From a virus (taxonomy: Duplodnaviria > Caudoviricetes): a stretch of 64,000 nucleotides of DNA. The stretch spans positions 128,001 through 192,000 of the IMG/VR virus record IMGVR_UViG_3300044551_000092. One strand, written 5' to 3'. Every line of letters begins with the position of its first letter. The first letter of the stretch is position 1. The notes beneath the pieces are model-generated. The model was not told where the DNA came from. It was given only the letters and a program-made list of their open reading frames with translations, and did not search any database. Both the position numbers and the translations under genes were made by a program. Shown here piece by piece: positions 1-64,000 of the stretch.

Positions 1-138
1 ACGATATGGGAAGCTATCACACCGGAACAGTTATTTTATTTCGATGATAATATTAGTCCTTTAGAAAATAAATTGAAACTAAAGATGAAATTATCTAATG
101 GTTCAAAACTACTTAGTTATGCCCTGACATGGGTGTAA
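1..138 (+). CDS. 3' end of a putative virion structural protein (partial)
   Basis: Frame 1 is open from base 1 (TIWEAITPEQ...LLSYALTWV) to TAA at 136-138; structural role inferred from context. Confidence 0.6.
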   Translation, partial: TIWEAITPEQLFYFDDNISPLENKLKLKMKLSNGSKLLSYALTWV

Positions 139-156
139 GTAAAGGAGCAAAGGATA

Positions 157-603
157 ATGACCGTACAACGAATTAGTTTAGTTCCAGATAGTGAAAAAGA
201 TTATCTAATTATCAAGCAAAAGATTCTGGATCAACAGCTGACCAAAAAAGATTATGATCAGTTGCCGCCGGCAGAACAGCAGGTCGTCGAAAAGGCTTTA
301 TTTGATATTGCTTCTGACAAAGTTGAACCTAACATTGGTGCTTCAGCCCTAGAATTTGTTCTTTTCATGTTCATGAGAATTGTAAATAAAAAATTAGTAG
401 GCAAAAGCTTAACTGCGGATGATAAGATTATCGAGGCCTCATTAAACCGAATTACATCCATGCATCAGATTACAGACAGTAAATTATCGATCGATCAATG
501 GCTTTTTGACTACATGGCTTATGCGGAAGAAAAAGCAGCTAAAATTCTGCAAAATCGTAAAGAACACATTGCAAGGAAGGTTGAAATCACTGGTCATCAT
601 TAA
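157..603 (+). CDS. hypothetical phage protein
   Basis: 148 aa ORF with AAGGAG/AAGGA SD; no motif recognised. Confidence 0.7.
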   Translation: MTVQRISLVPDSEKDYLIIKQKILDQQLTKKDYDQLPPAEQQVVEKALFDIASDKVEPNIGASALEFVLFMFMRIVNKKLVGKSLTADDKIIEASLNRITSMHQITDSKLSIDQWLFDYMAYAEEKAAKILQNRKEHIARKVEITGHH

Positions 604-668
604 ATTCTTAGAAAAATCGGCTTTGCAAGATCTTTAGAAAAAACATACGATAAAACTGGTGATCTATC

Positions 669-1163
669 ATGGCTATAGAAACTGGTGATCTTATCTTTGT
701 GCGGGATCAGCCGGATCTTATTTCCAGATTAATTTGTTGGTTTACCGGCAGCCGTTATTCACACGTAGGAATGATCTATCAAGACGACTTGATCTATGAA
801 ATTAATTTATCCCGGCAACTCGCAATCTACCCCAATCGATATAAACATTATGATATCTATCGGTATAAAAAAGGCTTAACTCATTTACAAAAAATAATGT
901 TACAGGATCAAGCGGCAGCTGAAGCAAAGGTAAATGAAGGATATGATTTACCAAAAATCTTTGAATTTGCCTTGATGAAATGGATCAAGAAACCGTTTGT
1001 TTTGAAACAAAATAAAAAGAAAATCTGCTCTGAAATTGTAGATAATCTATATCTAAGTATTGGGATTGATCTTGTTCCTGAAAGAATTAATGGGGATGTT
1101 CGACCGGTTGATTTGGTTAAATCTTCACAGCTGAAAAGAATATATTCCTACGATCTTCGCTAG
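669..1163 (+). CDS. permuted papain-like (NlpC/P60, YiiX/YaeF-type) amidase
   Basis: GDLIFVR, YSHVGM (His), YD and ICSEIV (Cys) in the permuted His-before-Cys order. Confidence 0.8.
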   Translation: MAIETGDLIFVRDQPDLISRLICWFTGSRYSHVGMIYQDDLIYEINLSRQLAIYPNRYKHYDIYRYKKGLTHLQKIMLQDQAAAEAKVNEGYDLPKIFEFALMKWIKKPFVLKQNKKKICSEIVDNLYLSIGIDLVPERINGDVRPVDLVKSSQLKRIYSYDLR

Positions 1164-1201
1164 TAGGTCAATAAAAAAATCGTTCTAAGGAGGAAGAACT
1201 C

Positions 1202-1849
1202 ATGGCGGATGCACTTGAATCAAATTATTCAAATGAAGTTAATGTCCAGGCTGAAGCGCCAGTTCCAGATACACTTGCTCCGGGTATTCCAGCAAATCTT
1301 GCAGCACAAATTGCACAGGGCAAAGTAACCCTATCGTGGGATCCAGTTACCAAGAATCACGATAACTCTGATATAACAGATCTTGGTGGCTATAATATTC
1401 TGCGTAAACTCCACGATGAAGATGAATTTACTCAGATTGGTCAAGTCGATGCGACTCATACATCCTATGAAGATACAGACATCGTTGACGGTGCGACGTA
1501 TATCTATGCCGTTAATGCGTATGATACCGCAGAAACTCCGAATGTCGGTTTAAATTCTGAAGAACTGACGGTTAAAACTATTCCAGGCATTCCTCAAAAT
1601 CTTGCTGGCTCTTCAGCGGATGGTAAAGTTAATCTGACGTGGGACAGCGTTCTTAATGCAGAAAGCCCCCATACAAATGAGAACCTTGCTGGATATAACG
1701 TCTATCGTTCAACCACAACAGGGGAAGGTTACACGAAAATCGGCTCAACCGATAAAAATACGACAACTTATGAAGATACCGATGTTGAGGCAGGCACCAC
1801 TTATTATTATGTGGTAACTTCGTATGATAACAGTGGCGCTGCTGCTTAA
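1202..1849 (+). CDS. tandem fibronectin type III domain protein (putative virion decoration)
   Basis: Two repeats of P-NL...V-L-WD...GYN[IV]-R...Y-DT....G-TY-Y-V--YD; strong AGGAGG SD. Confidence 0.85.
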   Translation: MADALESNYSNEVNVQAEAPVPDTLAPGIPANLAAQIAQGKVTLSWDPVTKNHDNSDITDLGGYNILRKLHDEDEFTQIGQVDATHTSYEDTDIVDGATYIYAVNAYDTAETPNVGLNSEELTVKTIPGIPQNLAGSSADGKVNLTWDSVLNAESPHTNENLAGYNVYRSTTTGEGYTKIGSTDKNTTTYEDTDVEAGTTYYYVVTSYDNSGAAA

Positions 1850-1868
1850 ATCAAACGACTGTATTTTT

Positions 1869-1899
1869 GAGACGCAGGAGAACACTGCGTCTCTTTTTT
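1869..1899 (+). terminator. intrinsic terminator
   Basis: GAGACGCAG / CTGCGTCTC 9-bp stem followed by T6. Confidence 0.85.
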
Positions 1900-1972
1900 C
1901 ATATGTTCAAGGTATATGAAACATGGTACAATAAATTTAGAATGAATTTTCTAAAGAACGGGGTGTATCTCC

Positions 1973-3415
1973 GTGTCGTATGAAAAGAAAACCGATATTT
2001 ATGAATTGGTTAGTAATGATCGGGTAGCATTTGAACAAATTAGTCAATCAGATTTAAAGGGGAAAGACATCCCAAAAACAGATGAATTTTTAGGCCTGTT
2101 TTATCAACAGTCACAATGTACAAATCTTGTGTTTAAATTGACAGGTTCAGCAACCGATATTTATCTAAAAATTTTTTATGTCAATCAACTTCCGCTTGCC
2201 ACTGCCAAACATGCCTTTATCCTGTTTTGGACAGGCACGAGCTGGAGCCGTATTGTTTTCACGCTGAATGAAAAAGAACATGCATTTGAGATTCATACGA
2301 ATAAAACAGGCTACTATGCGGTAGGAATCCAGAAAAATTGGTATTCTCAAATTACGCAATCCATTGCAAATGAGTGGCCGCATTGGGCAGGAATTCGTAG
2401 CGCTATTTCTTCCGGCCAAATTTACTTGAATCAATATGCCATGATTTTTGAAGAAATCAAAGAGCAGATTCAATGGATTCGAGAACAAAAATATCTAAGT
2501 ACGGTGGATGTACATCAACTGGATTGGATTTATATTTACTCGTTACCGGTGCCATTAACGGCTGATGATACGATCACCCTAAAAGATGGAGACCATTTGG
2601 TAGAAGTCTTTGATAGCGTTTATCAATTCTTCGTCAATGATTCCAATCAGGGCGGCATCATTGATTATGAAAAAAGTCGCTTTTATTCGGTTGCTAAATA
2701 TGAACAGTTAAAATTATATACCAATAAAGGCACATTTAATTTGGTTGGCCAACCCTATCAGGTGTGGAACTCGCTCGATGATTTTGGCTTATTGCTCGAT
2801 GAACCGCGACGATTTTTAGAAAAAAACAAAGATTATATTGAACGATTATTGAATGTGTTTCGCTATCCATCGAACACAACGAAAACAGGCGTCGCAAACG
2901 GGGTGGGGCGAAACCTTAATCTGATTCAAAAGGTTACGTGGGTCGATGATACAAAAACACTGTTTATTCGTAATGATTCTGCGGCCTATATTGAACCACA
3001 TAGCATTCGTGTTGATGGCTATAAATTAGATGCAAGTGATTATACAATCGATGCCTCGTTAAATTTAAAAATCAATCCCATGAACCAACATAAGACACAT
3101 ATAGTGACTTTTATGAATAACTTGATTCAACATGAACTCTATAATCAGCAGGATATGGAACTGCAAAAGTTGATCTATCAAGATGACGGTCAAGCAACCT
3201 CAACGCTTTTACATTGGGTTGAACAGATAAATATGATTGCGCCGGTTATGTGGGATCAGATTAAGTGGGATCAGGGTTTTTGGGACACGATCAATAAAAA
3301 TCTGCTAAGTATCGGATATATACCAAATATCTGGGATTCCAATACGGATGTCTGGAAATCATATGTTATCAAGAAAGACAGATGGGAGGCGCAAAACATA
3401 TGGCAGACGGAGTGA
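1973..3415 (+). CDS. putative virion structural protein
   Basis: 480 aa ORF heading an operon of giant genes; function from context only. Confidence 0.55.
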   Translation: MSYEKKTDIYELVSNDRVAFEQISQSDLKGKDIPKTDEFLGLFYQQSQCTNLVFKLTGSATDIYLKIFYVNQLPLATAKHAFILFWTGTSWSRIVFTLNEKEHAFEIHTNKTGYYAVGIQKNWYSQITQSIANEWPHWAGIRSAISSGQIYLNQYAMIFEEIKEQIQWIREQKYLSTVDVHQLDWIYIYSLPVPLTADDTITLKDGDHLVEVFDSVYQFFVNDSNQGGIIDYEKSRFYSVAKYEQLKLYTNKGTFNLVGQPYQVWNSLDDFGLLLDEPRRFLEKNKDYIERLLNVFRYPSNTTKTGVANGVGRNLNLIQKVTWVDDTKTLFIRNDSAAYIEPHSIRVDGYKLDASDYTIDASLNLKINPMNQHKTHIVTFMNNLIQHELYNQQDMELQKLIYQDDGQATSTLLHWVEQINMIAPVMWDQIKWDQGFWDTINKNLLSIGYIPNIWDSNTDVWKSYVIKKDRWEAQNIWQTE

Positions 3416-6400
3416 TGAACCCTGATCAATTTCCAGACAGTGAATTGCCAAATCGAAATATTAAGCAAAACACTGACGATCATATTGTCTGGAAGACTGA
3501 TGAAGAGAAACAAAAAGTGATGTCTCCCGGTGTCATCGACGCCCCTTATCTTCAGGGTAAAACACAAAATCGGCCGATTAAAGCCATTAAATCTGGTGTT
3601 GGCGATCAAGACGATTTATTAGTGAAAAAGCCGGAAAAGGAAACTCTATCAAAAGATTTTAAAATATCCGCTCGGTTAGAAGGGGAGCAGCAGCACAGCA
3701 TTAATCACTTTCCAGGGATTGATTTTCAATACGGCATTCATTATAAGGGCCAATATTATGAAGATGACAACAGCCAGCACTACAAACACCGGGTCGATGC
3801 CTATCCGAAAAAAGTTTTAAAAGCTGAGATTACTCAAACCGATAAACATCCAGTTACACGTCCTTGGGTTGTTGGCGTAGACATTAATGGCCATGTTCGT
3901 AAGACCACATTGCATTATGCAGTAGAATGGAGCGGTCTGTATCAAGAAGAGGAAGTGCAGGGGGCTGCGGATCTGTTTACATATCAAAACGGGAATTTTA
4001 TCGGCCCTGGACCAAAAACAAATTCTTGGCACAAAGAGGGCGGCTCGGTCCAAAACTATGACAACCGATCGCATATGCAAGGTGTTGTGGCAAAAGAATT
4101 TTACGACTGGGATTCTTATGAGTGTGAATATGAATTTCAACCCATCCGCTCACTAAAATATCGCCCCGACACGGCAGCAACCGTTCCTTACAACGGCCGC
4201 TGGTACCGTCTGCCGGGCGCTGACGGCGATATCCTCGGCTTTGTGTTTAAGGCTAAGCCAGATAATAAAAACTTCTATCTGTTCCTCTGGGAGGCTCAGG
4301 ATAGGGTAATGAGTTCTTGGCGGGCTAAATCATTTAATGGTTATAACTGTTTAACCGGTGGTGTCAGCGATTATACGTTGGATAAGGCGGAACAGGTTTA
4401 CCGGAGGTATATGTCCTCATCCAACCAAGCCGCGCTTGGAATATATACTGGGCTTAGCTTGAGTACGGGGTCAAATTCAGATATTACAAGCTCACAATGG
4501 AGTAAGTGGACTCGCTGGTGTAACAGTGCCGGTTGGGGGAAACGCCATTATAAGATATATAAAGTAACAAATGGCGTCATGCATGAAGTACATGTGACGC
4601 CGCGAGGCAACAACAATGGCTGGAAACAAAACTGGATTGATGGTTCCGGCTACTTTCCCATGGATTACTTAAACAGTGTCAAAATACACGTAGAAGGACG
4701 ACGCGTACAGATTTATACCAAATCCTATAAATCAGGACATTATAACAGTGTTGGTTTTCAAAAAGCCTTTGACTTTAATGTCGCTTCGGGTTATGAACAG
4801 GGAAGCACGGGTATTGTTACCTTTTCACAGTCTGTAAAAATGACAAAGATCCGAGTATCCCGTTGGTTGCCTATGAACGGTCGAGTTCCATCATCGGGCT
4901 ATAGCGCATGGAGTGGAATCGGTTCGAAAAAGATAAGCTCTTCCGGATCATCTTACGTTGACAGCTCTGCGCGATCAATGGCCAGGCAAAAGTCTGGGCA
5001 ATCCGACCCAGAATATGAAGTTAAGAAAGTAACTGGTTTGGTCGAAAATAAAGAATATGGATCTATCTCTGCATCGGTAAATCGACCTGTCGTGCTTACG
5101 TCCACCAATCCAAAAGACGCGGGCGGTATCCGGACAATTACGCCGACACGTTCAGGGACGGCTTATATTACACCTGATCATTTTAATCAGGAGACTTGGC
5201 TGATGGTAATTAAAGATATACCCAGCCTTTTTAAAGAAACGATCAATAGTTTCTTAGCCAACAATCCAGAAATTGATCGAATTGCCTCTGTTGTTCCTCG
5301 GGTGATTAAACCCAATCATAAAGATGACGATGACTGGGATTTCGTGAATGGAGCGCTTTATATGTGGAACAGTGCCCCACCGATTACGCAAAAAACGAAA
5401 GACTACGCCGTCACTGTTTATGCATACGAAGGATTGAAACGAGTCGCTAATCTATGGGATGATTTTCAAGATTCCAAATGGGCAACTTATGTTCTACGGA
5501 TTATTGACAATCCAGATGATCCGACTGGCTTTAATCCAGATTTTGACAAACTGTACATCAAAGATAAAAAGCTTTACGCTCAAACGAAAGAATGGTATCT
5601 GGGGACTTATGATGCCGATATTAGCGATGTGGGAACAGTCACCAATCAAGCCAATGTTGAGATTGATATTCCGCCAATGCCTGAACATTTTATTTCACCG
5701 TCTACCGGAGAAGAAATGTATCATGGTTATACAGACGTGGATTTTCTCCTAAACCAGCTAGAACCGACGATCGTTAAAGATGTATGGATGTGGTTTAAGA
5801 GTAATCTGAGTCGCACAACCAAGAATACTCAATCGCCCTTAAACGTTCTGAATGGTAAGCCTATTATTAAGACGAATCTCATAAATGATAAAGTTGTTGT
5901 CCACTGTGAACCTCGTCCGCACTATATCCCTTGGGAGTCTGGCAAGTATATTGGATATGGCAAAGTCAACGGTAAGCGTCCATTCTTTTCTGCAGCACAT
6001 GGAAAAGCAGATTTAGCTAATGTGCCAACTAATGTGGTTTATATTGCTCCTGGAGTCAATCGCTTGTCCGACCCGATTATTGATGTCAGTGACGATCGAG
6101 TCAAATTTAAAATTAATCCAGATAAGACAGTCACTTTTTATTCGGATTATGAGGCTCCCTATGTATGGAAAACTCAATGGCATAGTCAGTGGAAAGATCT
6201 CCCGCTGGTTTACACCATACGTTCTGATGAGCAATGGATACGTCAGGTGTCCATTGATTTTAGTCAAGAAGATCTTGGCAATTATGATACTGGCAGTATT
6301 CAAGTTGAACGTATTCATGTTGTTCCAAGCAATCCTTTTGTGAATCTTTGGGCGGAAAAGGCTTTCGATAACCAAAAGAAAATCAACTATAATTTTGATG

Positions 6401-9291
6401 TCAAATGCGATATTCGCTACCCGTCGGTAGCACAAATTGACCTTAATAACTTTTTCGCCAATTGGAAAAATTACAATGAACTGAAAAACGGAGAAGGGCA
6501 GGAGGCCGATCCGAATAGCCCAAATGAGGGAGACTGGCATGGGCCCCCCGAAGCCGGCTATCCTAAAATCACAAACATCATCAACCAGAATGGCTTATCT
6601 GGCTGGTATAACCCGGCACATGCATCTCTCAAAGATTACACCTATCATTTTAAAGTGCAGGAGAAGTCTGGCTGGGATAATGACATGTATGGTGCCATGT
6701 TCCGCTTCGATCCAAAGACGTTAAATTTCTATTCGTTTGAGTGGGACGGCGGCGGCTACACGGCCGAGGGACATAACGGAATGAATATTATCCGCAATAT
6801 TTGTTTGGATCCGGAGAACTACGGAAAGCATTCACTGCATTATTCTAAAAAACAAATCGGCCATAACGACTTAAAATGGGTGCCGCTCAGCGAAGACATC
6901 CACGACGTATCAATAACCGTGCAGGGGCAGCAGATTCAGGTATATACCGATGGCGAAAAACGGATTGACGTGATTGATGACGATCCAGAGGCGCTTCTGT
7001 ATGGCGCATTTGGACCGCTCACCCTGTCGAACCCGGACACCTATTTCTGGGACTTGTCGCTTGAAACTTATGAAACAGCGACGATGACGCAGCACTTTGA
7101 AAATCAGCTGCCGATGCCGTTTGATGCTAACCTACATCCCGTTGAACAGCAAATCGTGACTGGTCTATTTGGCTACTTCCAGAGTTTCATTTCTAACTAT
7201 ACGAATGACTTGAGTGACGTGTCGCTTCTTTACACGATTCAAAATGACAAGAGCGACGTTTCGGTATATTTTAACAGGACCGGCAAGACAATGTCGTCAA
7301 ATCAGGATGATATTCCTTGTGGGACTGTGACGAACGCAGACGGCGGCAGTTCATCGACCTATACGGTCTATGGCGAGATCAAGGCGGAAACGCCTTATCC
7401 GTGGTCACCGATGCTGCATAACGGCTATTATTATTTTAACGAGAAAGAAAACTTTTTATTTGCAAACCCAATTGTTGAACAACACAATACTGTTCATATC
7501 ATTAATGTTTTAATTCTTTATCCTGCCGCTCTGCATGGCGACCCAGAAGGGAAAACAAATATTCAGCACGCTATTGAAAACTATGGAAACTTCAGTCAAT
7601 ATGAAAAGATTCATGCGGTCCAGGATGTCTATGAAAATTATAATAAATACAATGCCGATCACTTTGATGTATTAACTTTCTGTCCGGCTGACTGTAATGC
7701 AAGACAGGATATTACAGATGATATGATGAACTGGATCCGTGATTTCTACCACAAAGATAAGATTATTATTTTTACACACGACACGGCGACAATGTCTCAG
7801 GGGACGGGACTTTCAGGCAGATTTGGAACGTTGTTTCAAGAGATGGGTTTTACGCTTAATCCGCGAGAATATACCCGTGCTACAACTATTCGAAAAACTG
7901 TTCATGAAGAATGGATGGACTATCCGTATAAGCTGCCAGATGTCATGACAGTCACACATACGCATTGGAACTGGATTGATGGAGGAAAAGGATTATTTTC
8001 ATTCGGAAATAACGACAATGAATTCTGGTTGCGTAACATCGGAAACGTTTACTATTCCGAGTCGGGAGACGGGACTTATGATTGTAACGGCGAATACATC
8101 CAACCATTAAGTGAAGATGAGCAAAAAATTTGGGTTAACTTAATCATGAAAGTGGCCAAATGGCGGCACTATGATGAATTTGACCCACGAGAACCCATCT
8201 TAATGTCACGGCCAAAACAGGGTGCCCCAACAATTGTCAGAGCCAATGATGTTTTACTTCGGAAAACGAATTTTTATGATGGAGCAATGAAGCGAACTTT
8301 AGAAAAAACGGAGCGCTTCCACGGAAATGGACGTTCAAAATATTACTTACTGTATCAAGGCATAGACGGAGAGACATTAAAAGTCTTTGTAAATGATGAA
8401 AGCATTGAGGATTATATTTTTGATGCCGATCAGTCCAGCATTCAATTCATGCAGCAGTATAACGACCAAGATGTCATTGTCGTTAGTTATCATCTTCAGA
8501 AAAGTTATACAATCGATGAAAATTTTCAAGTCGGCGATGATGTGGCAAAGGTTATTGTTGATCCAAATATGAGCATCAATCAGTTAAATAACTTAGAAAT
8601 CATTTATGAGGGTACGGATTTAACTCCATTTTACCGAGCTAGTGAAGTAACTTTAAATCCAATTCTTACTCATAATCATAGTGGCTTTTTACGGTTGACT
8701 GAAAAGACAGATCAGAAGCCATCGCAATTAACCGTCATAGCCTCTCCAGATCATGCGGTTCCAGGAGATCAAATTATCATTACAGTGAGAGTTGAAGACC
8801 AAGACGGCAATCCCGTTGAAAAAGTCGGTGTAGTCTTAAGAAAAGAAGGAGCCGATTATAAAAACGGCCAAACAAATGAGGCAGGAGAAATCTATTTCTA
8901 TGACCAAATTGGTGCGGCACAAACAGTGACCTACCGAGCAATCTGTGATACTTTGCAACGAGATGTTTTAGTTTATGTTGCAAGCCAATCGACTTCGAAT
9001 CAGAATTTTATTGAGTTAAAAACATCACAGCCATCGTTATCAATTAAGCGTAAAGAGGAAGCTACAATATACTTAACGGTAAGAAATTCGGACTGGTCAG
9101 TTATGGCCAATCAATCTGTTTCAATATCTTATCTAAATAAACAGTTGACAGTATTAACCAATAAATATGGACAAGCAGCGATTACGTTAAACAGCGACGG
9201 ACAAAAAGCACAACTTGTTCCAATCAAAGTTCAAGCCACAATAGAAGGAATAAAAATTGTAAATGAAATCATTATTCAACTGGTTGATTAA
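3400..9291 (+). CDS. giant putative virion/fibre protein with two ConA/TSP-C-like lectin domains and C-terminal Ig-like (Big_1) domains
   Basis: About 1960 aa; GGAGG precedes ATG 3400; motifs DGDILGFVF..NFYLFLWE and DNDMYGAMF..NFYSFEWD; C-terminal ITVRVEDQDGNPV and TNKYGQAAITL. Confidence 0.65.
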   Translation: MADGVMNPDQFPDSELPNRNIKQNTDDHIVWKTDEEKQKVMSPGVIDAPYLQGKTQNRPIKAIKSGVGDQDDLLVKKPEKETLSKDFKISARLEGEQQHSINHFPGIDFQYGIHYKGQYYEDDNSQHYKHRVDAYPKKVLKAEITQTDKHPVTRPWVVGVDINGHVRKTTLHYAVEWSGLYQEEEVQGAADLFTYQNGNFIGPGPKTNSWHKEGGSVQNYDNRSHMQGVVAKEFYDWDSYECEYEFQPIRSLKYRPDTAATVPYNGRWYRLPGADGDILGFVFKAKPDNKNFYLFLWEAQDRVMSSWRAKSFNGYNCLTGGVSDYTLDKAEQVYRRYMSSSNQAALGIYTGLSLSTGSNSDITSSQWSKWTRWCNSAGWGKRHYKIYKVTNGVMHEVHVTPRGNNNGWKQNWIDGSGYFPMDYLNSVKIHVEGRRVQIYTKSYKSGHYNSVGFQKAFDFNVASGYEQGSTGIVTFSQSVKMTKIRVSRWLPMNGRVPSSGYSAWSGIGSKKISSSGSSYVDSSARSMARQKSGQSDPEYEVKKVTGLVENKEYGSISASVNRPVVLTSTNPKDAGGIRTITPTRSGTAYITPDHFNQETWLMVIKDIPSLFKETINSFLANNPEIDRIASVVPRVIKPNHKDDDDWDFVNGALYMWNSAPPITQKTKDYAVTVYAYEGLKRVANLWDDFQDSKWATYVLRIIDNPDDPTGFNPDFDKLYIKDKKLYAQTKEWYLGTYDADISDVGTVTNQANVEIDIPPMPEHFISPSTGEEMYHGYTDVDFLLNQLEPTIVKDVWMWFKSNLSRTTKNTQSPLNVLNGKPIIKTNLINDKVVVHCEPRPHYIPWESGKYIGYGKVNGKRPFFSAAHGKADLANVPTNVVYIAPGVNRLSDPIIDVSDDRVKFKINPDKTVTFYSDYEAPYVWKTQWHSQWKDLPLVYTIRSDEQWIRQVSIDFSQEDLGNYDTGSIQVERIHVVPSNPFVNLWAEKAFDNQKKINYNFDVKCDIRYPSVAQIDLNNFFANWKNYNELKNGEGQEADPNSPNEGDWHGPPEAGYPKITNIINQNGLSGWYNPAHASLKDYTYHFKVQEKSGWDNDMYGAMFRFDPKTLNFYSFEWDGGGYTAEGHNGMNIIRNICLDPENYGKHSLHYSKKQIGHNDLKWVPLSEDIHDVSITVQGQQIQVYTDGEKRIDVIDDDPEALLYGAFGPLTLSNPDTYFWDLSLETYETATMTQHFENQLPMPFDANLHPVEQQIVTGLFGYFQSFISNYTNDLSDVSLLYTIQNDKSDVSVYFNRTGKTMSSNQDDIPCGTVTNADGGSSSTYTVYGEIKAETPYPWSPMLHNGYYYFNEKENFLFANPIVEQHNTVHIINVLILYPAALHGDPEGKTNIQHAIENYGNFSQYEKIHAVQDVYENYNKYNADHFDVLTFCPADCNARQDITDDMMNWIRDFYHKDKIIIFTHDTATMSQGTGLSGRFGTLFQEMGFTLNPREYTRATTIRKTVHEEWMDYPYKLPDVMTVTHTHWNWIDGGKGLFSFGNNDNEFWLRNIGNVYYSESGDGTYDCNGEYIQPLSEDEQKIWVNLIMKVAKWRHYDEFDPREPILMSRPKQGAPTIVRANDVLLRKTNFYDGAMKRTLEKTERFHGNGRSKYYLLYQGIDGETLKVFVNDESIEDYIFDADQSSIQFMQQYNDQDVIVVSYHLQKSYTIDENFQVGDDVAKVIVDPNMSINQLNNLEIIYEGTDLTPFYRASEVTLNPILTHNHSGFLRLTEKTDQKPSQLTVIASPDHAVPGDQIIITVRVEDQDGNPVEKVGVVLRKEGADYKNGQTNEAGEIYFYDQIGAAQTVTYRAICDTLQRDVLVYVASQSTSNQNFIELKTSQPSLSIKRKEEATIYLTVRNSDWSVMANQSVSISYLNKQLTVLTNKYGQAAITLNSDGQKAQLVPIKVQATIEGIKIVNEIIIQLVD

Positions 9292-9305
9292 AAGGAGAAA
9301 GCACT

Positions 9306-12300
9306 ATGCCTGAGGACTTGACAGAATACAAAAAGCTACTCTCCAACGGGACAAAAACAATGCGTATTGGCCAAACCGTTCCAGAAGGAGACGTTAATAC
9401 CAGTTACATTCATACGCCAGAAGTATCTCCAGATCAAAATTTATCATTAGTGCGATATACGTCTAAAACAGATAATATGATTCCTCTGGAACAGCAAAAG
9501 AATCTTGCCGTGCCTGATCAAAATGGTCGATTGAACTATGTAAACCTAAGTGAAGATAATGCACCGATTACATTAAAAGCGCCTTACGAGGCTTTCCCGG
9601 ACAAAGACCCGATTGTTACCCGTCACTTCAAAAATGATCATTTTAGTTTGTCATCGGCGCTATACTATTTATTTGAAATAAAATATCACTTAGATAGCAA
9701 ATCCGGAGATCCCAATCGTATTGTTAAGTACACTGGCAACCAGATTCAGATCACTGATGAAAATGGTAATGCTTTAGACGACAACTATGCCTATGAAATT
9801 TATGTTAAAGCAATGGCAGATAATCCCTATATTTATTGGGTGAAGATCTATCTTGGCTTCAATACCGATGAAGAACACACTTATAAAATTCGATATAACC
9901 ATATCGATCATGTAGTGGATCCGGCACATATGCAAAATGCTGACCATAAAACGATTGAACTTTACACGAACAGCAATAATCAAATCGTAATCTCCTCTGT
10001 AACAAAGCAACTGGTGGAGAGTGGGAAACTGCGCATCGTCAATGGCTTAAGTGCTTCAAAAAAAGTTGATCAATTATCCGATTATAATGCGGACGACGAG
10101 GTTTATCAGGCTGTATTGAATGAAAAGCATGATGGTTATCATGTGAATGTGACCCAAAAGGCTGAGGCAGATCCCAGAGAACACACACAATTTAATTATA
10201 AAATCATTGCTCACTTTTGGAATGGGGATCGAAGTAAAGAACAAAAAGTCACAACAGGTTTTATTGAAGATTGGGTAATGGACCCCTCTGCATTACTTGC
10301 TTACGAAAAAAACGAATATCAGGGAAGTTATAAACTGCTTTCGATTCCAATAAATGATCAGCCACTTACGGTGAATCAATTAATTCATAAATCATTGCCC
10401 TTCACAACTGAAGATGTGGCGAATGATGCGGTTTATGAAATTTACGATGCACAGGATCGACTGCTCTATTCAACGTTAAATTCGCCTGATAATAAAAATG
10501 TTGAGACATCCATCCCAGATGCTTTGGGGAAAGTTGCTGCAGCAAAAGCGGCAGAAAAGAAAGCCGCTTGGATTAATGCGATGCATTCAAATATTCGTTT
10601 AATCACCCAGCCATTTAAACACGGCTGTACACTTTGGGGCGAAAAAACGAAGACTCACTGGGCTTTTGAATGGAAGGCAACGGGCCAGGGTGAAAAACAC
10701 ATGCTGCAAGTTTTCAGCACATCATTTTCTGTAAAAGCTGATGTGACGGTTCATAAGTCTAGTGGCGACACCAAAACCACGGTTGAGTCTGATAAATTTA
10801 TTATTACGTTAACCGATCACATTCAGCGGCGGATACATGATGATGAAGTAGACACAATTATGAAACCCTATATCGATAAAGCTGCCGGCGGATCCAGCTG
10901 GTCTGTAAACCGCTATTCGGTTGAATCTGACAGTAATAAATTGATAACTTATATTGACGAGATTGACGAAGGCCATATCTGGGGAAAAACGACCGATCCC
11001 TTAGCTGGTGAAATTCAAAAAATCCCCTGGAGTACATCTGATAACGCTCTTGATGTTGAAGGAGTCGGATCGGTTATTTTTCACGAAGACGGTGATTATA
11101 CTGTTTATTTTGGCCCCCTTGTTTTACCAACAAATCTTGTCCCCGACGATGTTTTTAACTTTCACTGGAACAAGCCCATTATCACATCGGGAGATCAGGT
11201 AGATATTTATCTAAAAGAAGACGGAGAGACGCTAACGCTAACAATGCCGACGCCAACAATCACTCAGCTGTCAAATCATATAGAAATTAATCAGGACTCT
11301 CTGTTGAAACGCGAAGGTATTAAACCAATGACTGGAAATATCTTTGCTGATGGCGATCTTTATGACAAATTAGGAATTAAAAATACTGATCCACTTGATA
11401 TAGCACTGCGATTGGAACGGGGGAATTCGACAAAAGAACCTAGCTTTCAAATCAACTATCGTTTCGAAGTCAATAAAGGTGAGGAAGTCCGTTATCCCGT
11501 TGATCAGTTTCAGAATCAACTTGGGGCCAACCGATTGCGGTTATCTCAATTTCTCAGCTCATTTAATAGAGTTGACTTTGCAATTGACTACAATGTTTTG
11601 TGGCCAAAAACAAAAACAACAGAAATGAAAGACTTGTTTGCACGAAATGCACCAGGTGCCGTTATGATTGAAGAGAATGAAGGGGATGCAACTTGGCAAA
11701 TCGTCAATGGGGTACTGAAAGACGATGACAACACGCAAAAATTCATTGCTTCATATAATACCCAATTTGATCATACCAGCTCCCACCTAACGGATTTCAC
11801 TTTTACGCCTAGAGGGCAAGACGACGATCTGGTAGGAGTGCTTTTCCGGGTCCAAGATACCAAAAATTTTTATATGCTAGTCATGGAATGTGATACGCCT
11901 CAAAATACTTCCGGATCCTATCGCGTAGAAAGTACACAACCGGAAAGCGTCTTTGAGTGGGATAAATATCCACGAAAATCTGCGCCAACCTATAATGAAT
12001 ATAACTATTATCGAGGATGGAAAACCTATCATCATCGTATTTACCAAGTCAAAAACGGAAATAAAATTCTGATCAAAGAATATTCGACTACAGACAATCG
12101 GGGCTATCTAAAAGAACAAACTAATAATATCCGTATTATTGCAAACGGAAAACAAACAGATATTTATTTCCAATATGGTTTCCCAGATCATGAGGATTCA
12201 GATACACAAAATTGGATGCATCTGTATACCATTAATACGGAATGGGACAACGGTTCTTTTGGTATATGCAACTATTCTATGCGTGTTGAATTTAATAGGA

Positions 12301-14294
12301 TATCGACCATTCTTTATGATCAGTTAACCGGCCGCATTGATAACCTGTCCGGGACTGGGAATCCGATGAGTCAAGTTGCTATCAGTACTCGCCAATTCTG
12401 TGATCGATATATCCGGAATCAAGTTGATACGAAAAAATATAATGTGAACGGAAAATATATTCCCGTCAAATATATTGGTGTTGTCAAAAACTCATCGAAG
12501 GGTAAAGTGTTTGTTTCTGGCACGGGAAATGGACCAATTCTTGTATTCTCAAACAGTACTTTTGACCGAAGTCGAGTAAATTGTAAAGTTGTGGCCTGGA
12601 CAATGGATGAGAATCTTGAAGCCACACCGATCTATGCCGTAAAATATGATCACGCGCGTAAAATTGACATTGATATGCCTCAAGTCCCGAGTACCGAAGT
12701 TCAGCTTCGTCAATGGTTTATGCGTATTCGCGAAGGCCATTTTCAAACAAGAATTAATCTGCCTTATTATGAAGAAAAAGAGAAAACTCCAGCAATTTAC
12801 ACGGCTTACCCTGACCTTGTTGCATATAAACCATCAGCAATTGATCAGCCCGTTTCTGTCCTGTGCGAATATGGCGTGCCAGATTATGACCGACAGGCAT
12901 TTTTTGCTAAACCTTATCAACTGATTCAAAAAGAAAAAGCGTTGATTTTAAATGAGCAGGCTATCCAGACCTGTCATCATCCGATTGTCCTGAAATCAGT
13001 TGCCGGCATTTCTTACCTTGAAGTTGAGGCGGTACGGCGAAATCATGCTCATCTAATCAGCATCAAAGATATTGATGCTCAAAAAGGAATTATCTACTTA
13101 AACGATCATCTTCATTCGCAAGATGAAGTCTACGTTCGTTATGCTTATTATGAAAATCACTTAATTTACAAGGGGTTTCAAAAATCAGGCAAATATTTTT
13201 ATTTAGATATGAACCCCAGTCAAGGTCATCGTGTGACGGTAAGCACTGAAGGCAACCGTAGTCTAATTCCAATGGATCTTGAAATCAACGATCACACTTC
13301 AATCAACGAAACGGAATCAAATGAGCTATTAGTCCGGCCAATTTCGATATATCTTAGGCCAATCAACATCTATACGGAGGACTATCATGTGATCCATCAT
13401 GAAACGCGCAACATCATTGCCCATACCGATCAGGAGGAAGTTTTCGAATCAGACAGTTATGACTATGATCCTGCGCTTTTCCAATTGGGAAAGATCTATG
13501 CGCAGGCAAACAGTGAGTTGAAAAAAGACATGGTCATCCTGGATACTCGGACAAGAGGCGGTGGGCTGGATGAGATGCTGAGTCGTGATCTTATAAAACA
13601 AATCAATAAAGAATCTCTATATCACTGGGATATTGGCTTTTTTGATGGTGAAGCTTTTCAAGAGAATGGGATCTTTACTTTACACCTTCCTAGCACTATC
13701 CTAGACCATTATACGGAAGCGGAAGTCCAACGCCTGGTGGGTAAATATAAAGCCTTAGGAACTCTGCCTATTATCGAATATTTTAACCCGAATGAATTGA
13801 AAATCGAGCGGTTTAATTTACTGCAGCATTATGATTTCAGTAAAGATGACAAGCTATCGTATCATCAAAAGAAATTAGACTCCGGTTCCTTCTCGCTTTA
13901 TAATACGCGCGGGACAAGGGCCATGCGTTTTATCGACCATGCGCAGTATGGTCTATCTCTCCCGGGTTATCTGTTCGCCGACAAGCCTTCTATTACTTTA
14001 AGTATCACTGGATGTATTCAGGAGGATTCCACACCGCGCCATGCGGCAGAGATGACAGTTTATTATACTGATGGTACTTCTCAATCATTTACCGGTCCTA
14101 TTATTAAAGATGCTGCTTTTACAACATATACTGCTCAATTTATGATTCAAAAAGAGCAAAAAACTATTAGAAAAGTATTACTTTATCTAAATGATCGTGA
14201 TAGTAAAGTCGAAGGGTATGGATATATTCTAAAAGTTTTACTAAAAGGTGAAACACCAGTTGATTCGGAATCCACTGAAATACACGCTATATGA
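9306..14294 (+). CDS. giant putative virion structural protein with a TSP-C-like lectin domain
   Basis: 1662 aa; DDDLVGVLFRVQDTKNFYMLVM motif; AAGGAG SD. Confidence 0.6.
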   Translation: MPEDLTEYKKLLSNGTKTMRIGQTVPEGDVNTSYIHTPEVSPDQNLSLVRYTSKTDNMIPLEQQKNLAVPDQNGRLNYVNLSEDNAPITLKAPYEAFPDKDPIVTRHFKNDHFSLSSALYYLFEIKYHLDSKSGDPNRIVKYTGNQIQITDENGNALDDNYAYEIYVKAMADNPYIYWVKIYLGFNTDEEHTYKIRYNHIDHVVDPAHMQNADHKTIELYTNSNNQIVISSVTKQLVESGKLRIVNGLSASKKVDQLSDYNADDEVYQAVLNEKHDGYHVNVTQKAEADPREHTQFNYKIIAHFWNGDRSKEQKVTTGFIEDWVMDPSALLAYEKNEYQGSYKLLSIPINDQPLTVNQLIHKSLPFTTEDVANDAVYEIYDAQDRLLYSTLNSPDNKNVETSIPDALGKVAAAKAAEKKAAWINAMHSNIRLITQPFKHGCTLWGEKTKTHWAFEWKATGQGEKHMLQVFSTSFSVKADVTVHKSSGDTKTTVESDKFIITLTDHIQRRIHDDEVDTIMKPYIDKAAGGSSWSVNRYSVESDSNKLITYIDEIDEGHIWGKTTDPLAGEIQKIPWSTSDNALDVEGVGSVIFHEDGDYTVYFGPLVLPTNLVPDDVFNFHWNKPIITSGDQVDIYLKEDGETLTLTMPTPTITQLSNHIEINQDSLLKREGIKPMTGNIFADGDLYDKLGIKNTDPLDIALRLERGNSTKEPSFQINYRFEVNKGEEVRYPVDQFQNQLGANRLRLSQFLSSFNRVDFAIDYNVLWPKTKTTEMKDLFARNAPGAVMIEENEGDATWQIVNGVLKDDDNTQKFIASYNTQFDHTSSHLTDFTFTPRGQDDDLVGVLFRVQDTKNFYMLVMECDTPQNTSGSYRVESTQPESVFEWDKYPRKSAPTYNEYNYYRGWKTYHHRIYQVKNGNKILIKEYSTTDNRGYLKEQTNNIRIIANGKQTDIYFQYGFPDHEDSDTQNWMHLYTINTEWDNGSFGICNYSMRVEFNRISTILYDQLTGRIDNLSGTGNPMSQVAISTRQFCDRYIRNQVDTKKYNVNGKYIPVKYIGVVKNSSKGKVFVSGTGNGPILVFSNSTFDRSRVNCKVVAWTMDENLEATPIYAVKYDHARKIDIDMPQVPSTEVQLRQWFMRIREGHFQTRINLPYYEEKEKTPAIYTAYPDLVAYKPSAIDQPVSVLCEYGVPDYDRQAFFAKPYQLIQKEKALILNEQAIQTCHHPIVLKSVAGISYLEVEAVRRNHAHLISIKDIDAQKGIIYLNDHLHSQDEVYVRYAYYENHLIYKGFQKSGKYFYLDMNPSQGHRVTVSTEGNRSLIPMDLEINDHTSINETESNELLVRPISIYLRPINIYTEDYHVIHHETRNIIAHTDQEEVFESDSYDYDPALFQLGKIYAQANSELKKDMVILDTRTRGGGLDEMLSRDLIKQINKESLYHWDIGFFDGEAFQENGIFTLHLPSTILDHYTEAEVQRLVGKYKALGTLPIIEYFNPNELKIERFNLLQHYDFSKDDKLSYHQKKLDSGSFSLYNTRGTRAMRFIDHAQYGLSLPGYLFADKPSITLSITGCIQEDSTPRHAAEMTVYYTDGTSQSFTGPIIKDAAFTTYTAQFMIQKEQKTIRKVLLYLNDRDSKVEGYGYILKVLLKGETPVDSESTEIHAI

Positions 14295-14317
14295 TGATAT
14301 AATGAGGAGGAAGTAAA

Positions 14318-15367
14318 ATGCCAGTATCAGAACAACGAGATGTCATTCCCTTTGTTAATAACTTGGAAAAAGAAATTAATAATCTAAATATATCTGTTTC
14401 AAGTTGGATTCAATCTGAGGATCGGATCAATGCTAAAATAAAAGATGTCGATGCAAATACCTATCGCTCACAAACGGCTGTTGTAAAGGCGGATGAGGCT
14501 ATTTCAGAAGTCAATAATGCAACGGTGGGGATTGTAGCGAACCGTGGTCAGCGCCTTGCTGCACTGCTTCAGCAAATGCGTGAGCAGATCTTAGAGGCAG
14601 CTGCCAATCAAGAGAAAAAGGGCGGCGGTACCGGTGCTTATGATAAACGAATCAATTCAGAGATTGATAACGCAGTAGCTCAAATCAGTCCTTTTGTGAA
14701 GGATGGTCTAAAATTAGATTATCGCTTTAAAAGCTTAGAAAAATTAGCAAATAACGCATTAAAAGAACTGATACTGCCCTATAAAATAACAGCTGAAGCA
14801 AATGGAACAGAATATGATCTACCAGCCATTGAAAATGTAACGCCAATTGAAGGGACGGTTACTATCCTTAATCAAGACCTAATTCCTTTATTTACGAATG
14901 ATCACAGTAATCTAATTGCAGGCGAGCTGAATAGCGATGGCCATATCTTATTCAATAATGAGATCCATCAGACGGTGAACTTGTATTTCCCGGCAAAAAT
15001 TGCATTCAACAATATTCCGAAAGATTTTGTAATGATTACCGTTGAAATGATGCTTGAGAAAAATAGTAAGTTAATGAAAAGCATTCTAACGTTTCAAGAA
15101 ACTTTAGATAAACTCATAAATACGGTGGAACAAATGCAAGGAGCCCATTGGACAGCAGATTTATCCATCGTTAAAAATCATCAGGATATTATCAAAGAAA
15201 AGATTACGCCAAAAAGCTTAGGCGTAGAAGTTAAAGATGGCATAGCTAACGTCAGCTTTGCCTATGAAGATAATGATTTTTTGAGCCATTTTATTTGTGA
15301 GAAATATGATGATGAAGCTAAAACATGGAAACCATATGATGGTGCTGAGGGCATCATTCCAAAGTAA
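14318..15367 (+). CDS. putative structural coiled-coil protein
   Basis: 349 aa; GAGGAGG SD; heptad-like N-terminal half. Confidence 0.55.
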   Translation: MPVSEQRDVIPFVNNLEKEINNLNISVSSWIQSEDRINAKIKDVDANTYRSQTAVVKADEAISEVNNATVGIVANRGQRLAALLQQMREQILEAAANQEKKGGGTGAYDKRINSEIDNAVAQISPFVKDGLKLDYRFKSLEKLANNALKELILPYKITAEANGTEYDLPAIENVTPIEGTVTILNQDLIPLFTNDHSNLIAGELNSDGHILFNNEIHQTVNLYFPAKIAFNNIPKDFVMITVEMMLEKNSKLMKSILTFQETLDKLINTVEQMQGAHWTADLSIVKNHQDIIKEKITPKSLGVEVKDGIANVSFAYEDNDFLSHFICEKYDDEAKTWKPYDGAEGIIPK

Positions 15368-15399
15368 AAACATTTGCCCGAAGATTGAGGGGAATTTCA

Positions 15400-17862
15400 A
15401 TGAGCAGCCAATTCCTAAATGATTTTCTCTTAACGATGCCAGAGATTCAGCGAAAAAAGATATTGGAATTGCTGGAATTAAAGCAACAAAAAGGTTTTAT
15501 CAAATCAGATGAAGAATTTCAACAAGAACTTAATCGTTTAATGAAAGATCTTGAAAAATATAACGGTCAGCCGACATTCAACCCGATTTCGCAAAGCGGC
15601 CGTACAAACTCAGATGCTTATAATCAGAATATGAACGCGATTCTGTTTGATTTAAAAACTTTGTTTGATGCTTCGAGTCAAATTGATCAGTTGATTGACG
15701 ATAACCAACGCATCTCGCTATCAAAGTTGTCCGACCTGCAAAAACAGGTTCAGACTCTAACGGCACAGGTTGATAAATTTAAATTACTGATCAATTATTC
15801 CAATGCTTTTGATGATGTCATTTATGAGCAGTTCAAAATCCCTGATTATCAGGAAACGGATAAAACTGTACTCAATGAATTGCGAGTAGATCGGTTCGGC
15901 GAGCAACGCCCAGAAACATATGATGCCGAAAGCGATGGCAACAGCCTGCATCTCGCATCTTTTCAGACCCTTGATCAACTAAAGACCAGCTATGGGAAAA
16001 AAACGGCACAGATCAGTGTAAAAAATCGCACTGGTCTTGTTGCATCGAGTACTGAGCATGCGATCGATCAAGCCATTGATGGATCGATCGATACATTCTG
16101 GGCTGAAAATGTAATTGTCGATGACACCATCAATCAAGACATCGACAATCTCTGGGCTAATGACTACAACGGCTATCCGAAGTCTGGCGCACTGTGTGAA
16201 ATTGAAATTATCCTGAATAGTGTCACAGCGGTATCTGAAGTAGATTTCTCACCTTTTACTAACTATCCGCTGGAAGTCGTTAGTATACTTGGCTATGAAG
16301 CACAGGGCACTCAAAGCAAAGTTCATGAGTTGATTTCACCGAATCATACAAATTTATATCAGCGAAGTCAGAAATCAACCGGTAAGATGATTTTTCAATT
16401 TCCGGAAGTCAACATTAAAAAACTGCTTATTCTTATCCGACAGGAAAATTACGTCAAAGAAAACTATATTGTTACAAATGATCAGAAAAACAATCAGCAG
16501 CTTTGGGATAATATGGGCTCGACAGACCAATTTCTTTATGATGAACGAGATCCTGACGAAACGATAGCTGAATTCAATAAAAAGAATGAGGTAACCGGCT
16601 GGAATGTTTATCTACAGAAACTGAAGGAATGGGCAGTTACTGTCAAAGATAGTTCTTTACTTCAAGCAGCTGAAAAGGCTCTTAAAATTATTCAAAACGG
16701 GGATTATAAGAATCCCTTACTGCTCCAATTACAAACGATTTCAGACAAATCTTGGACCGGGAAAAAGGGCGTAAGTGTACCGAATGTCCCCGAACTTTCC
16801 GAACAGTGGTTGGCTGTAAATAAGGTTTCATATTTGTATGGCGCCTATGATATTGGCGTTTTTTCTAAAAAATACTTGGACAATTCAATCTATATTTCAC
16901 AGGAATTGCCCTTTAAAAACAATCCAAAACGATTAGCTTTAACCACTGAAGAGCAAAACGTTGCTATTCAGGTAGATATGGAGCACAGCACTTACGTCAC
17001 TGATATTGAATATTATCTGGCATTTAATGAACATCCAAAGCAAGAAAACTGGTATGCAATACTTCCAACAAATAAACCATACGTACAGGGTGAACTGCTT
17101 TGTGGGCTTAGAAATACTCATACAATTAACGATCAGATTGAGTTCGACCCAGAGGTTGTAAGTTTCACATTGCGTTTTCCTTATTTATCAAAGGATACGG
17201 TAACGATTCGAAGGAATGGGCAGCCCATGCTTTCTAATATGTTTGATCTTTCTGATGACGGGACAACGGTCTCAATTAAACGAGAATTCTATTCGCCGGC
17301 AAGTATCTACACGGCCGATTATAGGCCCGTAGAAAGTGCATTCTATATTGACGTGAACGAGGATGTCGGCCTTACTCCGATGCAATTCAAAATGAAAGAC
17401 GGCACGATCGGGGAGCATTTTGAAGTTGCTGATGCGAATAACAAAATTACCTTGTCTCATTTGCCTTATATCTTCCGGGAGCAGATTTTCTCGATGAATG
17501 ATGGCGATCAATCCTATAAAGAAAACACGTCGCATTACACTTCTGACGATATGTATTATCCCATCATTGTTCGGGTAAATGGGGAAGAATATAAGAATAT
17601 TACAGATTATGCGACCAATTCCTATAACCAAGAACGATTAAAAGAGAATAATGGGAAGTGCTTTGCTCAAATTAACGATCAAGTGATTTTCGGCAGATCC
17701 AACACCGATCTTAAAGATATACAAGTCGATTACTATTTTATGAAAACAAATATCCGCCTTAAAGCTATTTTAAGACGTAATCATAATCTTGATGAAAGTA
17801 TTACACCGCATCTTTACAATTGGCAGCTGCGGAGCCAGACAACAAATATTAAAGATGCCTAA
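15400..17862 (+). CDS. putative structural protein, paralogue family member 1
   Basis: N-terminal S..YN..M...DL motif, coiled coil, discoidin-like AIDG..TFW motif. Confidence 0.6.
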   Translation: MSSQFLNDFLLTMPEIQRKKILELLELKQQKGFIKSDEEFQQELNRLMKDLEKYNGQPTFNPISQSGRTNSDAYNQNMNAILFDLKTLFDASSQIDQLIDDNQRISLSKLSDLQKQVQTLTAQVDKFKLLINYSNAFDDVIYEQFKIPDYQETDKTVLNELRVDRFGEQRPETYDAESDGNSLHLASFQTLDQLKTSYGKKTAQISVKNRTGLVASSTEHAIDQAIDGSIDTFWAENVIVDDTINQDIDNLWANDYNGYPKSGALCEIEIILNSVTAVSEVDFSPFTNYPLEVVSILGYEAQGTQSKVHELISPNHTNLYQRSQKSTGKMIFQFPEVNIKKLLILIRQENYVKENYIVTNDQKNNQQLWDNMGSTDQFLYDERDPDETIAEFNKKNEVTGWNVYLQKLKEWAVTVKDSSLLQAAEKALKIIQNGDYKNPLLLQLQTISDKSWTGKKGVSVPNVPELSEQWLAVNKVSYLYGAYDIGVFSKKYLDNSIYISQELPFKNNPKRLALTTEEQNVAIQVDMEHSTYVTDIEYYLAFNEHPKQENWYAILPTNKPYVQGELLCGLRNTHTINDQIEFDPEVVSFTLRFPYLSKDTVTIRRNGQPMLSNMFDLSDDGTTVSIKREFYSPASIYTADYRPVESAFYIDVNEDVGLTPMQFKMKDGTIGEHFEVADANNKITLSHLPYIFREQIFSMNDGDQSYKENTSHYTSDDMYYPIIVRVNGEEYKNITDYATNSYNQERLKENNGKCFAQINDQVIFGRSNTDLKDIQVDYYFMKTNIRLKAILRRNHNLDESITPHLYNWQLRSQTTNIKDA

Positions 17863-17865
17863 GGG

Positions 17866-20586
17866 GTGTCATCAGTGGCACAGACAAGCAATAATTCAGA
17901 ACTGCTTTATCAACAAGCAAAAACATTATTTGACCAAGCCAAAGCTAAATTCGATGATGGAACCATTCAAACGGAGCCCCAACTCGTACAAGAAGTATTT
18001 CAATCTTTTCAGAAATTCTTTACGTCAATTGGGAAACCGAGTTTTGTGCCGCGTTATGCAACTGAAAACGGTCCGCTCTGGTCAGAAGACTTTAATTCAA
18101 TGATGGATGAAATTCGTATAGATTTAGAAATTCTCTATCGTGAAGCGGATCTATTGGGTGATGCCCTTTATACGGATTTTAATCATCATTCGGTTCAATA
18201 CACGGCAGTTAAGCAACAATTTTCAGAGGTCAATGATAAACTCAAGGATTTAGAAATATATTCAAAGTACACGACTGACGGGATGCTACAATTTGGTCGT
18301 GATGACTTTTTTAATTCTGATCGTATTGATTATGATAAGATTTCAGGAAAGCCTCTTGAAATTCATAACGGTATCCTGACTTTGCCGACCAAGGAGGGCG
18401 CGTCTAATGCGGCCGCAGACGCGCAGATTTCGATTGTAACGGGTAATAAATCGTTTGGTGACTACATACTGGGCTCCGAGTCAAACGGCTTTCCAGGCAA
18501 CAATGCGGAGGTTTCCGTGGTTGCTGATCCATACCTAACCAATGGAGACAGTTACTTCTTTGTCTCGCGCGATAACAATCATGGAAATTACGGTGCGGTG
18601 CTCGACGGGGATGCTAATACGTGGTTTGAATACGAACGGGTAAACGTGCGCGATCAAGAGAAAATCAGGGTGGCGAAGAATTTAGGTTGGGAATATCAGG
18701 TCTATGAAAATAAAACAATACCCTTTGCTAAAGATCCAGAGAATGGAAGACTCAAACTTCATCTTCAAATTATGCTTAAAAAAGAAACAATTATTAATCA
18801 AATCAATGTGAATATGTATACGCCGCCAAATTATGGGGCGCGGACTGCAAACATTAAAGACATTACCGTTGCAGCAGAAAACGGAATCCCAGAATCCATT
18901 CTATCAAGTGTAACAAAAGATGGTTATTCTTTTCACTTTGAGCCTCGTAAAGTAAAAGTTGTACATATCCTTTTCGAACAGTCACAAAAATATATGACCG
19001 ATATTGGTCATCTCTATTTCAAAAAGAAAATCACAACGAAGAAAAACGGTGACTACGTCTTTGATACGCTGAATCAGAACTATCAGGACGATCAGGCAAC
19101 GCGACTCGACGGGCCGAAGATCAGCCTTACGGATCTCGGTGTCAAAGTAGACGTAAAAAATACCGATGTCAGTGCCTACTATCCGGTCAAGGGAGAAAAC
19201 AGTGATGCCATCTCGCTGCAGGAGATCGTCAACCGGATCACGGGAGATATTGATCTAGATACTGTCGATATGGGTATTGAACGCTTTGAGGGCTGGCGCT
19301 ACTGTATTGGAGTTCAGGATATTGAGATTCTGTCAGCGGAATATGAAACCGAAGGAGAGCTTGTCACCAAGCCGATCTATTTTGAGAAACCGCTGGATAA
19401 GATTTCTTTATCAACCGAAAGTGTCCTTCCTGATTTCATTAAAGAAAATCCCGACATTAAATATGACTGGCTAAAATTTTTTATCAGTATCGACGATGGT
19501 TCGACTTGGAATCCGATTACGCCGCTTGAGTATGAAACGATGAGCATGGATGATCCGCCCAAAATTTATACAATTCATCAAGTGCAAGATAGCGATGCAA
19601 AGTTATCTGATAAAGGCTACTTAGAATCAGTAACTCCCGTATACAGTATCCGTTTACGAATTGTTCTGTCACGGCCTGAAGATGCTGAAATATCTTCAAT
19701 GGGTGCTTCAACTGTTACGCCATATCATAGCTATTCAACGCCAAAATTAAACAATTATTTGATTCAAGCCTCGACGCGAGAGATTGATTTAAATACGGAA
19801 GCATTGGATCAAATTAAAAATCTCAACGTGGAGCCAACTTACCCAACTCATGAATACACGCCTCCGACGGTTATTCCTAATCCAATTCCTGAAGATCCGA
19901 CACCTCCGCCGCCTCCGGCACCGCCGGATGACCATGTGGATCCAAATCCGGAGACACCGCCACCAACTTCTAATTTAAAAGTCATCATGGATAATAAAGT
20001 CGCGGAATGGTGCAGCAATAAAGATTTAACGGTTGTGGGTTCAATTACCAGCAATCTAAATCTAAAAAATGCAATATTACTGATTAATGGTCAAGAAATC
20101 AAAAACGAATCGTTAAATAATATAAAGGAGTATGCCTTTAACTGGACAATTACTTCTAAACAATTACAGGATTTAGGATTTGACATCGATGATCAAGTTT
20201 TCATTCAAGTGGGCGGCACCGATGAACTTAAAACAGGAAGCGACAATGAAACGGTCACGCTTATTGATTGCTCAACACCTCCACCGCCGAATGATTGTTG
20301 GGAATTTGATAAACTATTCGTTCATTACTATAATCCAACCAGTCAAAAGATGGAGCAGATTGAACTTTCCGCTACTGTTTTACCTTATACTGCAAGTCTG
20401 TCTGATGGGACACAAGCTATTATTGGTTGGAATCAAGCAAATTCATCAGCCTCAATTACACTACGTAGTGGAAAATTTATTGTCGATGGTGTTGGCGTTC
20501 ATTATATTGATTTTAATAATAATGAAAAAACAGTCTGGAGTTCGACGGCATCAGGCAATATTCCACCAGATACCCCACTGAGTTAA
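17866..20586 (+). CDS. putative structural protein, paralogue family member 2, with Pro-rich linker
   Basis: SEDFNSMM...DL, VLDGDANTWF, poly-Pro linker, beta-rich C-terminal part. Confidence 0.6.
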   Translation: MSSVAQTSNNSELLYQQAKTLFDQAKAKFDDGTIQTEPQLVQEVFQSFQKFFTSIGKPSFVPRYATENGPLWSEDFNSMMDEIRIDLEILYREADLLGDALYTDFNHHSVQYTAVKQQFSEVNDKLKDLEIYSKYTTDGMLQFGRDDFFNSDRIDYDKISGKPLEIHNGILTLPTKEGASNAAADAQISIVTGNKSFGDYILGSESNGFPGNNAEVSVVADPYLTNGDSYFFVSRDNNHGNYGAVLDGDANTWFEYERVNVRDQEKIRVAKNLGWEYQVYENKTIPFAKDPENGRLKLHLQIMLKKETIINQINVNMYTPPNYGARTANIKDITVAAENGIPESILSSVTKDGYSFHFEPRKVKVVHILFEQSQKYMTDIGHLYFKKKITTKKNGDYVFDTLNQNYQDDQATRLDGPKISLTDLGVKVDVKNTDVSAYYPVKGENSDAISLQEIVNRITGDIDLDTVDMGIERFEGWRYCIGVQDIEILSAEYETEGELVTKPIYFEKPLDKISLSTESVLPDFIKENPDIKYDWLKFFISIDDGSTWNPITPLEYETMSMDDPPKIYTIHQVQDSDAKLSDKGYLESVTPVYSIRLRIVLSRPEDAEISSMGASTVTPYHSYSTPKLNNYLIQASTREIDLNTEALDQIKNLNVEPTYPTHEYTPPTVIPNPIPEDPTPPPPPAPPDDHVDPNPETPPPTSNLKVIMDNKVAEWCSNKDLTVVGSITSNLNLKNAILLINGQEIKNESLNNIKEYAFNWTITSKQLQDLGFDIDDQVFIQVGGTDELKTGSDNETVTLIDCSTPPPPNDCWEFDKLFVHYYNPTSQKMEQIELSATVLPYTASLSDGTQAIIGWNQANSSASITLRSGKFIVDGVGVHYIDFNNNEKTVWSSTASGNIPPDTPLS

Positions 20587-20603
20587 AAAGGAGCAACGTT
20601 GTT

Positions 20604-21740
20604 ATGAGTATACAGCATGCGGAATTAATGACGGGTGATCCCGAGCCGAAACAATCGGCTCCTTGGATTAATGAAATTAAAAGCAATCAACTAGGAAATG
20701 CACCGTTGCTTTCCGGAACAGGGACCATTGCTTACTATACATTCGGTTCAGATTGGAATAAAAATCAATGCGGGAACGGTGTTCTGTACGATCCCACTGA
20801 TCAGGATTTCAATCCTCCCGAAGTCAATTTTAATCAAGTACCTAGCTCAATTCCATATCACATGTTGGTTGACGGGCATTATCAAGTCCATATGACTGCT
20901 CACGATGATAAATTGCTTGATGCTGTAAGAGCAGCATATGGAAGTGTCCAAATTGTAGACGAGAAGGATATCGGCGTCAATCAAAAAGAATATGAATTAT
21001 TAATTCCTGTAACAGTTCCGCCTAAAAAGTTACTTCAAGCTGCAAGAATTGCGGACATTGTTTTTATATTCGATACATCTGGAAGCATGGAAGATAATAT
21101 TGACAATGTTAAAGCAAATATTCAGGAATTTATTAACTATTTTAAATCACATAATATTGAAGCTTATATGGGTGTTATGACGACTTGGTATGACGGAGAC
21201 ATCGTTAAGCATAATCTACTGCCGGCTGATCAAGTTAACATTGATGATGTGCATGTGGACGGCAGGGACAAAAGCGGCCTGGAAGAAGAGCAAGGGTGGC
21301 GGAGTTTTACAGACAGCAATTATGGATTACCCTATTTTTATTCTGAGTTTCATTCGAACTCAATTCGTCATTGTATCATGCTTACTGACGCCCGTTTTCG
21401 CGATGACATTCCAAACGATTTAATTAGTGCCTTGAAGTCGAAAGACGTGATTGTCTCAATGATTTGTGATCCGAATAATAATAAAAGTTCGAGTGGGCAG
21501 GCGGAATTTACTATCCTATCTCATGACACCGGCGGAAAAGAATACGATATTTTTAATGCCAATTTTTCAGATCAAATGCTGCAGATCGCAGATCAAATCG
21601 TAAATTCAGCCATTTATGGAATAGATGATACATCAATTACAGTCAGTGGCCACGCCACGGACCTGTCCGGCAATGAAGGTTCAAATTCAACAGTATTGAA
21701 TTTTCATGCTGACAATGTGGATCTGGGTGAAGAATCATGA
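20604..21740 (+). CDS. von Willebrand factor A domain protein
   Basis: DIVFIFDTSGSM (MIDAS DxSxS), CIMLTDA, LSHDTGG. Confidence 0.85.
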   Translation: MSIQHAELMTGDPEPKQSAPWINEIKSNQLGNAPLLSGTGTIAYYTFGSDWNKNQCGNGVLYDPTDQDFNPPEVNFNQVPSSIPYHMLVDGHYQVHMTAHDDKLLDAVRAAYGSVQIVDEKDIGVNQKEYELLIPVTVPPKKLLQAARIADIVFIFDTSGSMEDNIDNVKANIQEFINYFKSHNIEAYMGVMTTWYDGDIVKHNLLPADQVNIDDVHVDGRDKSGLEEEQGWRSFTDSNYGLPYFYSEFHSNSIRHCIMLTDARFRDDIPNDLISALKSKDVIVSMICDPNNNKSSSGQAEFTILSHDTGGKEYDIFNANFSDQMLQIADQIVNSAIYGIDDTSITVSGHATDLSGNEGSNSTVLNFHADNVDLGEES

Positions 21741-23869
21741 GTATTCGGCGTATACAAATGAGTCGAGCAATTGAACAGATCGTCAAATATTTTCTGTTTC
21801 ATGGCCGTTATCCTATCTATCAAACGATTACTCATTATTTCTCAGATTGGTTAACTCGGCACAATCCTGGAGAGCCAAGCTTTAATCCAAAACCGGCTCT
21901 AAAAAAGCAGAAGACGAGCTCAGAAAATTATAATAGTAACATTAAACAAATTGATACGGATTTGAATGATGCTTATGAGGCGACAATCGATCAAAATAAT
22001 CGCGTGATGACTAATTTTAGCGCGGTAGAAACGGAGCGGCAGAAACTAATTCAACAGTTGGACATACTTTCAAGCACGATTGACGAGCTTCTGATGGTGT
22101 CGGGCAATGCTGATTTTAAGGATTTTGACGGTAAACTGATCAGTTTCGAAAACGCAGACCAGGTCAATCAGGAAGAAAGCACGGTCCTGCTTGATTTACC
22201 GAATAAGCAAGTGACGTTGAAAGAAAACACGAACCAGGTGACCAAAGTGAAAGTCAACCCGGATCGCGTTACGTTTAAGGCACTCATGCCGGCGGAAAAG
22301 ATATCGGCCTTAACTAAGCTGTCTGGCGCATTTGATGACCAGATGAACACCGCCTGGTGGCAGATCGTCAAAACCAAAACGCCGGGTTCTACCGAAGACG
22401 AGGGTAGCTATGGTATGCGCGCACAGCTCGACATCAATTTTGACGCGCTGCAGACGATTAACGAAATTCGTTACATTGCTCACAATAACAAACCGGTCAC
22501 CGTATCGATCAATTATACGATGGACGGCCAGTCGTTTAGCCCGCTGCCGGGCAAAGACTCTGCCAAGGTCGTCAACCAGACGGCAAACTGGCAATTTCAA
22601 TCTATCTCGGTCAAAGGTATCCGTTTTATTTTTGAAAAAAAGGAGCATGACGACTTATCGGCAGGCATGTATCAATACTATTTTGGGGCTAAAGATATCT
22701 CGTTTTTAAATCGTTTCTATCAACAATCCGGTGTATTATATACCCAGCCGATTGCATTCTCCGACAGCGTCAAGCGTGTCACGCTTAAAGCTAAACACAC
22801 CGTGCCGGCTAATACCGACATCCAGTATCAGGTGGCTCTATATGACGCGGAAATGAATCTCGACGCATTGAATTGGTATGCGATCAGTTCCTACGACGAA
22901 ACCAATCCGAAGTATGCAACGATCGTACAATTTAATACGAAAAAACTACGCGTCGTCAATGCCAATAAAATAGAAAAGACTGGCGAAGTGATTAACAGTG
23001 AGTTACTGTTTCGCCTACTCAAGCCCGACGGCGAAGGCATCGTGTCGCAGACGGATGATACGGGCGAGACCTTTGACTCACTTAAAAGCGCCCAGTTATT
23101 CCGAGGAATCAACCAATGGAAGCGGGAGAAGACATATCTTCCGTTTACCGGCGCGGTACCGCTCAATTCGCAGTGGGATCCAATCGCTGCCCAGACACCG
23201 GCACTGATAAGTGAGAAATATCTGCCGCTCTCAAACGAACTGCCGCTGAACGATAACCCGGCTGATCCGAATAGAGACAACTTCTTTCGGTTTACAATTT
23301 GTATTTATGCAGAACATGAAAATGATGCGCCACTTGGCCTTTCGATGCTGCACACAATCAATGATGAAATAAAAAAACGAATTGGGACTTACTCCATCTA
23401 TTTAAATCGTGAGCGGCTTATTACTGAAAATGATCAGGTCCAAATGCATTTTCAAAAGGGATGGAATGAAATTGTATTATTGTATTGGTTCGGGGACACA
23501 CAAAAACGATCAGACTTTACTGCGGCTAGTATGCCAGTGGTGACTTATCTGGGGCAATTTAATTTTGCCGGTGAAACAAAAGTCCGTGCTGAACTGCTAC
23601 CGATGACTTATACCGATGAACATAATCTGTTCTACAATATCGCACCAAATAATCATGATTACTTTACAATCCATGAACAGCAGGTCTGTTTTAACTACAA
23701 CCCACAAGGTTGCAATTTTCAGTTGCTTTATGAGACTGATTTAACTTCCGGTGATCTAGAAAATGATCTAGAAAATAATCAAGTGATTGTGCGCGCTCTA
23801 ATGTCTCATGAAGCGGGTATGAATGATATTACACCAGCAATAACCAATATCCAGCTTCATGGAAAGTAA
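21737..23869 (+). CDS. putative structural protein, paralogue family member 3
   Basis: SSENYNSN...DL, AFDDQMNTAW, YYFGAKDI, ITPAITNIQL. Confidence 0.6.
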   Translation: MSIRRIQMSRAIEQIVKYFLFHGRYPIYQTITHYFSDWLTRHNPGEPSFNPKPALKKQKTSSENYNSNIKQIDTDLNDAYEATIDQNNRVMTNFSAVETERQKLIQQLDILSSTIDELLMVSGNADFKDFDGKLISFENADQVNQEESTVLLDLPNKQVTLKENTNQVTKVKVNPDRVTFKALMPAEKISALTKLSGAFDDQMNTAWWQIVKTKTPGSTEDEGSYGMRAQLDINFDALQTINEIRYIAHNNKPVTVSINYTMDGQSFSPLPGKDSAKVVNQTANWQFQSISVKGIRFIFEKKEHDDLSAGMYQYYFGAKDISFLNRFYQQSGVLYTQPIAFSDSVKRVTLKAKHTVPANTDIQYQVALYDAEMNLDALNWYAISSYDETNPKYATIVQFNTKKLRVVNANKIEKTGEVINSELLFRLLKPDGEGIVSQTDDTGETFDSLKSAQLFRGINQWKREKTYLPFTGAVPLNSQWDPIAAQTPALISEKYLPLSNELPLNDNPADPNRDNFFRFTICIYAEHENDAPLGLSMLHTINDEIKKRIGTYSIYLNRERLITENDQVQMHFQKGWNEIVLLYWFGDTQKRSDFTAASMPVVTYLGQFNFAGETKVRAELLPMTYTDEHNLFYNIAPNNHDYFTIHEQQVCFNYNPQGCNFQLLYETDLTSGDLENDLENNQVIVRALMSHEAGMNDITPAITNIQLHGK

Positions 23870-23876
23870 GGAGAGA

Positions 23877-24428
23877 ATGGGACCTATGAAAAACTATAAG
23901 CTACCAAGCTTGGTGATGCGTAATGCCCGTAAAAGAGGAGAACGCGAATCTGAAAAGGTGCTTTCAATGGAACATGAATTTTGTTATGACGTGCACGTTC
24001 AATTTCAAGACATTATTGATCAAACGAGTCGAATTCAAACCGATATCAGCAATAAGTTTCAAGGAGAATCAATCGAAAATACACAAAACTTATTGGTTTC
24101 CTATCGAAAATCTATTGCTGTTAACAAAAATCAATTAACCTATCCATTAATACAAGAAATGGCAGTGAGTTCAATTGATCATGTTGTGTTAAAATTAAAA
24201 GGTGGAGATACTATTTCACCAACTGATTACACGATTTTTAATAATAATAGTGTTACGTTTAGAAAACCAGTTGAGGGTATCATTATTGCTTCATTTATCG
24301 CAAAAGTTAGTTTTTATAACCAAAGATATAATGGCCAAGATGATCTTATAAGACGATTAAGTAACCTTAATGCAAGAATGGAACAGTTAGACGAAAGGAT
24401 TAAAGATTATGCGAATGCCAATTTCTGA
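23877..24428 (+). CDS. putative structural protein, short paralogue family member
   Basis: RKRGERESEK...D N-terminal motif; C-terminal coiled coil. Confidence 0.5.
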   Translation: MGPMKNYKLPSLVMRNARKRGERESEKVLSMEHEFCYDVHVQFQDIIDQTSRIQTDISNKFQGESIENTQNLLVSYRKSIAVNKNQLTYPLIQEMAVSSIDHVVLKLKGGDTISPTDYTIFNNNSVTFRKPVEGIIIASFIAKVSFYNQRYNGQDDLIRRLSNLNARMEQLDERIKDYANANF

Positions 24429-25653
24429 GCCGGGGCACGCCCGGTTTCGGGGCCCGACCTCATCAAATGAATATAATGATATGGAAGACGATCATTATGC
24501 GGATCTAGTCAATCTTTTTAAAGCAATAAATGATAATGAATTGTCTTTGCAATTTAGCAAGGATGCGGCTTTAACTTCGGATAAGATGATTGGCACGTAT
24601 ATATCCTTTTTAGAGGGGCGTGTAACACAGTTAGAAAACAAGCTCGACCAGTTACAAATCGACCACCTTCGTTCCTCAAAAATCGGCTTAGTCAGTGATA
24701 TGACAGCTCACTACCCAGATCAGGATCAAGATAAAACAATCAACGACAGCCGATGCCAAATCGATTTTCCTTTTCGACATGCGACGCTTCCGAAAACTTC
24801 ACAGATTCCAAAGACTTATTTAACGGATAAAAACAAAGAAGTTGTTATACCGGAACAACTTGAAATTACAGTCACACGAAACAATACTACCGGAGTTATC
24901 GACGAAAACGATATTCGTATGGCCTTTAATGGTGACAACAATGAGTTCTGGATTCGTAAAGTATCCTATGATATTGGAACCGAACCGAATGAGGAGGATG
25001 TTATTGTAGATGTTTCACTTCCTCAGCAATTGGTTAATAATCTCAATGTAAATACAATCCTCATTCATCCACATCCGGAACTGGGGATTGAAGTCAAGAA
25101 TGTCGAAATCAGTACAGCTAACGGCTACGAAACGGTTCCGGGATTTAATCAGGATGAGGTAGCCAGTCTATCTCAGAATCTCTATGCCCCACGGAAGAAA
25201 TACTATTTCCCGCAAAAACCCGTGCAGCATGTCCGCTTGACTTTAGTCCAACATCATCCGATAAAAATGAACGATAAAATGGTTTTTATTCTGGGAGCTC
25301 AAGAAATCGGTGTGTATCTAACTAGCTTTGAGCCTTCAGGAAGCTTTGTTCTCACCCATTTTGATATGTCTAAAGTTGGCGTCTATTCAATCGAATCAGT
25401 CGATCATATTTTTCAAAACAGAGATACATTTAGCTATCCCCGATCTTTAGATAATCTACTTGAAAACAACCTGTACAATTATGAAATATTAATTCCCCAA
25501 AATAATTCTTTGGTTCCCATATCGAACAGTCAATGGTCTAATTTAACGGCTAAGGAAATCTGGGTGAAAACAGTTCTGTATCCGGATCCAGGGATGAATA
25601 ATGGAGTTAATCCCTGCCTTCATGCTGTTCGTTTAAATTACTATCAGTCATGA
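24409..25653 (+). CDS. putative structural protein, paralogue family member 4
   Basis: RFRGPTSSNEYN...DL, AFNGDNNEFW, ILGAQEIG, NPCLHAVRL. Confidence 0.6.
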   Translation: MRMPISEPGHARFRGPTSSNEYNDMEDDHYADLVNLFKAINDNELSLQFSKDAALTSDKMIGTYISFLEGRVTQLENKLDQLQIDHLRSSKIGLVSDMTAHYPDQDQDKTINDSRCQIDFPFRHATLPKTSQIPKTYLTDKNKEVVIPEQLEITVTRNNTTGVIDENDIRMAFNGDNNEFWIRKVSYDIGTEPNEEDVIVDVSLPQQLVNNLNVNTILIHPHPELGIEVKNVEISTANGYETVPGFNQDEVASLSQNLYAPRKKYYFPQKPVQHVRLTLVQHHPIKMNDKMVFILGAQEIGVYLTSFEPSGSFVLTHFDMSKVGVYSIESVDHIFQNRDTFSYPRSLDNLLENNLYNYEILIPQNNSLVPISNSQWSNLTAKEIWVKTVLYPDPGMNNGVNPCLHAVRLNYYQS

Positions 25654-25666
25654 GGAGGGGTGGCAG

Positions 25667-26227
25667 TTGAATCGTTATCTAAACGAATTTTTAGATTCGT
25701 TATCAGGACTTCTAAATATAAAAACATTGACGGCTTCCGTCATAGGAGGCTTTATTGTAATGATATATAACTTCTTATACGGAAACGGTAACGTCGAAAT
25801 CATGATAGTCCTGATTGGTGTTACTTTGCTGGACTGGATTACCGGTATAAGTGCAGCTCGTATAGATCATAGCTACAGTTCTGAATATGGAAAAATTGGT
25901 GTAGCGCGAACAGTTTTTATGTTTTTATTACCTGCCGTGGCGCATCATATCGATAATTTTTTAGGTTCTATGAATATCTTATTTTATATGATTGCTTGTG
26001 GGCTAATTTATCATACTTGGATGAGCATGATTGCGAATACAGTGCGATCAGGTTGGGGACGCTGGGTTCCTGTTTGGTTACTGAATCAGATTTCCTCAGA
26101 ATTAAAAGCAAAAATTTATCGTGCAGATGAACGTCGAAAAAAATTCTCTGAAAAAGAAGAAGAAGAAAATAAAATTATAAAGACCGTTTATAATCGAAAA
26201 CAGTCATCAAAAAAACGAAGAAAATAG
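25667..26227 (+). CDS. phage holin (holin_4 type)
   Basis: Several TM helices, LLDWITGISAA, SMIAN...GW..WVP.WL, highly charged C-terminal tail. Confidence 0.8.
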   Translation: MNRYLNEFLDSLSGLLNIKTLTASVIGGFIVMIYNFLYGNGNVEIMIVLIGVTLLDWITGISAARIDHSYSSEYGKIGVARTVFMFLLPAVAHHIDNFLGSMNILFYMIACGLIYHTWMSMIANTVRSGWGRWVPVWLLNQISSELKAKIYRADERRKKFSEKEEEENKIIKTVYNRKQSSKKRRK

Positions 26228-26259
26228 ACGAAATATTTAGAATTAAAGAGTAAATGGCA

Positions 26260-26287
26260 TTGATTATCTAATTTTCTGTGTTACAAT
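26260..26287 (+). promoter_or_regulatory. sigma-A-like promoter of the replication module
   Basis: TTGATT-16 bp-TACAAT with TGn extended -10. Confidence 0.45.
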
Positions 26288-26337
26288 TAAGATACAAGAT
26301 AATTAGTGCTATTTTTCTACAAATTGGAGGAAAAATA

Positions 26338-27333
26338 ATGGGTGAAGAATATGTACCCTCACGCGAAGAAACTAAAATTATCCGCGAAAAATTAAAAGAC
26401 TGCAAGCAAGAATGGCTTGAAAGCAAGCAAGGCAAACGTGGGCAAGGAACGGTCAATTATATCGGCTGGAATACGGTCCGGCAAATCATTGACGCGGCGG
26501 TGGATGGACTCACTTATTGGGATTTCGGTATTATCGATCAATGGCGTCAGGAAATCAACGACGGTAAAACTGGAAATATGGTTGGTTGGGTTTATCAGGT
26601 AAAAGCCTACATTTATATTCCCGGACTCGGCCGTCGCGAACAATTCGGTAAAAAAATTGCCATCGGTGGCGTAAATAATCAAGATTCTGCATTTCAAGCA
26701 GCCGCGTCAAATGCACTATCTAAATGTGCTTCATTATTTGGCGTTGGTGAAAAAATCTATGCGAAAATTAAAATTGAAACTGAGGATAACAATTCATATG
26801 GAAATAGCAACTATACAGATCAACAGCAGGCTCCGTATAATCAACAGCAGTGGGGGCAGCCGCAAGAGAATTGGAATCAGCAACAACCTAATGATCCAAA
26901 TTGGAACAGTGTGTTTCATCAGGTAGATCAGCAAATGTCACAAGGGAATGTGCAAACGCCTTTTGATCCAACGCCCCAGGCTGTACCCAATCAGTTCCAG
27001 GCCATGCCACAGCCAACCGCTCAGCCACAGAATATGCCAAATTCCCAATATGGTGCGCCGGTTAATGCGGGAGGCGGGATGAACGCTTCAGCGGCTACTC
27101 AGCAGGCCACTACCAATCCACAAAATAATGTCTTGAATCCTTGGCAGGAAAAAGGCGTACAGAACGAATTATTGAGGTATCGAAAACAGAAAGAACGGCT
27201 AAAAGTCAATAATGATGATCAAATGATTCCTTACTTAAGAGATTACTTTAAATCAGAAAATGCATCACTGAACAATTTAACTCCAGATAATTTAAAGAGT
27301 TTCAATGACTATCTGGATAAAGTCTCAGCTTAA
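26338..27333 (+). CDS. Rad52/Sak-family single-strand annealing protein with Q/N/P-rich tail
   Basis: YIGW..V, AASNALSKCASLFGVG..IY motif; GGAGG SD before ATG 26338. Confidence 0.8.
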   Translation: MGEEYVPSREETKIIREKLKDCKQEWLESKQGKRGQGTVNYIGWNTVRQIIDAAVDGLTYWDFGIIDQWRQEINDGKTGNMVGWVYQVKAYIYIPGLGRREQFGKKIAIGGVNNQDSAFQAAASNALSKCASLFGVGEKIYAKIKIETEDNNSYGNSNYTDQQQAPYNQQQWGQPQENWNQQQPNDPNWNSVFHQVDQQMSQGNVQTPFDPTPQAVPNQFQAMPQPTAQPQNMPNSQYGAPVNAGGGMNASAATQQATTNPQNNVLNPWQEKGVQNELLRYRKQKERLKVNNDDQMIPYLRDYFKSENASLNNLTPDNLKSFNDYLDKVSA

Positions 27334-27350
27334 AAGTAAAGAGGGATCTT

Positions 27351-28010
27351 TTGATGACGATCAAATGGCTTGCCCAGTATTTTGTCCACATGATCACAGA
27401 GAAAGCAGACCCTAGAGGACGACAGACCCAAGCGGCTGAAATAGCCATTGAAGAATTGCAGCAAAAAGGCTGGACAATAGAAGGGATTAAAGAACAACTT
27501 GATCGCTTTAAATCTGTTTACGCTGATGCCGCAAAAAATATTTATCATGTTCAGGAAATTATGAATCATATTCAACCGCCGCGTAATCTAATGATTCCAG
27601 GAGCGTTTTATTATCATCATATTTTAAGAAAGATGCCACCGGCACCGAAAATGATTTTCGATCCTGTGACCAAAACTTTCCACCAGAAAGTTGAGAAATA
27701 TTATCTTGAAATGAAACCTTACTTTTCAATGGATGAACTGCTTAGATACTGGTATCGAGGGCATCGGAAGCCGGACAAAGTCAATCAGGATATCTCTCGA
27801 TTCAATTATCTGCTCAAAATATATGATCTAGATGTCATTCTGTTTGCAATCGATATTGGGCGTCAGTACCGTAAGGAATGCGGGCGCGGCGAATTAACGA
27901 ACGTTTTTGAGATTGAACATTATATCGAGGCGGCAGAAAAAAGGATTAAAGAAAAACGCGCCCTTTCAAAGCTTCAGGGGGTCAATGAAATTGTTCGGAG
28001 AGAAGGATAA
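27351..28010 (+). CDS. hypothetical replication-module protein
   Basis: 219 aa ORF coupled to the primase gene. Confidence 0.6.
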   Translation: MMTIKWLAQYFVHMITEKADPRGRQTQAAEIAIEELQQKGWTIEGIKEQLDRFKSVYADAAKNIYHVQEIMNHIQPPRNLMIPGAFYYHHILRKMPPAPKMIFDPVTKTFHQKVEKYYLEMKPYFSMDELLRYWYRGHRKPDKVNQDISRFNYLLKIYDLDVILFAIDIGRQYRKECGRGELTNVFEIEHYIEAAEKRIKEKRALSKLQGVNEIVRREG

Positions 28011-28012
28011 CG

Positions 28013-29119
28013 ATGCAAGTCTATGTTGAATGCGGGGCAGAATTTATGGGAAGAAACCATATTACTCGTTTTCGTCGTAAACAGTATATGCCTCCGGCCC
28101 AAGTCGATCTCTTCCGTATTCAATATAATAATCGTGATGTCTATCAAACGGTCATGAATTATCTCGACCCAATTTGGTTCCAGGATGAAAAAGGCCGGTG
28201 GCTGATAAATGCAGCGGATAGTCTTAAATATGGAAATTTCTATATGGATTTTGATACAGATTTTTCTGATCCACAGGCATTTAGCAAGATTCGTGAAGAC
28301 ATCGCGATCGCGTTACGTTATTTAAAGCTATTTCTAAATATCGATCCGCGCTCGATTTACTACTATTTCAGTGGTTTTAAAGGTTTTCATCTCATGGTCA
28401 ATGCTGAAATTATCGGTATTGAACCGCATTTGGCTCTGAATGAAATCTATAAAGATATTATCGAAGACATAGGTCAATACATTAAACACGATACGCTGGA
28501 TCGTGGCATTTATGATGATAAACGGATGTTTCGTCTAGTTAACAGTATCAATGGGAAAAGCGGTTTATATAAAATCCCATTGACCGCAGACGAATTTTTA
28601 AATTTCAGTTATGAAGAAATTAAAAATTTGGCTAAACAGCCACGAACCATTCATTACAAATCGCCCGTTTATCAACCACGGGCGAAATTACAGTTTCAAA
28701 AAATAGTTGATAATTGGACAAAACGAATCAATATAAGACAAAGCTATACTGGCAAGATACGTAAGTTAAAAGTGCTTCCTCCCTGTATTGCTCACATGCG
28801 GGAAAGAACATTTAGGCAAACAGTAGATCAACGCAATAACAGTGCTACGGCTCTCAGCAGTTTCTATTTTCAACAAGGTCTTGAGAGAGAAGATACTCTT
28901 GACCGCTTAATTCTGTGGAATGAACAATGCTGTTTGCCGCCCCTTAAAGAGCGAGAGATTAGAACCATCGTGCACAGTGTTTATAATGGTCAGTATCGCT
29001 ATGGCTGCGGGACGTTTAAAAAGGTTTCTGGCCTATGTGATAAAGACCACTGTCCTCTATTTCATAAAGAGTTAAACATAGAAAATCAAGCCGAGCAAAA
29101 GCAGAAGGCGGTCAGATGA
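28013..29119 (+). CDS. archaeo-eukaryotic primase (AEP) with PriCT-like C-terminus
   Basis: YMDFD (motif I), FSGFKGFHL (motif II), D..IYD..R.FRL, PPCI, RNN, WN...PPL...E and a Cys cluster. Confidence 0.85.
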   Translation: MQVYVECGAEFMGRNHITRFRRKQYMPPAQVDLFRIQYNNRDVYQTVMNYLDPIWFQDEKGRWLINAADSLKYGNFYMDFDTDFSDPQAFSKIREDIAIALRYLKLFLNIDPRSIYYYFSGFKGFHLMVNAEIIGIEPHLALNEIYKDIIEDIGQYIKHDTLDRGIYDDKRMFRLVNSINGKSGLYKIPLTADEFLNFSYEEIKNLAKQPRTIHYKSPVYQPRAKLQFQKIVDNWTKRINIRQSYTGKIRKLKVLPPCIAHMRERTFRQTVDQRNNSATALSSFYFQQGLEREDTLDRLILWNEQCCLPPLKEREIRTIVHSVYNGQYRYGCGTFKKVSGLCDKDHCPLFHKELNIENQAEQKQKAVR

Positions 29120-30189
29120 TTTCTTTTGAAGATATGCTCAAACAAATGGATAAACAAATGGATCAGGAAGAAAAAGCTTTTTCTATTACACCTGAGAAAC
29201 GCCTAGAAGTTAAACATCCAGAACTTCTTGTTGACCACGAACTAACGGATATCGAACGAGAAATGATTCAGACGATACAGGAGTCCGACCAGTATGCTTG
29301 GAGCAAGGCCAAGTATGGGAGCTTTACAACCGGTTTTAATCTGTTTGATCAAGTTATTGAACACGACTTACAATCAGGACTTATTATTCTTGCGGCCGAT
29401 CCAAATGTTGGCAAGTCCGCCTTTATGCTGCAACTTTTAAAGCAGGTCTCTGAAAAAAATGAAGATTGTTTTTGCGAGTATTATTCGTTAGATGATAATA
29501 AAAAGAAGATGCTGCCCCGATATATTGCGAATGATCAATTAATCTCAATCAATGAGGCCAGCAACCCTTCGAAATATGCGAATAAAAAAGATCTTTTAGA
29601 TAAACGGAATGAAGGACTGAAACATCTTTATGAAAACATCGGCCGATTTTCATTAAGAGATGATACGGGGGATGGCTCATCGACGCTCGAAGCACTTGAG
29701 GACCGCATTAAAAAATTGATGATGAATTATCCAAATAAACGCATTATACTGGGAATAGACAGTTATTTTGACTTAACGACCCGAGCGAGCTTTAACAGCG
29801 ACAACCGGGAAGAAGAAGAAATGGCCAAGAAATTAAAAGGTTTAATTAAACAGTACGACATTACAATTTTCTGTACCGCACATTTAAGAAAAACGAATGG
29901 GAATCGGCCAAACATGGATGATTTAAAGGGTATGAAACGCCTGCAGTTTGAAGCAGACATTATTGGTATGCTGTACAACGAAGTCGGTATTCATGAAGAG
30001 GCCGCTGAGGTCTATTGGACCAGCGACGACGAAGAGTTAAAAATGCCAGTTCTTGAAATGAAAATTGTTAAAAATAAGATGGGCAGTTTTAAGGGGACCC
30101 ACTTTTATAATATGACGCCTAAGTATAGCCAGTTTGTCGAAGCGACGCCAGAGGCTTGCCGCCAGTATTCCGCACGTATTTATGGCTAA
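29116..30189 (+). CDS. DnaB-like SF4 replicative helicase
   Basis: Walker A AADPNVGKS, YYSLD, IDSY, AHLRK, RP.MDDLKG...FEAD, KNK.G. Confidence 0.85.
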   Translation: MISFEDMLKQMDKQMDQEEKAFSITPEKRLEVKHPELLVDHELTDIEREMIQTIQESDQYAWSKAKYGSFTTGFNLFDQVIEHDLQSGLIILAADPNVGKSAFMLQLLKQVSEKNEDCFCEYYSLDDNKKKMLPRYIANDQLISINEASNPSKYANKKDLLDKRNEGLKHLYENIGRFSLRDDTGDGSSTLEALEDRIKKLMMNYPNKRIILGIDSYFDLTTRASFNSDNREEEEMAKKLKGLIKQYDITIFCTAHLRKTNGNRPNMDDLKGMKRLQFEADIIGMLYNEVGIHEEAAEVYWTSDDEELKMPVLEMKIVKNKMGSFKGTHFYNMTPKYSQFVEATPEACRQYSARIYG

Positions 30190-30206
30190 AAAGGAGAGTG
30201 AACGCA

Positions 30207-30716
30207 ATGGCTAGTCCGACTGATTTATTGCGAAGTTATTTGCATGAATTTGAGAATATCTATATTCATTCGAAATTCAATATCGAAAATAAACTAAATC
30301 AGTTTCAAGAAAATCTAACAAACTTGAATCAGCAATTGATACAGGAAAATGATTTAATTCGTCAAGCAACCGGCAATCATGAGAACCAAGAAATTTTAGA
30401 TCAACTGAATGAAACGAAGGAACAAATGAGCGACAATTATCAAGCCATTCAGGAGATAATTGATCAGTTAAAATTAGATTTAACACATGATTTTCAACTA
30501 TTAAATTATCATACAAGAGAGCTATATAAGACTGACTTAGATATTGCCGGTTTTACCAAACATGAATTTGCGGGGAACTATAAAGCGATCATTGACGGCG
30601 ATTTAATTACAATCAAGAAAGATGGCCACGCCGAAACGCCAATCGCAACTGACCTTAAACGCTGGAAAGATAACAATCAATTCAACATGGTTGTCATTAA
30701 GAAAGATAAAAAATAA
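30207..30716 (+). CDS. hypothetical coiled-coil protein
   Basis: AAGGAG SD then ATG 30207. Confidence 0.6.
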   Translation: MASPTDLLRSYLHEFENIYIHSKFNIENKLNQFQENLTNLNQQLIQENDLIRQATGNHENQEILDQLNETKEQMSDNYQAIQEIIDQLKLDLTHDFQLLNYHTRELYKTDLDIAGFTKHEFAGNYKAIIDGDLITIKKDGHAETPIATDLKRWKDNNQFNMVVIKKDKK

Positions 30717-30739
30717 AACCAGAAGGGAGGCTAACTCCT

Positions 30740-31189
30740 TTGAAATTCTCGTATTATTTCAATCCCGAACGAACGGAACGGATCGATTTTAACTTTGAAC
30801 TGTCCAGTATCGACGACACGCAAGATACACAAACCATTGCAAACTATACCATAGGCATTGAAGAATATACTGATAATAAAATCGCCAACCATATATCTAA
30901 AGGTGGGACCTTCCATTTTTCTATAGTTGGTGTTCCAAACGAAGAATTTGAACATGATATCAACTTTGGCCGGATACGCTATGACAATAAATGGATCTTC
31001 GAAGCTGTTAATAACAAGAATAACAGTGAACAAGATCGAATTGGTCTGATTTGTAGCAAAGAAAATAACCCCTTGGGACTGGACATTACGAATACCAGTG
31101 AACTCTACGATGCTCAACTCAAAGCGAATACCTTCTCTCAACTTGAACAGGATTATGAACCACCAGAAGATTTATTTTCAGAAAAATAA
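30740..31189 (+). CDS. hypothetical acidic protein
   Basis: GGGAGG SD, TTG start, 149 aa. Confidence 0.6.
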   Translation: MKFSYYFNPERTERIDFNFELSSIDDTQDTQTIANYTIGIEEYTDNKIANHISKGGTFHFSIVGVPNEEFEHDINFGRIRYDNKWIFEAVNNKNNSEQDRIGLICSKENNPLGLDITNTSELYDAQLKANTFSQLEQDYEPPEDLFSEK

Positions 31190-31208
31190 ATATAAGGAGA
31201 CAAATAAT

Positions 31209-31610
31209 ATGTTTATTGGACCCACTCTAACTCTGGAGCAACTCAATAAGTTCCTTAATAAACGCCTGCAAGATGAAGAACATCATATAGGCGAAGTTAG
31301 TAGACAAATTAATGATCTACGAAATGAAATGAAACACACGCAAAAAACAATATTGGACAATAATCGTACTGAAGTAAACCCCAATTATATTAGTCTACAA
31401 GAGAAATTCAACGCCAAACTTAAATTGCTTGATGAAAGCAATGACACGATTGAATTTCTTAATGATCGGATCGATCAATTGGAATCAATTGAAAAAGATC
31501 CCCTGCATAGCAAGGAAATGAAATATAAGAAAATAACCCTTTCAAGTAATGATTGTTTGATGCTTGGCGTACCGCAGGACTTCAATTTTGAAAAGGAAAC
31601 GATAAGCTGA
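31209..31610 (+). CDS. hypothetical coiled-coil protein
   Basis: AAGGAG SD before ATG 31209. Confidence 0.6.
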   Translation: MFIGPTLTLEQLNKFLNKRLQDEEHHIGEVSRQINDLRNEMKHTQKTILDNNRTEVNPNYISLQEKFNAKLKLLDESNDTIEFLNDRIDQLESIEKDPLHSKEMKYKKITLSSNDCLMLGVPQDFNFEKETIS

Positions 31611-31945
31611 TGCATGAACTGGAGCGTGAAGAGCTACGGGAAAATTATCTAAAAGAACGTATGACTGTGGTAAATAAGCAAATAGACCGTCAAACAATTC
31701 TAGGAAAAGAGAATATGAATAAATTACCACGGCATATGGTTAATTGTAACTGGTTTTCAGAATGTCCCATTGATTTTAAATGTCGGGCTTACAATCCAAC
31801 CTATATACGTTGTCAGAATTGTATCCTCGCAAAAAAAGATCTGATTTGCCGAAAAAAGCGACTGCACTGTGAACGTAATTTGAACCGGATGATCACCCGA
31901 CCATTTATTGATTTGGATAAAAAGGAAGACTCGTATGGACTTTAA
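31610..31945 (+). CDS. Cys-rich hypothetical protein
   Basis: Several Cys including CxxC; translationally coupled. Confidence 0.55.
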   Translation: MHELEREELRENYLKERMTVVNKQIDRQTILGKENMNKLPRHMVNCNWFSECPIDFKCRAYNPTYIRCQNCILAKKDLICRKKRLHCERNLNRMITRPFIDLDKKEDSYGL

Positions 31946-32141
31946 AACTTTTCAAACGAAACAGCTAAAGCAGGAACTAACAAGCCCGTGCTATTGCCGG
32001 TATTGTGGCCAAGATATTAAACAGCCGTCTAATCGTAGCACACGGCATATGACGGGGGAACACACAGGCGGTTGGTACAGCAATTGGGAAATTGAACATC
32101 ATATGCATCTTAAATGCGCTCAGCAAGCAATGTGGAAATAA
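31935..32141 (+). CDS. small zinc-finger-like protein
   Basis: CYCRYCG ... HLKC. Confidence 0.55.
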   Translation: MDFKTFQTKQLKQELTSPCYCRYCGQDIKQPSNRSTRHMTGEHTGGWYSNWEIEHHMHLKCAQQAMWK

Positions 32142-32159
32142 TGGGAGGGAAAATAAAAC

Positions 32160-32672
32160 ATGTCACATCCAGGATTAGATAAATTCAAAGAAGAAATGGA
32201 TCTTATTACGAACGACGACATCAAGGCTTTTGTCAATAACGCGATTGTAACGGGGCCTGAAAGTTTCTGGCAAAATGATACTACCGTAAAAATCGCCAAA
32301 AAAGCAGTAGCAATCGTCGATCTATTTATGCAAAATGATAATCTCGCAAATGGAGTTATCCGAGATATGATTTTGGCCGGTACAATTCTTTCTGATATTG
32401 CCTTAAATGAACTTTCGGACAAGGTAAAAATACTACATCCATTTGCCGCTTCAATTTATTTAAATCCATTGAAGAAGGACATTCACGGTAATTCTTATCA
32501 GGGTGCTTTGCGAATTATAGAAACCCATGAAGGGAATCAAACACCCAGCGTTATCGTGCGTGTTCAACCCGGCACACCTGAATATCTTGTGGCGCAGGCT
32601 TATACTCTAGCGAAGTCTGATGTCATTACGATAAATAAAACTTTAAAAGAGGAGAAACAAAAAAATGAGTGA
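32160..32672 (+). CDS. degenerate HD-domain-like protein
   Basis: PESFW, RDMILAGTILSDI (HD replaced by SD), HP..A, IETHEG. Confidence 0.45.
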   Translation: MSHPGLDKFKEEMDLITNDDIKAFVNNAIVTGPESFWQNDTTVKIAKKAVAIVDLFMQNDNLANGVIRDMILAGTILSDIALNELSDKVKILHPFAASIYLNPLKKDIHGNSYQGALRIIETHEGNQTPSVIVRVQPGTPEYLVAQAYTLAKSDVITINKTLKEEKQKNE

Positions 32673-32994
32673 AATTAATGAACAAAAAGTGCAAGCTCTG
32701 CAGGCAGAAGTGAAAACCAATTCATTAGACGAAACACTGGACGTTATCGATAATATTGTCAAAGAAGTTCAAGCTTCTCCATCCGTTAAAACTTATGCAA
32801 CCACTCATTACAAAAGGCTCTTGCTGCATGAGGCTCCGATTGCGGCAGTCGTAATTCTTGCCATCTGTGGAGTGCAGTTGGACGATATCTCGCCGTTAAT
32901 CAAAGCGGTGGCTTCAATCGGAGCCGTGGTTGTCGGTGCCTTTCCCGTGCTGACACATAATAAGTTGGTTAGTCAACTTAAAAAACTGTTTTGA
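32665..32994 (+). CDS. small membrane protein
   Basis: Two hydrophobic segments in the C-terminal half; GAGGAG SD. Confidence 0.6.
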   Translation: MSEINEQKVQALQAEVKTNSLDETLDVIDNIVKEVQASPSVKTYATTHYKRLLLHEAPIAAVVILAICGVQLDDISPLIKAVASIGAVVVGAFPVLTHNKLVSQLKKLF

Positions 32995-33010
32995 TTAGTT
33001 ACAGGAATCC

Positions 33011-33035
33011 AGCCCCTTAATCAGGGGCTTTTTTT
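33011..33035 (+). terminator. intrinsic terminator
   Basis: AGCCCCT / AGGGGCT stem followed by a T run. Confidence 0.8.
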
Positions 33036-33047
33036 GAAGGTGACAAT

Positions 33048-33278
33048 ATGGAATTGATTCAGGCATATCTAAAAAAAAGCAAAACGGCCAAAGATAAACG
33101 ACTGATTTCGAAATTGAAAAATTCTACTAATTTCAGAGACTATGGTCAACACATGAAAAAGTTATATGATCTGCAAAAAATGACTCAAGCTCTTACTGTT
33201 AATCAGCGGTTTATGCATGAATTGCAAAATAATCCGGTCCTTGATTTTCTTGCGGCACTCGGTGAGACCAATGATTGA
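33048..33278 (+). CDS. small protein with MELIxxYLxK N-terminus
   Basis: MELIQAYLKK; AAGGTG SD. Confidence 0.65.
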   Translation: MELIQAYLKKSKTAKDKRLISKLKNSTNFRDYGQHMKKLYDLQKMTQALTVNQRFMHELQNNPVLDFLAALGETND

Positions 33279-34026
33279 ACTGACGGCTGCGGATCTCTAT
33301 CAAATTCGTCACTGCGGACTTCAGTATTTCTTAATGAAACACAGTCATAAGACCGCTGCAAAATCAAACATTGAACGGGTAAGGGAGATAGTTACAGCCT
33401 CGATTAACTATTATTATCAACAATTAGAGGCTGGACAAGTACTCTCTTTTAAAGAATTGCAATTTAAGTTTCTATCCATTTGGAATCGAAACAAAGATCT
33501 TACCAATCCAGTAACAATTAAAACAAAGATTGAAGGCGCTACCCGGACACAATATAAAAAGACCGGTCTCCGGTTTCTGGATCATTTTTATCGAAGGCAG
33601 GAGCTGCATGTCGATCAAATCATTGCCCGACAAGTTGGTTTTCGGGTGCCGATTGTTACCGGCCAGTTCTACATAAAAGGGAGTATCCCTTACATTACTG
33701 AAACGCCGAATGGAAAAATCTCCATTATCAACTATCGAATGGGCACTAAGAAATATGATACTTTCTGGCAAAAAACCGATCTGGACATTACCTTGCAAGC
33801 TTATGCTTATCAATCTATTTTTAAAAAACAACCAGATAATATCTTTGTCCATCAGCTTTATTCTGACACGTATGCTTACTTGAAACGCGGCAAAACTGAT
33901 TTCCGGCGAATGATTAAAATAATCAAAAACGTAAAACAGCTTATTGATACGGGGAACTTTTTTCCGAATGAGGGATTTTTATGTAGTAGCTGTCCAGTCA
34001 GAAGCCTCTGTGCTAACTGGCATTAG
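33271..34026 (+). CDS. PD-(D/E)XK/Cas4-like fold protein, catalytic residues apparently lost
   Basis: N-terminal Cys plus CSSC...C; GSIP and IINYR where G-x-I-D and D-x-K are expected. Confidence 0.6.
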   Translation: MIELTAADLYQIRHCGLQYFLMKHSHKTAAKSNIERVREIVTASINYYYQQLEAGQVLSFKELQFKFLSIWNRNKDLTNPVTIKTKIEGATRTQYKKTGLRFLDHFYRRQELHVDQIIARQVGFRVPIVTGQFYIKGSIPYITETPNGKISIINYRMGTKKYDTFWQKTDLDITLQAYAYQSIFKKQPDNIFVHQLYSDTYAYLKRGKTDFRRMIKIIKNVKQLIDTGNFFPNEGFLCSSCPVRSLCANWH

Positions 34027-34042
34027 AAAAGGAGAATGAGAA

Positions 34043-34504
34043 ATGAGGAAAGACTGGATTCATTATTTTATGGATATTGCAGAACTGACCAGCCAACGTG
34101 CTACTTGTCCAAGACTGCATGTTGGCTGTGTGATTGTTAAAGACCATCGGATAGTCAGTACCGGCTATAATGGAAGCATTCATGGGCAACCGCACTGTGA
34201 GGACGCAGGATGCCTTCTGGACGAAGAGGGACACTGTATACGTACAATTCACGCTGAAATGAACGCAATTCTTCATGCGGAGCGTGAGAGCCTCATAGGA
34301 GCAACAGCATATGTTACCGACGAGCCGTGCGCAAACTGTATGAAAACACTAAATCAAGCTGGCATTAAAAATGTTATATATAAGAATGCTTATCCCAATC
34401 CCTATAATCAATATTTTATAGACGGTATGGCTGTTTTTAAACTTACAGATTTAGAGAAGAGGGAGTCTATTGGAACTCATTCGCAGTTATCTGAACAGAC
34501 TTGA
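34043..34504 (+). CDS. dCMP deaminase (ComEB-like)
   Basis: RATC.R..VG, STGYNG, HAEMNA, PCANC. Confidence 0.92.
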   Translation: MRKDWIHYFMDIAELTSQRATCPRLHVGCVIVKDHRIVSTGYNGSIHGQPHCEDAGCLLDEEGHCIRTIHAEMNAILHAERESLIGATAYVTDEPCANCMKTLNQAGIKNVIYKNAYPNPYNQYFIDGMAVFKLTDLEKRESIGTHSQLSEQT

Positions 34505-34907
34505 TTTACTTCAGATTCGCAAAGAACTTAGTTCTCAAATGAGCTTAGAAGGCATAACCCATCATATTTTTCTGAGAAGTCTTTTTGCAACTGATAATAG
34601 TCACAATAGGCAGGAACCCACTTGTAAAATCGAAGAGTCCGTAATCAGGGACGATTTTAAACTTGTAAATGAACTGTTAAACAAAAAAATTTATTTCTAT
34701 TCAAGAAAACAATTACTTGGATTTTTAGCTGACCAGGAAAAAGCGCAAGCTAACAACTATGAGAATAGGCCGATCTTTACCTGTTTCCAAAAACTTATGC
34801 CTTGTAAATTGGTTAATATTATTTTTTGGGTTAACGGGTACAAGGATGATAAAACAATCGTTACGACCGGGAGTGCCGCGCATGGCATCCATGATATCGT
34901 GAGGTGA
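34470..34907 (+). CDS. hypothetical protein with MELIxxYLxR N-terminus
   Basis: TTG start, GGGAG SD, MELIRSYLNR; paralogue of the next gene. Confidence 0.65.
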   Translation: MELIRSYLNRLDLLQIRKELSSQMSLEGITHHIFLRSLFATDNSHNRQEPTCKIEESVIRDDFKLVNELLNKKIYFYSRKQLLGFLADQEKAQANNYENRPIFTCFQKLMPCKLVNIIFWVNGYKDDKTIVTTGSAAHGIHDIVR

Positions 34908-34912
34908 TTAAA

Positions 34913-35245
34913 ATGGAGCTTATTCAGTACTATGTTAATCGAAATTACTTAATTAACACTCGAAATCAAATGCAAGAGAAGATAAAAAAGTTTATAACCG
35001 GGCATTGCCCCATTATTGAATACGATATTGGACTACTGACAGAAATTCTAAAGAATGATGATAAACGTATTCATTGGTCTACGAAACGACTACAGCATTA
35101 TCTAAAAGTTCAAGAAGCCATTCAGATCAAAAAAAATAAAAAAATTCGTCACCCTCTCACATATTTTCAGGATGGAGATCAAAAATCTAGTAAAAAAGAG
35201 TATCCAGTGATAATGATGGGGGGTAATCTCTATCGAGCTCATTAA
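34913..35245 (+). CDS. hypothetical protein with MELIxxYVxR N-terminus
   Basis: GAGGTG SD, MELIQYYVNR. Confidence 0.65.
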   Translation: MELIQYYVNRNYLINTRNQMQEKIKKFITGHCPIIEYDIGLLTEILKNDDKRIHWSTKRLQHYLKVQEAIQIKKNKKIRHPLTYFQDGDQKSSKKEYPVIMMGGNLYRAH

Positions 35246-35471
35246 TGCTTACTTACTAAGAAATGAAATTCTTTCTTGGGAAAGTATGTATAATAATTTA
35301 AGTAAAAGATTGATTCTACAGCATTATTTAGAGCTATCCGCCTCTGGAATGGACGCTCTTTTTAATCATTATAAAATAGCTAAAGTATTAAAAGTTTGGG
35401 AAAACGAAACAACGATTTCCTGGTTTTATCAGCACTTGAAAATGATTTTACTCGAATATAAAGAGTCATGA
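35232..35471 (+). CDS. hypothetical protein with (M)ELIxxYLxR N-terminus, probable ATC start
   Basis: In-frame extension of ORF 35286 gives IELINAYLLR; G-rich SD 7 nt upstream; in-frame TGA at 35214. Confidence 0.55.
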   Translation: MELINAYLLRNEILSWESMYNNLSKRLILQHYLELSASGMDALFNHYKIAKVLKVWENETTISWFYQHLKMILLEYKES

Positions 35472-35528
35472 TATAATAAAAGTTGGATATAGAGAACCTC
35501 TGACTATTAGATTAGGAGGTTTTCTTTC

Positions 35529-36437
35529 ATGAAATCGTGTGTATTTAGCTTTGATGAAACGAAAGCAGAAGAAATCAAGCAGCTTGCACTTGGCCAAGAT
35601 TATATTGATTGGGGTTTGCATACAATCATGGCGCCAGTGGCTTGGAAAACAACGAAAGGTAATGGAGTTAAAGTGGCAGTGCTTGATACCGGCGTGGATC
35701 AGACACATCCTGATCTGGAGGCCAACATTGCCGCAGTGGTTGATTTTACAGGATCACCTTCTGGCACAAATGATATTCAAGGCCATGGCACCCATTGTGC
35801 TGGAATTATTGCAGGGACCGATACGGGAACCGGAATTGTCGGTGTCGCGCCACAGGTTAAATTATATTGTGGGAAAGTCCTTGGAGACAATGGAACCGGA
35901 TCAATAGAGAACATCGTCAAGGGGTTGCAGTGGGCAATACAGGAAAATGTCGATGTCATCAGTATGAGTCTCGGCACTACTCAACAACCTCCAGAAAAAC
36001 TTCACGAATCCATTTTACAGGCTATTACAAAGGGCATTACCATTGTAGCGGCGACTGGGAATAATAATGGACCTGTAGGATGGCCGGCACTTTACGATGA
36101 AGTCATTGCTGTGAGTGCTCTAAATGAAGACTATGATCGGGCAGATTTTTCAAATTATGGGATAAAAAATGAGATCATTGCCCCGGGTGTTGATATCCTA
36201 TCGACATATAAAAATCACACCTATGCTCGCTTATCGGGGACATCGATGGCCACGCCAATTATTTCAGCCTCCGCCGCTTTGTATATTTCCCGCTTTAAAG
36301 AGCTGAATGATCAGCGGCCAAGCGTTCAACAAATTCACACGGCACTGGACCGGGCAACTGTTGATCTCGGCGGGGCAGGAAAAGATGAATACTATGGTTT
36401 TGGCCTCATAAATTTAGCTAAACTTTTTAAAAATTAA
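35529..36437 (+). CDS. subtilisin-family (S8) serine protease without signal peptide
   Basis: VAVLDTG, HGTHCAG, AATGN, SGTSMATP catalytic motifs; AGGAGG SD. Confidence 0.95.
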   Translation: MKSCVFSFDETKAEEIKQLALGQDYIDWGLHTIMAPVAWKTTKGNGVKVAVLDTGVDQTHPDLEANIAAVVDFTGSPSGTNDIQGHGTHCAGIIAGTDTGTGIVGVAPQVKLYCGKVLGDNGTGSIENIVKGLQWAIQENVDVISMSLGTTQQPPEKLHESILQAITKGITIVAATGNNNGPVGWPALYDEVIAVSALNEDYDRADFSNYGIKNEIIAPGVDILSTYKNHTYARLSGTSMATPIISASAALYISRFKELNDQRPSVQQIHTALDRATVDLGGAGKDEYYGFGLINLAKLFKN

Positions 36438-36488
36438 TTAATACTATAGTTTCAGGCAAATTGGCTTATATTTAGTAAAAATATGGTG

Positions 36489-36516
36489 ACAGAGGGAAAT
36501 TACCTCTGTTTTTTTC
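36489..36516 (+). terminator. intrinsic terminator
   Basis: ACAGAGG / CCTCTGT stem followed by a T run. Confidence 0.7.
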
Positions 36517-36540
36517 CTATTTATCGTATATAATGAATTT

Positions 36541-36735
36541 ATGAAACGAAACACAATCCGAACACAAGAAAGTGTGGCGATAACATTGTCTAAAAAAATG
36601 ATTCATCTCGTCGAGGATGCAGGATGGGAGATCGATAAAAAAGAATTAGAGGAGGCTGTCAAAACCAATGCCAAGAACAAATATCGGGGCAAGAATAAAG
36701 AAGAAAAACAACAATCTCAAGATAATAACAAATAA
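36541..36735 (+). CDS. small hypothetical protein
   Basis: 64 aa ORF after a TATAAT; no clear SD. Confidence 0.35.
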   Translation: MKRNTIRTQESVAITLSKKMIHLVEDAGWEIDKKELEEAVKTNAKNKYRGKNKEEKQQSQDNNK

Positions 36736-37123
36736 TAAACCTGTTCTAATTAAAACAGACAAAAGTAACGGATTAAGTCGAATAACGATGACATTGGAGC
36801 CTGAAAAATTCGAAGAATTTAGTTCTGATTATCGCTTAACTTTCGATGAGTATTGCGATGCTATTGATAAGGCTGCTTCAGAAGAGTTTGATGACTGGTC
36901 AGAACTTCGTCTTAGAGATCAAATTGCTATGAGTCAAGATGCACTCATTACGAAAACAATGATTAAATACGCGAAAACAGAAGAAAACCTAGACCTTTCT
37001 AAATTCAATGGCAACAACTTGGAATACATCAAGCGTTATGATACGGAAGGAACCTTTATCGGCGAGGCCATTCGACTAACGCTTTTATCCATTGATCAAA
37101 ATAATATACAGGTAACTAAATGA
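36668..37123 (+). CDS. hypothetical protein
   Basis: GAGGAGG SD, 151 aa. Confidence 0.65.
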   Translation: MPRTNIGARIKKKNNNLKIITNNKPVLIKTDKSNGLSRITMTLEPEKFEEFSSDYRLTFDEYCDAIDKAASEEFDDWSELRLRDQIAMSQDALITKTMIKYAKTEENLDLSKFNGNNLEYIKRYDTEGTFIGEAIRLTLLSIDQNNIQVTK

Positions 37124-37716
37124 CTCCATTAAAATTGCCGATGATGATGTATGGGAGATTCCGTCACGTTCGGGTAAAACATGACAAAGAAGGGCACACA
37201 GTCTATCTTAAAAATACCGCAGGAGAAATTCGTTTAACACCCAAAGGTAAAAAAATACCTGTTAAAGAAAAAGTATGGATCAACCATGTACGTGGAAAAA
37301 GTAATGGAATCTATCCTTCGGTAAATCACATTTATAAGCGAATCGCTCATGGTAGACAGCAGTTAAACCAGCCGGCTCTTGATCTGTTAGAAACATGGAA
37401 AGCGCTTGCTTACGAATGGGCTCAAGAAACCCATTGGGATCATTCATATAATGGAAAAGTCGTTGTAGAATTAACAGCCTATTTTCCAAATGACTTAAAA
37501 AAGAGAGACACTAATAACGTATTTAAACTATTAATGGATGCTCTGGAGGGACCAATCTATCCAAACGATGTTAATGCATTGCCGCGTGTCCTGGATTTTC
37601 ACACAGTTGAAGAAGAAGAACCTTACTTCATTCTCAATATCTATCGTAAGGAGGATGAAGCTATTGTCATGCGTGAACGACACCGAAGCCTGTATAGCCC
37701 TTTATCAAAAGTATAA
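37120..37716 (+). CDS. rusA: RusA-family Holliday junction resolvase
   Basis: PSVN..Y and RDTNN.FKLLMDAL.G.IY.ND motifs. Confidence 0.8.
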   Translation: MTPLKLPMMMYGRFRHVRVKHDKEGHTVYLKNTAGEIRLTPKGKKIPVKEKVWINHVRGKSNGIYPSVNHIYKRIAHGRQQLNQPALDLLETWKALAYEWAQETHWDHSYNGKVVVELTAYFPNDLKKRDTNNVFKLLMDALEGPIYPNDVNALPRVLDFHTVEEEEPYFILNIYRKEDEAIVMRERHRSLYSPLSKV

Positions 37717-38446
37717 GCAATCACAGCCGCTTATAAATTGTTTTGAATTGATGTTTAAGAAATATACGATTCTTTTTAAGGATAAAATCATTGATTTTCA
37801 TGATTATAACCAACGCTTTTTTATCAGTTTTTATCTAAAAGAAAAAAAGGATCGATCAAATTTTAGAAAAGGCAGTTACCATGCTAAAGAACTTGTCAGG
37901 AAAGCATACAGGGTATTGGATCTAATACGCCCAGCTTTTGAAGGGGTCGCAAATATCTATGGTGAATTAATTATTCCATTTCTACAATGCGCAGAACATT
38001 ATAAAATCAAGTCATCTTTTCAAAACTATATCTACATTGCTTATAAATACTATTTAAAACGGCATATAGATCAGTTAATCAAAAGTTATTTATCTTTTCA
38101 TACACGAAATCTTCCAATGGCTCAAGAAAATATTATCAAATTAGAGGAATCGCTTAAAATTTATCCTCAATCAACATTGCAATTAGATCTGGACAATGAT
38201 CTTGCCTTAACTCATCCAGATTGGATCAATGGGAAACTAGCTCAATATCCGTTTAATCAACTAAATAGTCTGGAACGGCGAATTTTAGTAGAAACCTATA
38301 CAAATACCGAGGCCAAGACAGATCGCGATATCGCAATAATTGTTGGCTATCACCCCAAATCAATCAGTCGAATTAGAAAAAAAGTAATCCACAAAATTAT
38401 TCATTATCTTCAGGAGGCCAAATTATGGCAACAGCAGCCGGCATAA
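37538..38446 (+). CDS. phage sigma-70-like factor (true start probably near 37665)
   Basis: Region 4-like LNSLERRIL...TDRDIAIIVGYHPKSISRIRKK; region 2-like FL.CA..Y...SF.NYI. Confidence 0.6.
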   Translation: MLWRDQSIQTMLMHCRVSWIFTQLKKKNLTSFSISIVRRMKLLSCVNDTEACIALYQKYKQSQPLINCFELMFKKYTILFKDKIIDFHDYNQRFFISFYLKEKKDRSNFRKGSYHAKELVRKAYRVLDLIRPAFEGVANIYGELIIPFLQCAEHYKIKSSFQNYIYIAYKYYLKRHIDQLIKSYLSFHTRNLPMAQENIIKLEESLKIYPQSTLQLDLDNDLALTHPDWINGKLAQYPFNQLNSLERRILVETYTNTEAKTDRDIAIIVGYHPKSISRIRKKVIHKIIHYLQEAKLWQQQPA

Positions 38447-38649
38447 TGACTATCAGTAGAGATTCAGAGGATTTACTCTTCACTGTCCATAGATTTGAGA
38501 AACTAATGGAGATTGAGCCCCACGATTCATTTGTCAAGATTGATACCGTGTGCTATCCACACCGATTATTTGAAAAAATTATCCTAATGAATAAAAGACA
38601 AATTAATGAAGTCTTAGATAATAAGGCCCTATGCACTGAAGCTCAATAA
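38425..38649 (+). CDS. hypothetical protein
   Basis: AGGAGG SD, 74 aa. Confidence 0.55.
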   Translation: MATAAGIMTISRDSEDLLFTVHRFEKLMEIEPHDSFVKIDTVCYPHRLFEKIILMNKRQINEVLDNKALCTEAQ

Positions 38650-38772
38650 ACCAACTAAATTATTTATATATAAATTCATAATATTTTGCCTATTATCTAT
38701 TGTTTTTAAGAAAATATTAGATATAATAAAAGTAGTAGTAACACAGATGTAACACAAAAATGGGGCAATTTC

Positions 38773-39615
38773 ATGGGGACATTTGACGATCAGATTAACC
38801 ATTATTTGATCGAAAAACAATATCACAGTACCAGGCCGATGCGGAATATTATTCATCCATCTTGCATTGGAATGTGTCAGCGACGTATTGTATTCGACAT
38901 GATGATGGTTCCAAAAGAAATGCAAAAAGTACAGGTCCTAAAAATTTTCGAGAACGGTACCCGGATGCATACCTGCTATCAAACATGGTTAGAAAAAATC
39001 GGCATTTTGGTTGAAGCAGAACGTAAACTCGATAAAGGCGCCATTTCAGGACATTGTGATGCGATCGTCAAGACGTATCCATTCACATGTCCAAAGGGAC
39101 AAGAGACCATTATTGAATTTAAAAGTGCTGCAAATGATAGCTTTAATTGGATGCAGAAGAAGAAAAAGCCGAAAACAGAGCATTATCTACAAATTATGTT
39201 CTACATGTATCTTAGCGGCATTCATCAAGGGATTATTTTTGTAGAAAATAAAGATTCACAAGAGACATTAGAATTTCCAATAACGTATCGTCCTGAAACC
39301 GGAAAGCAACTTTATGATCGGGCCAATTACTTAATCGACTTAGCCAAAAAGCGAAAGCTTCCGGATCGTCCTCAGAAATATGTACCCAGCTGTTATAAGT
39401 GTTCTATCTGTGATTATGCTTTTTATTGTCACAATCAAAGCATCAAGCGAAACGGAGAGGTTCGCTACCCCATACCTTTCCGTTTCGGGACTCCCGCTTA
39501 CATTCATGCTCTTGAAATCATCGATGCCGTTAATAATCATAAGCCCATCCCAGATGTCATCAAGGGAAACACTTTAGGAGACTTATACAGCGAAACGGCA
39601 GCAATGAATCAATAA
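38773..39615 (+). CDS. solo Cas4-like PD-(D/E)XK exonuclease
   Basis: HPS...C.R, G...H, GHCDA, IIEFKS, Q..FY, CxxC...C Fe-S cysteines. Confidence 0.8.
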   Translation: MGTFDDQINHYLIEKQYHSTRPMRNIIHPSCIGMCQRRIVFDMMMVPKEMQKVQVLKIFENGTRMHTCYQTWLEKIGILVEAERKLDKGAISGHCDAIVKTYPFTCPKGQETIIEFKSAANDSFNWMQKKKKPKTEHYLQIMFYMYLSGIHQGIIFVENKDSQETLEFPITYRPETGKQLYDRANYLIDLAKKRKLPDRPQKYVPSCYKCSICDYAFYCHNQSIKRNGEVRYPIPFRFGTPAYIHALEIIDAVNNHKPIPDVIKGNTLGDLYSETAAMNQ

Positions 39616-39638
39616 TCTAATGATTAGAGGGATCATGA

Positions 39639-39890
39639 ATGTTTCAACGTGTTGATGTTGGCTATAATAACTTTGTTTTCTGTGAAAAGATTATCGGTGT
39701 AGGAAATCCAAACTCATCTCCGATGAATCGTTTAATAAAATGGGCTAAAGAAAACCATCGTCTTGCGGATTTTACGCAGGGTAGAAAAACACGATCAGTC
39801 ATTGTCGCAGAAGCAGAATTTGGTGTTTATTACATTCTATCCGCGCTCAGCACCATTGCTTTTAATAGCAGAATGGATAAGATCAAATAA
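39639..39890 (+). CDS. remA: RemA/DUF370-family regulator homologue
   Basis: VGYNN.V..EKII....P.SSP..RLI..AKE..RL.D.TQGRKTRSVIV...ILSAL matches the RemA pattern. Confidence 0.8.
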   Translation: MFQRVDVGYNNFVFCEKIIGVGNPNSSPMNRLIKWAKENHRLADFTQGRKTRSVIVAEAEFGVYYILSALSTIAFNSRMDKIK

Positions 39891-39909
39891 GTCGATAGAG
39901 GAGGCCATT

Positions 39910-42900
39910 ATGGAGGGGGATCAAGAACCTATCGTCCATTTACACGTTCACAGCGAAAACAGCTTATTGGACGGCTTATCAAAAATAGATGAACTGATTA
40001 CACGAGCAAAAGAAATCGGCAGCCCCGCATTAGCATTAACCGACCATGGAACGTGTGCTGGAATTCCAAGCTTTATTCGTAGTTGTAAAAAAGCTGGAAT
40101 TAAACCCATTCCTGGCTGCGAAGCCTATATGACAAAGAATCGTCTCGTTAAAAGCGAACAGCTTTCAGACATGCGAACTAATCTTTGTTTGAAATATCAT
40201 ATTTTAAACACAAGTAAAAAGCCTGATATGAAACGTTTAGGGAAGTTTCTTCGCGGGATGTTGAAAAACCCATCCACGTTTAAAGAACAGGCTGATGATT
40301 TATTAAAAGACTACTATATGCAAAATACGGTAGATCTTTTCAGCATTTTTGACGCACAACCAACGAAGCAACAAATGCAGGCTAATTTCCTGCACGACAT
40401 AAATAACTACCTGGACTTTGAGACCTATCATTTGCTATTAATCCCTATCGATAATGCAGGCCTGGCTGACCTGTACGAAATTGTATCGGATGCACACATT
40501 AATGGTTTTTACGGCAAGCCACGTACGGATCTGCAAATTATACAAGAAAAAGGTTTAGGCAAACACATGATAGCAACGTCAACTTGTCTGGGTGGTTATT
40601 TTTCTCATTTGTGCTTGGCAGGGCGAATTGAACAAGCTAAGAAATATATTAAAAAATGCAAAAATATTTTTTACGGTTATTATCTAGAAAAACAGGCTTC
40701 GCAACTTCCAAAACAAATTCAATTAAATGCAATTATAGATCAACTGGCAGTTGAAACACATACGCCAAAAATCGTAACTTGCGATGTGCACTTTGCTCGA
40801 AAAGAAGATCATGATACACAAGATGCCTTAATTTGCATGTCAATCAACAAATGCCTGAACGACCCCGATCGCTATCATTACGCTCCGGATTACTATTTAA
40901 AAACGGCCGGCGAGATTCGCCAACAAGTGAATGACGACGAAGCAATCGCCAATACACTTGAAATTGCCAAACAAGTAAATGTGTCTGAGCCTAAAAAGCC
41001 ACTGTTTCCAAAAATGCAGGTAGCGAAGGGGGCCACAGCAGAAGCATTACTTCGGCATCAAGCCTGGCAGAATCTTTTTCAAATGTGCCTCAAGCATTCA
41101 GAGTGGAATATAGAAAGCTATTCTCAACGATTAGCATATGAGCTGAATGTGATCTGTAAGATGCAATTTGCTGACTATTTCTTAATTGAGTCAGACATGA
41201 TCAATGCGGCAAATGATGCTGGTTATCTAACGGGGCCGGGACGTGGATCGGGTGCCGGCTCACTGACTTGCTATGTAATGGGGATTACTAAAGTTGATCC
41301 ACTCAAATATGGGTTGCTGTTTGAACGATTTCTAAATCCTGAACGGGCCGGGTATCCTGACATAGATGTCGATTACAGCTACTCAGCTGCTCGATGGACG
41401 CAAAATTATCTAAAAAAAACATATGGAAATGATCGAGTCGCTCAAATTGGAACGACGGGGACGATGGCAGCACGTCAAGTTATTCGCGCCGTAGGGAAAG
41501 TGCTTGGTTATGATCTGGACACACAGGATCGATTTGCCAAGGCGATTCCCGACGCCCCACATACCAAACTTGCTGGCGCCTACGAGACTGAAGAAACGGT
41601 GAGAGCGATGGCCAGCCGTTATCCTAAGTGGTGGGACCTGGCAAAAAAGTTAGAGGGCCACGCAAAGAGCCTCGGCGTCCATGCTTCAGGAATTGTTCTA
41701 TCACCAGTAAAAATCGACCGTGTCGTTCCGCTTAGGCGGGATAAAGAGGGGCTTGAAACAACCCAATTTGATATGGAACATATTGAAGATTACTTAGTCA
41801 AATTTGATTTGCTTAAATTAGATACGTTGGATCTCATCCAAAACACGTTAAACAATGCCGGAATAAACGGAAAAATTAACATTAATGAACTGGATTTAGA
41901 AGATCCACGTGTTTATAAAGAAATCTATCAAGCCAATAATCTAGCTGGTATCTTTCAATGTGAATCTAAACTGTTTCAAGATATTATACGTGTTATTCAA
42001 CCAACAAACTTCAATGATTTAAGCGTACTTGTTGCTTTGGGGCGACCAGGGCCGCTAGATTTTGTTGAATCCTATGCTAATCGAAAACATCGAAAGGAAG
42101 AAGAACAATATTCTTTTCCCGAATTAAAACCTGTACTTAAAGAAACCTACGGGATTTTAGTTTATCAGGAACAGGTAATGGCAATGTCTCGTATTTTAGG
42201 CGGATTGACGCTTGGCCAAAGTGACATGATTCGAAAGGGCATCGGGAAGAAAATACCGGATCTTCTGAACCGTTGGCTTGATCTCATGATCTACGGCAGT
42301 AAAAAGTATAAGATGCAACATCAACAGCTGGTGAAGCAATTTCCAAAAAAGGATATGATCCCTTTAAGTGAAGAAGGCAAGCCTTCATTCTGGGTCGATT
42401 ATGATTATAAAAATGTCCCCGAAGTACAGGGGGCTGTCAACCGGGGCTTTAATCTGGAAAAACTGCTTGTCTTAAAAGAGCAATGGATTAAGTTCGGCAA
42501 TTATTGTTTTAATAAAAGCCATAGCGTGTGTTACGGTATGATCTCATTTATCACGGCTTGGCTAAAATGTTACTATCCGGTAGAATTTATGGCCGCACTG
42601 CTCACTCAATCCGAAAATAAAAAAGACAAGAAGAAGCAACCAAAAAACGTGGTTTATATTCAAGAATGTGAAAAAATGGGTATTCTTGTTCTACCTCCTA
42701 ACATTAAACTATCAGAACGAAAATGGACGCCAATTCACAAAGACGGGAAAAGCTATATTCTCATGGGGCTTTCCGGTATAGCCGGCATTAAAGAAGAAAC
42801 GGTTGAAGAAATCAAAAGCTATGATCTGTCTAAAGTTAAGACGTTTGAACAGTTCCTTTGGTGTATCAACCAATATAAAACTGAACACAAGAAAAGCAGA

Positions 42901-43389
42901 CTGAATAAAACGATCGTCATGACTTTGATTAAGTCTGGTGCCCTCGATTGTCTTAGCAGGAATCGCAATAAAATGTTGAAACAATATGCAGAAGCGCAAG
43001 GCAGAGAAGTACCGAAACTGCCGGCCAACACTTCTAAAAAAACAATCATTCAATTTGAGAGGGAAACCATCGGTATGAGTTTAACTTACAAGTCACGCTG
43101 GTCGCAGCTACCACCGGACACGCAAAACATTCAATTTACCGGCTTTATTATTGAAATTAAACCCTTTAAGGCCAAAAGGGATCAAAAAGAACATTGCCGT
43201 TTAATCATTGAAACACAGGAAGATGAAATCAACTGTCTCGTATTTAATCGTACTTGGAAGCAGTATGAAAAACAACTTGTGGTTGGCAATAAAGTCACTT
43301 TTGTTGGCAATAAATCAGACGATACATTTCTAGTCAATCAAATAAAAGTACACTCGCCAGACGAGACAGACTTCTATCAGGAGGCGTGA
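39910..43389 (+). CDS. dnaE: DNA polymerase III alpha subunit (DnaE type) with PHP domain
   Basis: HLHVHSENSLLDG, TDHG, GRGSGAGS, PDIDVD, KFDLL.L, FNKSH; GGAGG SD before ATG 39910. Confidence 0.95.
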   Translation: MEGDQEPIVHLHVHSENSLLDGLSKIDELITRAKEIGSPALALTDHGTCAGIPSFIRSCKKAGIKPIPGCEAYMTKNRLVKSEQLSDMRTNLCLKYHILNTSKKPDMKRLGKFLRGMLKNPSTFKEQADDLLKDYYMQNTVDLFSIFDAQPTKQQMQANFLHDINNYLDFETYHLLLIPIDNAGLADLYEIVSDAHINGFYGKPRTDLQIIQEKGLGKHMIATSTCLGGYFSHLCLAGRIEQAKKYIKKCKNIFYGYYLEKQASQLPKQIQLNAIIDQLAVETHTPKIVTCDVHFARKEDHDTQDALICMSINKCLNDPDRYHYAPDYYLKTAGEIRQQVNDDEAIANTLEIAKQVNVSEPKKPLFPKMQVAKGATAEALLRHQAWQNLFQMCLKHSEWNIESYSQRLAYELNVICKMQFADYFLIESDMINAANDAGYLTGPGRGSGAGSLTCYVMGITKVDPLKYGLLFERFLNPERAGYPDIDVDYSYSAARWTQNYLKKTYGNDRVAQIGTTGTMAARQVIRAVGKVLGYDLDTQDRFAKAIPDAPHTKLAGAYETEETVRAMASRYPKWWDLAKKLEGHAKSLGVHASGIVLSPVKIDRVVPLRRDKEGLETTQFDMEHIEDYLVKFDLLKLDTLDLIQNTLNNAGINGKININELDLEDPRVYKEIYQANNLAGIFQCESKLFQDIIRVIQPTNFNDLSVLVALGRPGPLDFVESYANRKHRKEEEQYSFPELKPVLKETYGILVYQEQVMAMSRILGGLTLGQSDMIRKGIGKKIPDLLNRWLDLMIYGSKKYKMQHQQLVKQFPKKDMIPLSEEGKPSFWVDYDYKNVPEVQGAVNRGFNLEKLLVLKEQWIKFGNYCFNKSHSVCYGMISFITAWLKCYYPVEFMAALLTQSENKKDKKKQPKNVVYIQECEKMGILVLPPNIKLSERKWTPIHKDGKSYILMGLSGIAGIKEETVEEIKSYDLSKVKTFEQFLWCINQYKTEHKKSRLNKTIVMTLIKSGALDCLSRNRNKMLKQYAEAQGREVPKLPANTSKKTIIQFERETIGMSLTYKSRWSQLPPDTQNIQFTGFIIEIKPFKAKRDQKEHCRLIIETQEDEINCLVFNRTWKQYEKQLVVGNKVTFVGNKSDDTFLVNQIKVHSPDETDFYQEA

Positions 43390-43391
43390 GG

Positions 43392-43760
43392 ATGGAACTG
43401 ATCAGCGCCTATCTTATGCGTAAAAAAAGCCGTACTGCTGTATTTCATATGACAGTTAATGGAAAAAACATTATCAGTCGTTTAGTGGAAATCCAAATCA
43501 TGCCGACAGTATCTCCTATGTATGGAATAGGTGACATCAATCCAATCGCAAATTCACTAAATGCCTATGAATATGAGTTTAAATTAATAGACATTGACAA
43601 GACAGATTTGGTACTTATTACACAAGCTTATCAAAATTTAGAACTTGTAGACGTATTCTTAAACTTACCGAAGAGAGGAAAAGAAAAGTCACTCAAAGGC
43701 ACTATCACAGATATATCTAGTTTAGATAATGACGAAATTATCTTAACCCTTCGAGTGTAA
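43392..43760 (+). CDS. hypothetical protein with MELIxxYLxR N-terminus
   Basis: MELISAYLMR; overlapped by GGAGG SD at the end of dnaE. Confidence 0.65.
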   Translation: MELISAYLMRKKSRTAVFHMTVNGKNIISRLVEIQIMPTVSPMYGIGDINPIANSLNAYEYEFKLIDIDKTDLVLITQAYQNLELVDVFLNLPKRGKEKSLKGTITDISSLDNDEIILTLRV

Positions 43761-43787
43761 ACCCATAAAGAGGAGTGTTCATTCATC

Positions 43788-44924
43788 ATGGTAGTTTATT
43801 TAGGAACAGACCTTTCACATCATAACTATGCCACGCGGTCAGATGGATCGTTTATTCAGTCATCTATCGATTTTCAACAATTAAAAAAAGCAGCCAGCTT
43901 TGTGATTGCCAAATGTACGGAGGGATCGGAGGCCGGGTCGCACTTTTATGACAATACTTTTGCTTATACCATCACTCAAGCCAATAAGGTAGGCCTCATG
44001 ACACATGCTTATCATTATTTTCGTGGCATATCTGAAAATGATGCTCGAGCCGAAGCCCGCTGGACAGAAAAGAACTTGCGTAAAGCAAAAGTAAAAGGGC
44101 AAATTTTCTGTGACGTTGAAGACAACTCACTTATCCATAATAAAAGCAAACTCACAAAATATGTGGCAGCTTATTTTGACGAGTTATATCGACTGGGTTA
44201 TAAAAAACTAGGACTATATGTCAACCTAAATTTCTATCGAAATTTTATTGATTATCAAGCTCTGAAAAAAGAATTTCCAGGCCTGCTGCTTTGGTTGGCC
44301 AGGTATAACTTTGAAGCAGGTTATAAGGTAGATGTCTGGCAATTCACTAGTACCAAAAAAATTCGTGGTGTTGATGATCCGACCGTTGATTTGGATTATG
44401 CCTATACTAATGAAATGGTGGATGTGAAAGCAGCTAAAGATACCTCAAAAAAATCTGCTGTTTCTAAAATTGTTGATAAAGTTAAGAAGACAGTGACTTC
44501 GCGAAAGACACATAAGATCAAATCTGGAGATACGCTTTGGGAAATTGCGCAATCCCTAAAAGGAGTATCAGTCTCTGACCTTATCCGTTGGAATCCCGGA
44601 GTAAATCCACAAGCACTTAGAATCGGTTCAAAAATTTATATCGAAGGACCAAAAGCTACAAATAAAAAGAAAACGGCTAAAATTTCTTTACCCGGCGGTA
44701 TTCTGAAAAGAGGGAGTCGCGGGAAAGATGTTTTAACCCTACAAAAAGCGCTAGTCAAAGCAAACTTCTATCCGAATAAACACGTTAAGAACAACGGCTG
44801 TGATGGCATCTTTGGGCCAGACACTGAAGATGCTGTGCGCCGATTCCAAAGTGTTTACTGCAATCCGGCAGATGGTATCTATGGGCCAAAGACCAGAGCA
44901 GCGTTACTGAAAAAACTTAGCTAA
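43788..44924 (+). CDS. endolysin: GH25 muramidase, LysM and PG-binding domains
   Basis: DLSHHN, HAYHYF, CDVE, WQFTS, VDLD; LysM HKIKSGDTLWEIA; DGIFGP.T...V..FQ. Confidence 0.92.
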   Translation: MVVYLGTDLSHHNYATRSDGSFIQSSIDFQQLKKAASFVIAKCTEGSEAGSHFYDNTFAYTITQANKVGLMTHAYHYFRGISENDARAEARWTEKNLRKAKVKGQIFCDVEDNSLIHNKSKLTKYVAAYFDELYRLGYKKLGLYVNLNFYRNFIDYQALKKEFPGLLLWLARYNFEAGYKVDVWQFTSTKKIRGVDDPTVDLDYAYTNEMVDVKAAKDTSKKSAVSKIVDKVKKTVTSRKTHKIKSGDTLWEIAQSLKGVSVSDLIRWNPGVNPQALRIGSKIYIEGPKATNKKKTAKISLPGGILKRGSRGKDVLTLQKALVKANFYPNKHVKNNGCDGIFGPDTEDAVRRFQSVYCNPADGIYGPKTRAALLKKLS

Positions 44925-44931
44925 AATTTAA

Positions 44932-44966
44932 GAAATAAAGAGGGGACGCGTTCCCCTTATTTTTTT
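44932..44966 (+). terminator. intrinsic terminator
   Basis: AGGGGA / TCCCCT stem with A-tract before and T-tract after. Confidence 0.7.
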
Positions 44967-45236
44967 ATGGAGGGATTGAAGATGAAATTTACAGTTTCAT
45001 GGAATGTGATCTTCAACATTCTGTATGTCCTGTTTACGATGGGCTTATTGTGGGTGATTAATCATTTTGTGGGATCAACATTTGCTCTACTTATCGGTTT
45101 TGGCATTTTACTAAAACAAGGATTAGATATCGAAGATCGGGTTAATGCCACGTTCGAACTGACCCAAAAAACCAATACTCGGCAGGAGGGGCTGTTTTCA
45201 TGGATGAATACCTTCAGACGACAGAAGCATATCTAA
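44967..45236 (+). CDS. small two-TM membrane protein
   Basis: Two hydrophobic helices; follows the endolysin. Confidence 0.55.
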   Translation: MEGLKMKFTVSWNVIFNILYVLFTMGLLWVINHFVGSTFALLIGFGILLKQGLDIEDRVNATFELTQKTNTRQEGLFSWMNTFRRQKHI

Positions 45237-45439
45237 GAGTCATACAAGGCATATTAACGAAACAGCAACAGGGAAAAGCTGAAATTCTGATTGATGAACT
45301 TTATGACAAGATAAGGGAAATCTGTGAACGAGAAAAACTATCAGTATTAGAAATGATGCATATCATTCTGAAAGCTAATTTCATCGTTTTACAAGCCTGT
45401 AGAAATGACATAGAGGATAAAAAGAAAAAGGAGAATTAA
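45200..45439 (+). CDS. hypothetical protein
   Basis: AGGAGG SD, 79 aa. Confidence 0.55.
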   Translation: MDEYLQTTEAYLRVIQGILTKQQQGKAEILIDELYDKIREICEREKLSVLEMMHIILKANFIVLQACRNDIEDKKKKEN

Positions 45440-45440
45440 A

Positions 45441-46001
45441 ATGAACGATGTTTTTCATTATCCGCTCATATGCTTTTTAGGTCCATCGGGAGTAGGGAAA
45501 TCTACGATTGCAAAAAAAATTAACTTGCCTAAGATTCTTTCTTATCGTACAAGGCCTATTAGAAAGAATGAAAAACAAAAAAATGACGGGTATTTTATTT
45601 CAGAAGAACAATTTCAACAGATGGATCAACAAAAACGTTGGTTAGCTAAAACGACCTATGCGGGTTATCACTACGGAATTACGCAAAACGAACTAGCTAT
45701 TTTAAAAATATCCCCAGCCATTTATATTGTGGACTATCCCGGTTTAACATATCTAGAAAAAATGGTTGCTATGAATAAATCAGCAGTGAGGCTAATTAGT
45801 ATTTTTATCAATGCACCAAAAGAACACCTTATATCCAGGATGCAAAAAGATCAACGTGACTTAAAAAGCATTCAAGATAGGGTGACTCAAATCGAAAAAG
45901 ATCTAAAAAACAAAGACAAATGTGATTATCTAATTTCTAATATCGACTTAAAAGAAACGGTTTCAAATATTATAAAAATCATTGAACATAACCGTCAATG
46001 A
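45441..46001 (+). CDS. gmk: guanylate kinase-like protein
   Basis: GPSGVGKS P-loop, SYRTRP.R..E, YFIS.E.F, YGIT. Confidence 0.8.
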   Translation: MNDVFHYPLICFLGPSGVGKSTIAKKINLPKILSYRTRPIRKNEKQKNDGYFISEEQFQQMDQQKRWLAKTTYAGYHYGITQNELAILKISPAIYIVDYPGLTYLEKMVAMNKSAVRLISIFINAPKEHLISRMQKDQRDLKSIQDRVTQIEKDLKNKDKCDYLISNIDLKETVSNIIKIIEHNRQ

Positions 46002-46145
46002 AAAGGATACTATTACCAATTCATTTTTTAGAAGTATATTGAAAAAACATATTTATGGAGTTTGGTTCTATGGTAAAATGGAAAAGAAATGAAATAATAG
46101 ATAAGGTCTATTACTATAGACCTATCATTGGGGGAGGAAGTCAAC

Positions 46146-46313
46146 TTGATCTATAAGATTGTCTATTTTTCCGAGGATCATTATCAAGAAGTCAAAGCTA
46201 AGATTTTAAACGTGAATTATGATAATGGGATGATCTTAGTCACAGTTAATAACAGAGAGAAAAAACTTCTCGCCGATGATATCTTAGAAGTGACACCGCT
46301 CATGATCGCTTAA
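46146..46313 (+). CDS. YolD-like small protein
   Basis: IVYF...HY.E....I..V......I.V...DDILEV pattern; GGAGG SD. Confidence 0.5.
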   Translation: MIYKIVYFSEDHYQEVKAKILNVNYDNGMILVTVNNREKKLLADDILEVTPLMIA

Positions 46314-46397
46314 ACACTTAAAAATGGATAGGAAATTCAGCAGCTGATTAAAACCGTCCACATTTTAACAGTTGCTTTTTTATGCATGAAAATCAAG

Positions 46398-46426
46398 TTG
46401 AAGGCGAACGTATATTCGTGTATAAT
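46398..46426 (+). promoter_or_regulatory. sigma-A promoter with LexA (Cheo) box in the spacer
   Basis: TTGAAG-17 bp-TATAAT containing CGAACGTATATTCG (46405-46418). Confidence 0.75.
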
Positions 46427-46463
46427 ATTCTTAGCTAATAAACCGAGGAGAGAAGTGGGCTTA

Positions 46464-46637
46464 ATGGGGGATCTAAAATGGAAAATAGTTTATGTAGATT
46501 TTGAAAAGGAGAACTATTACGAAGTCATTGCTCCCGGAGAATATAATACAGAACAACGAATCATGATTGTCAAAAGCAAAGACAAAATGCTGAAAATTCC
46601 TACCGATCATATTTTATCGGCAGAACTCATTTTTTAA
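46464..46637 (+). CDS. YolD-like small protein, paralogue of 46146
   Basis: WKIVY......YYEV...RIMIV...IPTDHILS. Confidence 0.5.
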   Translation: MGDLKWKIVYVDFEKENYYEVIAPGEYNTEQRIMIVKSKDKMLKIPTDHILSAELIF

Positions 46638-46829
46638 GACGATAAATTCTAAATAGAGAAACAAAAGCAAACGAAGTGAAATAGATATTTTAATTTCTAA
46701 AGAAATTATGCAAGGTATCATTCAAAAAACATAAAATGTGCATCCGGTTTTTTAAAGAGCCGTTTATAACAATTTTTTATTGTCTCATAATGTTGAATCA
46801 TTTTATGGTAATCGTGTATAATATGTATT

Positions 46830-46980
46830 GAAGTTGAGTAAAAATAATACCGTTGATGGTTGCAGCCATCAACGGTTAGGCAATTCCGCAAATGAGCGGA
46901 CAGCGCATCGGCAAAATCGAATATCTAATAATGATCCGCTTCAGCCACTGGACGGCATATGTAGCGGATCATTTCTTTTT
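46830..46980 (+). ncRNA. putative type I antitoxin RNA 1 (SR4/RatA-like arrangement)
   Basis: TATAAT near 46817; ends in an ATGATCCGCT/AGCGGATCAT hairpin plus T tract; antisense to the toxin 3' UTR. Confidence 0.65.
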
Positions 46981-47088
46981 ATTTGACAGCATCACCAGAA
47001 CGCCAATGATGCCAAGAATTCCGAAAATTACGGAACAAAAAACGCCCGCAATCTGAAACGCCAACATCAAGGCCTGATAATCTGTCAC
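46969..47088 (-). CDS. type I toxin peptide (BsrG/TxpA-like), 39 aa
   Basis: GTG start, AAGGGGGG SD; MTDYQALMLAFQIAGVFCSVIFGILGIIGVLVMLSNKKK has one TM helix and a basic tail. Confidence 0.8.
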   Translation of the reverse strand: MTDYQALMLAFQIAGVFCSVIFGILGIIGVLVMLSNKKK

Positions 47089-47228
47089 TTGCGCCACCCC
47101 CCTTCGTTGCCGGGGAGTCACTTATCCGCTCATATGCAAATTCATTGCCACTAAAATTATAGCATATGAAAATGTTCAAGCGGGAAATTATTAGTAAATA
47201 GATCAGAAGATAGAAAAGTTATTTGGTT

Positions 47229-47268
47229 AACATTACTTCGTCAAATTAACATTTTACGAAGTAATGTT
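47229..47268. other. loxP-like 13-8-13 inverted-repeat site (putative tyrosine recombinase site)
   Basis: ATTACTTCGTCAA-ATTAACAT-TTTACGAAGTAAT; perfect outer IR AACATTACTTCGT/ACGAAGTAATGTT. Confidence 0.55.
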
Positions 47269-47329
47269 TCCAAGCCTTTATGCCAATCATTAATAAAAAT
47301 CTAAATCACACTGTCTGGCGACACACACC

Positions 47330-47542
47330 TCATTTGCTTAGCTCCCTTTTTTGGGCTTCCCGTAAATTATCCAGAAGAAAAGCCCGCTTCAAGTCTGGCC
47401 ATTCTGCAAGAGCCAGCAGGGCTTCCTGAATCAGCGCGTCATAGGTTGACCGCTTGCCGGTGTGCCTGACAATCATGGCCGTATTAAACAGCATCTGACG
47501 CGTTAAATCATTAACCTTAATCGCTTTTCGCATATCTTTCAT
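47330..47542 (-). CDS. small putative DNA-binding (ribbon-helix-helix-like) protein
   Basis: AGGTG SD; KAIKVNDLTRQML...TYDALIQEAL. Confidence 0.5.
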   Translation of the reverse strand: MKDMRKAIKVNDLTRQMLFNTAMIVRHTGKRSTYDALIQEALLALAEWPDLKRAFLLDNLREAQKRELSK

Positions 47543-47751
47543 AAGATCACACCTTGTTCTTTTAATTAATTTTATTGTACTACGTGAATTCGTTAAGGAT
47601 AATTTTTTTCCTGACAGCCGATGCCTTGCACCCATCATCGATTTCGATCGCTAGGAAGCGTACTTCATTCCAGATTTAGAAATATTTTTCTGTATAATTC
47701 AATTCATAAATTTCATACTAAAGGATATAAAATCATAAGGATGCCGTTCTA

Positions 47752-48558
47752 TTGTTTATTCGACCAATGTTACTTCAGGAAATTGATAAACCGTTTAATA
47801 ATAAACACTGGATTACCGAATTAAAGTTTGACGGAATACGTCTGATCCTTGATCGTTCCGAAGGAATCCATCTTTACTCAAGACAAAATCACGAATGGAC
47901 AGCTGCCCTTCCCCATCTACAAAATTTAGATCTTCCACCTGGGACTGTACTTGATGGTGAACTGATTCTTCCTAACGACATCGGCCAACCAGATTTTGAA
48001 GCACTTATGGGACAATTACTGAGCGGTCGGACAATTTGTAGGGCAGTATACTGCGTTTTTGATATTCTAAAATATGCTGGAGAAACTACTCTGTCTCTTC
48101 CGCTTCTAAAAAGAAAAAAGCTTTTAAAAAGTGTTTTGTCTCAAAATGAGTCCATTATTCAGGTTCCTTTTATTTTAGGAAATGCTTTGGAGTATTTTAA
48201 TGCCATTAAGCAAAAGAATCTTGAAGGAATCGTTTTGAAGAAATTAGATTCTCATTACTATCCCGGGAAAAGATCAAATGAATGGCTCAAAGTAGTTAAT
48301 TATCAGTACATCAATGTTTTGATAACGGGATTTCGGAAAAACCGTTTTGGTTTGTTCCTTTCTTTTCATGACGGCTCGCCTGCTGGAATTTTGGAATTCA
48401 TGGCTTCAAGAGATAAAAAAACCTTTTTTAATCTGGCGTCCCCCATTGAAGAAAAAAATTCTACTGTATTAATTCAACCTATACAATGTCAAGTTAAATA
48501 CAGAAATTTAACAAAACACCAAAGATTGAGGTTGCCTGTTTTTACTCAATTTCTATAA
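47752..48558 (+). CDS. ATP-dependent DNA ligase (LigD-ligase/SPbeta LigB-like)
   Basis: PML, ELKFDGIR, LDGEL, FDIL, EGIVLK, Y.PGKRS..WLK. Confidence 0.9.
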   Translation: MFIRPMLLQEIDKPFNNKHWITELKFDGIRLILDRSEGIHLYSRQNHEWTAALPHLQNLDLPPGTVLDGELILPNDIGQPDFEALMGQLLSGRTICRAVYCVFDILKYAGETTLSLPLLKRKKLLKSVLSQNESIIQVPFILGNALEYFNAIKQKNLEGIVLKKLDSHYYPGKRSNEWLKVVNYQYINVLITGFRKNRFGLFLSFHDGSPAGILEFMASRDKKTFFNLASPIEEKNSTVLIQPIQCQVKYRNLTKHQRLRLPVFTQFL

Positions 48559-48572
48559 GCAGTTATACTAAC

Positions 48573-48601
48573 TTGCCCCAGAATGCCGAAATAGGTATAA
48601 T
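48573..48601 (+). promoter_or_regulatory. sigma-A promoter of antitoxin RNA 2
   Basis: TTGCCC-17 bp-TATAAT. Confidence 0.6.
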
Positions 48602-48607
48602 AATGAC

Positions 48608-48742
48608 AGGAAGTCAGTAAAATAATACCGTTGGTGGTAGCACACCAACGGTTTGGCAACAGACTGCAAATGCAGAACCGCCACCACAGCTGAAATAATC
48701 CGCCATAGCCTTGGTCAAAAGCATAAGGGCGGATTATTTTTT
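48608..48742 (+). ncRNA. putative type I antitoxin RNA 2
   Basis: Shares AAAATAATACCGTTG..CAACGGTT with RNA 1; ends in an AATAATCCGCC/GGCGGATTATT hairpin plus T tract. Confidence 0.65.
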
Positions 48743-48850
48743 ATGATCTGTTTTTGACAGCATTTCCATGATCCTTACAACAACTTCTATTACCAAGAGA
48801 ATTAAACTGGCAAATGCGATTGCAAGGGTCAGTGCTTCGTATGCTGTCAC
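48734..48850 (-). CDS. type I toxin peptide (BsrG-like), 38 aa
   Basis: GTG start, AAGGGGGG SD; MTAYEALTLAIAFASLILLVIEVVVRIMEMLSKTDHKK. Confidence 0.8.
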   Translation of the reverse strand: MTAYEALTLAIAFASLILLVIEVVVRIMEMLSKTDHKK

Positions 48851-48938
48851 GTCTATGCGCCCCCCTTCATACGGGAGTCTGCGGCATAGGCGGTCCGCTC
48901 TTTGCTTTTTCTGTGCCTTTACAAATTATATCATAATA

Positions 48939-49760
48939 TCAGCTACTTTCTTCTCTGATGAGATCATAAGCTAATAATACATAAGAAATATATCTATCCA
49001 TCCTGATGTACTTCTCTTCTTTTTTAAATGCCACGGTAGATGTTAAGAAATTACGACTGTCATTATGATTTGCAGTTGAAACTGTGTATTGAAAAACTTC
49101 TGGAGAGACATAAAATTTATATTTATGTTGCTTTAATTTTTTGAATGTCATATTAGTAATCTTTTCTTTATTTTTACTCCAATCTGATAAATCAAGTTGA
49201 CCCAATTCAGAATATAATAGTTTACTTATATGATTATTTTCTCTCACAATATGATAATTACGCAAAGTCGTATCGCTATTTTCATCTGTTAAATTCAACT
49301 TTATTGTATCTTTTGCGATATAATTCATAAAATAATCTTGTCCAAGTAGGTTAAATTCGGTCTTATCCATTTTGAAATGATCTATCCAAATGTTCCTACG
49401 ATCTTTTTGGCTCGGTATACTTAAATCAATTCTAAAAAATGGATTGCTATCAAGATCCCCCTTTTTATTTACCGGAATTTTGTTATCAAGAAATGCATAC
49501 CATTTTCCGGTAAGATTAAACCATTCAGGATGTTCTGAAGCATTATCATCTGGGTTTGGTTTTGCATTTTTCTTTGCTTCTTTTTCTTCTACTTTCTGTA
49601 CATCTTTATACTTCATGGGATGTTTCATATCACGAGATTGCGAAGCTGTCGGATTTTCTTTATTTTTGTAGGTTTGTATCCTAGACTGATAAAATTGAAA
49701 TCCGGAAAGAATAAGTATAACGATGGCAACAAGCATAGTTATTTTTTTCACCCTGTACAC
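48939..49760 (-). CDS. membrane-anchored or exported protein
   Basis: Basic N-terminus then hydrophobic helix; GAGG SD; AT-rich. Confidence 0.6.
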   Translation of the reverse strand: MYRVKKITMLVAIVILILSGFQFYQSRIQTYKNKENPTASQSRDMKHPMKYKDVQKVEEKEAKKNAKPNPDDNASEHPEWFNLTGKWYAFLDNKIPVNKKGDLDSNPFFRIDLSIPSQKDRRNIWIDHFKMDKTEFNLLGQDYFMNYIAKDTIKLNLTDENSDTTLRNYHIVRENNHISKLLYSELGQLDLSDWSKNKEKITNMTFKKLKQHKYKFYVSPEVFQYTVSTANHNDSRNFLTSTVAFKKEEKYIRMDRYISYVLLAYDLIREESS

Positions 49761-49833
49761 CTCAAATAGTCAAATGGTCTATAAGTTATTATAACCACTA
49801 AATGGTATATAATAGAAGCGCTTTCCGCATATG

Positions 49834-49885
49834 CGAACATATGTTTTTATTTTCCAGTGAAGAAGAACACATATTCGCATATAAT
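49834..49885 (+). promoter_or_regulatory. two LexA (Cheo)-like boxes and -10 of the SRAP-polymerase operon
   Basis: CGAACATATGTTTT (49834) and AGAACACATATTCG (49864), then TATAAT (49880). Confidence 0.7.
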
Positions 49886-49931
49886 ATACCTTGATAAGGT
49901 TATGCTGATTATAAAAAGGAGGAATTGTAAA

Positions 49932-50618
49932 ATGTGCGGGCGTTACACGTTAATTGCTCCATTTGTACAAGTTATACGACGGTTTAATACTCCTAAGCAT
50001 CCCAGTGATGCGGAATATCAGGCTAACTACAATGTAGCTCCGGGCCAACCAATTCTCTGCATAATCAATGATGGCAAAGAAAACAGATTGGGCTATCTAC
50101 GCTGGGGCCTTATCCCTCACTGGGCAAAAGATACAAAGATTGGCTATAAAATGATTAATGCTCGTGCTGAAACAGTGTCTACGAGACCGGCCTATCGAGC
50201 TGCCTTCAAAAAACGCCGCTGTCTAATCGTAGCGGACAGTTTCTACGAATGGCGACACGATACAATGAGTAAAACCAAAATGCCCTTGCGGTTTATGCTG
50301 AAGTCTGGCGAGATGTTTGGTATGGCCGGACTATGGGAGCGCTGGAGCGCGCCTGACGGGCAGGTCATTTATTCGGCTACCATCATTACGACAAAAGCTA
50401 ATTCAATCATGGCGCCGATACACGACCGCATGCCGGTTATTCTGCGTCCTGAAGACGAACAGAAATGGATTAGTTCTGAGCCAGCAGGCAGCGAGCAGCT
50501 ATCCCTTTTGCAGCCATATGAATCCGAAAAGATGACAGCCTACCAAGTTTCTCAAGAAGTTAATTCGCCAAGGAACAACAATAAACACTTAATCCAGCGT
50601 GTTGAGCCCAATGAGTAA
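49932..50618 (+). CDS. SRAP/YoqW (HMCES-like) abasic-site protein
   Basis: MCGRY start after AGGAGG; YNVAP, WGLIP, INARAET, RRCL, FYEW, IHDRMPVIL. Confidence 0.92.
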   Translation: MCGRYTLIAPFVQVIRRFNTPKHPSDAEYQANYNVAPGQPILCIINDGKENRLGYLRWGLIPHWAKDTKIGYKMINARAETVSTRPAYRAAFKKRRCLIVADSFYEWRHDTMSKTKMPLRFMLKSGEMFGMAGLWERWSAPDGQVIYSATIITTKANSIMAPIHDRMPVILRPEDEQKWISSEPAGSEQLSLLQPYESEKMTAYQVSQEVNSPRNNNKHLIQRVEPNE

Positions 50619-51846
50619 CAAAGTTATTTTCTTGGTGGATATGCAGACGTTTTATGCTAGTTGCGAAAAAGCTGCACACCCGGAATGGAGAAATAAGCCG
50701 GTAATTGTGGCCGGCGATCCCGAGCAGCGCTCCGGCATCGTCCTGGCGGCTGACCCGATCGCCAAGAGGAAATACGGTGTCAAAACCGCTGAGTTTGTCG
50801 GTCAAGCTGTATTAAAATGTCCTCAAGCCATCCTGGTGCGTCCAAGGATGCAGCATTATATCGACGTGTCCTTACAGATTACGGAGATATTTGAATCATT
50901 CACCGACCTGGTCGAACCTTATTCCATTGACGAGCAATTTCTCGACGTGACCGGGAGCCAGCGACTATTTGGTTCACCAATCGAGATTGCACGAAAAATT
51001 CAGCAAAAAATCATGAAGAATACCGGTATCTATGCGCGCGTCGGCATCGGGCCCAATAAGGTGCTCGCTAAAATGGCCTGCGATAATTTTGCCAAGCATA
51101 ACGAAACTGGAATCTTTGAACTGAACCACAACAATATAAAAAAGAATTTATGGCCTCTGCCGATAAACTGTGCGTTCGGAATTGGCAATAGAATGGAAAG
51201 AAATCTAATTGGCATGGGAATCCGGACAATCGGCATGTTGGCCAGCTACCCGTTAGACCTATTAAAAAAGCGCTGGGGCATCAATGGCGTGGTTTTATGG
51301 CAGACGGCTAACGGGATTGACTATTCTCCCGTCACGCCTAACTCGCATGCCGAACAAAAGTCAATCGGCCGCAACATCACCCTGCCATATGACTACACAA
51401 CGGAAAAAGAAATAAAGGTTGTATTGTTGGAGCTGGCGGAAGACGTAGCTTATGTGGCCCGGCAGAAGCACTGTCGTGGGCAAGTTGTTTCGGTCGGCGT
51501 TCGCGGTGCGAACTTTGACTTTCCTACCGGCTTTTATCGGCAGACGAAGCTCCTCTACTCCACCAACTTTGGTATGGACGTGTATAAGGCATCCTGCCGC
51601 CTATTTAAACGGTATTGGGACCGACAGCCGATCAGAAGCATTGCCGTCAGTCTTTCAACTCTCCAGCCGGCCAATTATTATCAGCTTGATCTCTTTAATA
51701 ATCTGATTAAAAAAGAGCGGTTGGCCGAAGCCGTAGACTCAATCTACAGAAAATACGGCCGCACCGCTATTTTTAGAAGTCCTTCGCTCAGTGAATATGG
51801 TCAACTCTTTAATCGCACGGAAAAGATCGGCGGGCACTGGAAATAA
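50611..51846 (+). CDS. Y-family DNA polymerase (UvrX/DinB-like)
   Basis: VDMQTFYASCE, YSIDEQFLDVT, GIGPNKVLAKMA, QLDLF clamp motif, IGGH C-terminus. Confidence 0.93.
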   Translation: MSNKVIFLVDMQTFYASCEKAAHPEWRNKPVIVAGDPEQRSGIVLAADPIAKRKYGVKTAEFVGQAVLKCPQAILVRPRMQHYIDVSLQITEIFESFTDLVEPYSIDEQFLDVTGSQRLFGSPIEIARKIQQKIMKNTGIYARVGIGPNKVLAKMACDNFAKHNETGIFELNHNNIKKNLWPLPINCAFGIGNRMERNLIGMGIRTIGMLASYPLDLLKKRWGINGVVLWQTANGIDYSPVTPNSHAEQKSIGRNITLPYDYTTEKEIKVVLLELAEDVAYVARQKHCRGQVVSVGVRGANFDFPTGFYRQTKLLYSTNFGMDVYKASCRLFKRYWDRQPIRSIAVSLSTLQPANYYQLDLFNNLIKKERLAEAVDSIYRKYGRTAIFRSPSLSEYGQLFNRTEKIGGHWK

Positions 51847-51850
51847 TATT

Positions 51851-52399
51851 CTATTTTAATAATTCAAGTAATCTAACTGTATCTTTTATCTCCTGCCGGT
51901 TTAGCATACAGAGAATATGCGTGACTGTACTTTTACTATGGCGCTGCAATTTTTTTATGGAAGCACAAATTTCATGAGACAGAAACTGGTTTAATGCATT
52001 AAGAATTGGCTCGGAAGCATAAAAACGAAGTCTTGGGTGTCCGATTTTTCCACCTAATTTACAAGTATCCAAAGTATAATGTTGAATAAAGTAGCCCTTA
52101 AAAAAAGATAACAATTCTTCATCATTTAAATTAGGGATTGTCCGCTGTTTATCGGACTTACCCGTAAATCCATGCTGTATCATCCAATGGACATATGGAT
52201 GGCTGTGAATGAGCTTTATCCGCCAAGTTGAATGGCCATGTTCTGTAACCTTGAATACCTTCTTCTGCGGGGAAACAACGTTATTCACAGTTTCTATAAT
52301 AGATCTGTCGATGTTCTGAACAAGCAAAAAATCCTTATTTAAGCGGGATGTCCCCCACAGAATGCCCATAATATAATAATCTATTTTCATTAAATTCAT
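51851..52399 (-). CDS. degenerate LAGLIDADG-fold protein
   Basis: YYIMGILWGTS and IP.L.....SFFKGYF resemble the two LAGLIDADG helices but lack the acidic residues. Confidence 0.45.
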   Translation of the reverse strand: MNLMKIDYYIMGILWGTSRLNKDFLLVQNIDRSIIETVNNVVSPQKKVFKVTEHGHSTWRIKLIHSHPYVHWMIQHGFTGKSDKQRTIPNLNDEELLSFFKGYFIQHYTLDTCKLGGKIGHPRLRFYASEPILNALNQFLSHEICASIKKLQRHSKSTVTHILCMLNRQEIKDTVRLLELLK

Positions 52400-52402
52400 C
52401 TC

Positions 52403-53341
52403 TTAACGTAATAATAATTCATCACCGTATCCACTGTTTTGTAAGTCTTGTAAGAATGGACGAAGTTTTTTTACCTGTTGTACAAAAACGGTATTTTCTT
52501 GTTCCTGTTGATTCATCCAATTTTCTATTAAAGCAAAGTCTGTATAAGTCGCATAATCTCCACCGTGATCACTTACCGTGTTATCTCTTGAATCACTATA
52601 AAAATATGACTCAGGATCTCCGAGGGAACCAATTATTATTATTCTTTCATTCATAAGTGTATTTAACTTAAGCAAAAAAATAGCTTTAGGTGTGTCCATA
52701 TTAGCGATAGAATTAAATCGAATAAAAACTTGATCATAACATATTTCTAAATGATCTCCACTTATCCTATTAATTTCATGACTATTTGGATTATTAAGGT
52801 CTTTATAGATAAATGCATCTGGCCATTTAAATTTCATATCTAAGTCGTTGAGATTAGCGTTGAGAAATGCAAACTTTATATGTATGCTATCTTCATCTTT
52901 TGAAGGAAATGAATAATATGTCACCGTCGGTCGGCAAGATCGTAATAATGAATACTTTTCTTGTTTTTTCTTTTGTTCTATCTGATAAAAAATCATAAGA
53001 GCTGAAGCAAAAATAGATATAATAGTAGCCGTGCTAGTATAAATTGCGGAAACAATAGAATTATTATTCTCATTTGAACTATAGAAAAAATAATTTACTA
53101 TAAAAAAAGAAACAGTGTAAACAAGTAAAAAAACGAGAGCCATTCCAGTTATAATAAGACATAATGTTAATAAATTGAATCCAAAATCTGGTTTAGACTT
53201 TTTTCTGCTTTTTAAATCATTTATTAGATTTTTTTGTAATTTCTTTATGCTTTTAAAAAGAGTTATATCATAATTAATAGCAAACCAGAAAAACGAAAAA
53301 AGAACTATCATGATAAATGTTGCAAGAGTCAATTTAACCAT
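52403..53341 (-). CDS. AT-rich multi-TM membrane protein
   Basis: Three hydrophobic helices then a soluble domain; downstream of the Type ISP gene. Confidence 0.6.
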   Translation of the reverse strand: MVKLTLATFIMIVLFSFFWFAINYDITLFKSIKKLQKNLINDLKSRKKSKPDFGFNLLTLCLIITGMALVFLLVYTVSFFIVNYFFYSSNENNNSIVSAIYTSTATIISIFASALMIFYQIEQKKKQEKYSLLRSCRPTVTYYSFPSKDEDSIHIKFAFLNANLNDLDMKFKWPDAFIYKDLNNPNSHEINRISGDHLEICYDQVFIRFNSIANMDTPKAIFLLKLNTLMNERIIIIGSLGDPESYFYSDSRDNTVSDHGGDYATYTDFALIENWMNQQEQENTVFVQQVKKLRPFLQDLQNSGYGDELLLR

Positions 53342-53371
53342 GTTATTATCCGCCTTAATTCATATTTTGAC

Positions 53372-56300
53372 TCACAGTATTAATTGAGAAACTTGTTCTT
53401 CATACTTTGGCAAATGATCCACGATATCCAATGTGTTTAAGGATACCGTAATGATCTGTAAAAGTAGGTTAAAAATGTATTTTGGATCATTGGAATAGTC
53501 ATTTGGGTCGTCAGTAATTCCACTCTTTTTGTCTGTTTTTACTTGATATTGATCCAGGATCCATTCGATGGCCGGTCGGCCGTTGACCACATAATCATAA
53601 GCGCGATCCGGGATATTATGTATTTTAATATCGGTATTGTAGACAATCGTTGAGAGGTCTCCTCTGTGCGGGTGCTTCATCTTTTTGACGCGATAGGATG
53701 GATTGTCTTTAGCCTCGATCGTAACACCGTCATAGGGTTCTGCGTTCTCATAGTTCAAATGCAGGTCTGCTAGCTTTCGGCCGGCCTCAGACCACGCCTC
53801 TGGATACTTTAAAATGGGAATTCTGGCAATATCTTTTTTCAAGTCATTCTGATACTTCTCTCGGTAAACCTTTGAATGCAATACCCCATAGACATAATAA
53901 AACGTGTCGTCGATAGATAGGCCAAGTTTATCAGCAAACTCATGTGAGAGATTGTCTTTGCCGGTATCAAACAGCGTAAGGTTATTGCTCTTTTCGTTAT
54001 CATAGCGCATAAAGCCTTGACCCGTGTCCATCATATGAAGATTCGGAATAATATCTGTAATAATTGCAGAAAAAGGTCGTACTGCTCCTCGGCCCGTTGT
54101 ATAAATAACAAAATTTTGTTTGCCAAATTTCTTGTAATATAAACGAGGTTCTTCTATTACATTTTCATCGTAGAAAAGCCATTTTTTAGTGAATGGTCGA
54201 TACATACTCAATACAATTTTTTGTCTATTAAAATTTAATAAATCGCCGTGCTTAAACCTTTTTTCAAGTTTTCTAGTCCATTTAATATAATGCTCATTTC
54301 TATTAGCGATTTTTAATTTAACCGAAGATGTAAATTTATTTGTCTTTTGAACTTCCAGATTATAATTACTAATCATTTTAGATATATTATTTAACATTTT
54401 ATCTTTATTAAACCCGTATACCCATGAATCTCGATTTGTTGTTACACCCAAAGCGTTGTTATTAAAAATTGATGTTTTGTTCTTTTCCGATAGTGAAATA
54501 AATTTTTGATAGTGTTCATTACGTTGATTTAACCAATCATTATTTTTATCTGGCTGTATTATTTTCCAATTAATATTTTTAATAGACTGTTTTGCATGTA
54601 GAATACTTAACTTTTGATCCCGATCCAGATAATCACCAATATCATGATAATAAAGCTGATGATTAGGCGAACCATCTTTTACAAGAATGCTAATAGCTAC
54701 CGGCGCCCGGCTACCAGAGCCAAAGATCTTTCCACCTTCTTTTCTGGATTGTTCTCCCTGAGTGCGCTGATTTCCTCTTAAATTAAAGACATACAAATAG
54801 TTAAACTCGTCATATAAACATTTTCTCAGACCATCTGCAGCTTTTGAATCAAGATAGCTGCCATTGGTAACGAAACCAATCACACCTTGCTCCTTAATAC
54901 GGTCTGTAGCCCAGCGAAAAGCTTTGATATAACTATCGTATACCCCCTTACTCAAACCGGATTTACTATATTTTACATATGTATTTTCAATCTCTTCTTC
55001 AAGTTTTGGATAATGCTGATTTTGTCGATTATCATTTTGATTTTGCTGGCCAACAGAATAAGGCGGATTACTGATAATGGCAAAGATTGGTTGCTGTTGC
55101 TGTTTACGTAGGCGAGAGTCATTTTCATTGAATAACTGATCTGCAAACGAGTCCTCTTTTTCTGTGCTTTCAAATGTGTCAGTCAAAACAATGCCCTTAA
55201 ACTGGCGATACTTGTCTGGCATCAGATCATGGAAAACCTGCTCAATGTTAATTGCTGCGATGTAATACGAAAGCAAGATAATCTCGTTAGCGTGCATTTC
55301 TTGTGTGTATTTTCGCAACAAGTCTTCAGGTTTAATGACGCCGACTTGCAGCAGCCGGGTCATAAAAGTACCAGTCCCCACAAATGGGTCAAGAATATGG
55401 ATGCCCTTATCAGAAAGTGTCAAATTAAAGTATTTCTTTAATGTGTCATTAACACTATTGATGATAAAGTCAACCACTTCAACCGGCGTAAAGACAACGC
55501 CTAAGCGTGCTGTAGTATCAGAGAATGCATTTTTAAAGAAGTCATTATAGAGTTCGAGAATGACTTTTTGCTTGCCGGCGGCATTGTCGATCCCAGAAGC
55601 ACGGAGCTTCACGCTCTCATAGAATTTATCCAGTGATTTCTGCTCGGTCTCAAGAGCTTGATTATTTAAGGCTTTAATCATCCGTTCCATCGCTTTGGAA
55701 ACAGGATTCTGATTAATAAAGCTGGTCTGGTCGAATAACGCCTGAAAAACCGGCTTGGTAATGAGATGCTGCGAGAGCATCTGAATGGCTTGTCGCTCGT
55801 CAATACCGGCATTAATATTGTGCTTAAGACTTTTTAAGAAGATATCGAAGGCTTTAGCAATCTTTTTGTCCTTTTCAACAAGCCCCTGAATGCGTATAAA
55901 ATGCTGCTGAGCGATCTTGGCCACGTCGCTTGACCAGCTTTCCCAGTAGCGACGGCTGCCAACTTTCTTAACGATCTTGCCGTAAATGGCATTCTGACAT
56001 TCTTTCCAGTCAAGATTCCATTCAAGTTGTTGATCTTCTTTGTCTTTTGGATTATTGGGTACTCCAGTTTCATTACTGGTATCTTTGACTTTTTCTCCAC
56101 CAATCCCAATAAGATCAACATTCTTGGGTTTACTATTATTCAATTCAATTTTGTTAATGATGGAATCAAAACGTTCATCATGTGCTCGGAGTGCCTGTAG
56201 GACTTTCCAGACAACCTGATAAGCGTCGTTATTATCAAGGACTTCTTTAGGATCTGTAATTGACGGGACACCGATCGGCAGAATGATATAACCGTACTTC

Positions 56301-58054
56301 TTGCCTTCGGCCTTACGCATCACACGGCCGACCGCCTGAATAATATCCACTTCAGATTTTCTAGGGTTCAAAAATAGAATAGCATCCAGTTCCGGTATAT
56401 CAATGCCTTCAGTCAGGCAGCGGGCATTGGATAAGATGCGGCATTCATTACGATTGACGTTGCCCTTCAGCCAATCAATGCACCGATTGCGTTTTAAGGC
56501 ATTAAATGAGCCATCTACGTGTTGAACTTCACACTGCAATACGTCATCTGAACCGGTCGTATTTATGTATTCACTGATCGTCGATTGAAATTCTTGAGCA
56601 ATCTGTTTTGATGCTGCAATCGACTGGGTAAAGGCAACGGCCCGATGCATCGGTTCCCCAGATGTCTCCGGTCGATTTGGTTTCCGTTTAATCAGGCCGT
56701 TCCAGCAACCTATAATCTTAGCAACATCGCCCAGCCTAAGTTCTGAGTCGTTATTAGACAGAATGTGTTGAAAGGTGCGGGAGACATAATGCTCGTCAAC
56801 ACCAAGCACCATGACTTTATAGTCAGAGAGGATGTCTCGCTCCACGGCCTCGCCAAAAGTCAACCGATAAAATTCTTTGCCGTAAATGCTCTCGTCGTCC
56901 ATTGAAGCAAGGATAATATCTTTTTCTGTTGCTTTGTCCTTAGTCTCCGGTTTATAGATGCGCGGCGTTGCCGTCTGATAAAGCCGCTTATTACCTTGAA
57001 TATATTCGTTATAATGAACCTTGGTAAACGAACTCTCGTCTTCATCTGAGAGCTTCGCACCCGTTGTCCGATGGGCCTCATCACAAATAATTAGATCAAA
57101 GGGTCCCAATCCTTTATTCTGAGCGCGGCTAATCACATCAATGGATTGATAAGTCGAAAAGAAGACGCTCATATCGGGTGCTATAGCACGGCTTCTGGTT
57201 CGATTAACATAATCCAACAGCTTATCCGTATCAGTCGTTGACTGAAAGCCAATATCGACGCTACGCAAGTCCTCGTCTCTTTTGGTTACCTTACGGTCTG
57301 AACAGATAGCAAACGTTTGCATATTTAAGCTGGTATCATTTGTCCAGCCTTTTAACGTCTGAGAGAGTAATGACAAAGACGGGACTAAATACAGAACACG
57401 GTACGGCCGGCAAAGCTGCGCAAGCTTTTCCATTGTTTCAGCAATTTTCAGGCTGGTATACGTTTTACCTGTTCCACAAGCCATAATTAGCTTACCACGA
57501 TCCGATGTTTTAAAGCCTTTTACCGTCGCTTCAATCGCCTTACGCTGATAACTACGCGGCTGTTTATCTGATTTAATTTGCATCAATGAAGGCCGATCGA
57601 GTGAGTAGTCTTCCCAGTTGACCTTACTGTTACGCAAATCACTCAGGCTAAGACGAACAACCGGTTTATCACGGTTATCTAGTGCATCTTCGGCATTTTT
57701 TCCCCACCTATCAGTGGTTGAAACAATAATGCCATCTGAATATTTCCGCTTACCCATTTCAGTAAAGAATGAATCAATATCTTCTTTATAAATAGTCTTA
57801 TTGGCAGCATAAAATTTACATTGAATGGCTGTATATCGGCCGGTTTGAATATTTTCGGCAACCAAATCCACACCGGTGTCATTTTTGGCGACATCATCAG
57901 GAGCATCTTTAAGCATCCATACATGGCTAAACAATTGCTGGAAGCGCGGTTCGTGTTTAAAATAGGCGACCATCAGTTCTTCAAATAATGTCCCTCTGTC
58001 GCGTTGAGCTTTTGCATCCAGTGTTTCCAATACCCGGTCGAATGAATCTGCCAT
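53372..58054 (-). CDS. Type ISP restriction-modification enzyme (LlaGI/LlaBIII-like)
   Basis: Mrr-like D.GVD..AIQCK, SF2 helicase ACGTGKT/DEAH/QAVGRVMR, MTase LDPFVGTG/NPPY, C-terminal TRD. Confidence 0.93.
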   Translation of the reverse strand: MADSFDRVLETLDAKAQRDRGTLFEELMVAYFKHEPRFQQLFSHVWMLKDAPDDVAKNDTGVDLVAENIQTGRYTAIQCKFYAANKTIYKEDIDSFFTEMGKRKYSDGIIVSTTDRWGKNAEDALDNRDKPVVRLSLSDLRNSKVNWEDYSLDRPSLMQIKSDKQPRSYQRKAIEATVKGFKTSDRGKLIMACGTGKTYTSLKIAETMEKLAQLCRPYRVLYLVPSLSLLSQTLKGWTNDTSLNMQTFAICSDRKVTKRDEDLRSVDIGFQSTTDTDKLLDYVNRTRSRAIAPDMSVFFSTYQSIDVISRAQNKGLGPFDLIICDEAHRTTGAKLSDEDESSFTKVHYNEYIQGNKRLYQTATPRIYKPETKDKATEKDIILASMDDESIYGKEFYRLTFGEAVERDILSDYKVMVLGVDEHYVSRTFQHILSNNDSELRLGDVAKIIGCWNGLIKRKPNRPETSGEPMHRAVAFTQSIAASKQIAQEFQSTISEYINTTGSDDVLQCEVQHVDGSFNALKRNRCIDWLKGNVNRNECRILSNARCLTEGIDIPELDAILFLNPRKSEVDIIQAVGRVMRKAEGKKYGYIILPIGVPSITDPKEVLDNNDAYQVVWKVLQALRAHDERFDSIINKIELNNSKPKNVDLIGIGGEKVKDTSNETGVPNNPKDKEDQQLEWNLDWKECQNAIYGKIVKKVGSRRYWESWSSDVAKIAQQHFIRIQGLVEKDKKIAKAFDIFLKSLKHNINAGIDERQAIQMLSQHLITKPVFQALFDQTSFINQNPVSKAMERMIKALNNQALETEQKSLDKFYESVKLRASGIDNAAGKQKVILELYNDFFKNAFSDTTARLGVVFTPVEVVDFIINSVNDTLKKYFNLTLSDKGIHILDPFVGTGTFMTRLLQVGVIKPEDLLRKYTQEMHANEIILLSYYIAAINIEQVFHDLMPDKYRQFKGIVLTDTFESTEKEDSFADQLFNENDSRLRKQQQQPIFAIISNPPYSVGQQNQNDNRQNQHYPKLEEEIENTYVKYSKSGLSKGVYDSYIKAFRWATDRIKEQGVIGFVTNGSYLDSKAADGLRKCLYDEFNYLYVFNLRGNQRTQGEQSRKEGGKIFGSGSRAPVAISILVKDGSPNHQLYYHDIGDYLDRDQKLSILHAKQSIKNINWKIIQPDKNNDWLNQRNEHYQKFISLSEKNKTSIFNNNALGVTTNRDSWVYGFNKDKMLNNISKMISNYNLEVQKTNKFTSSVKLKIANRNEHYIKWTRKLEKRFKHGDLLNFNRQKIVLSMYRPFTKKWLFYDENVIEEPRLYYKKFGKQNFVIYTTGRGAVRPFSAIITDIIPNLHMMDTGQGFMRYDNEKSNNLTLFDTGKDNLSHEFADKLGLSIDDTFYYVYGVLHSKVYREKYQNDLKKDIARIPILKYPEAWSEAGRKLADLHLNYENAEPYDGVTIEAKDNPSYRVKKMKHPHRGDLSTIVYNTDIKIHNIPDRAYDYVVNGRPAIEWILDQYQVKTDKKSGITDDPNDYSNDPKYIFNLLLQIITVSLNTLDIVDHLPKYEEQVSQLIL

Positions 58055-58261
58055 CAAAAGACTTCCCCCTATTTTAAGCTAAATCCAAATAGAACTATTT
58101 TTATTATACCGAGTACAATTTTTATTGCCAGTAATTTAACATATTTATCCATTTAACCATATTAAGGGTTCTTTTTGTGCTGTTTTATATATTCTTTTGG
58201 ATTTTGGTTCTTAAAGAGAATATACTAACAATAAACAAACAATAATTGGAGGCGATGAAAG

Positions 58262-58609
58262 GTGCAAACATTCCTGACAAAGGAACGTGCCATATTAAAA
58301 GTATGCCTAATCCACGAAATTGAAAAAAGCCCTTCCTATGGATGGGCTTATCACTCAACGATCGCTGAACAGATCCCTGGATTTAAACCAAGTAAATCTG
58401 AGATATATAAATCACTTCATGAATTAGCAGCAGCTGATATTGTTAAGCGCTCAAGGAGAAAAAGAAATGACGAGGGATTGCAGGAAATTATTGTTTATAC
58501 ATTCACATCTGGAGGCTATGCCAAAGCACAAAGATATAAAAAATTAGTTTATGATGACCTGATTAGGAGTCAAACTATGATAAAGCACTTCTTAAGTACG
58601 ATTTTTTAA
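58262..58609 (+). CDS. rtp: replication terminator protein homologue
   Basis: FL.K.RA.LK, YG, GFKP..SE.Y.SLHEL, LQE...Y.F, A..YKK....DL.R match B. subtilis RTP. Confidence 0.85.
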   Translation: MQTFLTKERAILKVCLIHEIEKSPSYGWAYHSTIAEQIPGFKPSKSEIYKSLHELAAADIVKRSRRKRNDEGLQEIIVYTFTSGGYAKAQRYKKLVYDDLIRSQTMIKHFLSTIF

Positions 58610-58619
58610 GTACCCCCCC

Positions 58620-59828
58620 CTATCTTCTATTTCCGAAGTATATTTTTTTTGCTTTTTTTTCTATTGCCGGGAATTCTTTTTGGATATAATAATAATCAAA
58701 TTCAGGCATTTGATGATCTTCAAAATAATCTCTTAATCGGCCTTGAAGCCACCAATCTGGATAAACTTCACGGTTATCGATATTTCTGACATTTTTTCTC
58801 TCGCAATAATCTAGAGCTAATTTCTGAAAGCGTTGCCGCTTTTTTTCTTCTTCAGTTAATGAATGATCATCCGGTTTAGTAGAAGGAACGGGTTCATCAG
58901 CATCTTGATCTTTTTCAGTTGGTACTAAAGCATAATTATTTTTAATAGCAGCTACAATAAAAGCAGCTAAATTTTTAATTTTTGTTTGTTTTTTTAAACT
59001 AAATTGTAAATTGGCCTGGATTACATATGAATCATATTTCTTAACCAGAGCTGCAGCTTGGAATCTGTCCACCCCACACTTTTCCAATTCATTAATTAAA
59101 TCTTGATTAACCAAAGTTTTTATTTTTTTTGGCTTTTCCTGTACATGAAAAATAAATCCAATAATTCGTCGGCTTTCTTTTACGTCTTCGTATGAAAATG
59201 TAATATCTGTTAATTCGTTAATATGTTTCTGTGCATCGTTTAGTATCCGCAATTTGAAATGGCTGACACGTTTATATTTGGTTTTTGGTAGCATAAGTAT
59301 TTCTCGTAAATCCTTTATTGTCATTGAAAAAGCGCGCTGAAATTCGTGTTCCTTCAAAAGTTCATAAATAACCATATCATAAGGTGAGCTGAGCCGCAGG
59401 ATATGTTTGAGTTGAAATTTATAATAATGATCTTTTAAATTTAATAAATACGGTTTCAATTTATCTGTAAATCTTAAAATAACTTCGCCATCATCATATT
59501 CTGAATAATCGGCCCAGTTAATATATTTTTCTTTCTTCCCTTCTGTAATCCTAACCACTTTGGTCTGCAGACCGAGAACGGTTTTTTTAACTTGCTCATA
59601 ATAATTTTTAGATTTGATGCCTAAGATATTAGCAATTCGTTTAACACTCATTTTTTTAAATTTAAACTCATTATCTTTTGGACCGATGTCGGCAATAAAT
59701 ATATAAATGATCCGTCGTTCGTCCAGCGTCAAATCCTGCACGGTTTCGATTAATTGATTGGATTTTTTTACTAGGTTATTCTCGCTAATTGTGACAGGAA
59801 GTACTTCATGTTCGAGTGATGCGACCAT
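58620..59828 (-). CDS. Rep_3-family plasmid replication initiator
   Basis: VKKSNQLIE...LTLDERRI, LKPYLLNLK..Y, L.S.Y...IYELLK, LREIL, EIN-like HINELTD; GAGGAG SD before ATG 59828. Confidence 0.9.
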   Translation of the reverse strand: MVASLEHEVLPVTISENNLVKKSNQLIETVQDLTLDERRIIYIFIADIGPKDNEFKFKKMSVKRIANILGIKSKNYYEQVKKTVLGLQTKVVRITEGKKEKYINWADYSEYDDGEVILRFTDKLKPYLLNLKDHYYKFQLKHILRLSSPYDMVIYELLKEHEFQRAFSMTIKDLREILMLPKTKYKRVSHFKLRILNDAQKHINELTDITFSYEDVKESRRIIGFIFHVQEKPKKIKTLVNQDLINELEKCGVDRFQAAALVKKYDSYVIQANLQFSLKKQTKIKNLAAFIVAAIKNNYALVPTEKDQDADEPVPSTKPDDHSLTEEEKKRQRFQKLALDYCERKNVRNIDNREVYPDWWLQGRLRDYFEDHQMPEFDYYYIQKEFPAIEKKAKKIYFGNRR

Positions 59829-59889
59829 ATATAAGACTCCTCGACTGGTTCTTGTTTCCATTATAAATTTAATAGAAAAAACGTGCTAC

Positions 59890-60415
59890 TCCTTTATTTG
59901 TGGCCTTTCAGATAATTTGACAGCATGTTGCAATTTATTACAAATATTAAGAGATTGCAAGTATTAATGTTTAAGAGGGGCGGAAAGCCTTGATACAATT
60001 GGGCTGAGAGATTTAAAGGCCACAAATAGGGGGCGAAATGCCACAAATATAGGGTTAAGAGCCACGGATATAAGGTGAATTGCCACTGATTAAGGGCTAA
60101 ATATCACATTTAAAGGGGGAAAATGCCACAGATAAGGGGTAAGTGCCACAGATAAGGGGCGAAAGAAATCTACTTACTAAGAAATTTAAAAGCCACAGAT
60201 AAGCTTCTTTCTAAATGATTAAATGCCACAAATAGGGGGCGATATCAATTAAAATGCCACAGATTTGGGGCGTACGTTTCCTTAAAAAGTAAATATCAGT
60301 TTTATAAAGCTTGTATTACCCCAAATCTGTGGCATTTAACTGACTCAACTGAAGAGTTGTCGCTTATTTGTAACGGTTCATGATTGATCTATTCTAGTCG
60401 CCCCTTATTTGTGGC
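59890..60415. repeat. iteron array / replication origin
   Basis: About 13 copies of GCCACA(A/G)AT(A/T)(A/G)GGG: direct at 60019, 60040, 60061, 60082, 60103, 60125, 60145 (about 21-bp period), 60192, 60225, 60256; inverted at about 59891, 60319, 60401. Confidence 0.88.
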
Positions 60416-60555
60416 ATTTAAAAAAGATGATATAGGAACTAAAAGTGTCCTTGATCATTTCTTTCTGATTCAACCTTGTCAACCCATTTTTTCAAACCTG
60501 ATTTCTATCATTTTTACTATATTATAGCGTATTCCGTCTACTTTTTCAGATATTC

Positions 60556-60590
60556 AAAAGGCCTATAGCAATAAGTTATAGGCCCTTCTT
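60556..60590 (-). terminator. terminator of the - strand operon
   Basis: GGCCTATA / TATAGGCC stem with AAAA on the + strand (U tract on the - strand). Confidence 0.65.
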
Positions 60591-60606
60591 AATTTTAAAT
60601 TATTAT

Positions 60607-61257
60607 TTAAAGAATATGTTTGACAAAGAGTTGTGACCAGCTTTCCAACCGATCAAAATAAAATGATTTATTGAGTAAATCTTTTGTGAGCCACAATCCT
60701 TTAAGTGTATCCTTTTCTCGGACTTTGATAGCAACATCTAAAGCAATTTCAATAAGATAAATAATGCCTAAATGAACTTGCCCTACTGTATTATTATCAT
60801 CATTGACTAAACCAACAACTTTAGGCTTTAAAACATCCAACGAGATTGCCATATGATGAAAATTATTTTGAATAATAAGTTCTTCATTCAATTCTCTAAA
60901 AAGGTTTTTACTAACAGCTTCGTCAATTGAGTCCTTTTCACCTGTATAGTTCATATGACCGCCGACACCAAGGGAGAGCTTATTAAAAAGCCGTGATTCT
61001 CCTCCTCCCTTCAATCGCTCATAGCTAAAATACTGGTCACCTTGTTTGATAATCGCATAAGGAATAAGCTGTTTAAACAACGGATCGTTCTCAGCAGGGC
61101 CACGTCGTCGAACTAGAAAAGCATCGTTCATGTTTTTCATAAAACGATTGATAATTTCTGATCTAGTTTCAACACCATTAAAATAAATTTCTTTATTGTC
61201 AAATAGATCTTCAACTGGGACACCAATAATTAACTCATTAGCTTTTTCAGGACTCAT
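60607..61257 (-). CDS. predicted NUDIX-family phosphoesterase
   Basis: RGPAENDP.FKQLIPY, E.RL..KLSLGVGGHMN, REL.EEL, VGQVHLG. Confidence 0.75.
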   Translation of the reverse strand: MSPEKANELIIGVPVEDLFDNKEIYFNGVETRSEIINRFMKNMNDAFLVRRRGPAENDPLFKQLIPYAIIKQGDQYFSYERLKGGGESRLFNKLSLGVGGHMNYTGEKDSIDEAVSKNLFRELNEELIIQNNFHHMAISLDVLKPKVVGLVNDDNNTVGQVHLGIIYLIEIALDVAIKVREKDTLKGLWLTKDLLNKSFYFDRLESWSQLFVKHIL

Positions 61258-61262
61258 TAACT

Positions 61263-61493
61263 CTATCTCCTTAAACTTAGTGGTGGGATTTCTTCATGAA
61301 TAAAATCAACAAATACTTTATCTTTTCTATTTTTCAACCAATTAATATAAGCGACATTTTCAGCACCATAATATCCTCGCCGTTTAGCCGCTGGTACTTG
61401 CTTTTGAAACATATCCCATAAAAAGATGTGCTCCCGTGGATGTAGCTGCGCAAATGTATTTGTGATAAAAATGGATCGATTAATATCAATCAT
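61263..61493 (-). CDS. hypothetical protein
   Basis: AGGAGG SD before ATG 61493. Confidence 0.55.
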   Translation of the reverse strand: MIDINRSIFITNTFAQLHPREHIFLWDMFQKQVPAAKRRGYYGAENVAYINWLKNRKDKVFVDFIHEEIPPLSLRR

Positions 61494-62211
61494 GACGACA
61501 ACCTCCTTTTTGTATCTTATATTGATGATATTTCCCATGATTAATTTCAAGGCAGTTCAATTGATACCCAAAACAGCACCCACCATCTATGCCGATTTTT
61601 AAGGAATTAAAATAAGGATCTGGAGAATTTTGCAAATTGATCGTTGGCGTATGACCAAAGACAACAATTTTCTTTTGCTCGTGGTTATTCGAAAGAAATG
61701 GTTCACGGTTCCATAAGAAGTCTTGACGAGAACTTTTTTTCCAATCGTAAAGAAAGGGATTAATCCCAGCGTGAACGAAGATGTGTTTCTCCCCTTCATA
61801 ATACAGGGGAAGTCCAGTCAGAAAATGTACTATATTGCGATATTCTTCTTTAATGAATTCTGCCCACTTTATATATTTCTCAAAATAAATGGGTTTATCA
61901 ACAATCGTGGGAATGAAACTCTTAATAGTTTCCATACCCCCGTTCTGAAAATACATAACTCTTAGGTCATTGTCTTTCGGCAGGTTCAGATACCTAAGAA
62001 ACAAATCATCATGATTCCCTCTGATGGCAATAGCGCCATTCTGAACAAGTTCTGCGACTTTAAGAATAACTGGTTTGCTGTCTGGTCCGCGATCCATATA
62101 ATCACCAAGAAGAATCAGCTGATCTTCCTTGGCATTATATTGTACCTTATTCAGCAGCTCCATAAACTCTTGATAACAGCCGTGAATATCGCTAATCACT
62201 AGTGTACGCAT
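61486..62211 (-). CDS. PPP-family metallophosphatase (PrpA/lambda-PP/ApaH-like)
   Basis: SDIHG, GDYMDRG, RGNHD, FVHAG, FGHTP, IDGG. Confidence 0.92.
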   Translation of the reverse strand: MRTLVISDIHGCYQEFMELLNKVQYNAKEDQLILLGDYMDRGPDSKPVILKVAELVQNGAIAIRGNHDDLFLRYLNLPKDNDLRVMYFQNGGMETIKSFIPTIVDKPIYFEKYIKWAEFIKEEYRNIVHFLTGLPLYYEGEKHIFVHAGINPFLYDWKKSSRQDFLWNREPFLSNNHEQKKIVVFGHTPTINLQNSPDPYFNSLKIGIDGGCCFGYQLNCLEINHGKYHQYKIQKGGCRHD

Positions 62212-62217
62212 AAAACT

Positions 62218-62679
62218 TCACTCTCTTTTCACTTCAGGTACAATTAATTTCTCAGACATACAACGTGTCATTGTTGAAATGGCTAGAGCAAACATATAGC
62301 ACGTGGAACTTAATGAAACCTCAGGCCGGCAGGTCACAACAATTTCATCACCATCAACAACTTTATAATCTGAATAAAAATAATTACTCATAAAATAATG
62401 AACCTGTTTTTGAAACAATTGTTCGGAGATCTCCTGTCCTCTCATCCATAATTCTGAGTAAACATGGCCGTCATCAGTTAATGTCATATGCCCATCCGTA
62501 TATTCGGTTAAGTAAAGACCGATGAAATCACTCATATCGTCCACAATGGGAACCTGAATTTCAAACGAGGTGGTTATATCTGGATTCTGTTTTAGATAAT
62601 CGGTACCTTTGACTTCAATGACGGTAAACTTGATCCATTCGTCGTGTAATATATTTTTTACTTGAGCAAGCGTTAGCAT
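62218..62679 (-). CDS. DUF1828-like protein
   Basis: I.VP..D...D.I.LY.......LTDDG...SEL. Confidence 0.5.
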   Translation of the reverse strand: MLTLAQVKNILHDEWIKFTVIEVKGTDYLKQNPDITTSFEIQVPIVDDMSDFIGLYLTEYTDGHMTLTDDGHVYSELWMRGQEISEQLFQKQVHYFMSNYFYSDYKVVDGDEIVVTCRPEVSLSSTCYMFALAISTMTRCMSEKLIVPEVKRE

Positions 62680-62699
62680 AGCCTTTACACCACCATTTA

Positions 62700-63119
62700 T
62701 TAAAATGAGAAAGATAACTGATTTTCATCAATTTCTGAATTAAAGACGCCAATCAAACGACGATTTTTAACAACATAAAGCTGTTTACCTAAACAATACT
62801 CGTCATCATCAAGATTAACTGTATCGCCAATTAAGAGAGAACACAGTGAACGAACCTGCTGTGCGTTAATTCTGGGTTGTTCAATCAATTGTGCTTCACA
62901 ACAATTCACTTCAACTTTGCACGTTGCGGCTACATAGAGATGGTATTTTGCACCGCACAAAGGGCAAACAATATCTTCTTTTTCCCGATCGTCCTCAAGA
63001 TCTTTAGCCAATTCAATCGTTTGATCGTAGATATTAGTATGAATGCGATGTCCACACGTGCAAAGCAAATATCCATCCGGTAGAGTATCTTTATAATCCC
63101 GTTTATTCATGGTTTTCAC
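62700..63119 (-). CDS. zinc-ribbon hypothetical protein
   Basis: CTCGH...CPLCG; ends in NQLSF. Confidence 0.55.
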   Translation of the reverse strand: MKTMNKRDYKDTLPDGYLLCTCGHRIHTNIYDQTIELAKDLEDDREKEDIVCPLCGAKYHLYVAATCKVEVNCCEAQLIEQPRINAQQVRSLCSLLIGDTVNLDDDEYCLGKQLYVVKNRRLIGVFNSEIDENQLSFSF

Positions 63120-63570
63120 CTGCGTTCAACCAATTTTGAAAATCCTGAGAATACTCGAATATTGGCAAACTCGAAAGATAAGCCGACGTTTCTGCTGGCG
63201 ACAGTTCTGTTTCATAAATACCTTCCATGACTTCACTTATACCTCGTTGATCAAGTAACTCATATAAAAGAGAATAGATCTCTTCCGTGTAATCTGATTC
63301 TTCCACCCCGTCTGGAACATGATAACCATAACCGTCTTGTAGAGTTCTTTCTGCTTCCCAAAAATCGGACTCGACAATGTACACGGCAATTGTACCTTCA
63401 TTAGGCGAATGGCCGAAGGCAAATATAAAATGAAGATTCATTTCTAAATTTGCTAGTATTTGATTATTAGCTGTTGATTTGGCACTAATACCTGTCTCAT
63501 TTTTTGATTTTTCTTCTTCGGCTTTTTTTAGCCATTCTAAACGTTCTAAATAAGGCTTCAATAATTCCAT
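63103..63570 (-). CDS. acidic hypothetical protein with MELLxxYLxR N-terminus
   Basis: MELLKPYLER; GGGGGG SD. Confidence 0.65.
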   Translation of the reverse strand: MELLKPYLERLEWLKKAEEEKSKNETGISAKSTANNQILANLEMNLHFIFAFGHSPNEGTIAVYIVESDFWEAERTLQDGYGYHVPDGVEESDYTEEIYSLLYELLDQRGISEVMEGIYETELSPAETSAYLSSLPIFEYSQDFQNWLNAGENHE

Positions 63571-63599
63571 CTATAATCCCCCCCGATTTTTTCAATAAA

Positions 63600-63998
63600 T
63601 CAAACTGGTTCAATTAACTCTGTCAGTGCGCTCTTTTCCATTCGCGCCATATCAATCAGCCAAAAGTCATCACCATTTTTCATTACATCAATTGACCATT
63701 TACCCATTAAACCAGTAACACCTTCTAAGTAAGAACTTATCTCATGAGCAATCATCTTTTTATATGATTCATAATTTTCAAGTAAATTTGGTAGAGCTTG
63801 TTTATACATAAATTTATCCTTATCACGAAGATGATTTAACATCAGGTCAGGATGCCAATAGTTGGCCACACCAAGTAACTTTTTCTTATCAAAATCATAA
63901 AAATAACGAAATTCAGTGTGTAGCGGCATCCCTTCATATATTTTTGGCCAGTGATCCTTGTCTTCGATAAACTCACGAAACACGACTTCAGCTGTACA
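63600..63998 (-). CDS. ATP-grasp-like (R2K/Cdc123 type) protein, C-terminal part
   Basis: Frame open to the window edge; VFREFI, EFRYF, NYW, WSIDVM...FWLIDMA. Confidence 0.55.
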   Translation of the reverse strand, partial: CTAEVVFREFIEDKDHWPKIYEGMPLHTEFRYFYDFDKKKLLGVANYWHPDLMLNHLRDKDKFMYKQALPNLLENYESYKKMIAHEISSYLEGVTGLMGKWSIDVMKNGDDFWLIDMARMEKSALTELIEPV

Positions 63999-64000
63999 GT

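What the first reader, a model, noticed from the sequence alone, without database searches (positions are those of the whole stretch)
33048..63570. Six small proteins share an N-terminal MELIxxYLxR decapeptide: a candidate targeting or docking signal
Seen: the N-termini are MELIQAYLKK (33048), MELIRSYLNR (34470), MELIQYYVNR (34913), (I)ELINAYLLR (35232), MELISAYLMR (43392) and MELLKPYLER (63570, - strand). The codons differ synonymously (GAA/GAG; TTG/CTC/CTT/CTG/TTA; TAT/TAC), so the conservation is at protein level. Only 34470 and 34913 (perhaps 35232) resemble each other downstream; the others look unrelated and lie in different gene clusters. Known: T4 internal proteins share a roughly 10-residue N-terminal capsid-targeting sequence on unrelated bodies. 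Inference: this amphipathic helix is a portable tag that sends diverse cargo to one partner (capsid or scaffold, the nearby S8 protease, or a host target), which would be an undescribed phage cargo-addressing system.
Basis: partly seen in the sequence, partly recalled or inferred. Interest (0 to 1): 0.88.

Follow-up and report, generated by a model that had tools for sequence, protein, structure and literature searches.

The report
Shared N-terminal tag on phage proteins
A family of 200-kb phages of Gram-positive bacteria puts the same eight-residue peptide (Met-Glu-Leu-Ile/Val-x-x-Tyr-Leu/Ile) at the start of 3-26 otherwise unrelated accessory proteins per genome, including an anti-defence protein and nucleotide enzymes, which points to a portable address tag whose receptor is still unknown.

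Summary
All six window ORFs start with the motif. The 206-kb genome has 11 such ORFs, and in a six-frame scan the motif is almost confined to ORF starts.

The conserved core is eight residues, M-E-L-[IVLM]-x-x-Y-[LIVM]. The Arg/Lys at position 10 is not conserved. The tag heads about 100 proteins in eight related phage genomes (major capsid protein at least 66% identical). One of these is a 198-kb contig of Alicyclobacillus shizuokensis. The tag is absent from the more distant cultured relatives 0305phi8-36 and Moorella MTATph1.

The bodies are mostly unrelated: 65 strict cases fall into 45 BLAST clusters. Known domains begin only after the tag: Tad2-like (anti-Thoeris), dUTPase, MazG-like, and probably a terminase-like ATPase and zinc ribbons. 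One homologue of a tagged body has no tag. All six Leu codons occur at position 3, so selection acts on the protein.

A portable docking tag is therefore well supported (about 0.8). Its destination is not shown. Loading into the phage head, as with the T4 capsid-targeting sequence, is my leading guess (about 0.35). No cleavage site follows the tag, and the genes sit in replication operons.

The scan has noted analogous tags with other sequences in other phages.

The parts
33048..33278 (+). Tagged ORF, 76 aa, MELIQAYLKK...; ATG start 19 nt after a terminator-like hairpin (33011-33029); its 3' end overlaps the start of the PD-(D/E)XK (Cas4-like) nuclease gene
   Evidence: no Pfam or PHROG family; no homologue even inside the clade. 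A tagged gene sits directly upstream of the Cas4-like gene in 6 of 7 genomes compared.
34470..34907 (+). Tagged ORF, 145 aa, (TTG)ELIRSYLNR...; overlaps the 3' end of the dCMP-deaminase-like gene
   Evidence: orphan body
34913..35245 (+). Tagged ORF, 110 aa, MELIQYYVNR...
   Evidence: orphan body
35232..35471 (+). Probable tagged ORF, 79 aa, (ATC)ELINAYLLR...; non-canonical start after a GGGGGG Shine-Dalgarno-like run; start uncertain (the first ATG is at 35286)
43392..43760 (+). Tagged ORF, 122 aa, MELISAYLMR...; starts 2 nt after the DnaE stop
   Evidence: AF2 single-sequence model: residues 1-10 pLDDT 39 with a short helix at 4-8, then a beta-rich body at moderate confidence. A tagged gene follows DnaE (gaps of 2 to about 750 nt) in 6 genomes.
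63103..63570 (-). Tagged ORF, 155 aa, MELLKPYLER...
   Evidence: The only database match is itself, on three near-identical sludge contigs.
33271..34026 (+). PD-(D/E)XK (Cas4-like) nuclease, a conserved neighbour; not itself tagged
   Evidence: Pfam PF12705, E 2.5e-8; synteny
35529..36437 (+). Subtilisin-type (S8) protease just downstream of the main island of tagged genes; context only, probably not the receptor
   Evidence: Asp/His/Ser subtilase motifs visible in the translation. Homologue annotated 'protease' in MTATph1. Absent from G023, which still has tags; present in tag-free MTATph1.
39910..43389 (+). DnaE-type DNA polymerase III alpha; anchor gene whose 3' neighbour is tagged

Best explanation
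The motif is a portable, eight-residue N-terminal docking tag, M-E-L-[IVLM]-x-x-Y-[LIVM]. It is predicted to form a two-turn amphipathic helix with Leu3, Ile4, Tyr7 and Leu8 on one face and Glu2 beside them. In most cases a Pro/Gly-containing linker follows.

One clade of about 200-kb phages of Bacillota, related to 0305phi8-36, places it at the very start of 3-26 proteins per genome. These are fast-evolving accessory proteins with unrelated bodies.

Shown: the tag is clade-wide, confined to the N-terminus, selected at protein level, sits outside complete known domains, and is gained or lost independently of the body.

Inferred: all tagged proteins are brought to one common receptor through the tag. 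My leading guess is that the receptor lies inside the assembling prohead (scaffold, portal or inner capsid surface). Tagged proteins would then be packaged and delivered with the DNA, as the T4 capsid-targeting sequence does for internal proteins.

The confidence given is for the whole statement including the capsid destination. For 'portable docking tag with a common partner' alone I put about 0.8.
For: Restriction to ORF starts and enrichment far above chance.

Clade-wide presence, in genomes of 35-52% G+C. Relaxed-core counts: G000 9-12, G001 15, G006 10, G011 21, G017 26, G037 12, G023 3. The count is 0 in 0305phi8-36 and MTATph1. An independent DNA-pattern scan gave 52 hits, against 2 for the reversed control, in 34 relatives; all but one hit lay in records with capsid protein at least 68% identical.

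An unbiased clustering of all N-termini recovers this tag as the largest or only N-terminal cluster of three or more in six of the seven complete tag-bearing genomes. G023, with only three tags, shows only the tail-fibre trio. Nothing comparable appears in the tag-free relatives.

Bodies are unrelated: 65 strict cases give 45 BLAST clusters, 37 of them singletons. Only 3 of 11 G000 bodies have any homologue inside the clade.

The tag precedes complete Pfam domains: dUTPase 36-169 of 171 aa, PRA-PH/MazG 21-100 of 149 aa, and Tad2-like 68-134 of 148 aa in G000's own gene at 61383-61829. It also heads a terminase-like P-loop ATPase family.

Gain and loss: the G023 homologue of that ATPase has no tag, and canonical short Tad2 genes in G006 and G011 have none.

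All six Leu codons occur at position 3.

AF2: in a confident model (pLDDT 87.6) the tag is a separate low-confidence helix at residues 2-8 (first ten residues average pLDDT 56), followed by a coil at 9-18. The window protein at 43392 shows the same pattern.

For the capsid destination, the support is by analogy only. T-even internal proteins are diverse defence-countering proteins that share only a capsid-targeting sequence (PMC3012670; PMC5694885). Here the tagged genes lie in variable islands and include a Tad2-like anti-defence domain. The hydrophobic positions 4, 7 and 8 match the T4 pattern MKTYQEFIAE (sequence recalled from my own knowledge, and quoted in earlier scan notes).
Against: No experiment or virion proteome exists for any tag-bearing phage.

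No conserved cleavage motif follows the tag. The head protease is the HK97 gp4 / P2 gpO type fused to the scaffold, as annotated for 0305phi8-36 gp123, not the T4 gp21 type.

No tagged gene lies in the structural module. Most G000 tagged genes sit in tight operons with replication genes: 2 nt after DnaE, or overlapping the Cas4-like and deaminase genes. This suggests early or middle expression.

Tagged proteins are on average slightly acidic (median pI 6.05 against 6.65 for other small proteins), unlike the basic T4 IPII and IPIII.

dUTPase, MazG and an ATPase are not obvious head cargo.

The receptor is unidentified. Phylogenetic profiling left about 45 clade-specific candidates.
Confidence: 0.35

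Rival explanations
1. The tag docks the proteins onto an intracellular hub rather than into the virion. Candidates are the phage replication or transcription machinery (the phage's own beta-clamp homologue, an RNA polymerase, a replication factory) or the partition apparatus of the phage-plasmid. The mechanism would resemble the way clamp-binding or PIP-box peptides recruit unrelated proteins.
For: Tagged genes are embedded in replication operons, after DnaE and around the Cas4-like nuclease and dCMP deaminase.

Cargo includes the nucleotide enzymes dUTPase and MazG, and an ATPase.

The spacing (hydrophobic at 4, aromatic at 7, hydrophobic at 8) resembles a PIP box; this comparison comes from my own knowledge.

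The clade encodes its own beta-clamp homologue. A virion RNA polymerase protein is clade-specific (scan note e1-5468780).
Against: Core replisome proteins (DnaE, primase, helicases) do not carry the motif; strict six-frame scans find it almost only on small accessory ORFs.

The clamp homologue is also present in tag-free 0305phi8-36 (PMC3201878).

A sponge protein such as Tad2 has no obvious need for localisation.

The fixed distance from Met1 and the near-invariant Glu2 suggest that the free N-terminus itself is recognised, which is unusual for clamp motifs.
Confidence: 0.2
2. The tag is a turnover or processing signal: an N-terminal degron or recognition site for the phage S8 protease or a host AAA+ protease. 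It would give a whole class of accessory proteins a common lifetime.
For: In six of the seven complete genomes of the clade a cluster of tagged genes lies just upstream of the S8 protease gene; in G000, G001 and G037 it is the largest cluster.

G023 lacks both the protease and that island and has only three tags.

Extreme N-terminal position with invariant Met-Glu.
Against: G023 keeps three well-formed tags without the protease. MTATph1 has the protease (52-54% identical) but no tags.

I know of no bacterial degron class that matches M-E-L-I-x-x-Y-L.

Keeping a destabilising signal on about 100 proteins, including enzymes, needs a rationale that the data do not supply.
Confidence: 0.12
3. The peptide has no binding partner. 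It would act in cis, on translation initiation or early elongation, or on N-terminal stability, as an expression cassette reused whenever a new gene is acquired.
For: It always sits at codons 1-8 behind a good ribosome-binding site. It occurs on newly acquired, orphan genes.
Against: Synonymous codons vary freely, so there is no RNA-level constraint.

What is conserved is an amphipathic hydrophobic/aromatic pattern, typical of a binding helix, and it persists in genomes from 35 to 52% G+C.

Most genes of the same genomes, including highly expressed structural genes, lack it.
Confidence: 0.08
4. All tagged proteins are diverged members of a single paralogous family, and the N-terminal helix is simply its best-conserved element.
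For: A subset does look paralogous. Many 70-95-aa proteins read tag, short linker, then a G-D/x-x-[VIY]-x-F-x-Y beta segment. Three tandem G001 genes are clearly related. The Tad2-like group shares a 67-residue N-terminal part.
Against: The tag heads proteins with unrelated, independently defined domains (dUTPase, MazG/PRA-PH, Tad2-like, P-loop ATPase, zinc ribbons), and the domains begin after the tag.

The two AF2 models have different body architectures.

A homologue of a tagged body lacks the tag.

37 of 45 clusters are singletons.
Confidence: 0.05

Closest known systems
Capsid-targeting sequence (CTS) of phage T4 internal proteins IPI, IPII, IPIII and Alt
   Same: A roughly 10-residue peptide at the extreme N-terminus. 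It is the only thing shared by otherwise unrelated, fast-evolving accessory proteins encoded in variable loci, some of which counter host defence (PMC3012670; PMC5694885). Similar hydrophobic pattern at positions 4, 7 and 8.
   Different: No sequence similarity beyond that pattern. No Glu-terminated cleavage site. The head protease belongs to a different family (HK97 gp4 / P2 gpO type fused to the scaffold). The phage lineage is unrelated and the host is Gram-positive. Packaging is not demonstrated. Up to 26 tagged genes per genome, spread among replication operons.
Cargo-loading peptides of encapsulins and encapsulation peptides of bacterial microcompartments
   Same: Short terminal amphipathic peptides, joined by a flexible linker to unrelated enzymes, dock them to the inside of a protein shell. 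Encapsulin shells share the HK97 fold with phage capsids (from my own knowledge).
   Different: Encapsulin peptides are mostly C-terminal and Gly/Ser-rich. Microcompartment peptides are about 18 residues long. Neither shows this sequence, and no such shell other than the capsid is known in these phages.
Clamp-binding motifs (bacterial QL[SD]LF; PIP box QxxLxxFF)
   Same: A short linear motif at protein termini that recruits unrelated proteins to one hub. The spacing of hydrophobic and aromatic residues resembles a PIP box.
   Different: The core replisome enzymes here lack the motif. The consensus differs. The clamp homologue also occurs in a tag-free relative.
Analogous N-terminal tags noted earlier by this scan in other uncultured phages (MKCPEIIKEA, MIKLKDLLKE, MK[HY]LKxF..., M[GS]R[YF]xI[AI]LxK)
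   Same: The same anatomy: a roughly 10-residue N-terminal peptide on many unrelated small proteins of one phage lineage (AI notes, not checked by me).
   Different: The sequence, phage lineage and host phylum differ. Several of those tags end in a T4-type cleavage site; this one does not.

Membership tests
T4-type capsid-targeting sequence | Conserved peptide of about 10 residues at the extreme N-terminus of otherwise unrelated proteins | tested here: met
T4-type capsid-targeting sequence | The peptide ends in the prohead-protease cleavage motif (L/I-x-E) and is removed by a gp21-type protease | tested here: not met
   Information content falls to background after position 8, and there is no conserved Glu or other residue at positions 9-12. 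The head protease is the HK97 gp4 / P2 gpO type fused to the scaffold.
T4-type capsid-targeting sequence | Tagged proteins are physically present in proheads or virions | not testable with these tools
   No virion proteome exists for any tag-bearing phage. The 0305phi8-36 proteome is of a tag-free relative.
T4-type capsid-targeting sequence | Sequence homology to MKTYQEFIAE, and a T4-like (Straboviridae) genome context | tested here: not met
   Only the hydrophobic pattern at positions 4, 7 and 8 is alike. The genome is related to 0305phi8-36 and Moorella MTATph1.
Single diverged paralogue family | Bodies are homologous, sharing one fold or domain | tested here: not met
   dUTPase, PRA-PH/MazG, Tad2-like, P-loop ATPase, zinc ribbon; 37 singleton clusters. 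The two AF2 models have different architectures.
Sliding-clamp-binding motif | Present on the replicative polymerase and other DNA enzymes that use the clamp; consensus QL[SD]LF or QxxLxxFF | tested here: not met
   No strict motif in DnaE or other large replication proteins in six-frame scans. The consensus differs.
Tad2 / DUF2829 (applies to G000 gene 61383-61829 only) | Match to Pfam PF11195 above the gathering score | tested here: met
   44.6 bits against a cut-off of 25, residues 68-134. Anti-Thoeris activity itself was not tested.

The most novel reading that the evidence does not exclude
A clade of Bacillota jumbo phage-plasmids has evolved its own cargo-addressing code, independently of T4. 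A free N-terminal M-E-L-[IV]-x-x-Y-[LI] helix would load up to about 9% of the proteome into the virion for delivery ahead of gene expression. The cargo would include a Tad2-like anti-Thoeris sponge, MazG, dUTPase, an ATPase and dozens of orphan proteins. The tag would not be removed, and the head uses an HK97/P2-type protease-scaffold.
Probability: 0.3. Interest if true: 0.8.

Novelty: new variant of a known kind. Interest (0 to 1): 0.66.

Why it matters
If the tag is an address label, it does three things.

- It marks out, by sequence alone, about 100 accessory proteins in this clade that share a destination. Most are orphans with no other functional clue. At least one carries a known anti-defence domain, so the set is a ready list of candidate counter-defence or host-takeover factors for Gram-positive hosts.
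- It would show that peptide-addressed cargo sorting, established experimentally only for T4-type phages, arose separately in a phage with a different head-assembly system.
- A short, transferable tag is directly testable with a tag-reporter fusion, and could be used to deliver proteins with these phages.

If instead the partner is a replication hub or a protease, the tag would still define a previously unnoticed regulatory class of phage proteins.

Tried and rejected
- **Complex prediction**: protease-scaffold plus major capsid protein plus a tagged protein gave 'no answer' (score 0.00, controls not run). This says nothing for or against binding.
- **RNA evidence**: no RNA holder was listed among public runs, so neither expression nor timing could be examined.
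- **Contigs of three DNA runs laid on 32900-44000**: only scattered strain differences, none listed inside a tag (the list was truncated). Not informative.
- **Homology search with the 63570 protein**: found only itself. The Atlas look-up gave no usable hit.
- **DnaE search of viral contigs**: failed because no exact peptide words matched. The capsid-protein alignment succeeded instead.
- **Phylogenetic profiling for a receptor**: genes present in tag-bearing genomes and absent from 0305phi8-36 and MTATph1 left about 45 candidates. The tag-free relatives are too divergent for this to discriminate.
- **Foldseek** on both AF2 models: no match at E <= 0.001. The 43392 model gave only weak rows to tail-tube or VgrG-like beta barrels.
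- **S8 protease as receptor**: rejected as the main idea, because presence of the protease and presence of the tag do not coincide (G023, MTATph1).
- **RNA- or DNA-level signal** (translational operator, recombination site): rejected because synonymous codons vary freely.
- **Hits in unrelated records**: four further IMG/VR hits to the exact MELIQAY[LF] DNA pattern lie in unrelated records. Three head ORFs of only 12-22 codons, and one (a 4.7-kb record) heads a 300-aa ORF reading MEFIQAYF. Only one such hit was found in each of these records. I take them as chance.
- **ORF at genome 39820-** (MAELVSSYL): lies inside a larger gene in another frame and was dropped.

Full report
**1. The observation.**
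The window is bases 128,001-192,000 of a single 206,290-bp virus contig of 39% G+C. The six N-termini read exactly as reported. A six-frame scan of the window for EL[IL]..Y[LVIM] finds only these six places, each within 1-27 codons of an upstream stop.

In the whole genome a slightly looser pattern finds eleven ORF-start cases:
- Six lie in the window.
- Five lie outside it, at genome starts 36047-, 50924-, 52182-, 61383+ and 200209-.
- Only about four loose non-start matches appear.

Starts are ATG, or TTG in two cases, behind purine-rich ribosome-binding sites. The 35232 ORF has ATC after GGGGGG and is less certain.

Among 277 crude gene calls, 7 carry the strict motif. The in-frame internal rate predicts 0.004, and shuffling residues 2-10 predicts 0.007.

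**2. The motif is a clade character.**
No near-identical phage is in the reference collection. By DnaE and the major capsid protein the nearest annotated relatives are Moorella phage MTATph1 and Bacillus phage 0305phi8-36.

A back-translated MELIQAYL pattern hit six IMG/VR records. Two of them (G001, 198 kb; G003, a 52-kb fragment) proved to be syntenic relatives sharing more than 100 genes at roughly 45% identity. G001 is a contig of Alicyclobacillus shizuokensis NBRC 103103.

A capsid-protein alignment then recovered 37 related IMG/VR records. Scanning 34 of them with a degenerate DNA pattern for M-E-h-h-x-x-Y-h gave 52 matches, against 2 for the reversed control. All but one match lay in records whose capsid protein is at least 68% identical to the query. 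One match fell in the 41-51% group.

I fetched five more complete genomes plus MTATph1 and 0305phi8-36. Counts of N-terminal occurrences of the relaxed core M-[ED]-[LM]-h-x-x-Y are:

| Genome | Tagged N-termini |
|---|---|
| G000 | 9 (11-12 with manual starts) |
| G001 | 15 |
| G006 | 10 |
| G011 | 21 |
| G017 | 26 |
| G037 | 12 |
| G023 | 3 |
| MTATph1 | 0 |
| 0305phi8-36 | 0 |

An unbiased clustering of all N-terminal nonapeptides recovers this tag as the largest or only N-terminal cluster of three or more in six of the seven complete tag-bearing genomes. G023, with three tags, is the exception. Nothing equivalent appears in the tag-free relatives.

**3. Anatomy of the tag.**
Across 65 strict cases, Met1, Glu2, Leu3 (62 of 65) and Tyr7 are fixed. 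Glu2 and Tyr7 were required by the search pattern, but Leu3 was not. Position 4 is Ile or Val and position 8 is Leu or Ile. Positions 5-6 are small or polar. Information is at background by positions 9-11. Arg at 10 is only a preference (17 of 65). The first Pro or Gly after residue 8 falls at positions 10-18 in 41 of the 65.

G011 prefers Met at position 4 and tolerates polar residues at 8. Leu3 uses all six Leu codons, and Glu2 and Tyr7 use both of theirs. The genomes span 35-52% G+C. The constraint is therefore on the peptide, not on the RNA or DNA.

In an AF2 model of the one tagged family conserved in all genomes (pLDDT 87.6, pTM 0.81), residues 2-8 form a helix (first ten residues average pLDDT 56). 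A coil at 9-18 joins it to a confident alpha/beta body. The single-sequence model of the window protein at 43392 shows the same detached, low-confidence tag ahead of a beta-rich body.

**4. The bodies.**
With the tag removed, the eleven G000 proteins show no significant mutual similarity. This includes 34470 against 34913.

The 65 strict cases fall into 45 BLAST clusters, 37 of them singletons. By iterative search only three G000 bodies have homologues elsewhere in the clade. The six window proteins have no Pfam or PHROG family.

Scanning 99 tagged proteins found known domains that start after the tag:
- dUTPase, residues 36-169 of 171.
- PRA-PH/MazG, residues 21-100 of 149.
- Tad2-like (Thoeris anti-defence 2), residues 68-134 of 148, in G000's own gene at 61383-61829.
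- DnaJ-type zinc ribbons.

A roughly 200-aa family with Walker A and B motifs gives only weak matches to terminase large-subunit ATPase domains.

Portability shows in both directions. The G023 homologue of that ATPase starts MKNIWLK... with no tag. Canonical short Tad2 genes in G006 and G011 are untagged. MazG orthologues in G011, G017 and G037 all keep a tag, though a degenerate one.

A subset of the small proteins (tag, linker, then a GDxVxFxY-like beta segment) probably are paralogues. The paralogue explanation is therefore partly true, but it cannot cover the whole set.

**5. Genomic setting.**
Tagged genes lie outside the structural module, in variable islands between conserved genes. A tagged gene sits immediately upstream of the Cas4-like PD-(D/E)XK nuclease in six of seven genomes. 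Another follows DnaE in six (gaps of 2 to about 750 nt). Their bodies have diverged or been replaced beyond recognition.

In six of the seven complete genomes a cluster of tagged genes lies just upstream of the S8 protease gene. G023 lacks that protease and that island, yet retains three good tags. MTATph1 has the protease but no tags. In G000 most tagged genes are separated from the upstream gene by 35 nt or less, or overlap it, within replication-gene operons.

The head module contains a portal, a protease-scaffold fusion like 0305phi8-36 gp123, a decoration protein and an HK97-type capsid protein.

**6. Mechanism.**
What is shown is a portable N-terminal peptide under strong protein-level selection, structurally separable from bodies of unrelated folds. 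The natural reading is a short linear docking motif for one common receptor. The fixed register from Met1 and the near-invariant Glu2 suggest that the free N-terminus is part of the epitope.

The destination is inferred, not shown. The best analogue is the T4 capsid-targeting sequence, which is the only shared feature of a diverse set of defence-countering internal proteins (PMC3012670; PMC5694885). The Tad2-like cargo, the variable-island location and the 4/7/8 hydrophobic pattern all fit.

Several points count against it:
- There is no cleavage motif after the tag.
- The protease is of a different type.
- The genes sit in replication operons.
- The proteins are slightly acidic.
- Enzymes such as dUTPase are not obvious head cargo.

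I put head loading at about 0.35, an intracellular hub at 0.2, a turnover signal at 0.12, a cis-acting expression effect at 0.08, and pure paralogy at 0.05.

**7. Comparison and novelty.**
Membership in the T4 CTS family fails on cleavage site, protease type and sequence, so this is not a CTS. It may nevertheless work like one.

I found no description of this motif, or of any cargo tag, in the literature on 0305phi8-36-like phages.

Earlier notes of this scan report analogous tags with different sequences in other uncultured phages. Those notes are unchecked leads and I did not use them as evidence. They do mean that this general kind of feature has been seen by the scan before, on other DNA.

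I class the finding as a new variant of a known kind: a new sequence, a new phage lineage with a different head-assembly system, a Gram-positive host, an unusually large repertoire, and cargo with recognisable domains.

Noticed in passing
L011:1783-3267, L011:3279-4784 and L011:7542-8000 (genome 121783, 123279, 127542; just before the window): Three consecutive tail-fibre-region proteins share a different N-terminus, MD[IV][IV]S[LY]xKA..K. The same trio appears in G006 and G023. This is probably a common baseplate-attachment segment of paralogous fibres.
   Followed up: no
L005:772-3742 (genome 772-3742): Four small ORFs all begin MSAWIEI. This probably reflects a DNA repeat rather than real genes.
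   Followed up: no
L008:1383-1829 (genome 61383-61829): The phage's tagged 148-aa protein carries a Tad2-like (anti-Thoeris) domain at residues 68-134, above Pfam's cut-off. G006 and G011 also have separate untagged short Tad2 genes.
   Followed up: partly
L012:6546-7790 (genome 198543-199790, - strand): A 415-aa DUF6094 methyltransferase-like protein next to a tagged gene has a tag-like TEVLRTYLE at residues 11-19, displaced from the N-terminus.
   Followed up: no
window 43392-43760: The moderate-confidence AF2 model of this tagged protein gives only weak Foldseek rows (best E 2e-3, TM 0.5 or less) to phage tail-tube, baseplate-hub and VgrG beta barrels. This is a lead only.
   Followed up: partly
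window 53372-59828: A Type ISP restriction-modification-like helicase-nuclease (1560 aa), an RTP/PadR-like gene and a Rep3 plasmid initiator lie together. Together with a ParB-like partition gene at genome 66858, this fits a phage-plasmid lifestyle.
   Followed up: no
window 41347-42160 (inside DnaE): Contigs from two other samples join across 812 nt here, but with only 21 letters on the shorter side, which is weak. DnaE is split into pieces in relatives G006 and G023, so mobile insertions in this gene seem common in the clade.
   Followed up: no
window 37664-38446: The N-termini of this conserved 260-aa protein's homologues in G001, G017 and G037 read MSDEL[VI]xxYQ, which resembles the tag shifted by two residues. 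It has no Pfam family, and its MTATph1 counterpart is annotated as a transcriptional regulator.
   Followed up: partly
window 33011-33029: A strong terminator-like hairpin with a T run ends 19 nt before the start of the tagged gene at 33048. That gene must therefore be read by terminator read-through or from an unrecognised promoter.
   Followed up: no

What the first reader, a model, noticed from the sequence alone, without database searches (positions are those of the whole stretch)
47229..47268. loxP-like 34-bp site in a Gram-positive phage-plasmid
Seen: 47232-47265 reads ATTACTTCGTCAA-ATTAACAT-TTTACGAAGTAAT. Against loxP (ATAACTTCGTATA-GCATACAT-TATACGAAGTTAT) the arms match 10/13 and 11/13, and the 8-bp asymmetric spacer also ends in ACAT. 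It is intergenic and has no U tract on either strand, so it is not a terminator. Known: P1 uses lox/Cre for circularisation and dimer resolution. Inference: this is a resolution or circularisation site for a Cre- or Xer-like recombinase not encoded in this window, potentially a new recombinase/site pair.
Basis: partly seen in the sequence, partly recalled or inferred. Interest (0 to 1): 0.75.

Follow-up and report, generated by a model that had tools for sequence, protein, structure and literature searches.

The report
Host-type dif site on phage-plasmid
The 34-bp loxP-like palindrome copies both binding arms of the chromosome-unlinking (dif) site of Sporolactobacillus-type bacteria, so this 206-kb phage-plasmid, which has no recombinase gene, most likely borrows the host XerS enzyme to keep its plasmid copies single.

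Summary
Window 47232-47265 is a 14-6-14 near-palindrome, extendable to 18-bp arms at 47229-47268. It occurs once in the 206-kb record and is far beyond chance.

It resembles loxP, but its real match is closer. Read on the minus strand, both 14-bp arms are identical to a site found once per genome in 26 of 37 Sporolactobacillaceae genomes. That host site lies 85 bp to 1.9 kb from xerS and about half a chromosome from dnaA, so it is the host dif. Only the 6-bp central region differs (TGTTAA versus the host's conserved TATAAT).

The phage record has no tyrosine or serine recombinase. It does have a Rep_3 replicon, an RTP homologue and an actin-like partition gene. A complete 8-kb Sporolactobacillus plasmid, also without a recombinase, carries the same arms with another spacer. 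In two related viral contigs, homology ends inside such a site.

Best reading: a dif-like multimer-resolution site served by host XerS, with a spacer that keeps it from recombining with the chromosome. Nothing has been tested experimentally.

The scan has noted comparable cases on other DNA (e1-5359799, e1-2840220). This is a new variant of a known kind, of moderate interest.

The parts
47232..47265 (-). 34-bp dif-like core site (14-6-14). On the minus strand it reads ATTACTTCGTAAAA-TGTTAA-TTTGACGAAGTAAT.
   Evidence: Both arms are identical to the Sporolactobacillus dif in L019 and L020. The site is single-copy in the genome.
47252..47265 (-). Arm equivalent to the host dif left arm (ATTACTTCGTAAAA on the minus strand)
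   Evidence: It matches G002 and G003 14/14. Other host species vary only at position 6 (A, G or T).
47246..47251 (-). 6-bp central region: TGTTAA on the minus strand, TTAACA on the plus strand
   Evidence: The host central region is TATAAT (TATCAT in three genomes), so 3/6 positions match and there is a mismatch within the first three positions from either end.
47232..47245 (-). Arm equivalent to the host dif right arm (TTTGACGAAGTAAT on the minus strand), including the conserved asymmetric G
   Evidence: It matches 14/14 in G002 and G003. TTTGACGAAGTAA is invariant in all 26 host sites.
47229..47268 (.). Extended palindrome: 18-bp arms, 17/18 complementary, 4-nt centre
   Evidence: As RNA it folds at -22 kcal/mol on either strand, z about -6.
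58620..59861 (-). Rep_3 plasmid initiator. This is context: it is the replicon whose multimers the site would resolve.
   Evidence: Pfam Rep3_N at 111 bits and Rep3_C at 63 bits. It is 30-38% identical to Bacillales plasmid initiators.
58262..58609 (+). Replication terminator protein (RTP) homologue next to rep (context)
   Evidence: Pfam RTP at 83 bits.

Best explanation
The site is a dif-type core recombination site for the host's single Xer recombinase, XerS. Two XerS monomers would bind the two 14-bp arms and exchange strands at the edges of the 6-bp central region. When homologous recombination joins two copies of the circular plasmid prophage into a dimer, the two directly repeated sites recombine and restore monomers. 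The Rep_3 replicon and the actin-type partition system can then segregate them. Because the central region (TGTTAA) differs from the chromosomal one (TATAAT) near both cleavage positions, phage-by-phage recombination is allowed while fusion with the chromosomal dif is disfavoured. Shown here: sequence identity of the arms, the dif character of the host site, absence of a recombinase in the element, and the plasmid-type genes. Inferred: XerS binding, catalysis, the resolution role, and any dependence on FtsK.
For: (1) The arms are 28/28 identical to the sites in Sporolactobacillus L019 and L020, including the asymmetric TTTG/AAAA position.
(2) That host site behaves as a dif. It occurs once per genome in 26 of 37 family genomes, with an almost invariant spacer. 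An above-cut-off xerS lies 85 bp to 1.9 kb away in all six genomes checked. It sits 44-51% of the chromosome away from dnaA in three genomes.
(3) The 206-kb record has no PF00589 match, no PF00239 match, and no hit to an HMM built from the site-linked recombinases.
(4) Plasmid-type functions are present: Rep_3 and RTP and the C-terminal part of an actin-like ParM/Alp7A-type protein.
(5) L070 is a complete circular 8,017-bp Rep_3/MobA plasmid of a Sporolactobacillus genome with no recombinase. It carries the same arms with spacer ACTTAA.
(6) In L001 and L078, 88.7% homology ends inside the site: the left arm is shared, while the spacer and right flank differ. This is a breakpoint signature of site-specific exchange.
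(7) In L053 and L023, the same kind of site lies directly in front of a Xer-like recombinase gene.
(8) Host link: many 65-90% nucleotide matches between window 43-62 kb and Sporolactobacillaceae genomes, and a shared CRISPR repeat type.
(9) The site lies 371 bp from the cumulative GC-skew maximum, where the two gene arms converge.
(10) XerS recombines plasmid-borne difSL in vivo (PMC1914069, PMC2965235).
Against: There is no experiment. The true host species is not identified. The record is a linear contig that starts inside a CRISPR array, so a recombinase gene could lie in missing sequence, although CheckV rates the record 100% complete. No close relatives of the phage were found, so conservation of the site within the lineage is untested. 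The site is only about 13 kb from the Rep_3 origin. The skew peak coincides with the switch in gene orientation, so it may reflect transcription and not replication. No discrete FtsK-guiding word emerged. Host genomes also hold one XerD-like gene, so the acting enzyme is assigned only by adjacency.
Confidence: 0.62

Rival explanations
1. The site is an IMEX-type attachment site. The phage-plasmid uses host XerS to integrate into the chromosomal dif, as CTXphi does with XerCD and LME-1 does with XerL.
For: The arms are identical to the host dif. Plasmids carrying difSL integrate at the chromosomal difSL through XerS (PMC1914069). LME-1 mimics the dif of a single-recombinase system (PMC9765430).
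Against: [quoted passage not shown] No tandem dif / dif-like pair was seen in 37 family genomes. The element carries plasmid replication and partition genes.
Confidence: 0.12
2. The site is a Xer-dependent exchange point. It lets co-resident replicons that carry dif-like sites fuse and swap modules, as pdif sites do in Acinetobacter plasmids, and it is not mainly a resolution site.
For: The homology break at the site between L001 and L078. The window spacer shares its last four bases, TTAA, with the small plasmid L070. Cointegrate formation at XerC/D sites is documented (PMC5790767).
Against: There is only one site in the 206-kb record, so no module is bracketed. No flank is shared with any other element.
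Confidence: 0.1
3. The site is an RNA or DNA hairpin with no recombination role. It could be a 3' stabiliser or atypical terminator of the 70-aa gene's transcript, or the operator of that small, possibly ribbon-helix-helix, protein.
For: It forms a stable hairpin on either strand (-22 kcal/mol, z about -6). It lies 62 nt after the stop of gene 47330-47542. The protein atlas gives weak RHH/CopG-like leads for that protein.
Against: There is no U tract. Exact identity of both arms to a host dif, with only the loop-forming centre changed, is not expected for a hairpin. No homologue of the 70-aa protein occurs beside any other site of the family. The site lies downstream of that gene, not at its promoter.
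Confidence: 0.06
4. The site is an inert remnant or chance acquisition of host dif-like DNA with no present function. Alternatively, it is a target of a Cre-like enzyme from another co-resident element.
For: Nothing has been tested experimentally. The region carries host-like mobile cassettes: type I toxin-antitoxin loci with many host copies.
Against: Both arms are intact, including the conserved asymmetry, while the flanks share nothing with the host. An independent plasmid keeps the same arrangement.
Confidence: 0.1

Closest known systems
XerS/difSL of Streptococcus and Lactococcus (PMC1914069, PMC2965235, PMC5357621)
   Same: A single Xer recombinase whose gene sits next to its dif. The site has two imperfect inverted arms, with an asymmetry between left and right. 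The arms have a T-rich/CG/A-rich skeleton (TTTCCGAAAA versus CTTCGTAAAA). XerS acts on plasmid-borne copies.
   Different: difSL is 31 bp with arms of unequal size and a longer reported central region. Here the site is 34 bp, 14-6-14 and almost palindromic. The host family is Sporolactobacillaceae, not Streptococcaceae. The copy studied here sits on a phage-plasmid.
Plasmid sites served by host XerCD: ColE1 cer, pSC101 psi, Acinetobacter pdif (PMC5357621, PMC5790767)
   Same: A replicon without its own recombinase carries a dif-like core and relies on the chromosomal Xer enzymes for multimer resolution.
   Different: Those systems use two recombinases, and cer and psi need about 180 bp of accessory sequence with PepA plus ArgR or ArcA. 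No accessory sequence or factor is evident here, and the host is Gram-positive.
Cre/loxP of phage P1 (P1 record X03453.1)
   Same: A phage-plasmid with a 34-bp inverted-repeat site. The arms share the ACTTCGT core (10/13 and 11/13). The likely role is the same: dimer resolution of the plasmid prophage.
   Different: P1 encodes Cre next to loxP, while this element has no recombinase. The parse that fits the relatives here is 14-6-14, not 13-8-13.
LME-1 and the Coxiella plasmid dif sites with XerL in Legionellales (PMC9765430)
   Same: Mobile elements and plasmids carry mimics of the dif of a single-recombinase Xer system.
   Different: [quoted passage not shown] Here the centre differs and the element carries plasmid functions.
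Bacillus cereus group plasmid prophages such as pBtic235 (PMC8026635)
   Same: Large tailed phages of Bacillales kept as plasmids, with ParM-like partition.
   Different: Those encode their own XerS-like or Xer-family recombinase. This one does not.

Membership tests
Xer/dif-type core site (single-recombinase, XerS class) | Two inverted recombinase-binding arms separated by a short central region | tested here: met
   14-6-14 arrangement; the arms are 13/14 complementary.
Xer/dif-type core site (single-recombinase, XerS class) | The arms match a bona fide chromosomal dif: single-copy, conserved, near the terminus, linked to xerS | tested here: met
   28/28 arm positions match L019 and L020. 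The host site occurs once per genome in 26 of 37 genomes, beside xerS, and 44-51% of the chromosome from dnaA.
Xer/dif-type core site (single-recombinase, XerS class) | A cognate recombinase is available in the same cell | tested here: inconclusive
   None is found in the phage record. XerS is present in the inferred host family, but the actual host strain is unknown; the host link rests.
Xer/dif-type core site (single-recombinase, XerS class) | One site per replicon, placed where strand polarity converges | tested here: inconclusive
   The site is single-copy and 371 bp from the cumulative GC-skew maximum. However, the skew tracks gene orientation, and no specific FtsK-guiding word was found.
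Xer/dif-type core site (single-recombinase, XerS class) | Binding and strand exchange by the recombinase | not testable with these tools
   This needs EMSA and a two-site deletion assay.
Cre/loxP | A Cre-family recombinase encoded by the element, next to the site | tested here: not met
   No PF00589 match anywhere in the 206 kb, and no hit with my own HMM.
Cre/loxP | 13-bp arms and 8-bp spacer matching loxP | tested here: not met
   Arms match 10/13 and 11/13 and the spacer 4/8, against the verified loxP. The site's relatives show a 14-6-14 register.
IMEX attachment site | Central-region homology with the host dif on at least one side, and integrated copies next to dif | tested here: not met
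   3/6 central positions match, with mismatches near both ends. No paired sites were found in 37 genomes.
cer/psi-type plasmid resolution site | Accessory sequences and accessory proteins next to the core | not tested
   No conserved flank is shared with L070 or the host. Accessory factors are unknown for XerS.
Intrinsic terminator | G+C-rich stem followed by a U tract | tested here: not met
   The site was not called by the scan. The stem is A+T-rich and no T run follows on either strand.

The most novel reading that the evidence does not exclude
One host XerS serves several replicons in the same cell lineage: the chromosome, this jumbo phage-plasmid, small Rep_3 plasmids and small phage-like elements. 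All keep the same binding arms, but each has its own 6-bp central region. This would be a natural counterpart of engineered heterospecific lox variants, giving each replicon private dimer resolution and preventing fusion between replicons. More broadly, loxP would be one member of a prokaryote-wide family of dif-type sites with an ACTTCGT core, used with XerS, XerC/D-like and archaeal XerA enzymes.
Probability: 0.35. Interest if true: 0.6.

Novelty: new variant of a known kind. Interest (0 to 1): 0.5.

Why it matters
It explains how a 206-kb phage-plasmid with no recombinase gene can still avoid plasmid multimers. In the papers I could search, elements exploiting host Xer enzymes were described for XerCD and XerL; I found none for XerS hosts, for Bacillales or for a jumbo phage. 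It defines an uncharacterised XerS/dif pair (34 bp, lox-like geometry) in Sporolactobacillaceae. It also points to the phage's host family. The pattern of conserved arms with replicon-specific spacers is directly testable, and it could supply orthogonal recombinase/site pairs as genetic tools.

Tried and rejected
- Cre/lox membership: rejected, because no recombinase gene is present and the 14-6-14 register fits the relatives better.
- Terminator: rejected, because there is no U tract.
- Operator of the 70-aa neighbour: the protein has no Pfam or PHROG family and only weak RHH-like atlas leads. No homologue lies beside any other site.
- Relatives of the phage: nothing was found in INPHARED with the local DNA, in viral contigs with the ligase or DnaE, or in PLSDB with the site. 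Conservation within the phage lineage therefore could not be tested.
- FtsK-guiding polarity: k-mer skew gave only generic purine-rich coding-strand words once the CRISPR array was masked. This is inconclusive.
- ParM by PF06406: no match, and the control search was also silent. An actin-like C-terminal domain was found by Pfam instead.
- The exact difSL sequence could not be read from the papers' text, so only the half-sites quoted in PMC5357621 were compared.

Full report
**The observation**

Window 47232-47265 reads ATTACTTCGTCAAATTAACATTTTACGAAGTAAT. I confirmed the loxP sequence against the P1 record X03453.1, where it is annotated as the loxP recombination site.

It has 18-bp arms at 47229-47268, 17/18 complementary, around a 4-nt centre. 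The pattern is unique in the window, with 0.01 matches expected, and unique in the whole genome. Only one other locus in 206 kb has a perfect inverted repeat of 13 bp or more with a spacer of 14 or less. Twenty Markov-simulated genomes gave 0 in 19 cases and 2 in one.

The site is intergenic. It lies 62 nt downstream of a 70-aa gene (47330-47542, minus strand) and upstream of a small membrane-peptide gene. It has no T tract and was not called as a terminator.

**The replicon**

The window is bases 128001-192000 of a 206,290-bp IMG/VR virus record with 39% G+C. The record is classed as linear, and CheckV rates it 100% complete.

It has no match to the tyrosine recombinase family PF00589 or the serine recombinase family PF00239. 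It also has no match to an HMM I built from the recombinases found next to related sites.

It does carry plasmid-type functions:
- a Rep_3 initiator (window 58620-59861) and an RTP homologue (58262-58609);
- the Rep is 30-38% identical to Bacillales plasmid initiators;
- the C-terminal part of an actin-like ParM/Alp7A-type protein near genome position 67.5-68.0 kb.

Earlier notes of this scan had proposed the phage-plasmid lifestyle. I verified only these parts of that proposal.

**A family of related sites**

I scanned public collections for the arms with a free centre. This returned one viral contig (L001). With slightly shorter arms it returned 12 viral loci and 55 genomic loci.

In most of the matched loci, the sequence can be read as 14-bp arms around a 6-bp centre, with the consensus ATTACTTCGTAAAA-N6-TTTTACGAAGTAAT; some are plain extended hairpins or look like chance matches.

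Six loci have a tyrosine recombinase within about 3 kb:
- In L053 (a Bacillota MAG) and L023 (a Dehalococcoidales MAG), the site sits between a promoter-like sequence and the start codon of a XerC/D-like gene.
- In L048 (Methanobacterium), the neighbour is XerA.
- In L020 (Sporolactobacillus), the neighbour is XerS, at 370 bits against a curated cut-off of 267.

**The key match**

On the minus strand the window site reads ATTACTTCGTAAAA-TGTTAA-TTTGACGAAGTAAT. The sites in two Sporolactobacillus species (L019, L020) read ATTACTTCGTAAAA-TATAAT-TTTGACGAAGTAAT. Both 14-bp arms are identical, including the one position that breaks the palindrome. Only the central six bases differ.

**The host site is a dif**

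- Across 37 genomes of that family, 26 hold exactly one copy of TTACT(A/G/T)CGTAAAA-TATAAT-TTTGACGAAGTAA. The spacer is TATCAT in three of them.
- xerS scores above the curated cut-off and lies 85 bp to 1.9 kb from the site in all five further genomes checked, as it does in L020.
- In the three genomes where dnaA lies on the same large contig, the site is 44%, 48% and 51% of the chromosome away from dnaA.
- Each host genome has only one other XerD-like gene.

Single copy, strict conservation, a position near the terminus and linkage to the recombinase gene are the criteria used to define difSL, difH and the Legionella dif (PMC1914069, PMC5357621, PMC9765430).

**Link between phage and host family**

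Besides the arms, window 43-62 kb has many 65-90% nucleotide matches in these genomes, including 90% over 507 bp in G003. The record's CRISPR repeat recurs with 1-3 mismatches in nine of the family genomes.

**Support from other elements**

G019 contig 30 (L070) has an 88-bp terminal overlap, so it is a complete circular plasmid of 8,017 bp. It carries Rep_3, a MobA/MobL relaxase and a MerR-like protein, and no recombinase. It carries TTTACTACGTAAAA-ACTTAA-TTTGACGAAGTAAA. Its Rep is the only part related to the phage record. Two unrelated recombinase-less Rep_3 replicons thus keep the host arms with private spacers.

In the viral contigs L001 and L078, 88.7% identity runs for 2.6 kb up to the site. 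The left arm is identical, the spacers differ, the right arm is kept apart from one base, and the right flanks are unrelated. That is what exchange at the central region would leave behind.

**Position in the genome**

Cumulative G-C skew reaches its maximum at genome position 174,861. The site is at 175,232, where the two oppositely oriented gene arms converge. The minimum is at 60,215.

A window of plus or minus 371 bp covers 0.36% of the genome. The skew coincides with gene orientation, however, and the Rep_3 origin is only about 13 kb away. I therefore treat this as suggestive only. A search for polar words gave only generic purine-rich coding-strand k-mers.

**Mechanism**

The following rests on established knowledge of tyrosine recombinases and is inference here. 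Partner sites must match in the central region for strand exchange, so sites with different centres do not recombine with each other, while identical copies do.

The phage centre differs from the host centre at positions 2, 4 and 6. There are therefore not three matched bases at either end. This fits a site meant to recombine with its own copy in a dimer and not with the chromosome.

XerS acts on plasmid-borne difSL and depends on FtsK in Lactococcus (PMC1914069, PMC2965235). Whether FtsK is needed here is unknown.

**Rivals**

- Integration at dif (IMEX) is disfavoured by the spacer, by the lack of paired sites in 37 genomes, and by the plasmid genes.
- A hairpin or operator role does not explain why both arms are identical to the host dif while the centre differs. 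The neighbouring 70-aa protein has no family match and no homologue beside any other site. The protein atlas gives only weak ribbon-helix-helix-like leads.

**What is known**

Plasmids that use host XerCD (cer, psi, pdif), IMEX elements, and mimics of a single-recombinase dif in Legionellales are all described (PMC5357621, PMC5790767, PMC9765430). Plasmid prophages of the Bacillus cereus group usually encode their own Xer-like enzyme (PMC8026635). I found no paper on elements exploiting XerS, nor on a Sporolactobacillus XerS/dif system.

This scan has noted comparable cases on other DNA: a P1-like phage-plasmid carrying a XerCD dif, and a 14-6-14 XerS-type dif in gut Clostridia that is also carried by small viruses and plasmids. 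I did not test either.

**Limits**

There is no experiment, no identified host strain and no close relative of the phage. The contig starts inside a CRISPR array and may lack sequence.

Noticed in passing
G000:C1:28-4000 (outside the window, left end of the record): A CRISPR array of about 58 repeats (GTCGCACTCTTTATGAGTGCGTGGATTGAAAT, spacing 65-70 bp) starts at the very end of the 206-kb record. The same repeat, with 1-3 mismatches, occurs in 9 of 37 Sporolactobacillaceae genomes. The contig may be broken within the array.
   Followed up: partly
L070 (G019:C30) 1-8105: A complete circular 8,017-bp Rep_3/MobA-MobL plasmid (88-bp terminal overlap) with a dif-like site at 351-382 and no recombinase. 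A MerR-type coiled-coil protein ending in KKGFFGRLF reads through the junction.
   Followed up: yes
L001:8618-8651 and L078:2541-2574: Two related small phage-like contigs (terminase, portal) are 88.7% identical up to a dif-like site and unrelated beyond it. In L001, roughly 30-bp direct repeats (8570-8600 and 8800-8830) flank the site. L078 carries an AAA_21 ATPase and an IS3-type transposase on the variable side.
   Followed up: partly
L016-L069 (genome-contig hits, mostly Methanobacteriaceae): Methanobacterium, Methanobrevibacter and Methanosphaera genomes hold several sites of the type TTTACTTCGTTATA-N6-TATAACGAAGTAAA, some at contig ends. L048 has XerA 2 kb away. They may be the archaeal dif plus dif-like sites of integrated elements.
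   Followed up: no
L053:6667-6696 and L023:3871-3900: The same palindrome lies directly between a promoter-like sequence and the start codon of a XerC/D-like recombinase gene. This suggests a combined recombination site and autoregulatory operator.
   Followed up: no
window 46830-47180 and 48600-48940: Small membrane-peptide genes, each with a conserved ACCGTTG..CAACGGT terminator hairpin, flank the site region (candidate type I toxin-antitoxin loci). Window 46880-47166 has dozens of 70-93% nucleotide matches across Sporolactobacillaceae genomes.
   Followed up: partly
G000:C1:26561-26599 (outside the window): The only other perfect inverted repeat of 13 bp or more with a short spacer in the genome (AAGCCTTAATTCTTG ... 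CAAGAATTAAGGCTT). It is unrelated to the dif-like arms.
   Followed up: no
L020:5700-5790: The chromosomal dif of this Sporolactobacillus is flanked by extra partial half-sites (ATTACTTCGTAAT on the left, GGGAAGTAAT on the right). They may be accessory binding sites or scars of past insertions.
   Followed up: no
L071 (G022:C1:95004-95035) and L072 (G023:C9:108061-108092): Second, more diverged dif-like sites of the L001 type (TTATAC right arm) occur in two host genomes, in G022 far from dif. In G022 the site lies between housekeeping genes (a methionine ABC transporter lipoprotein and an epimerase).
   Followed up: partly
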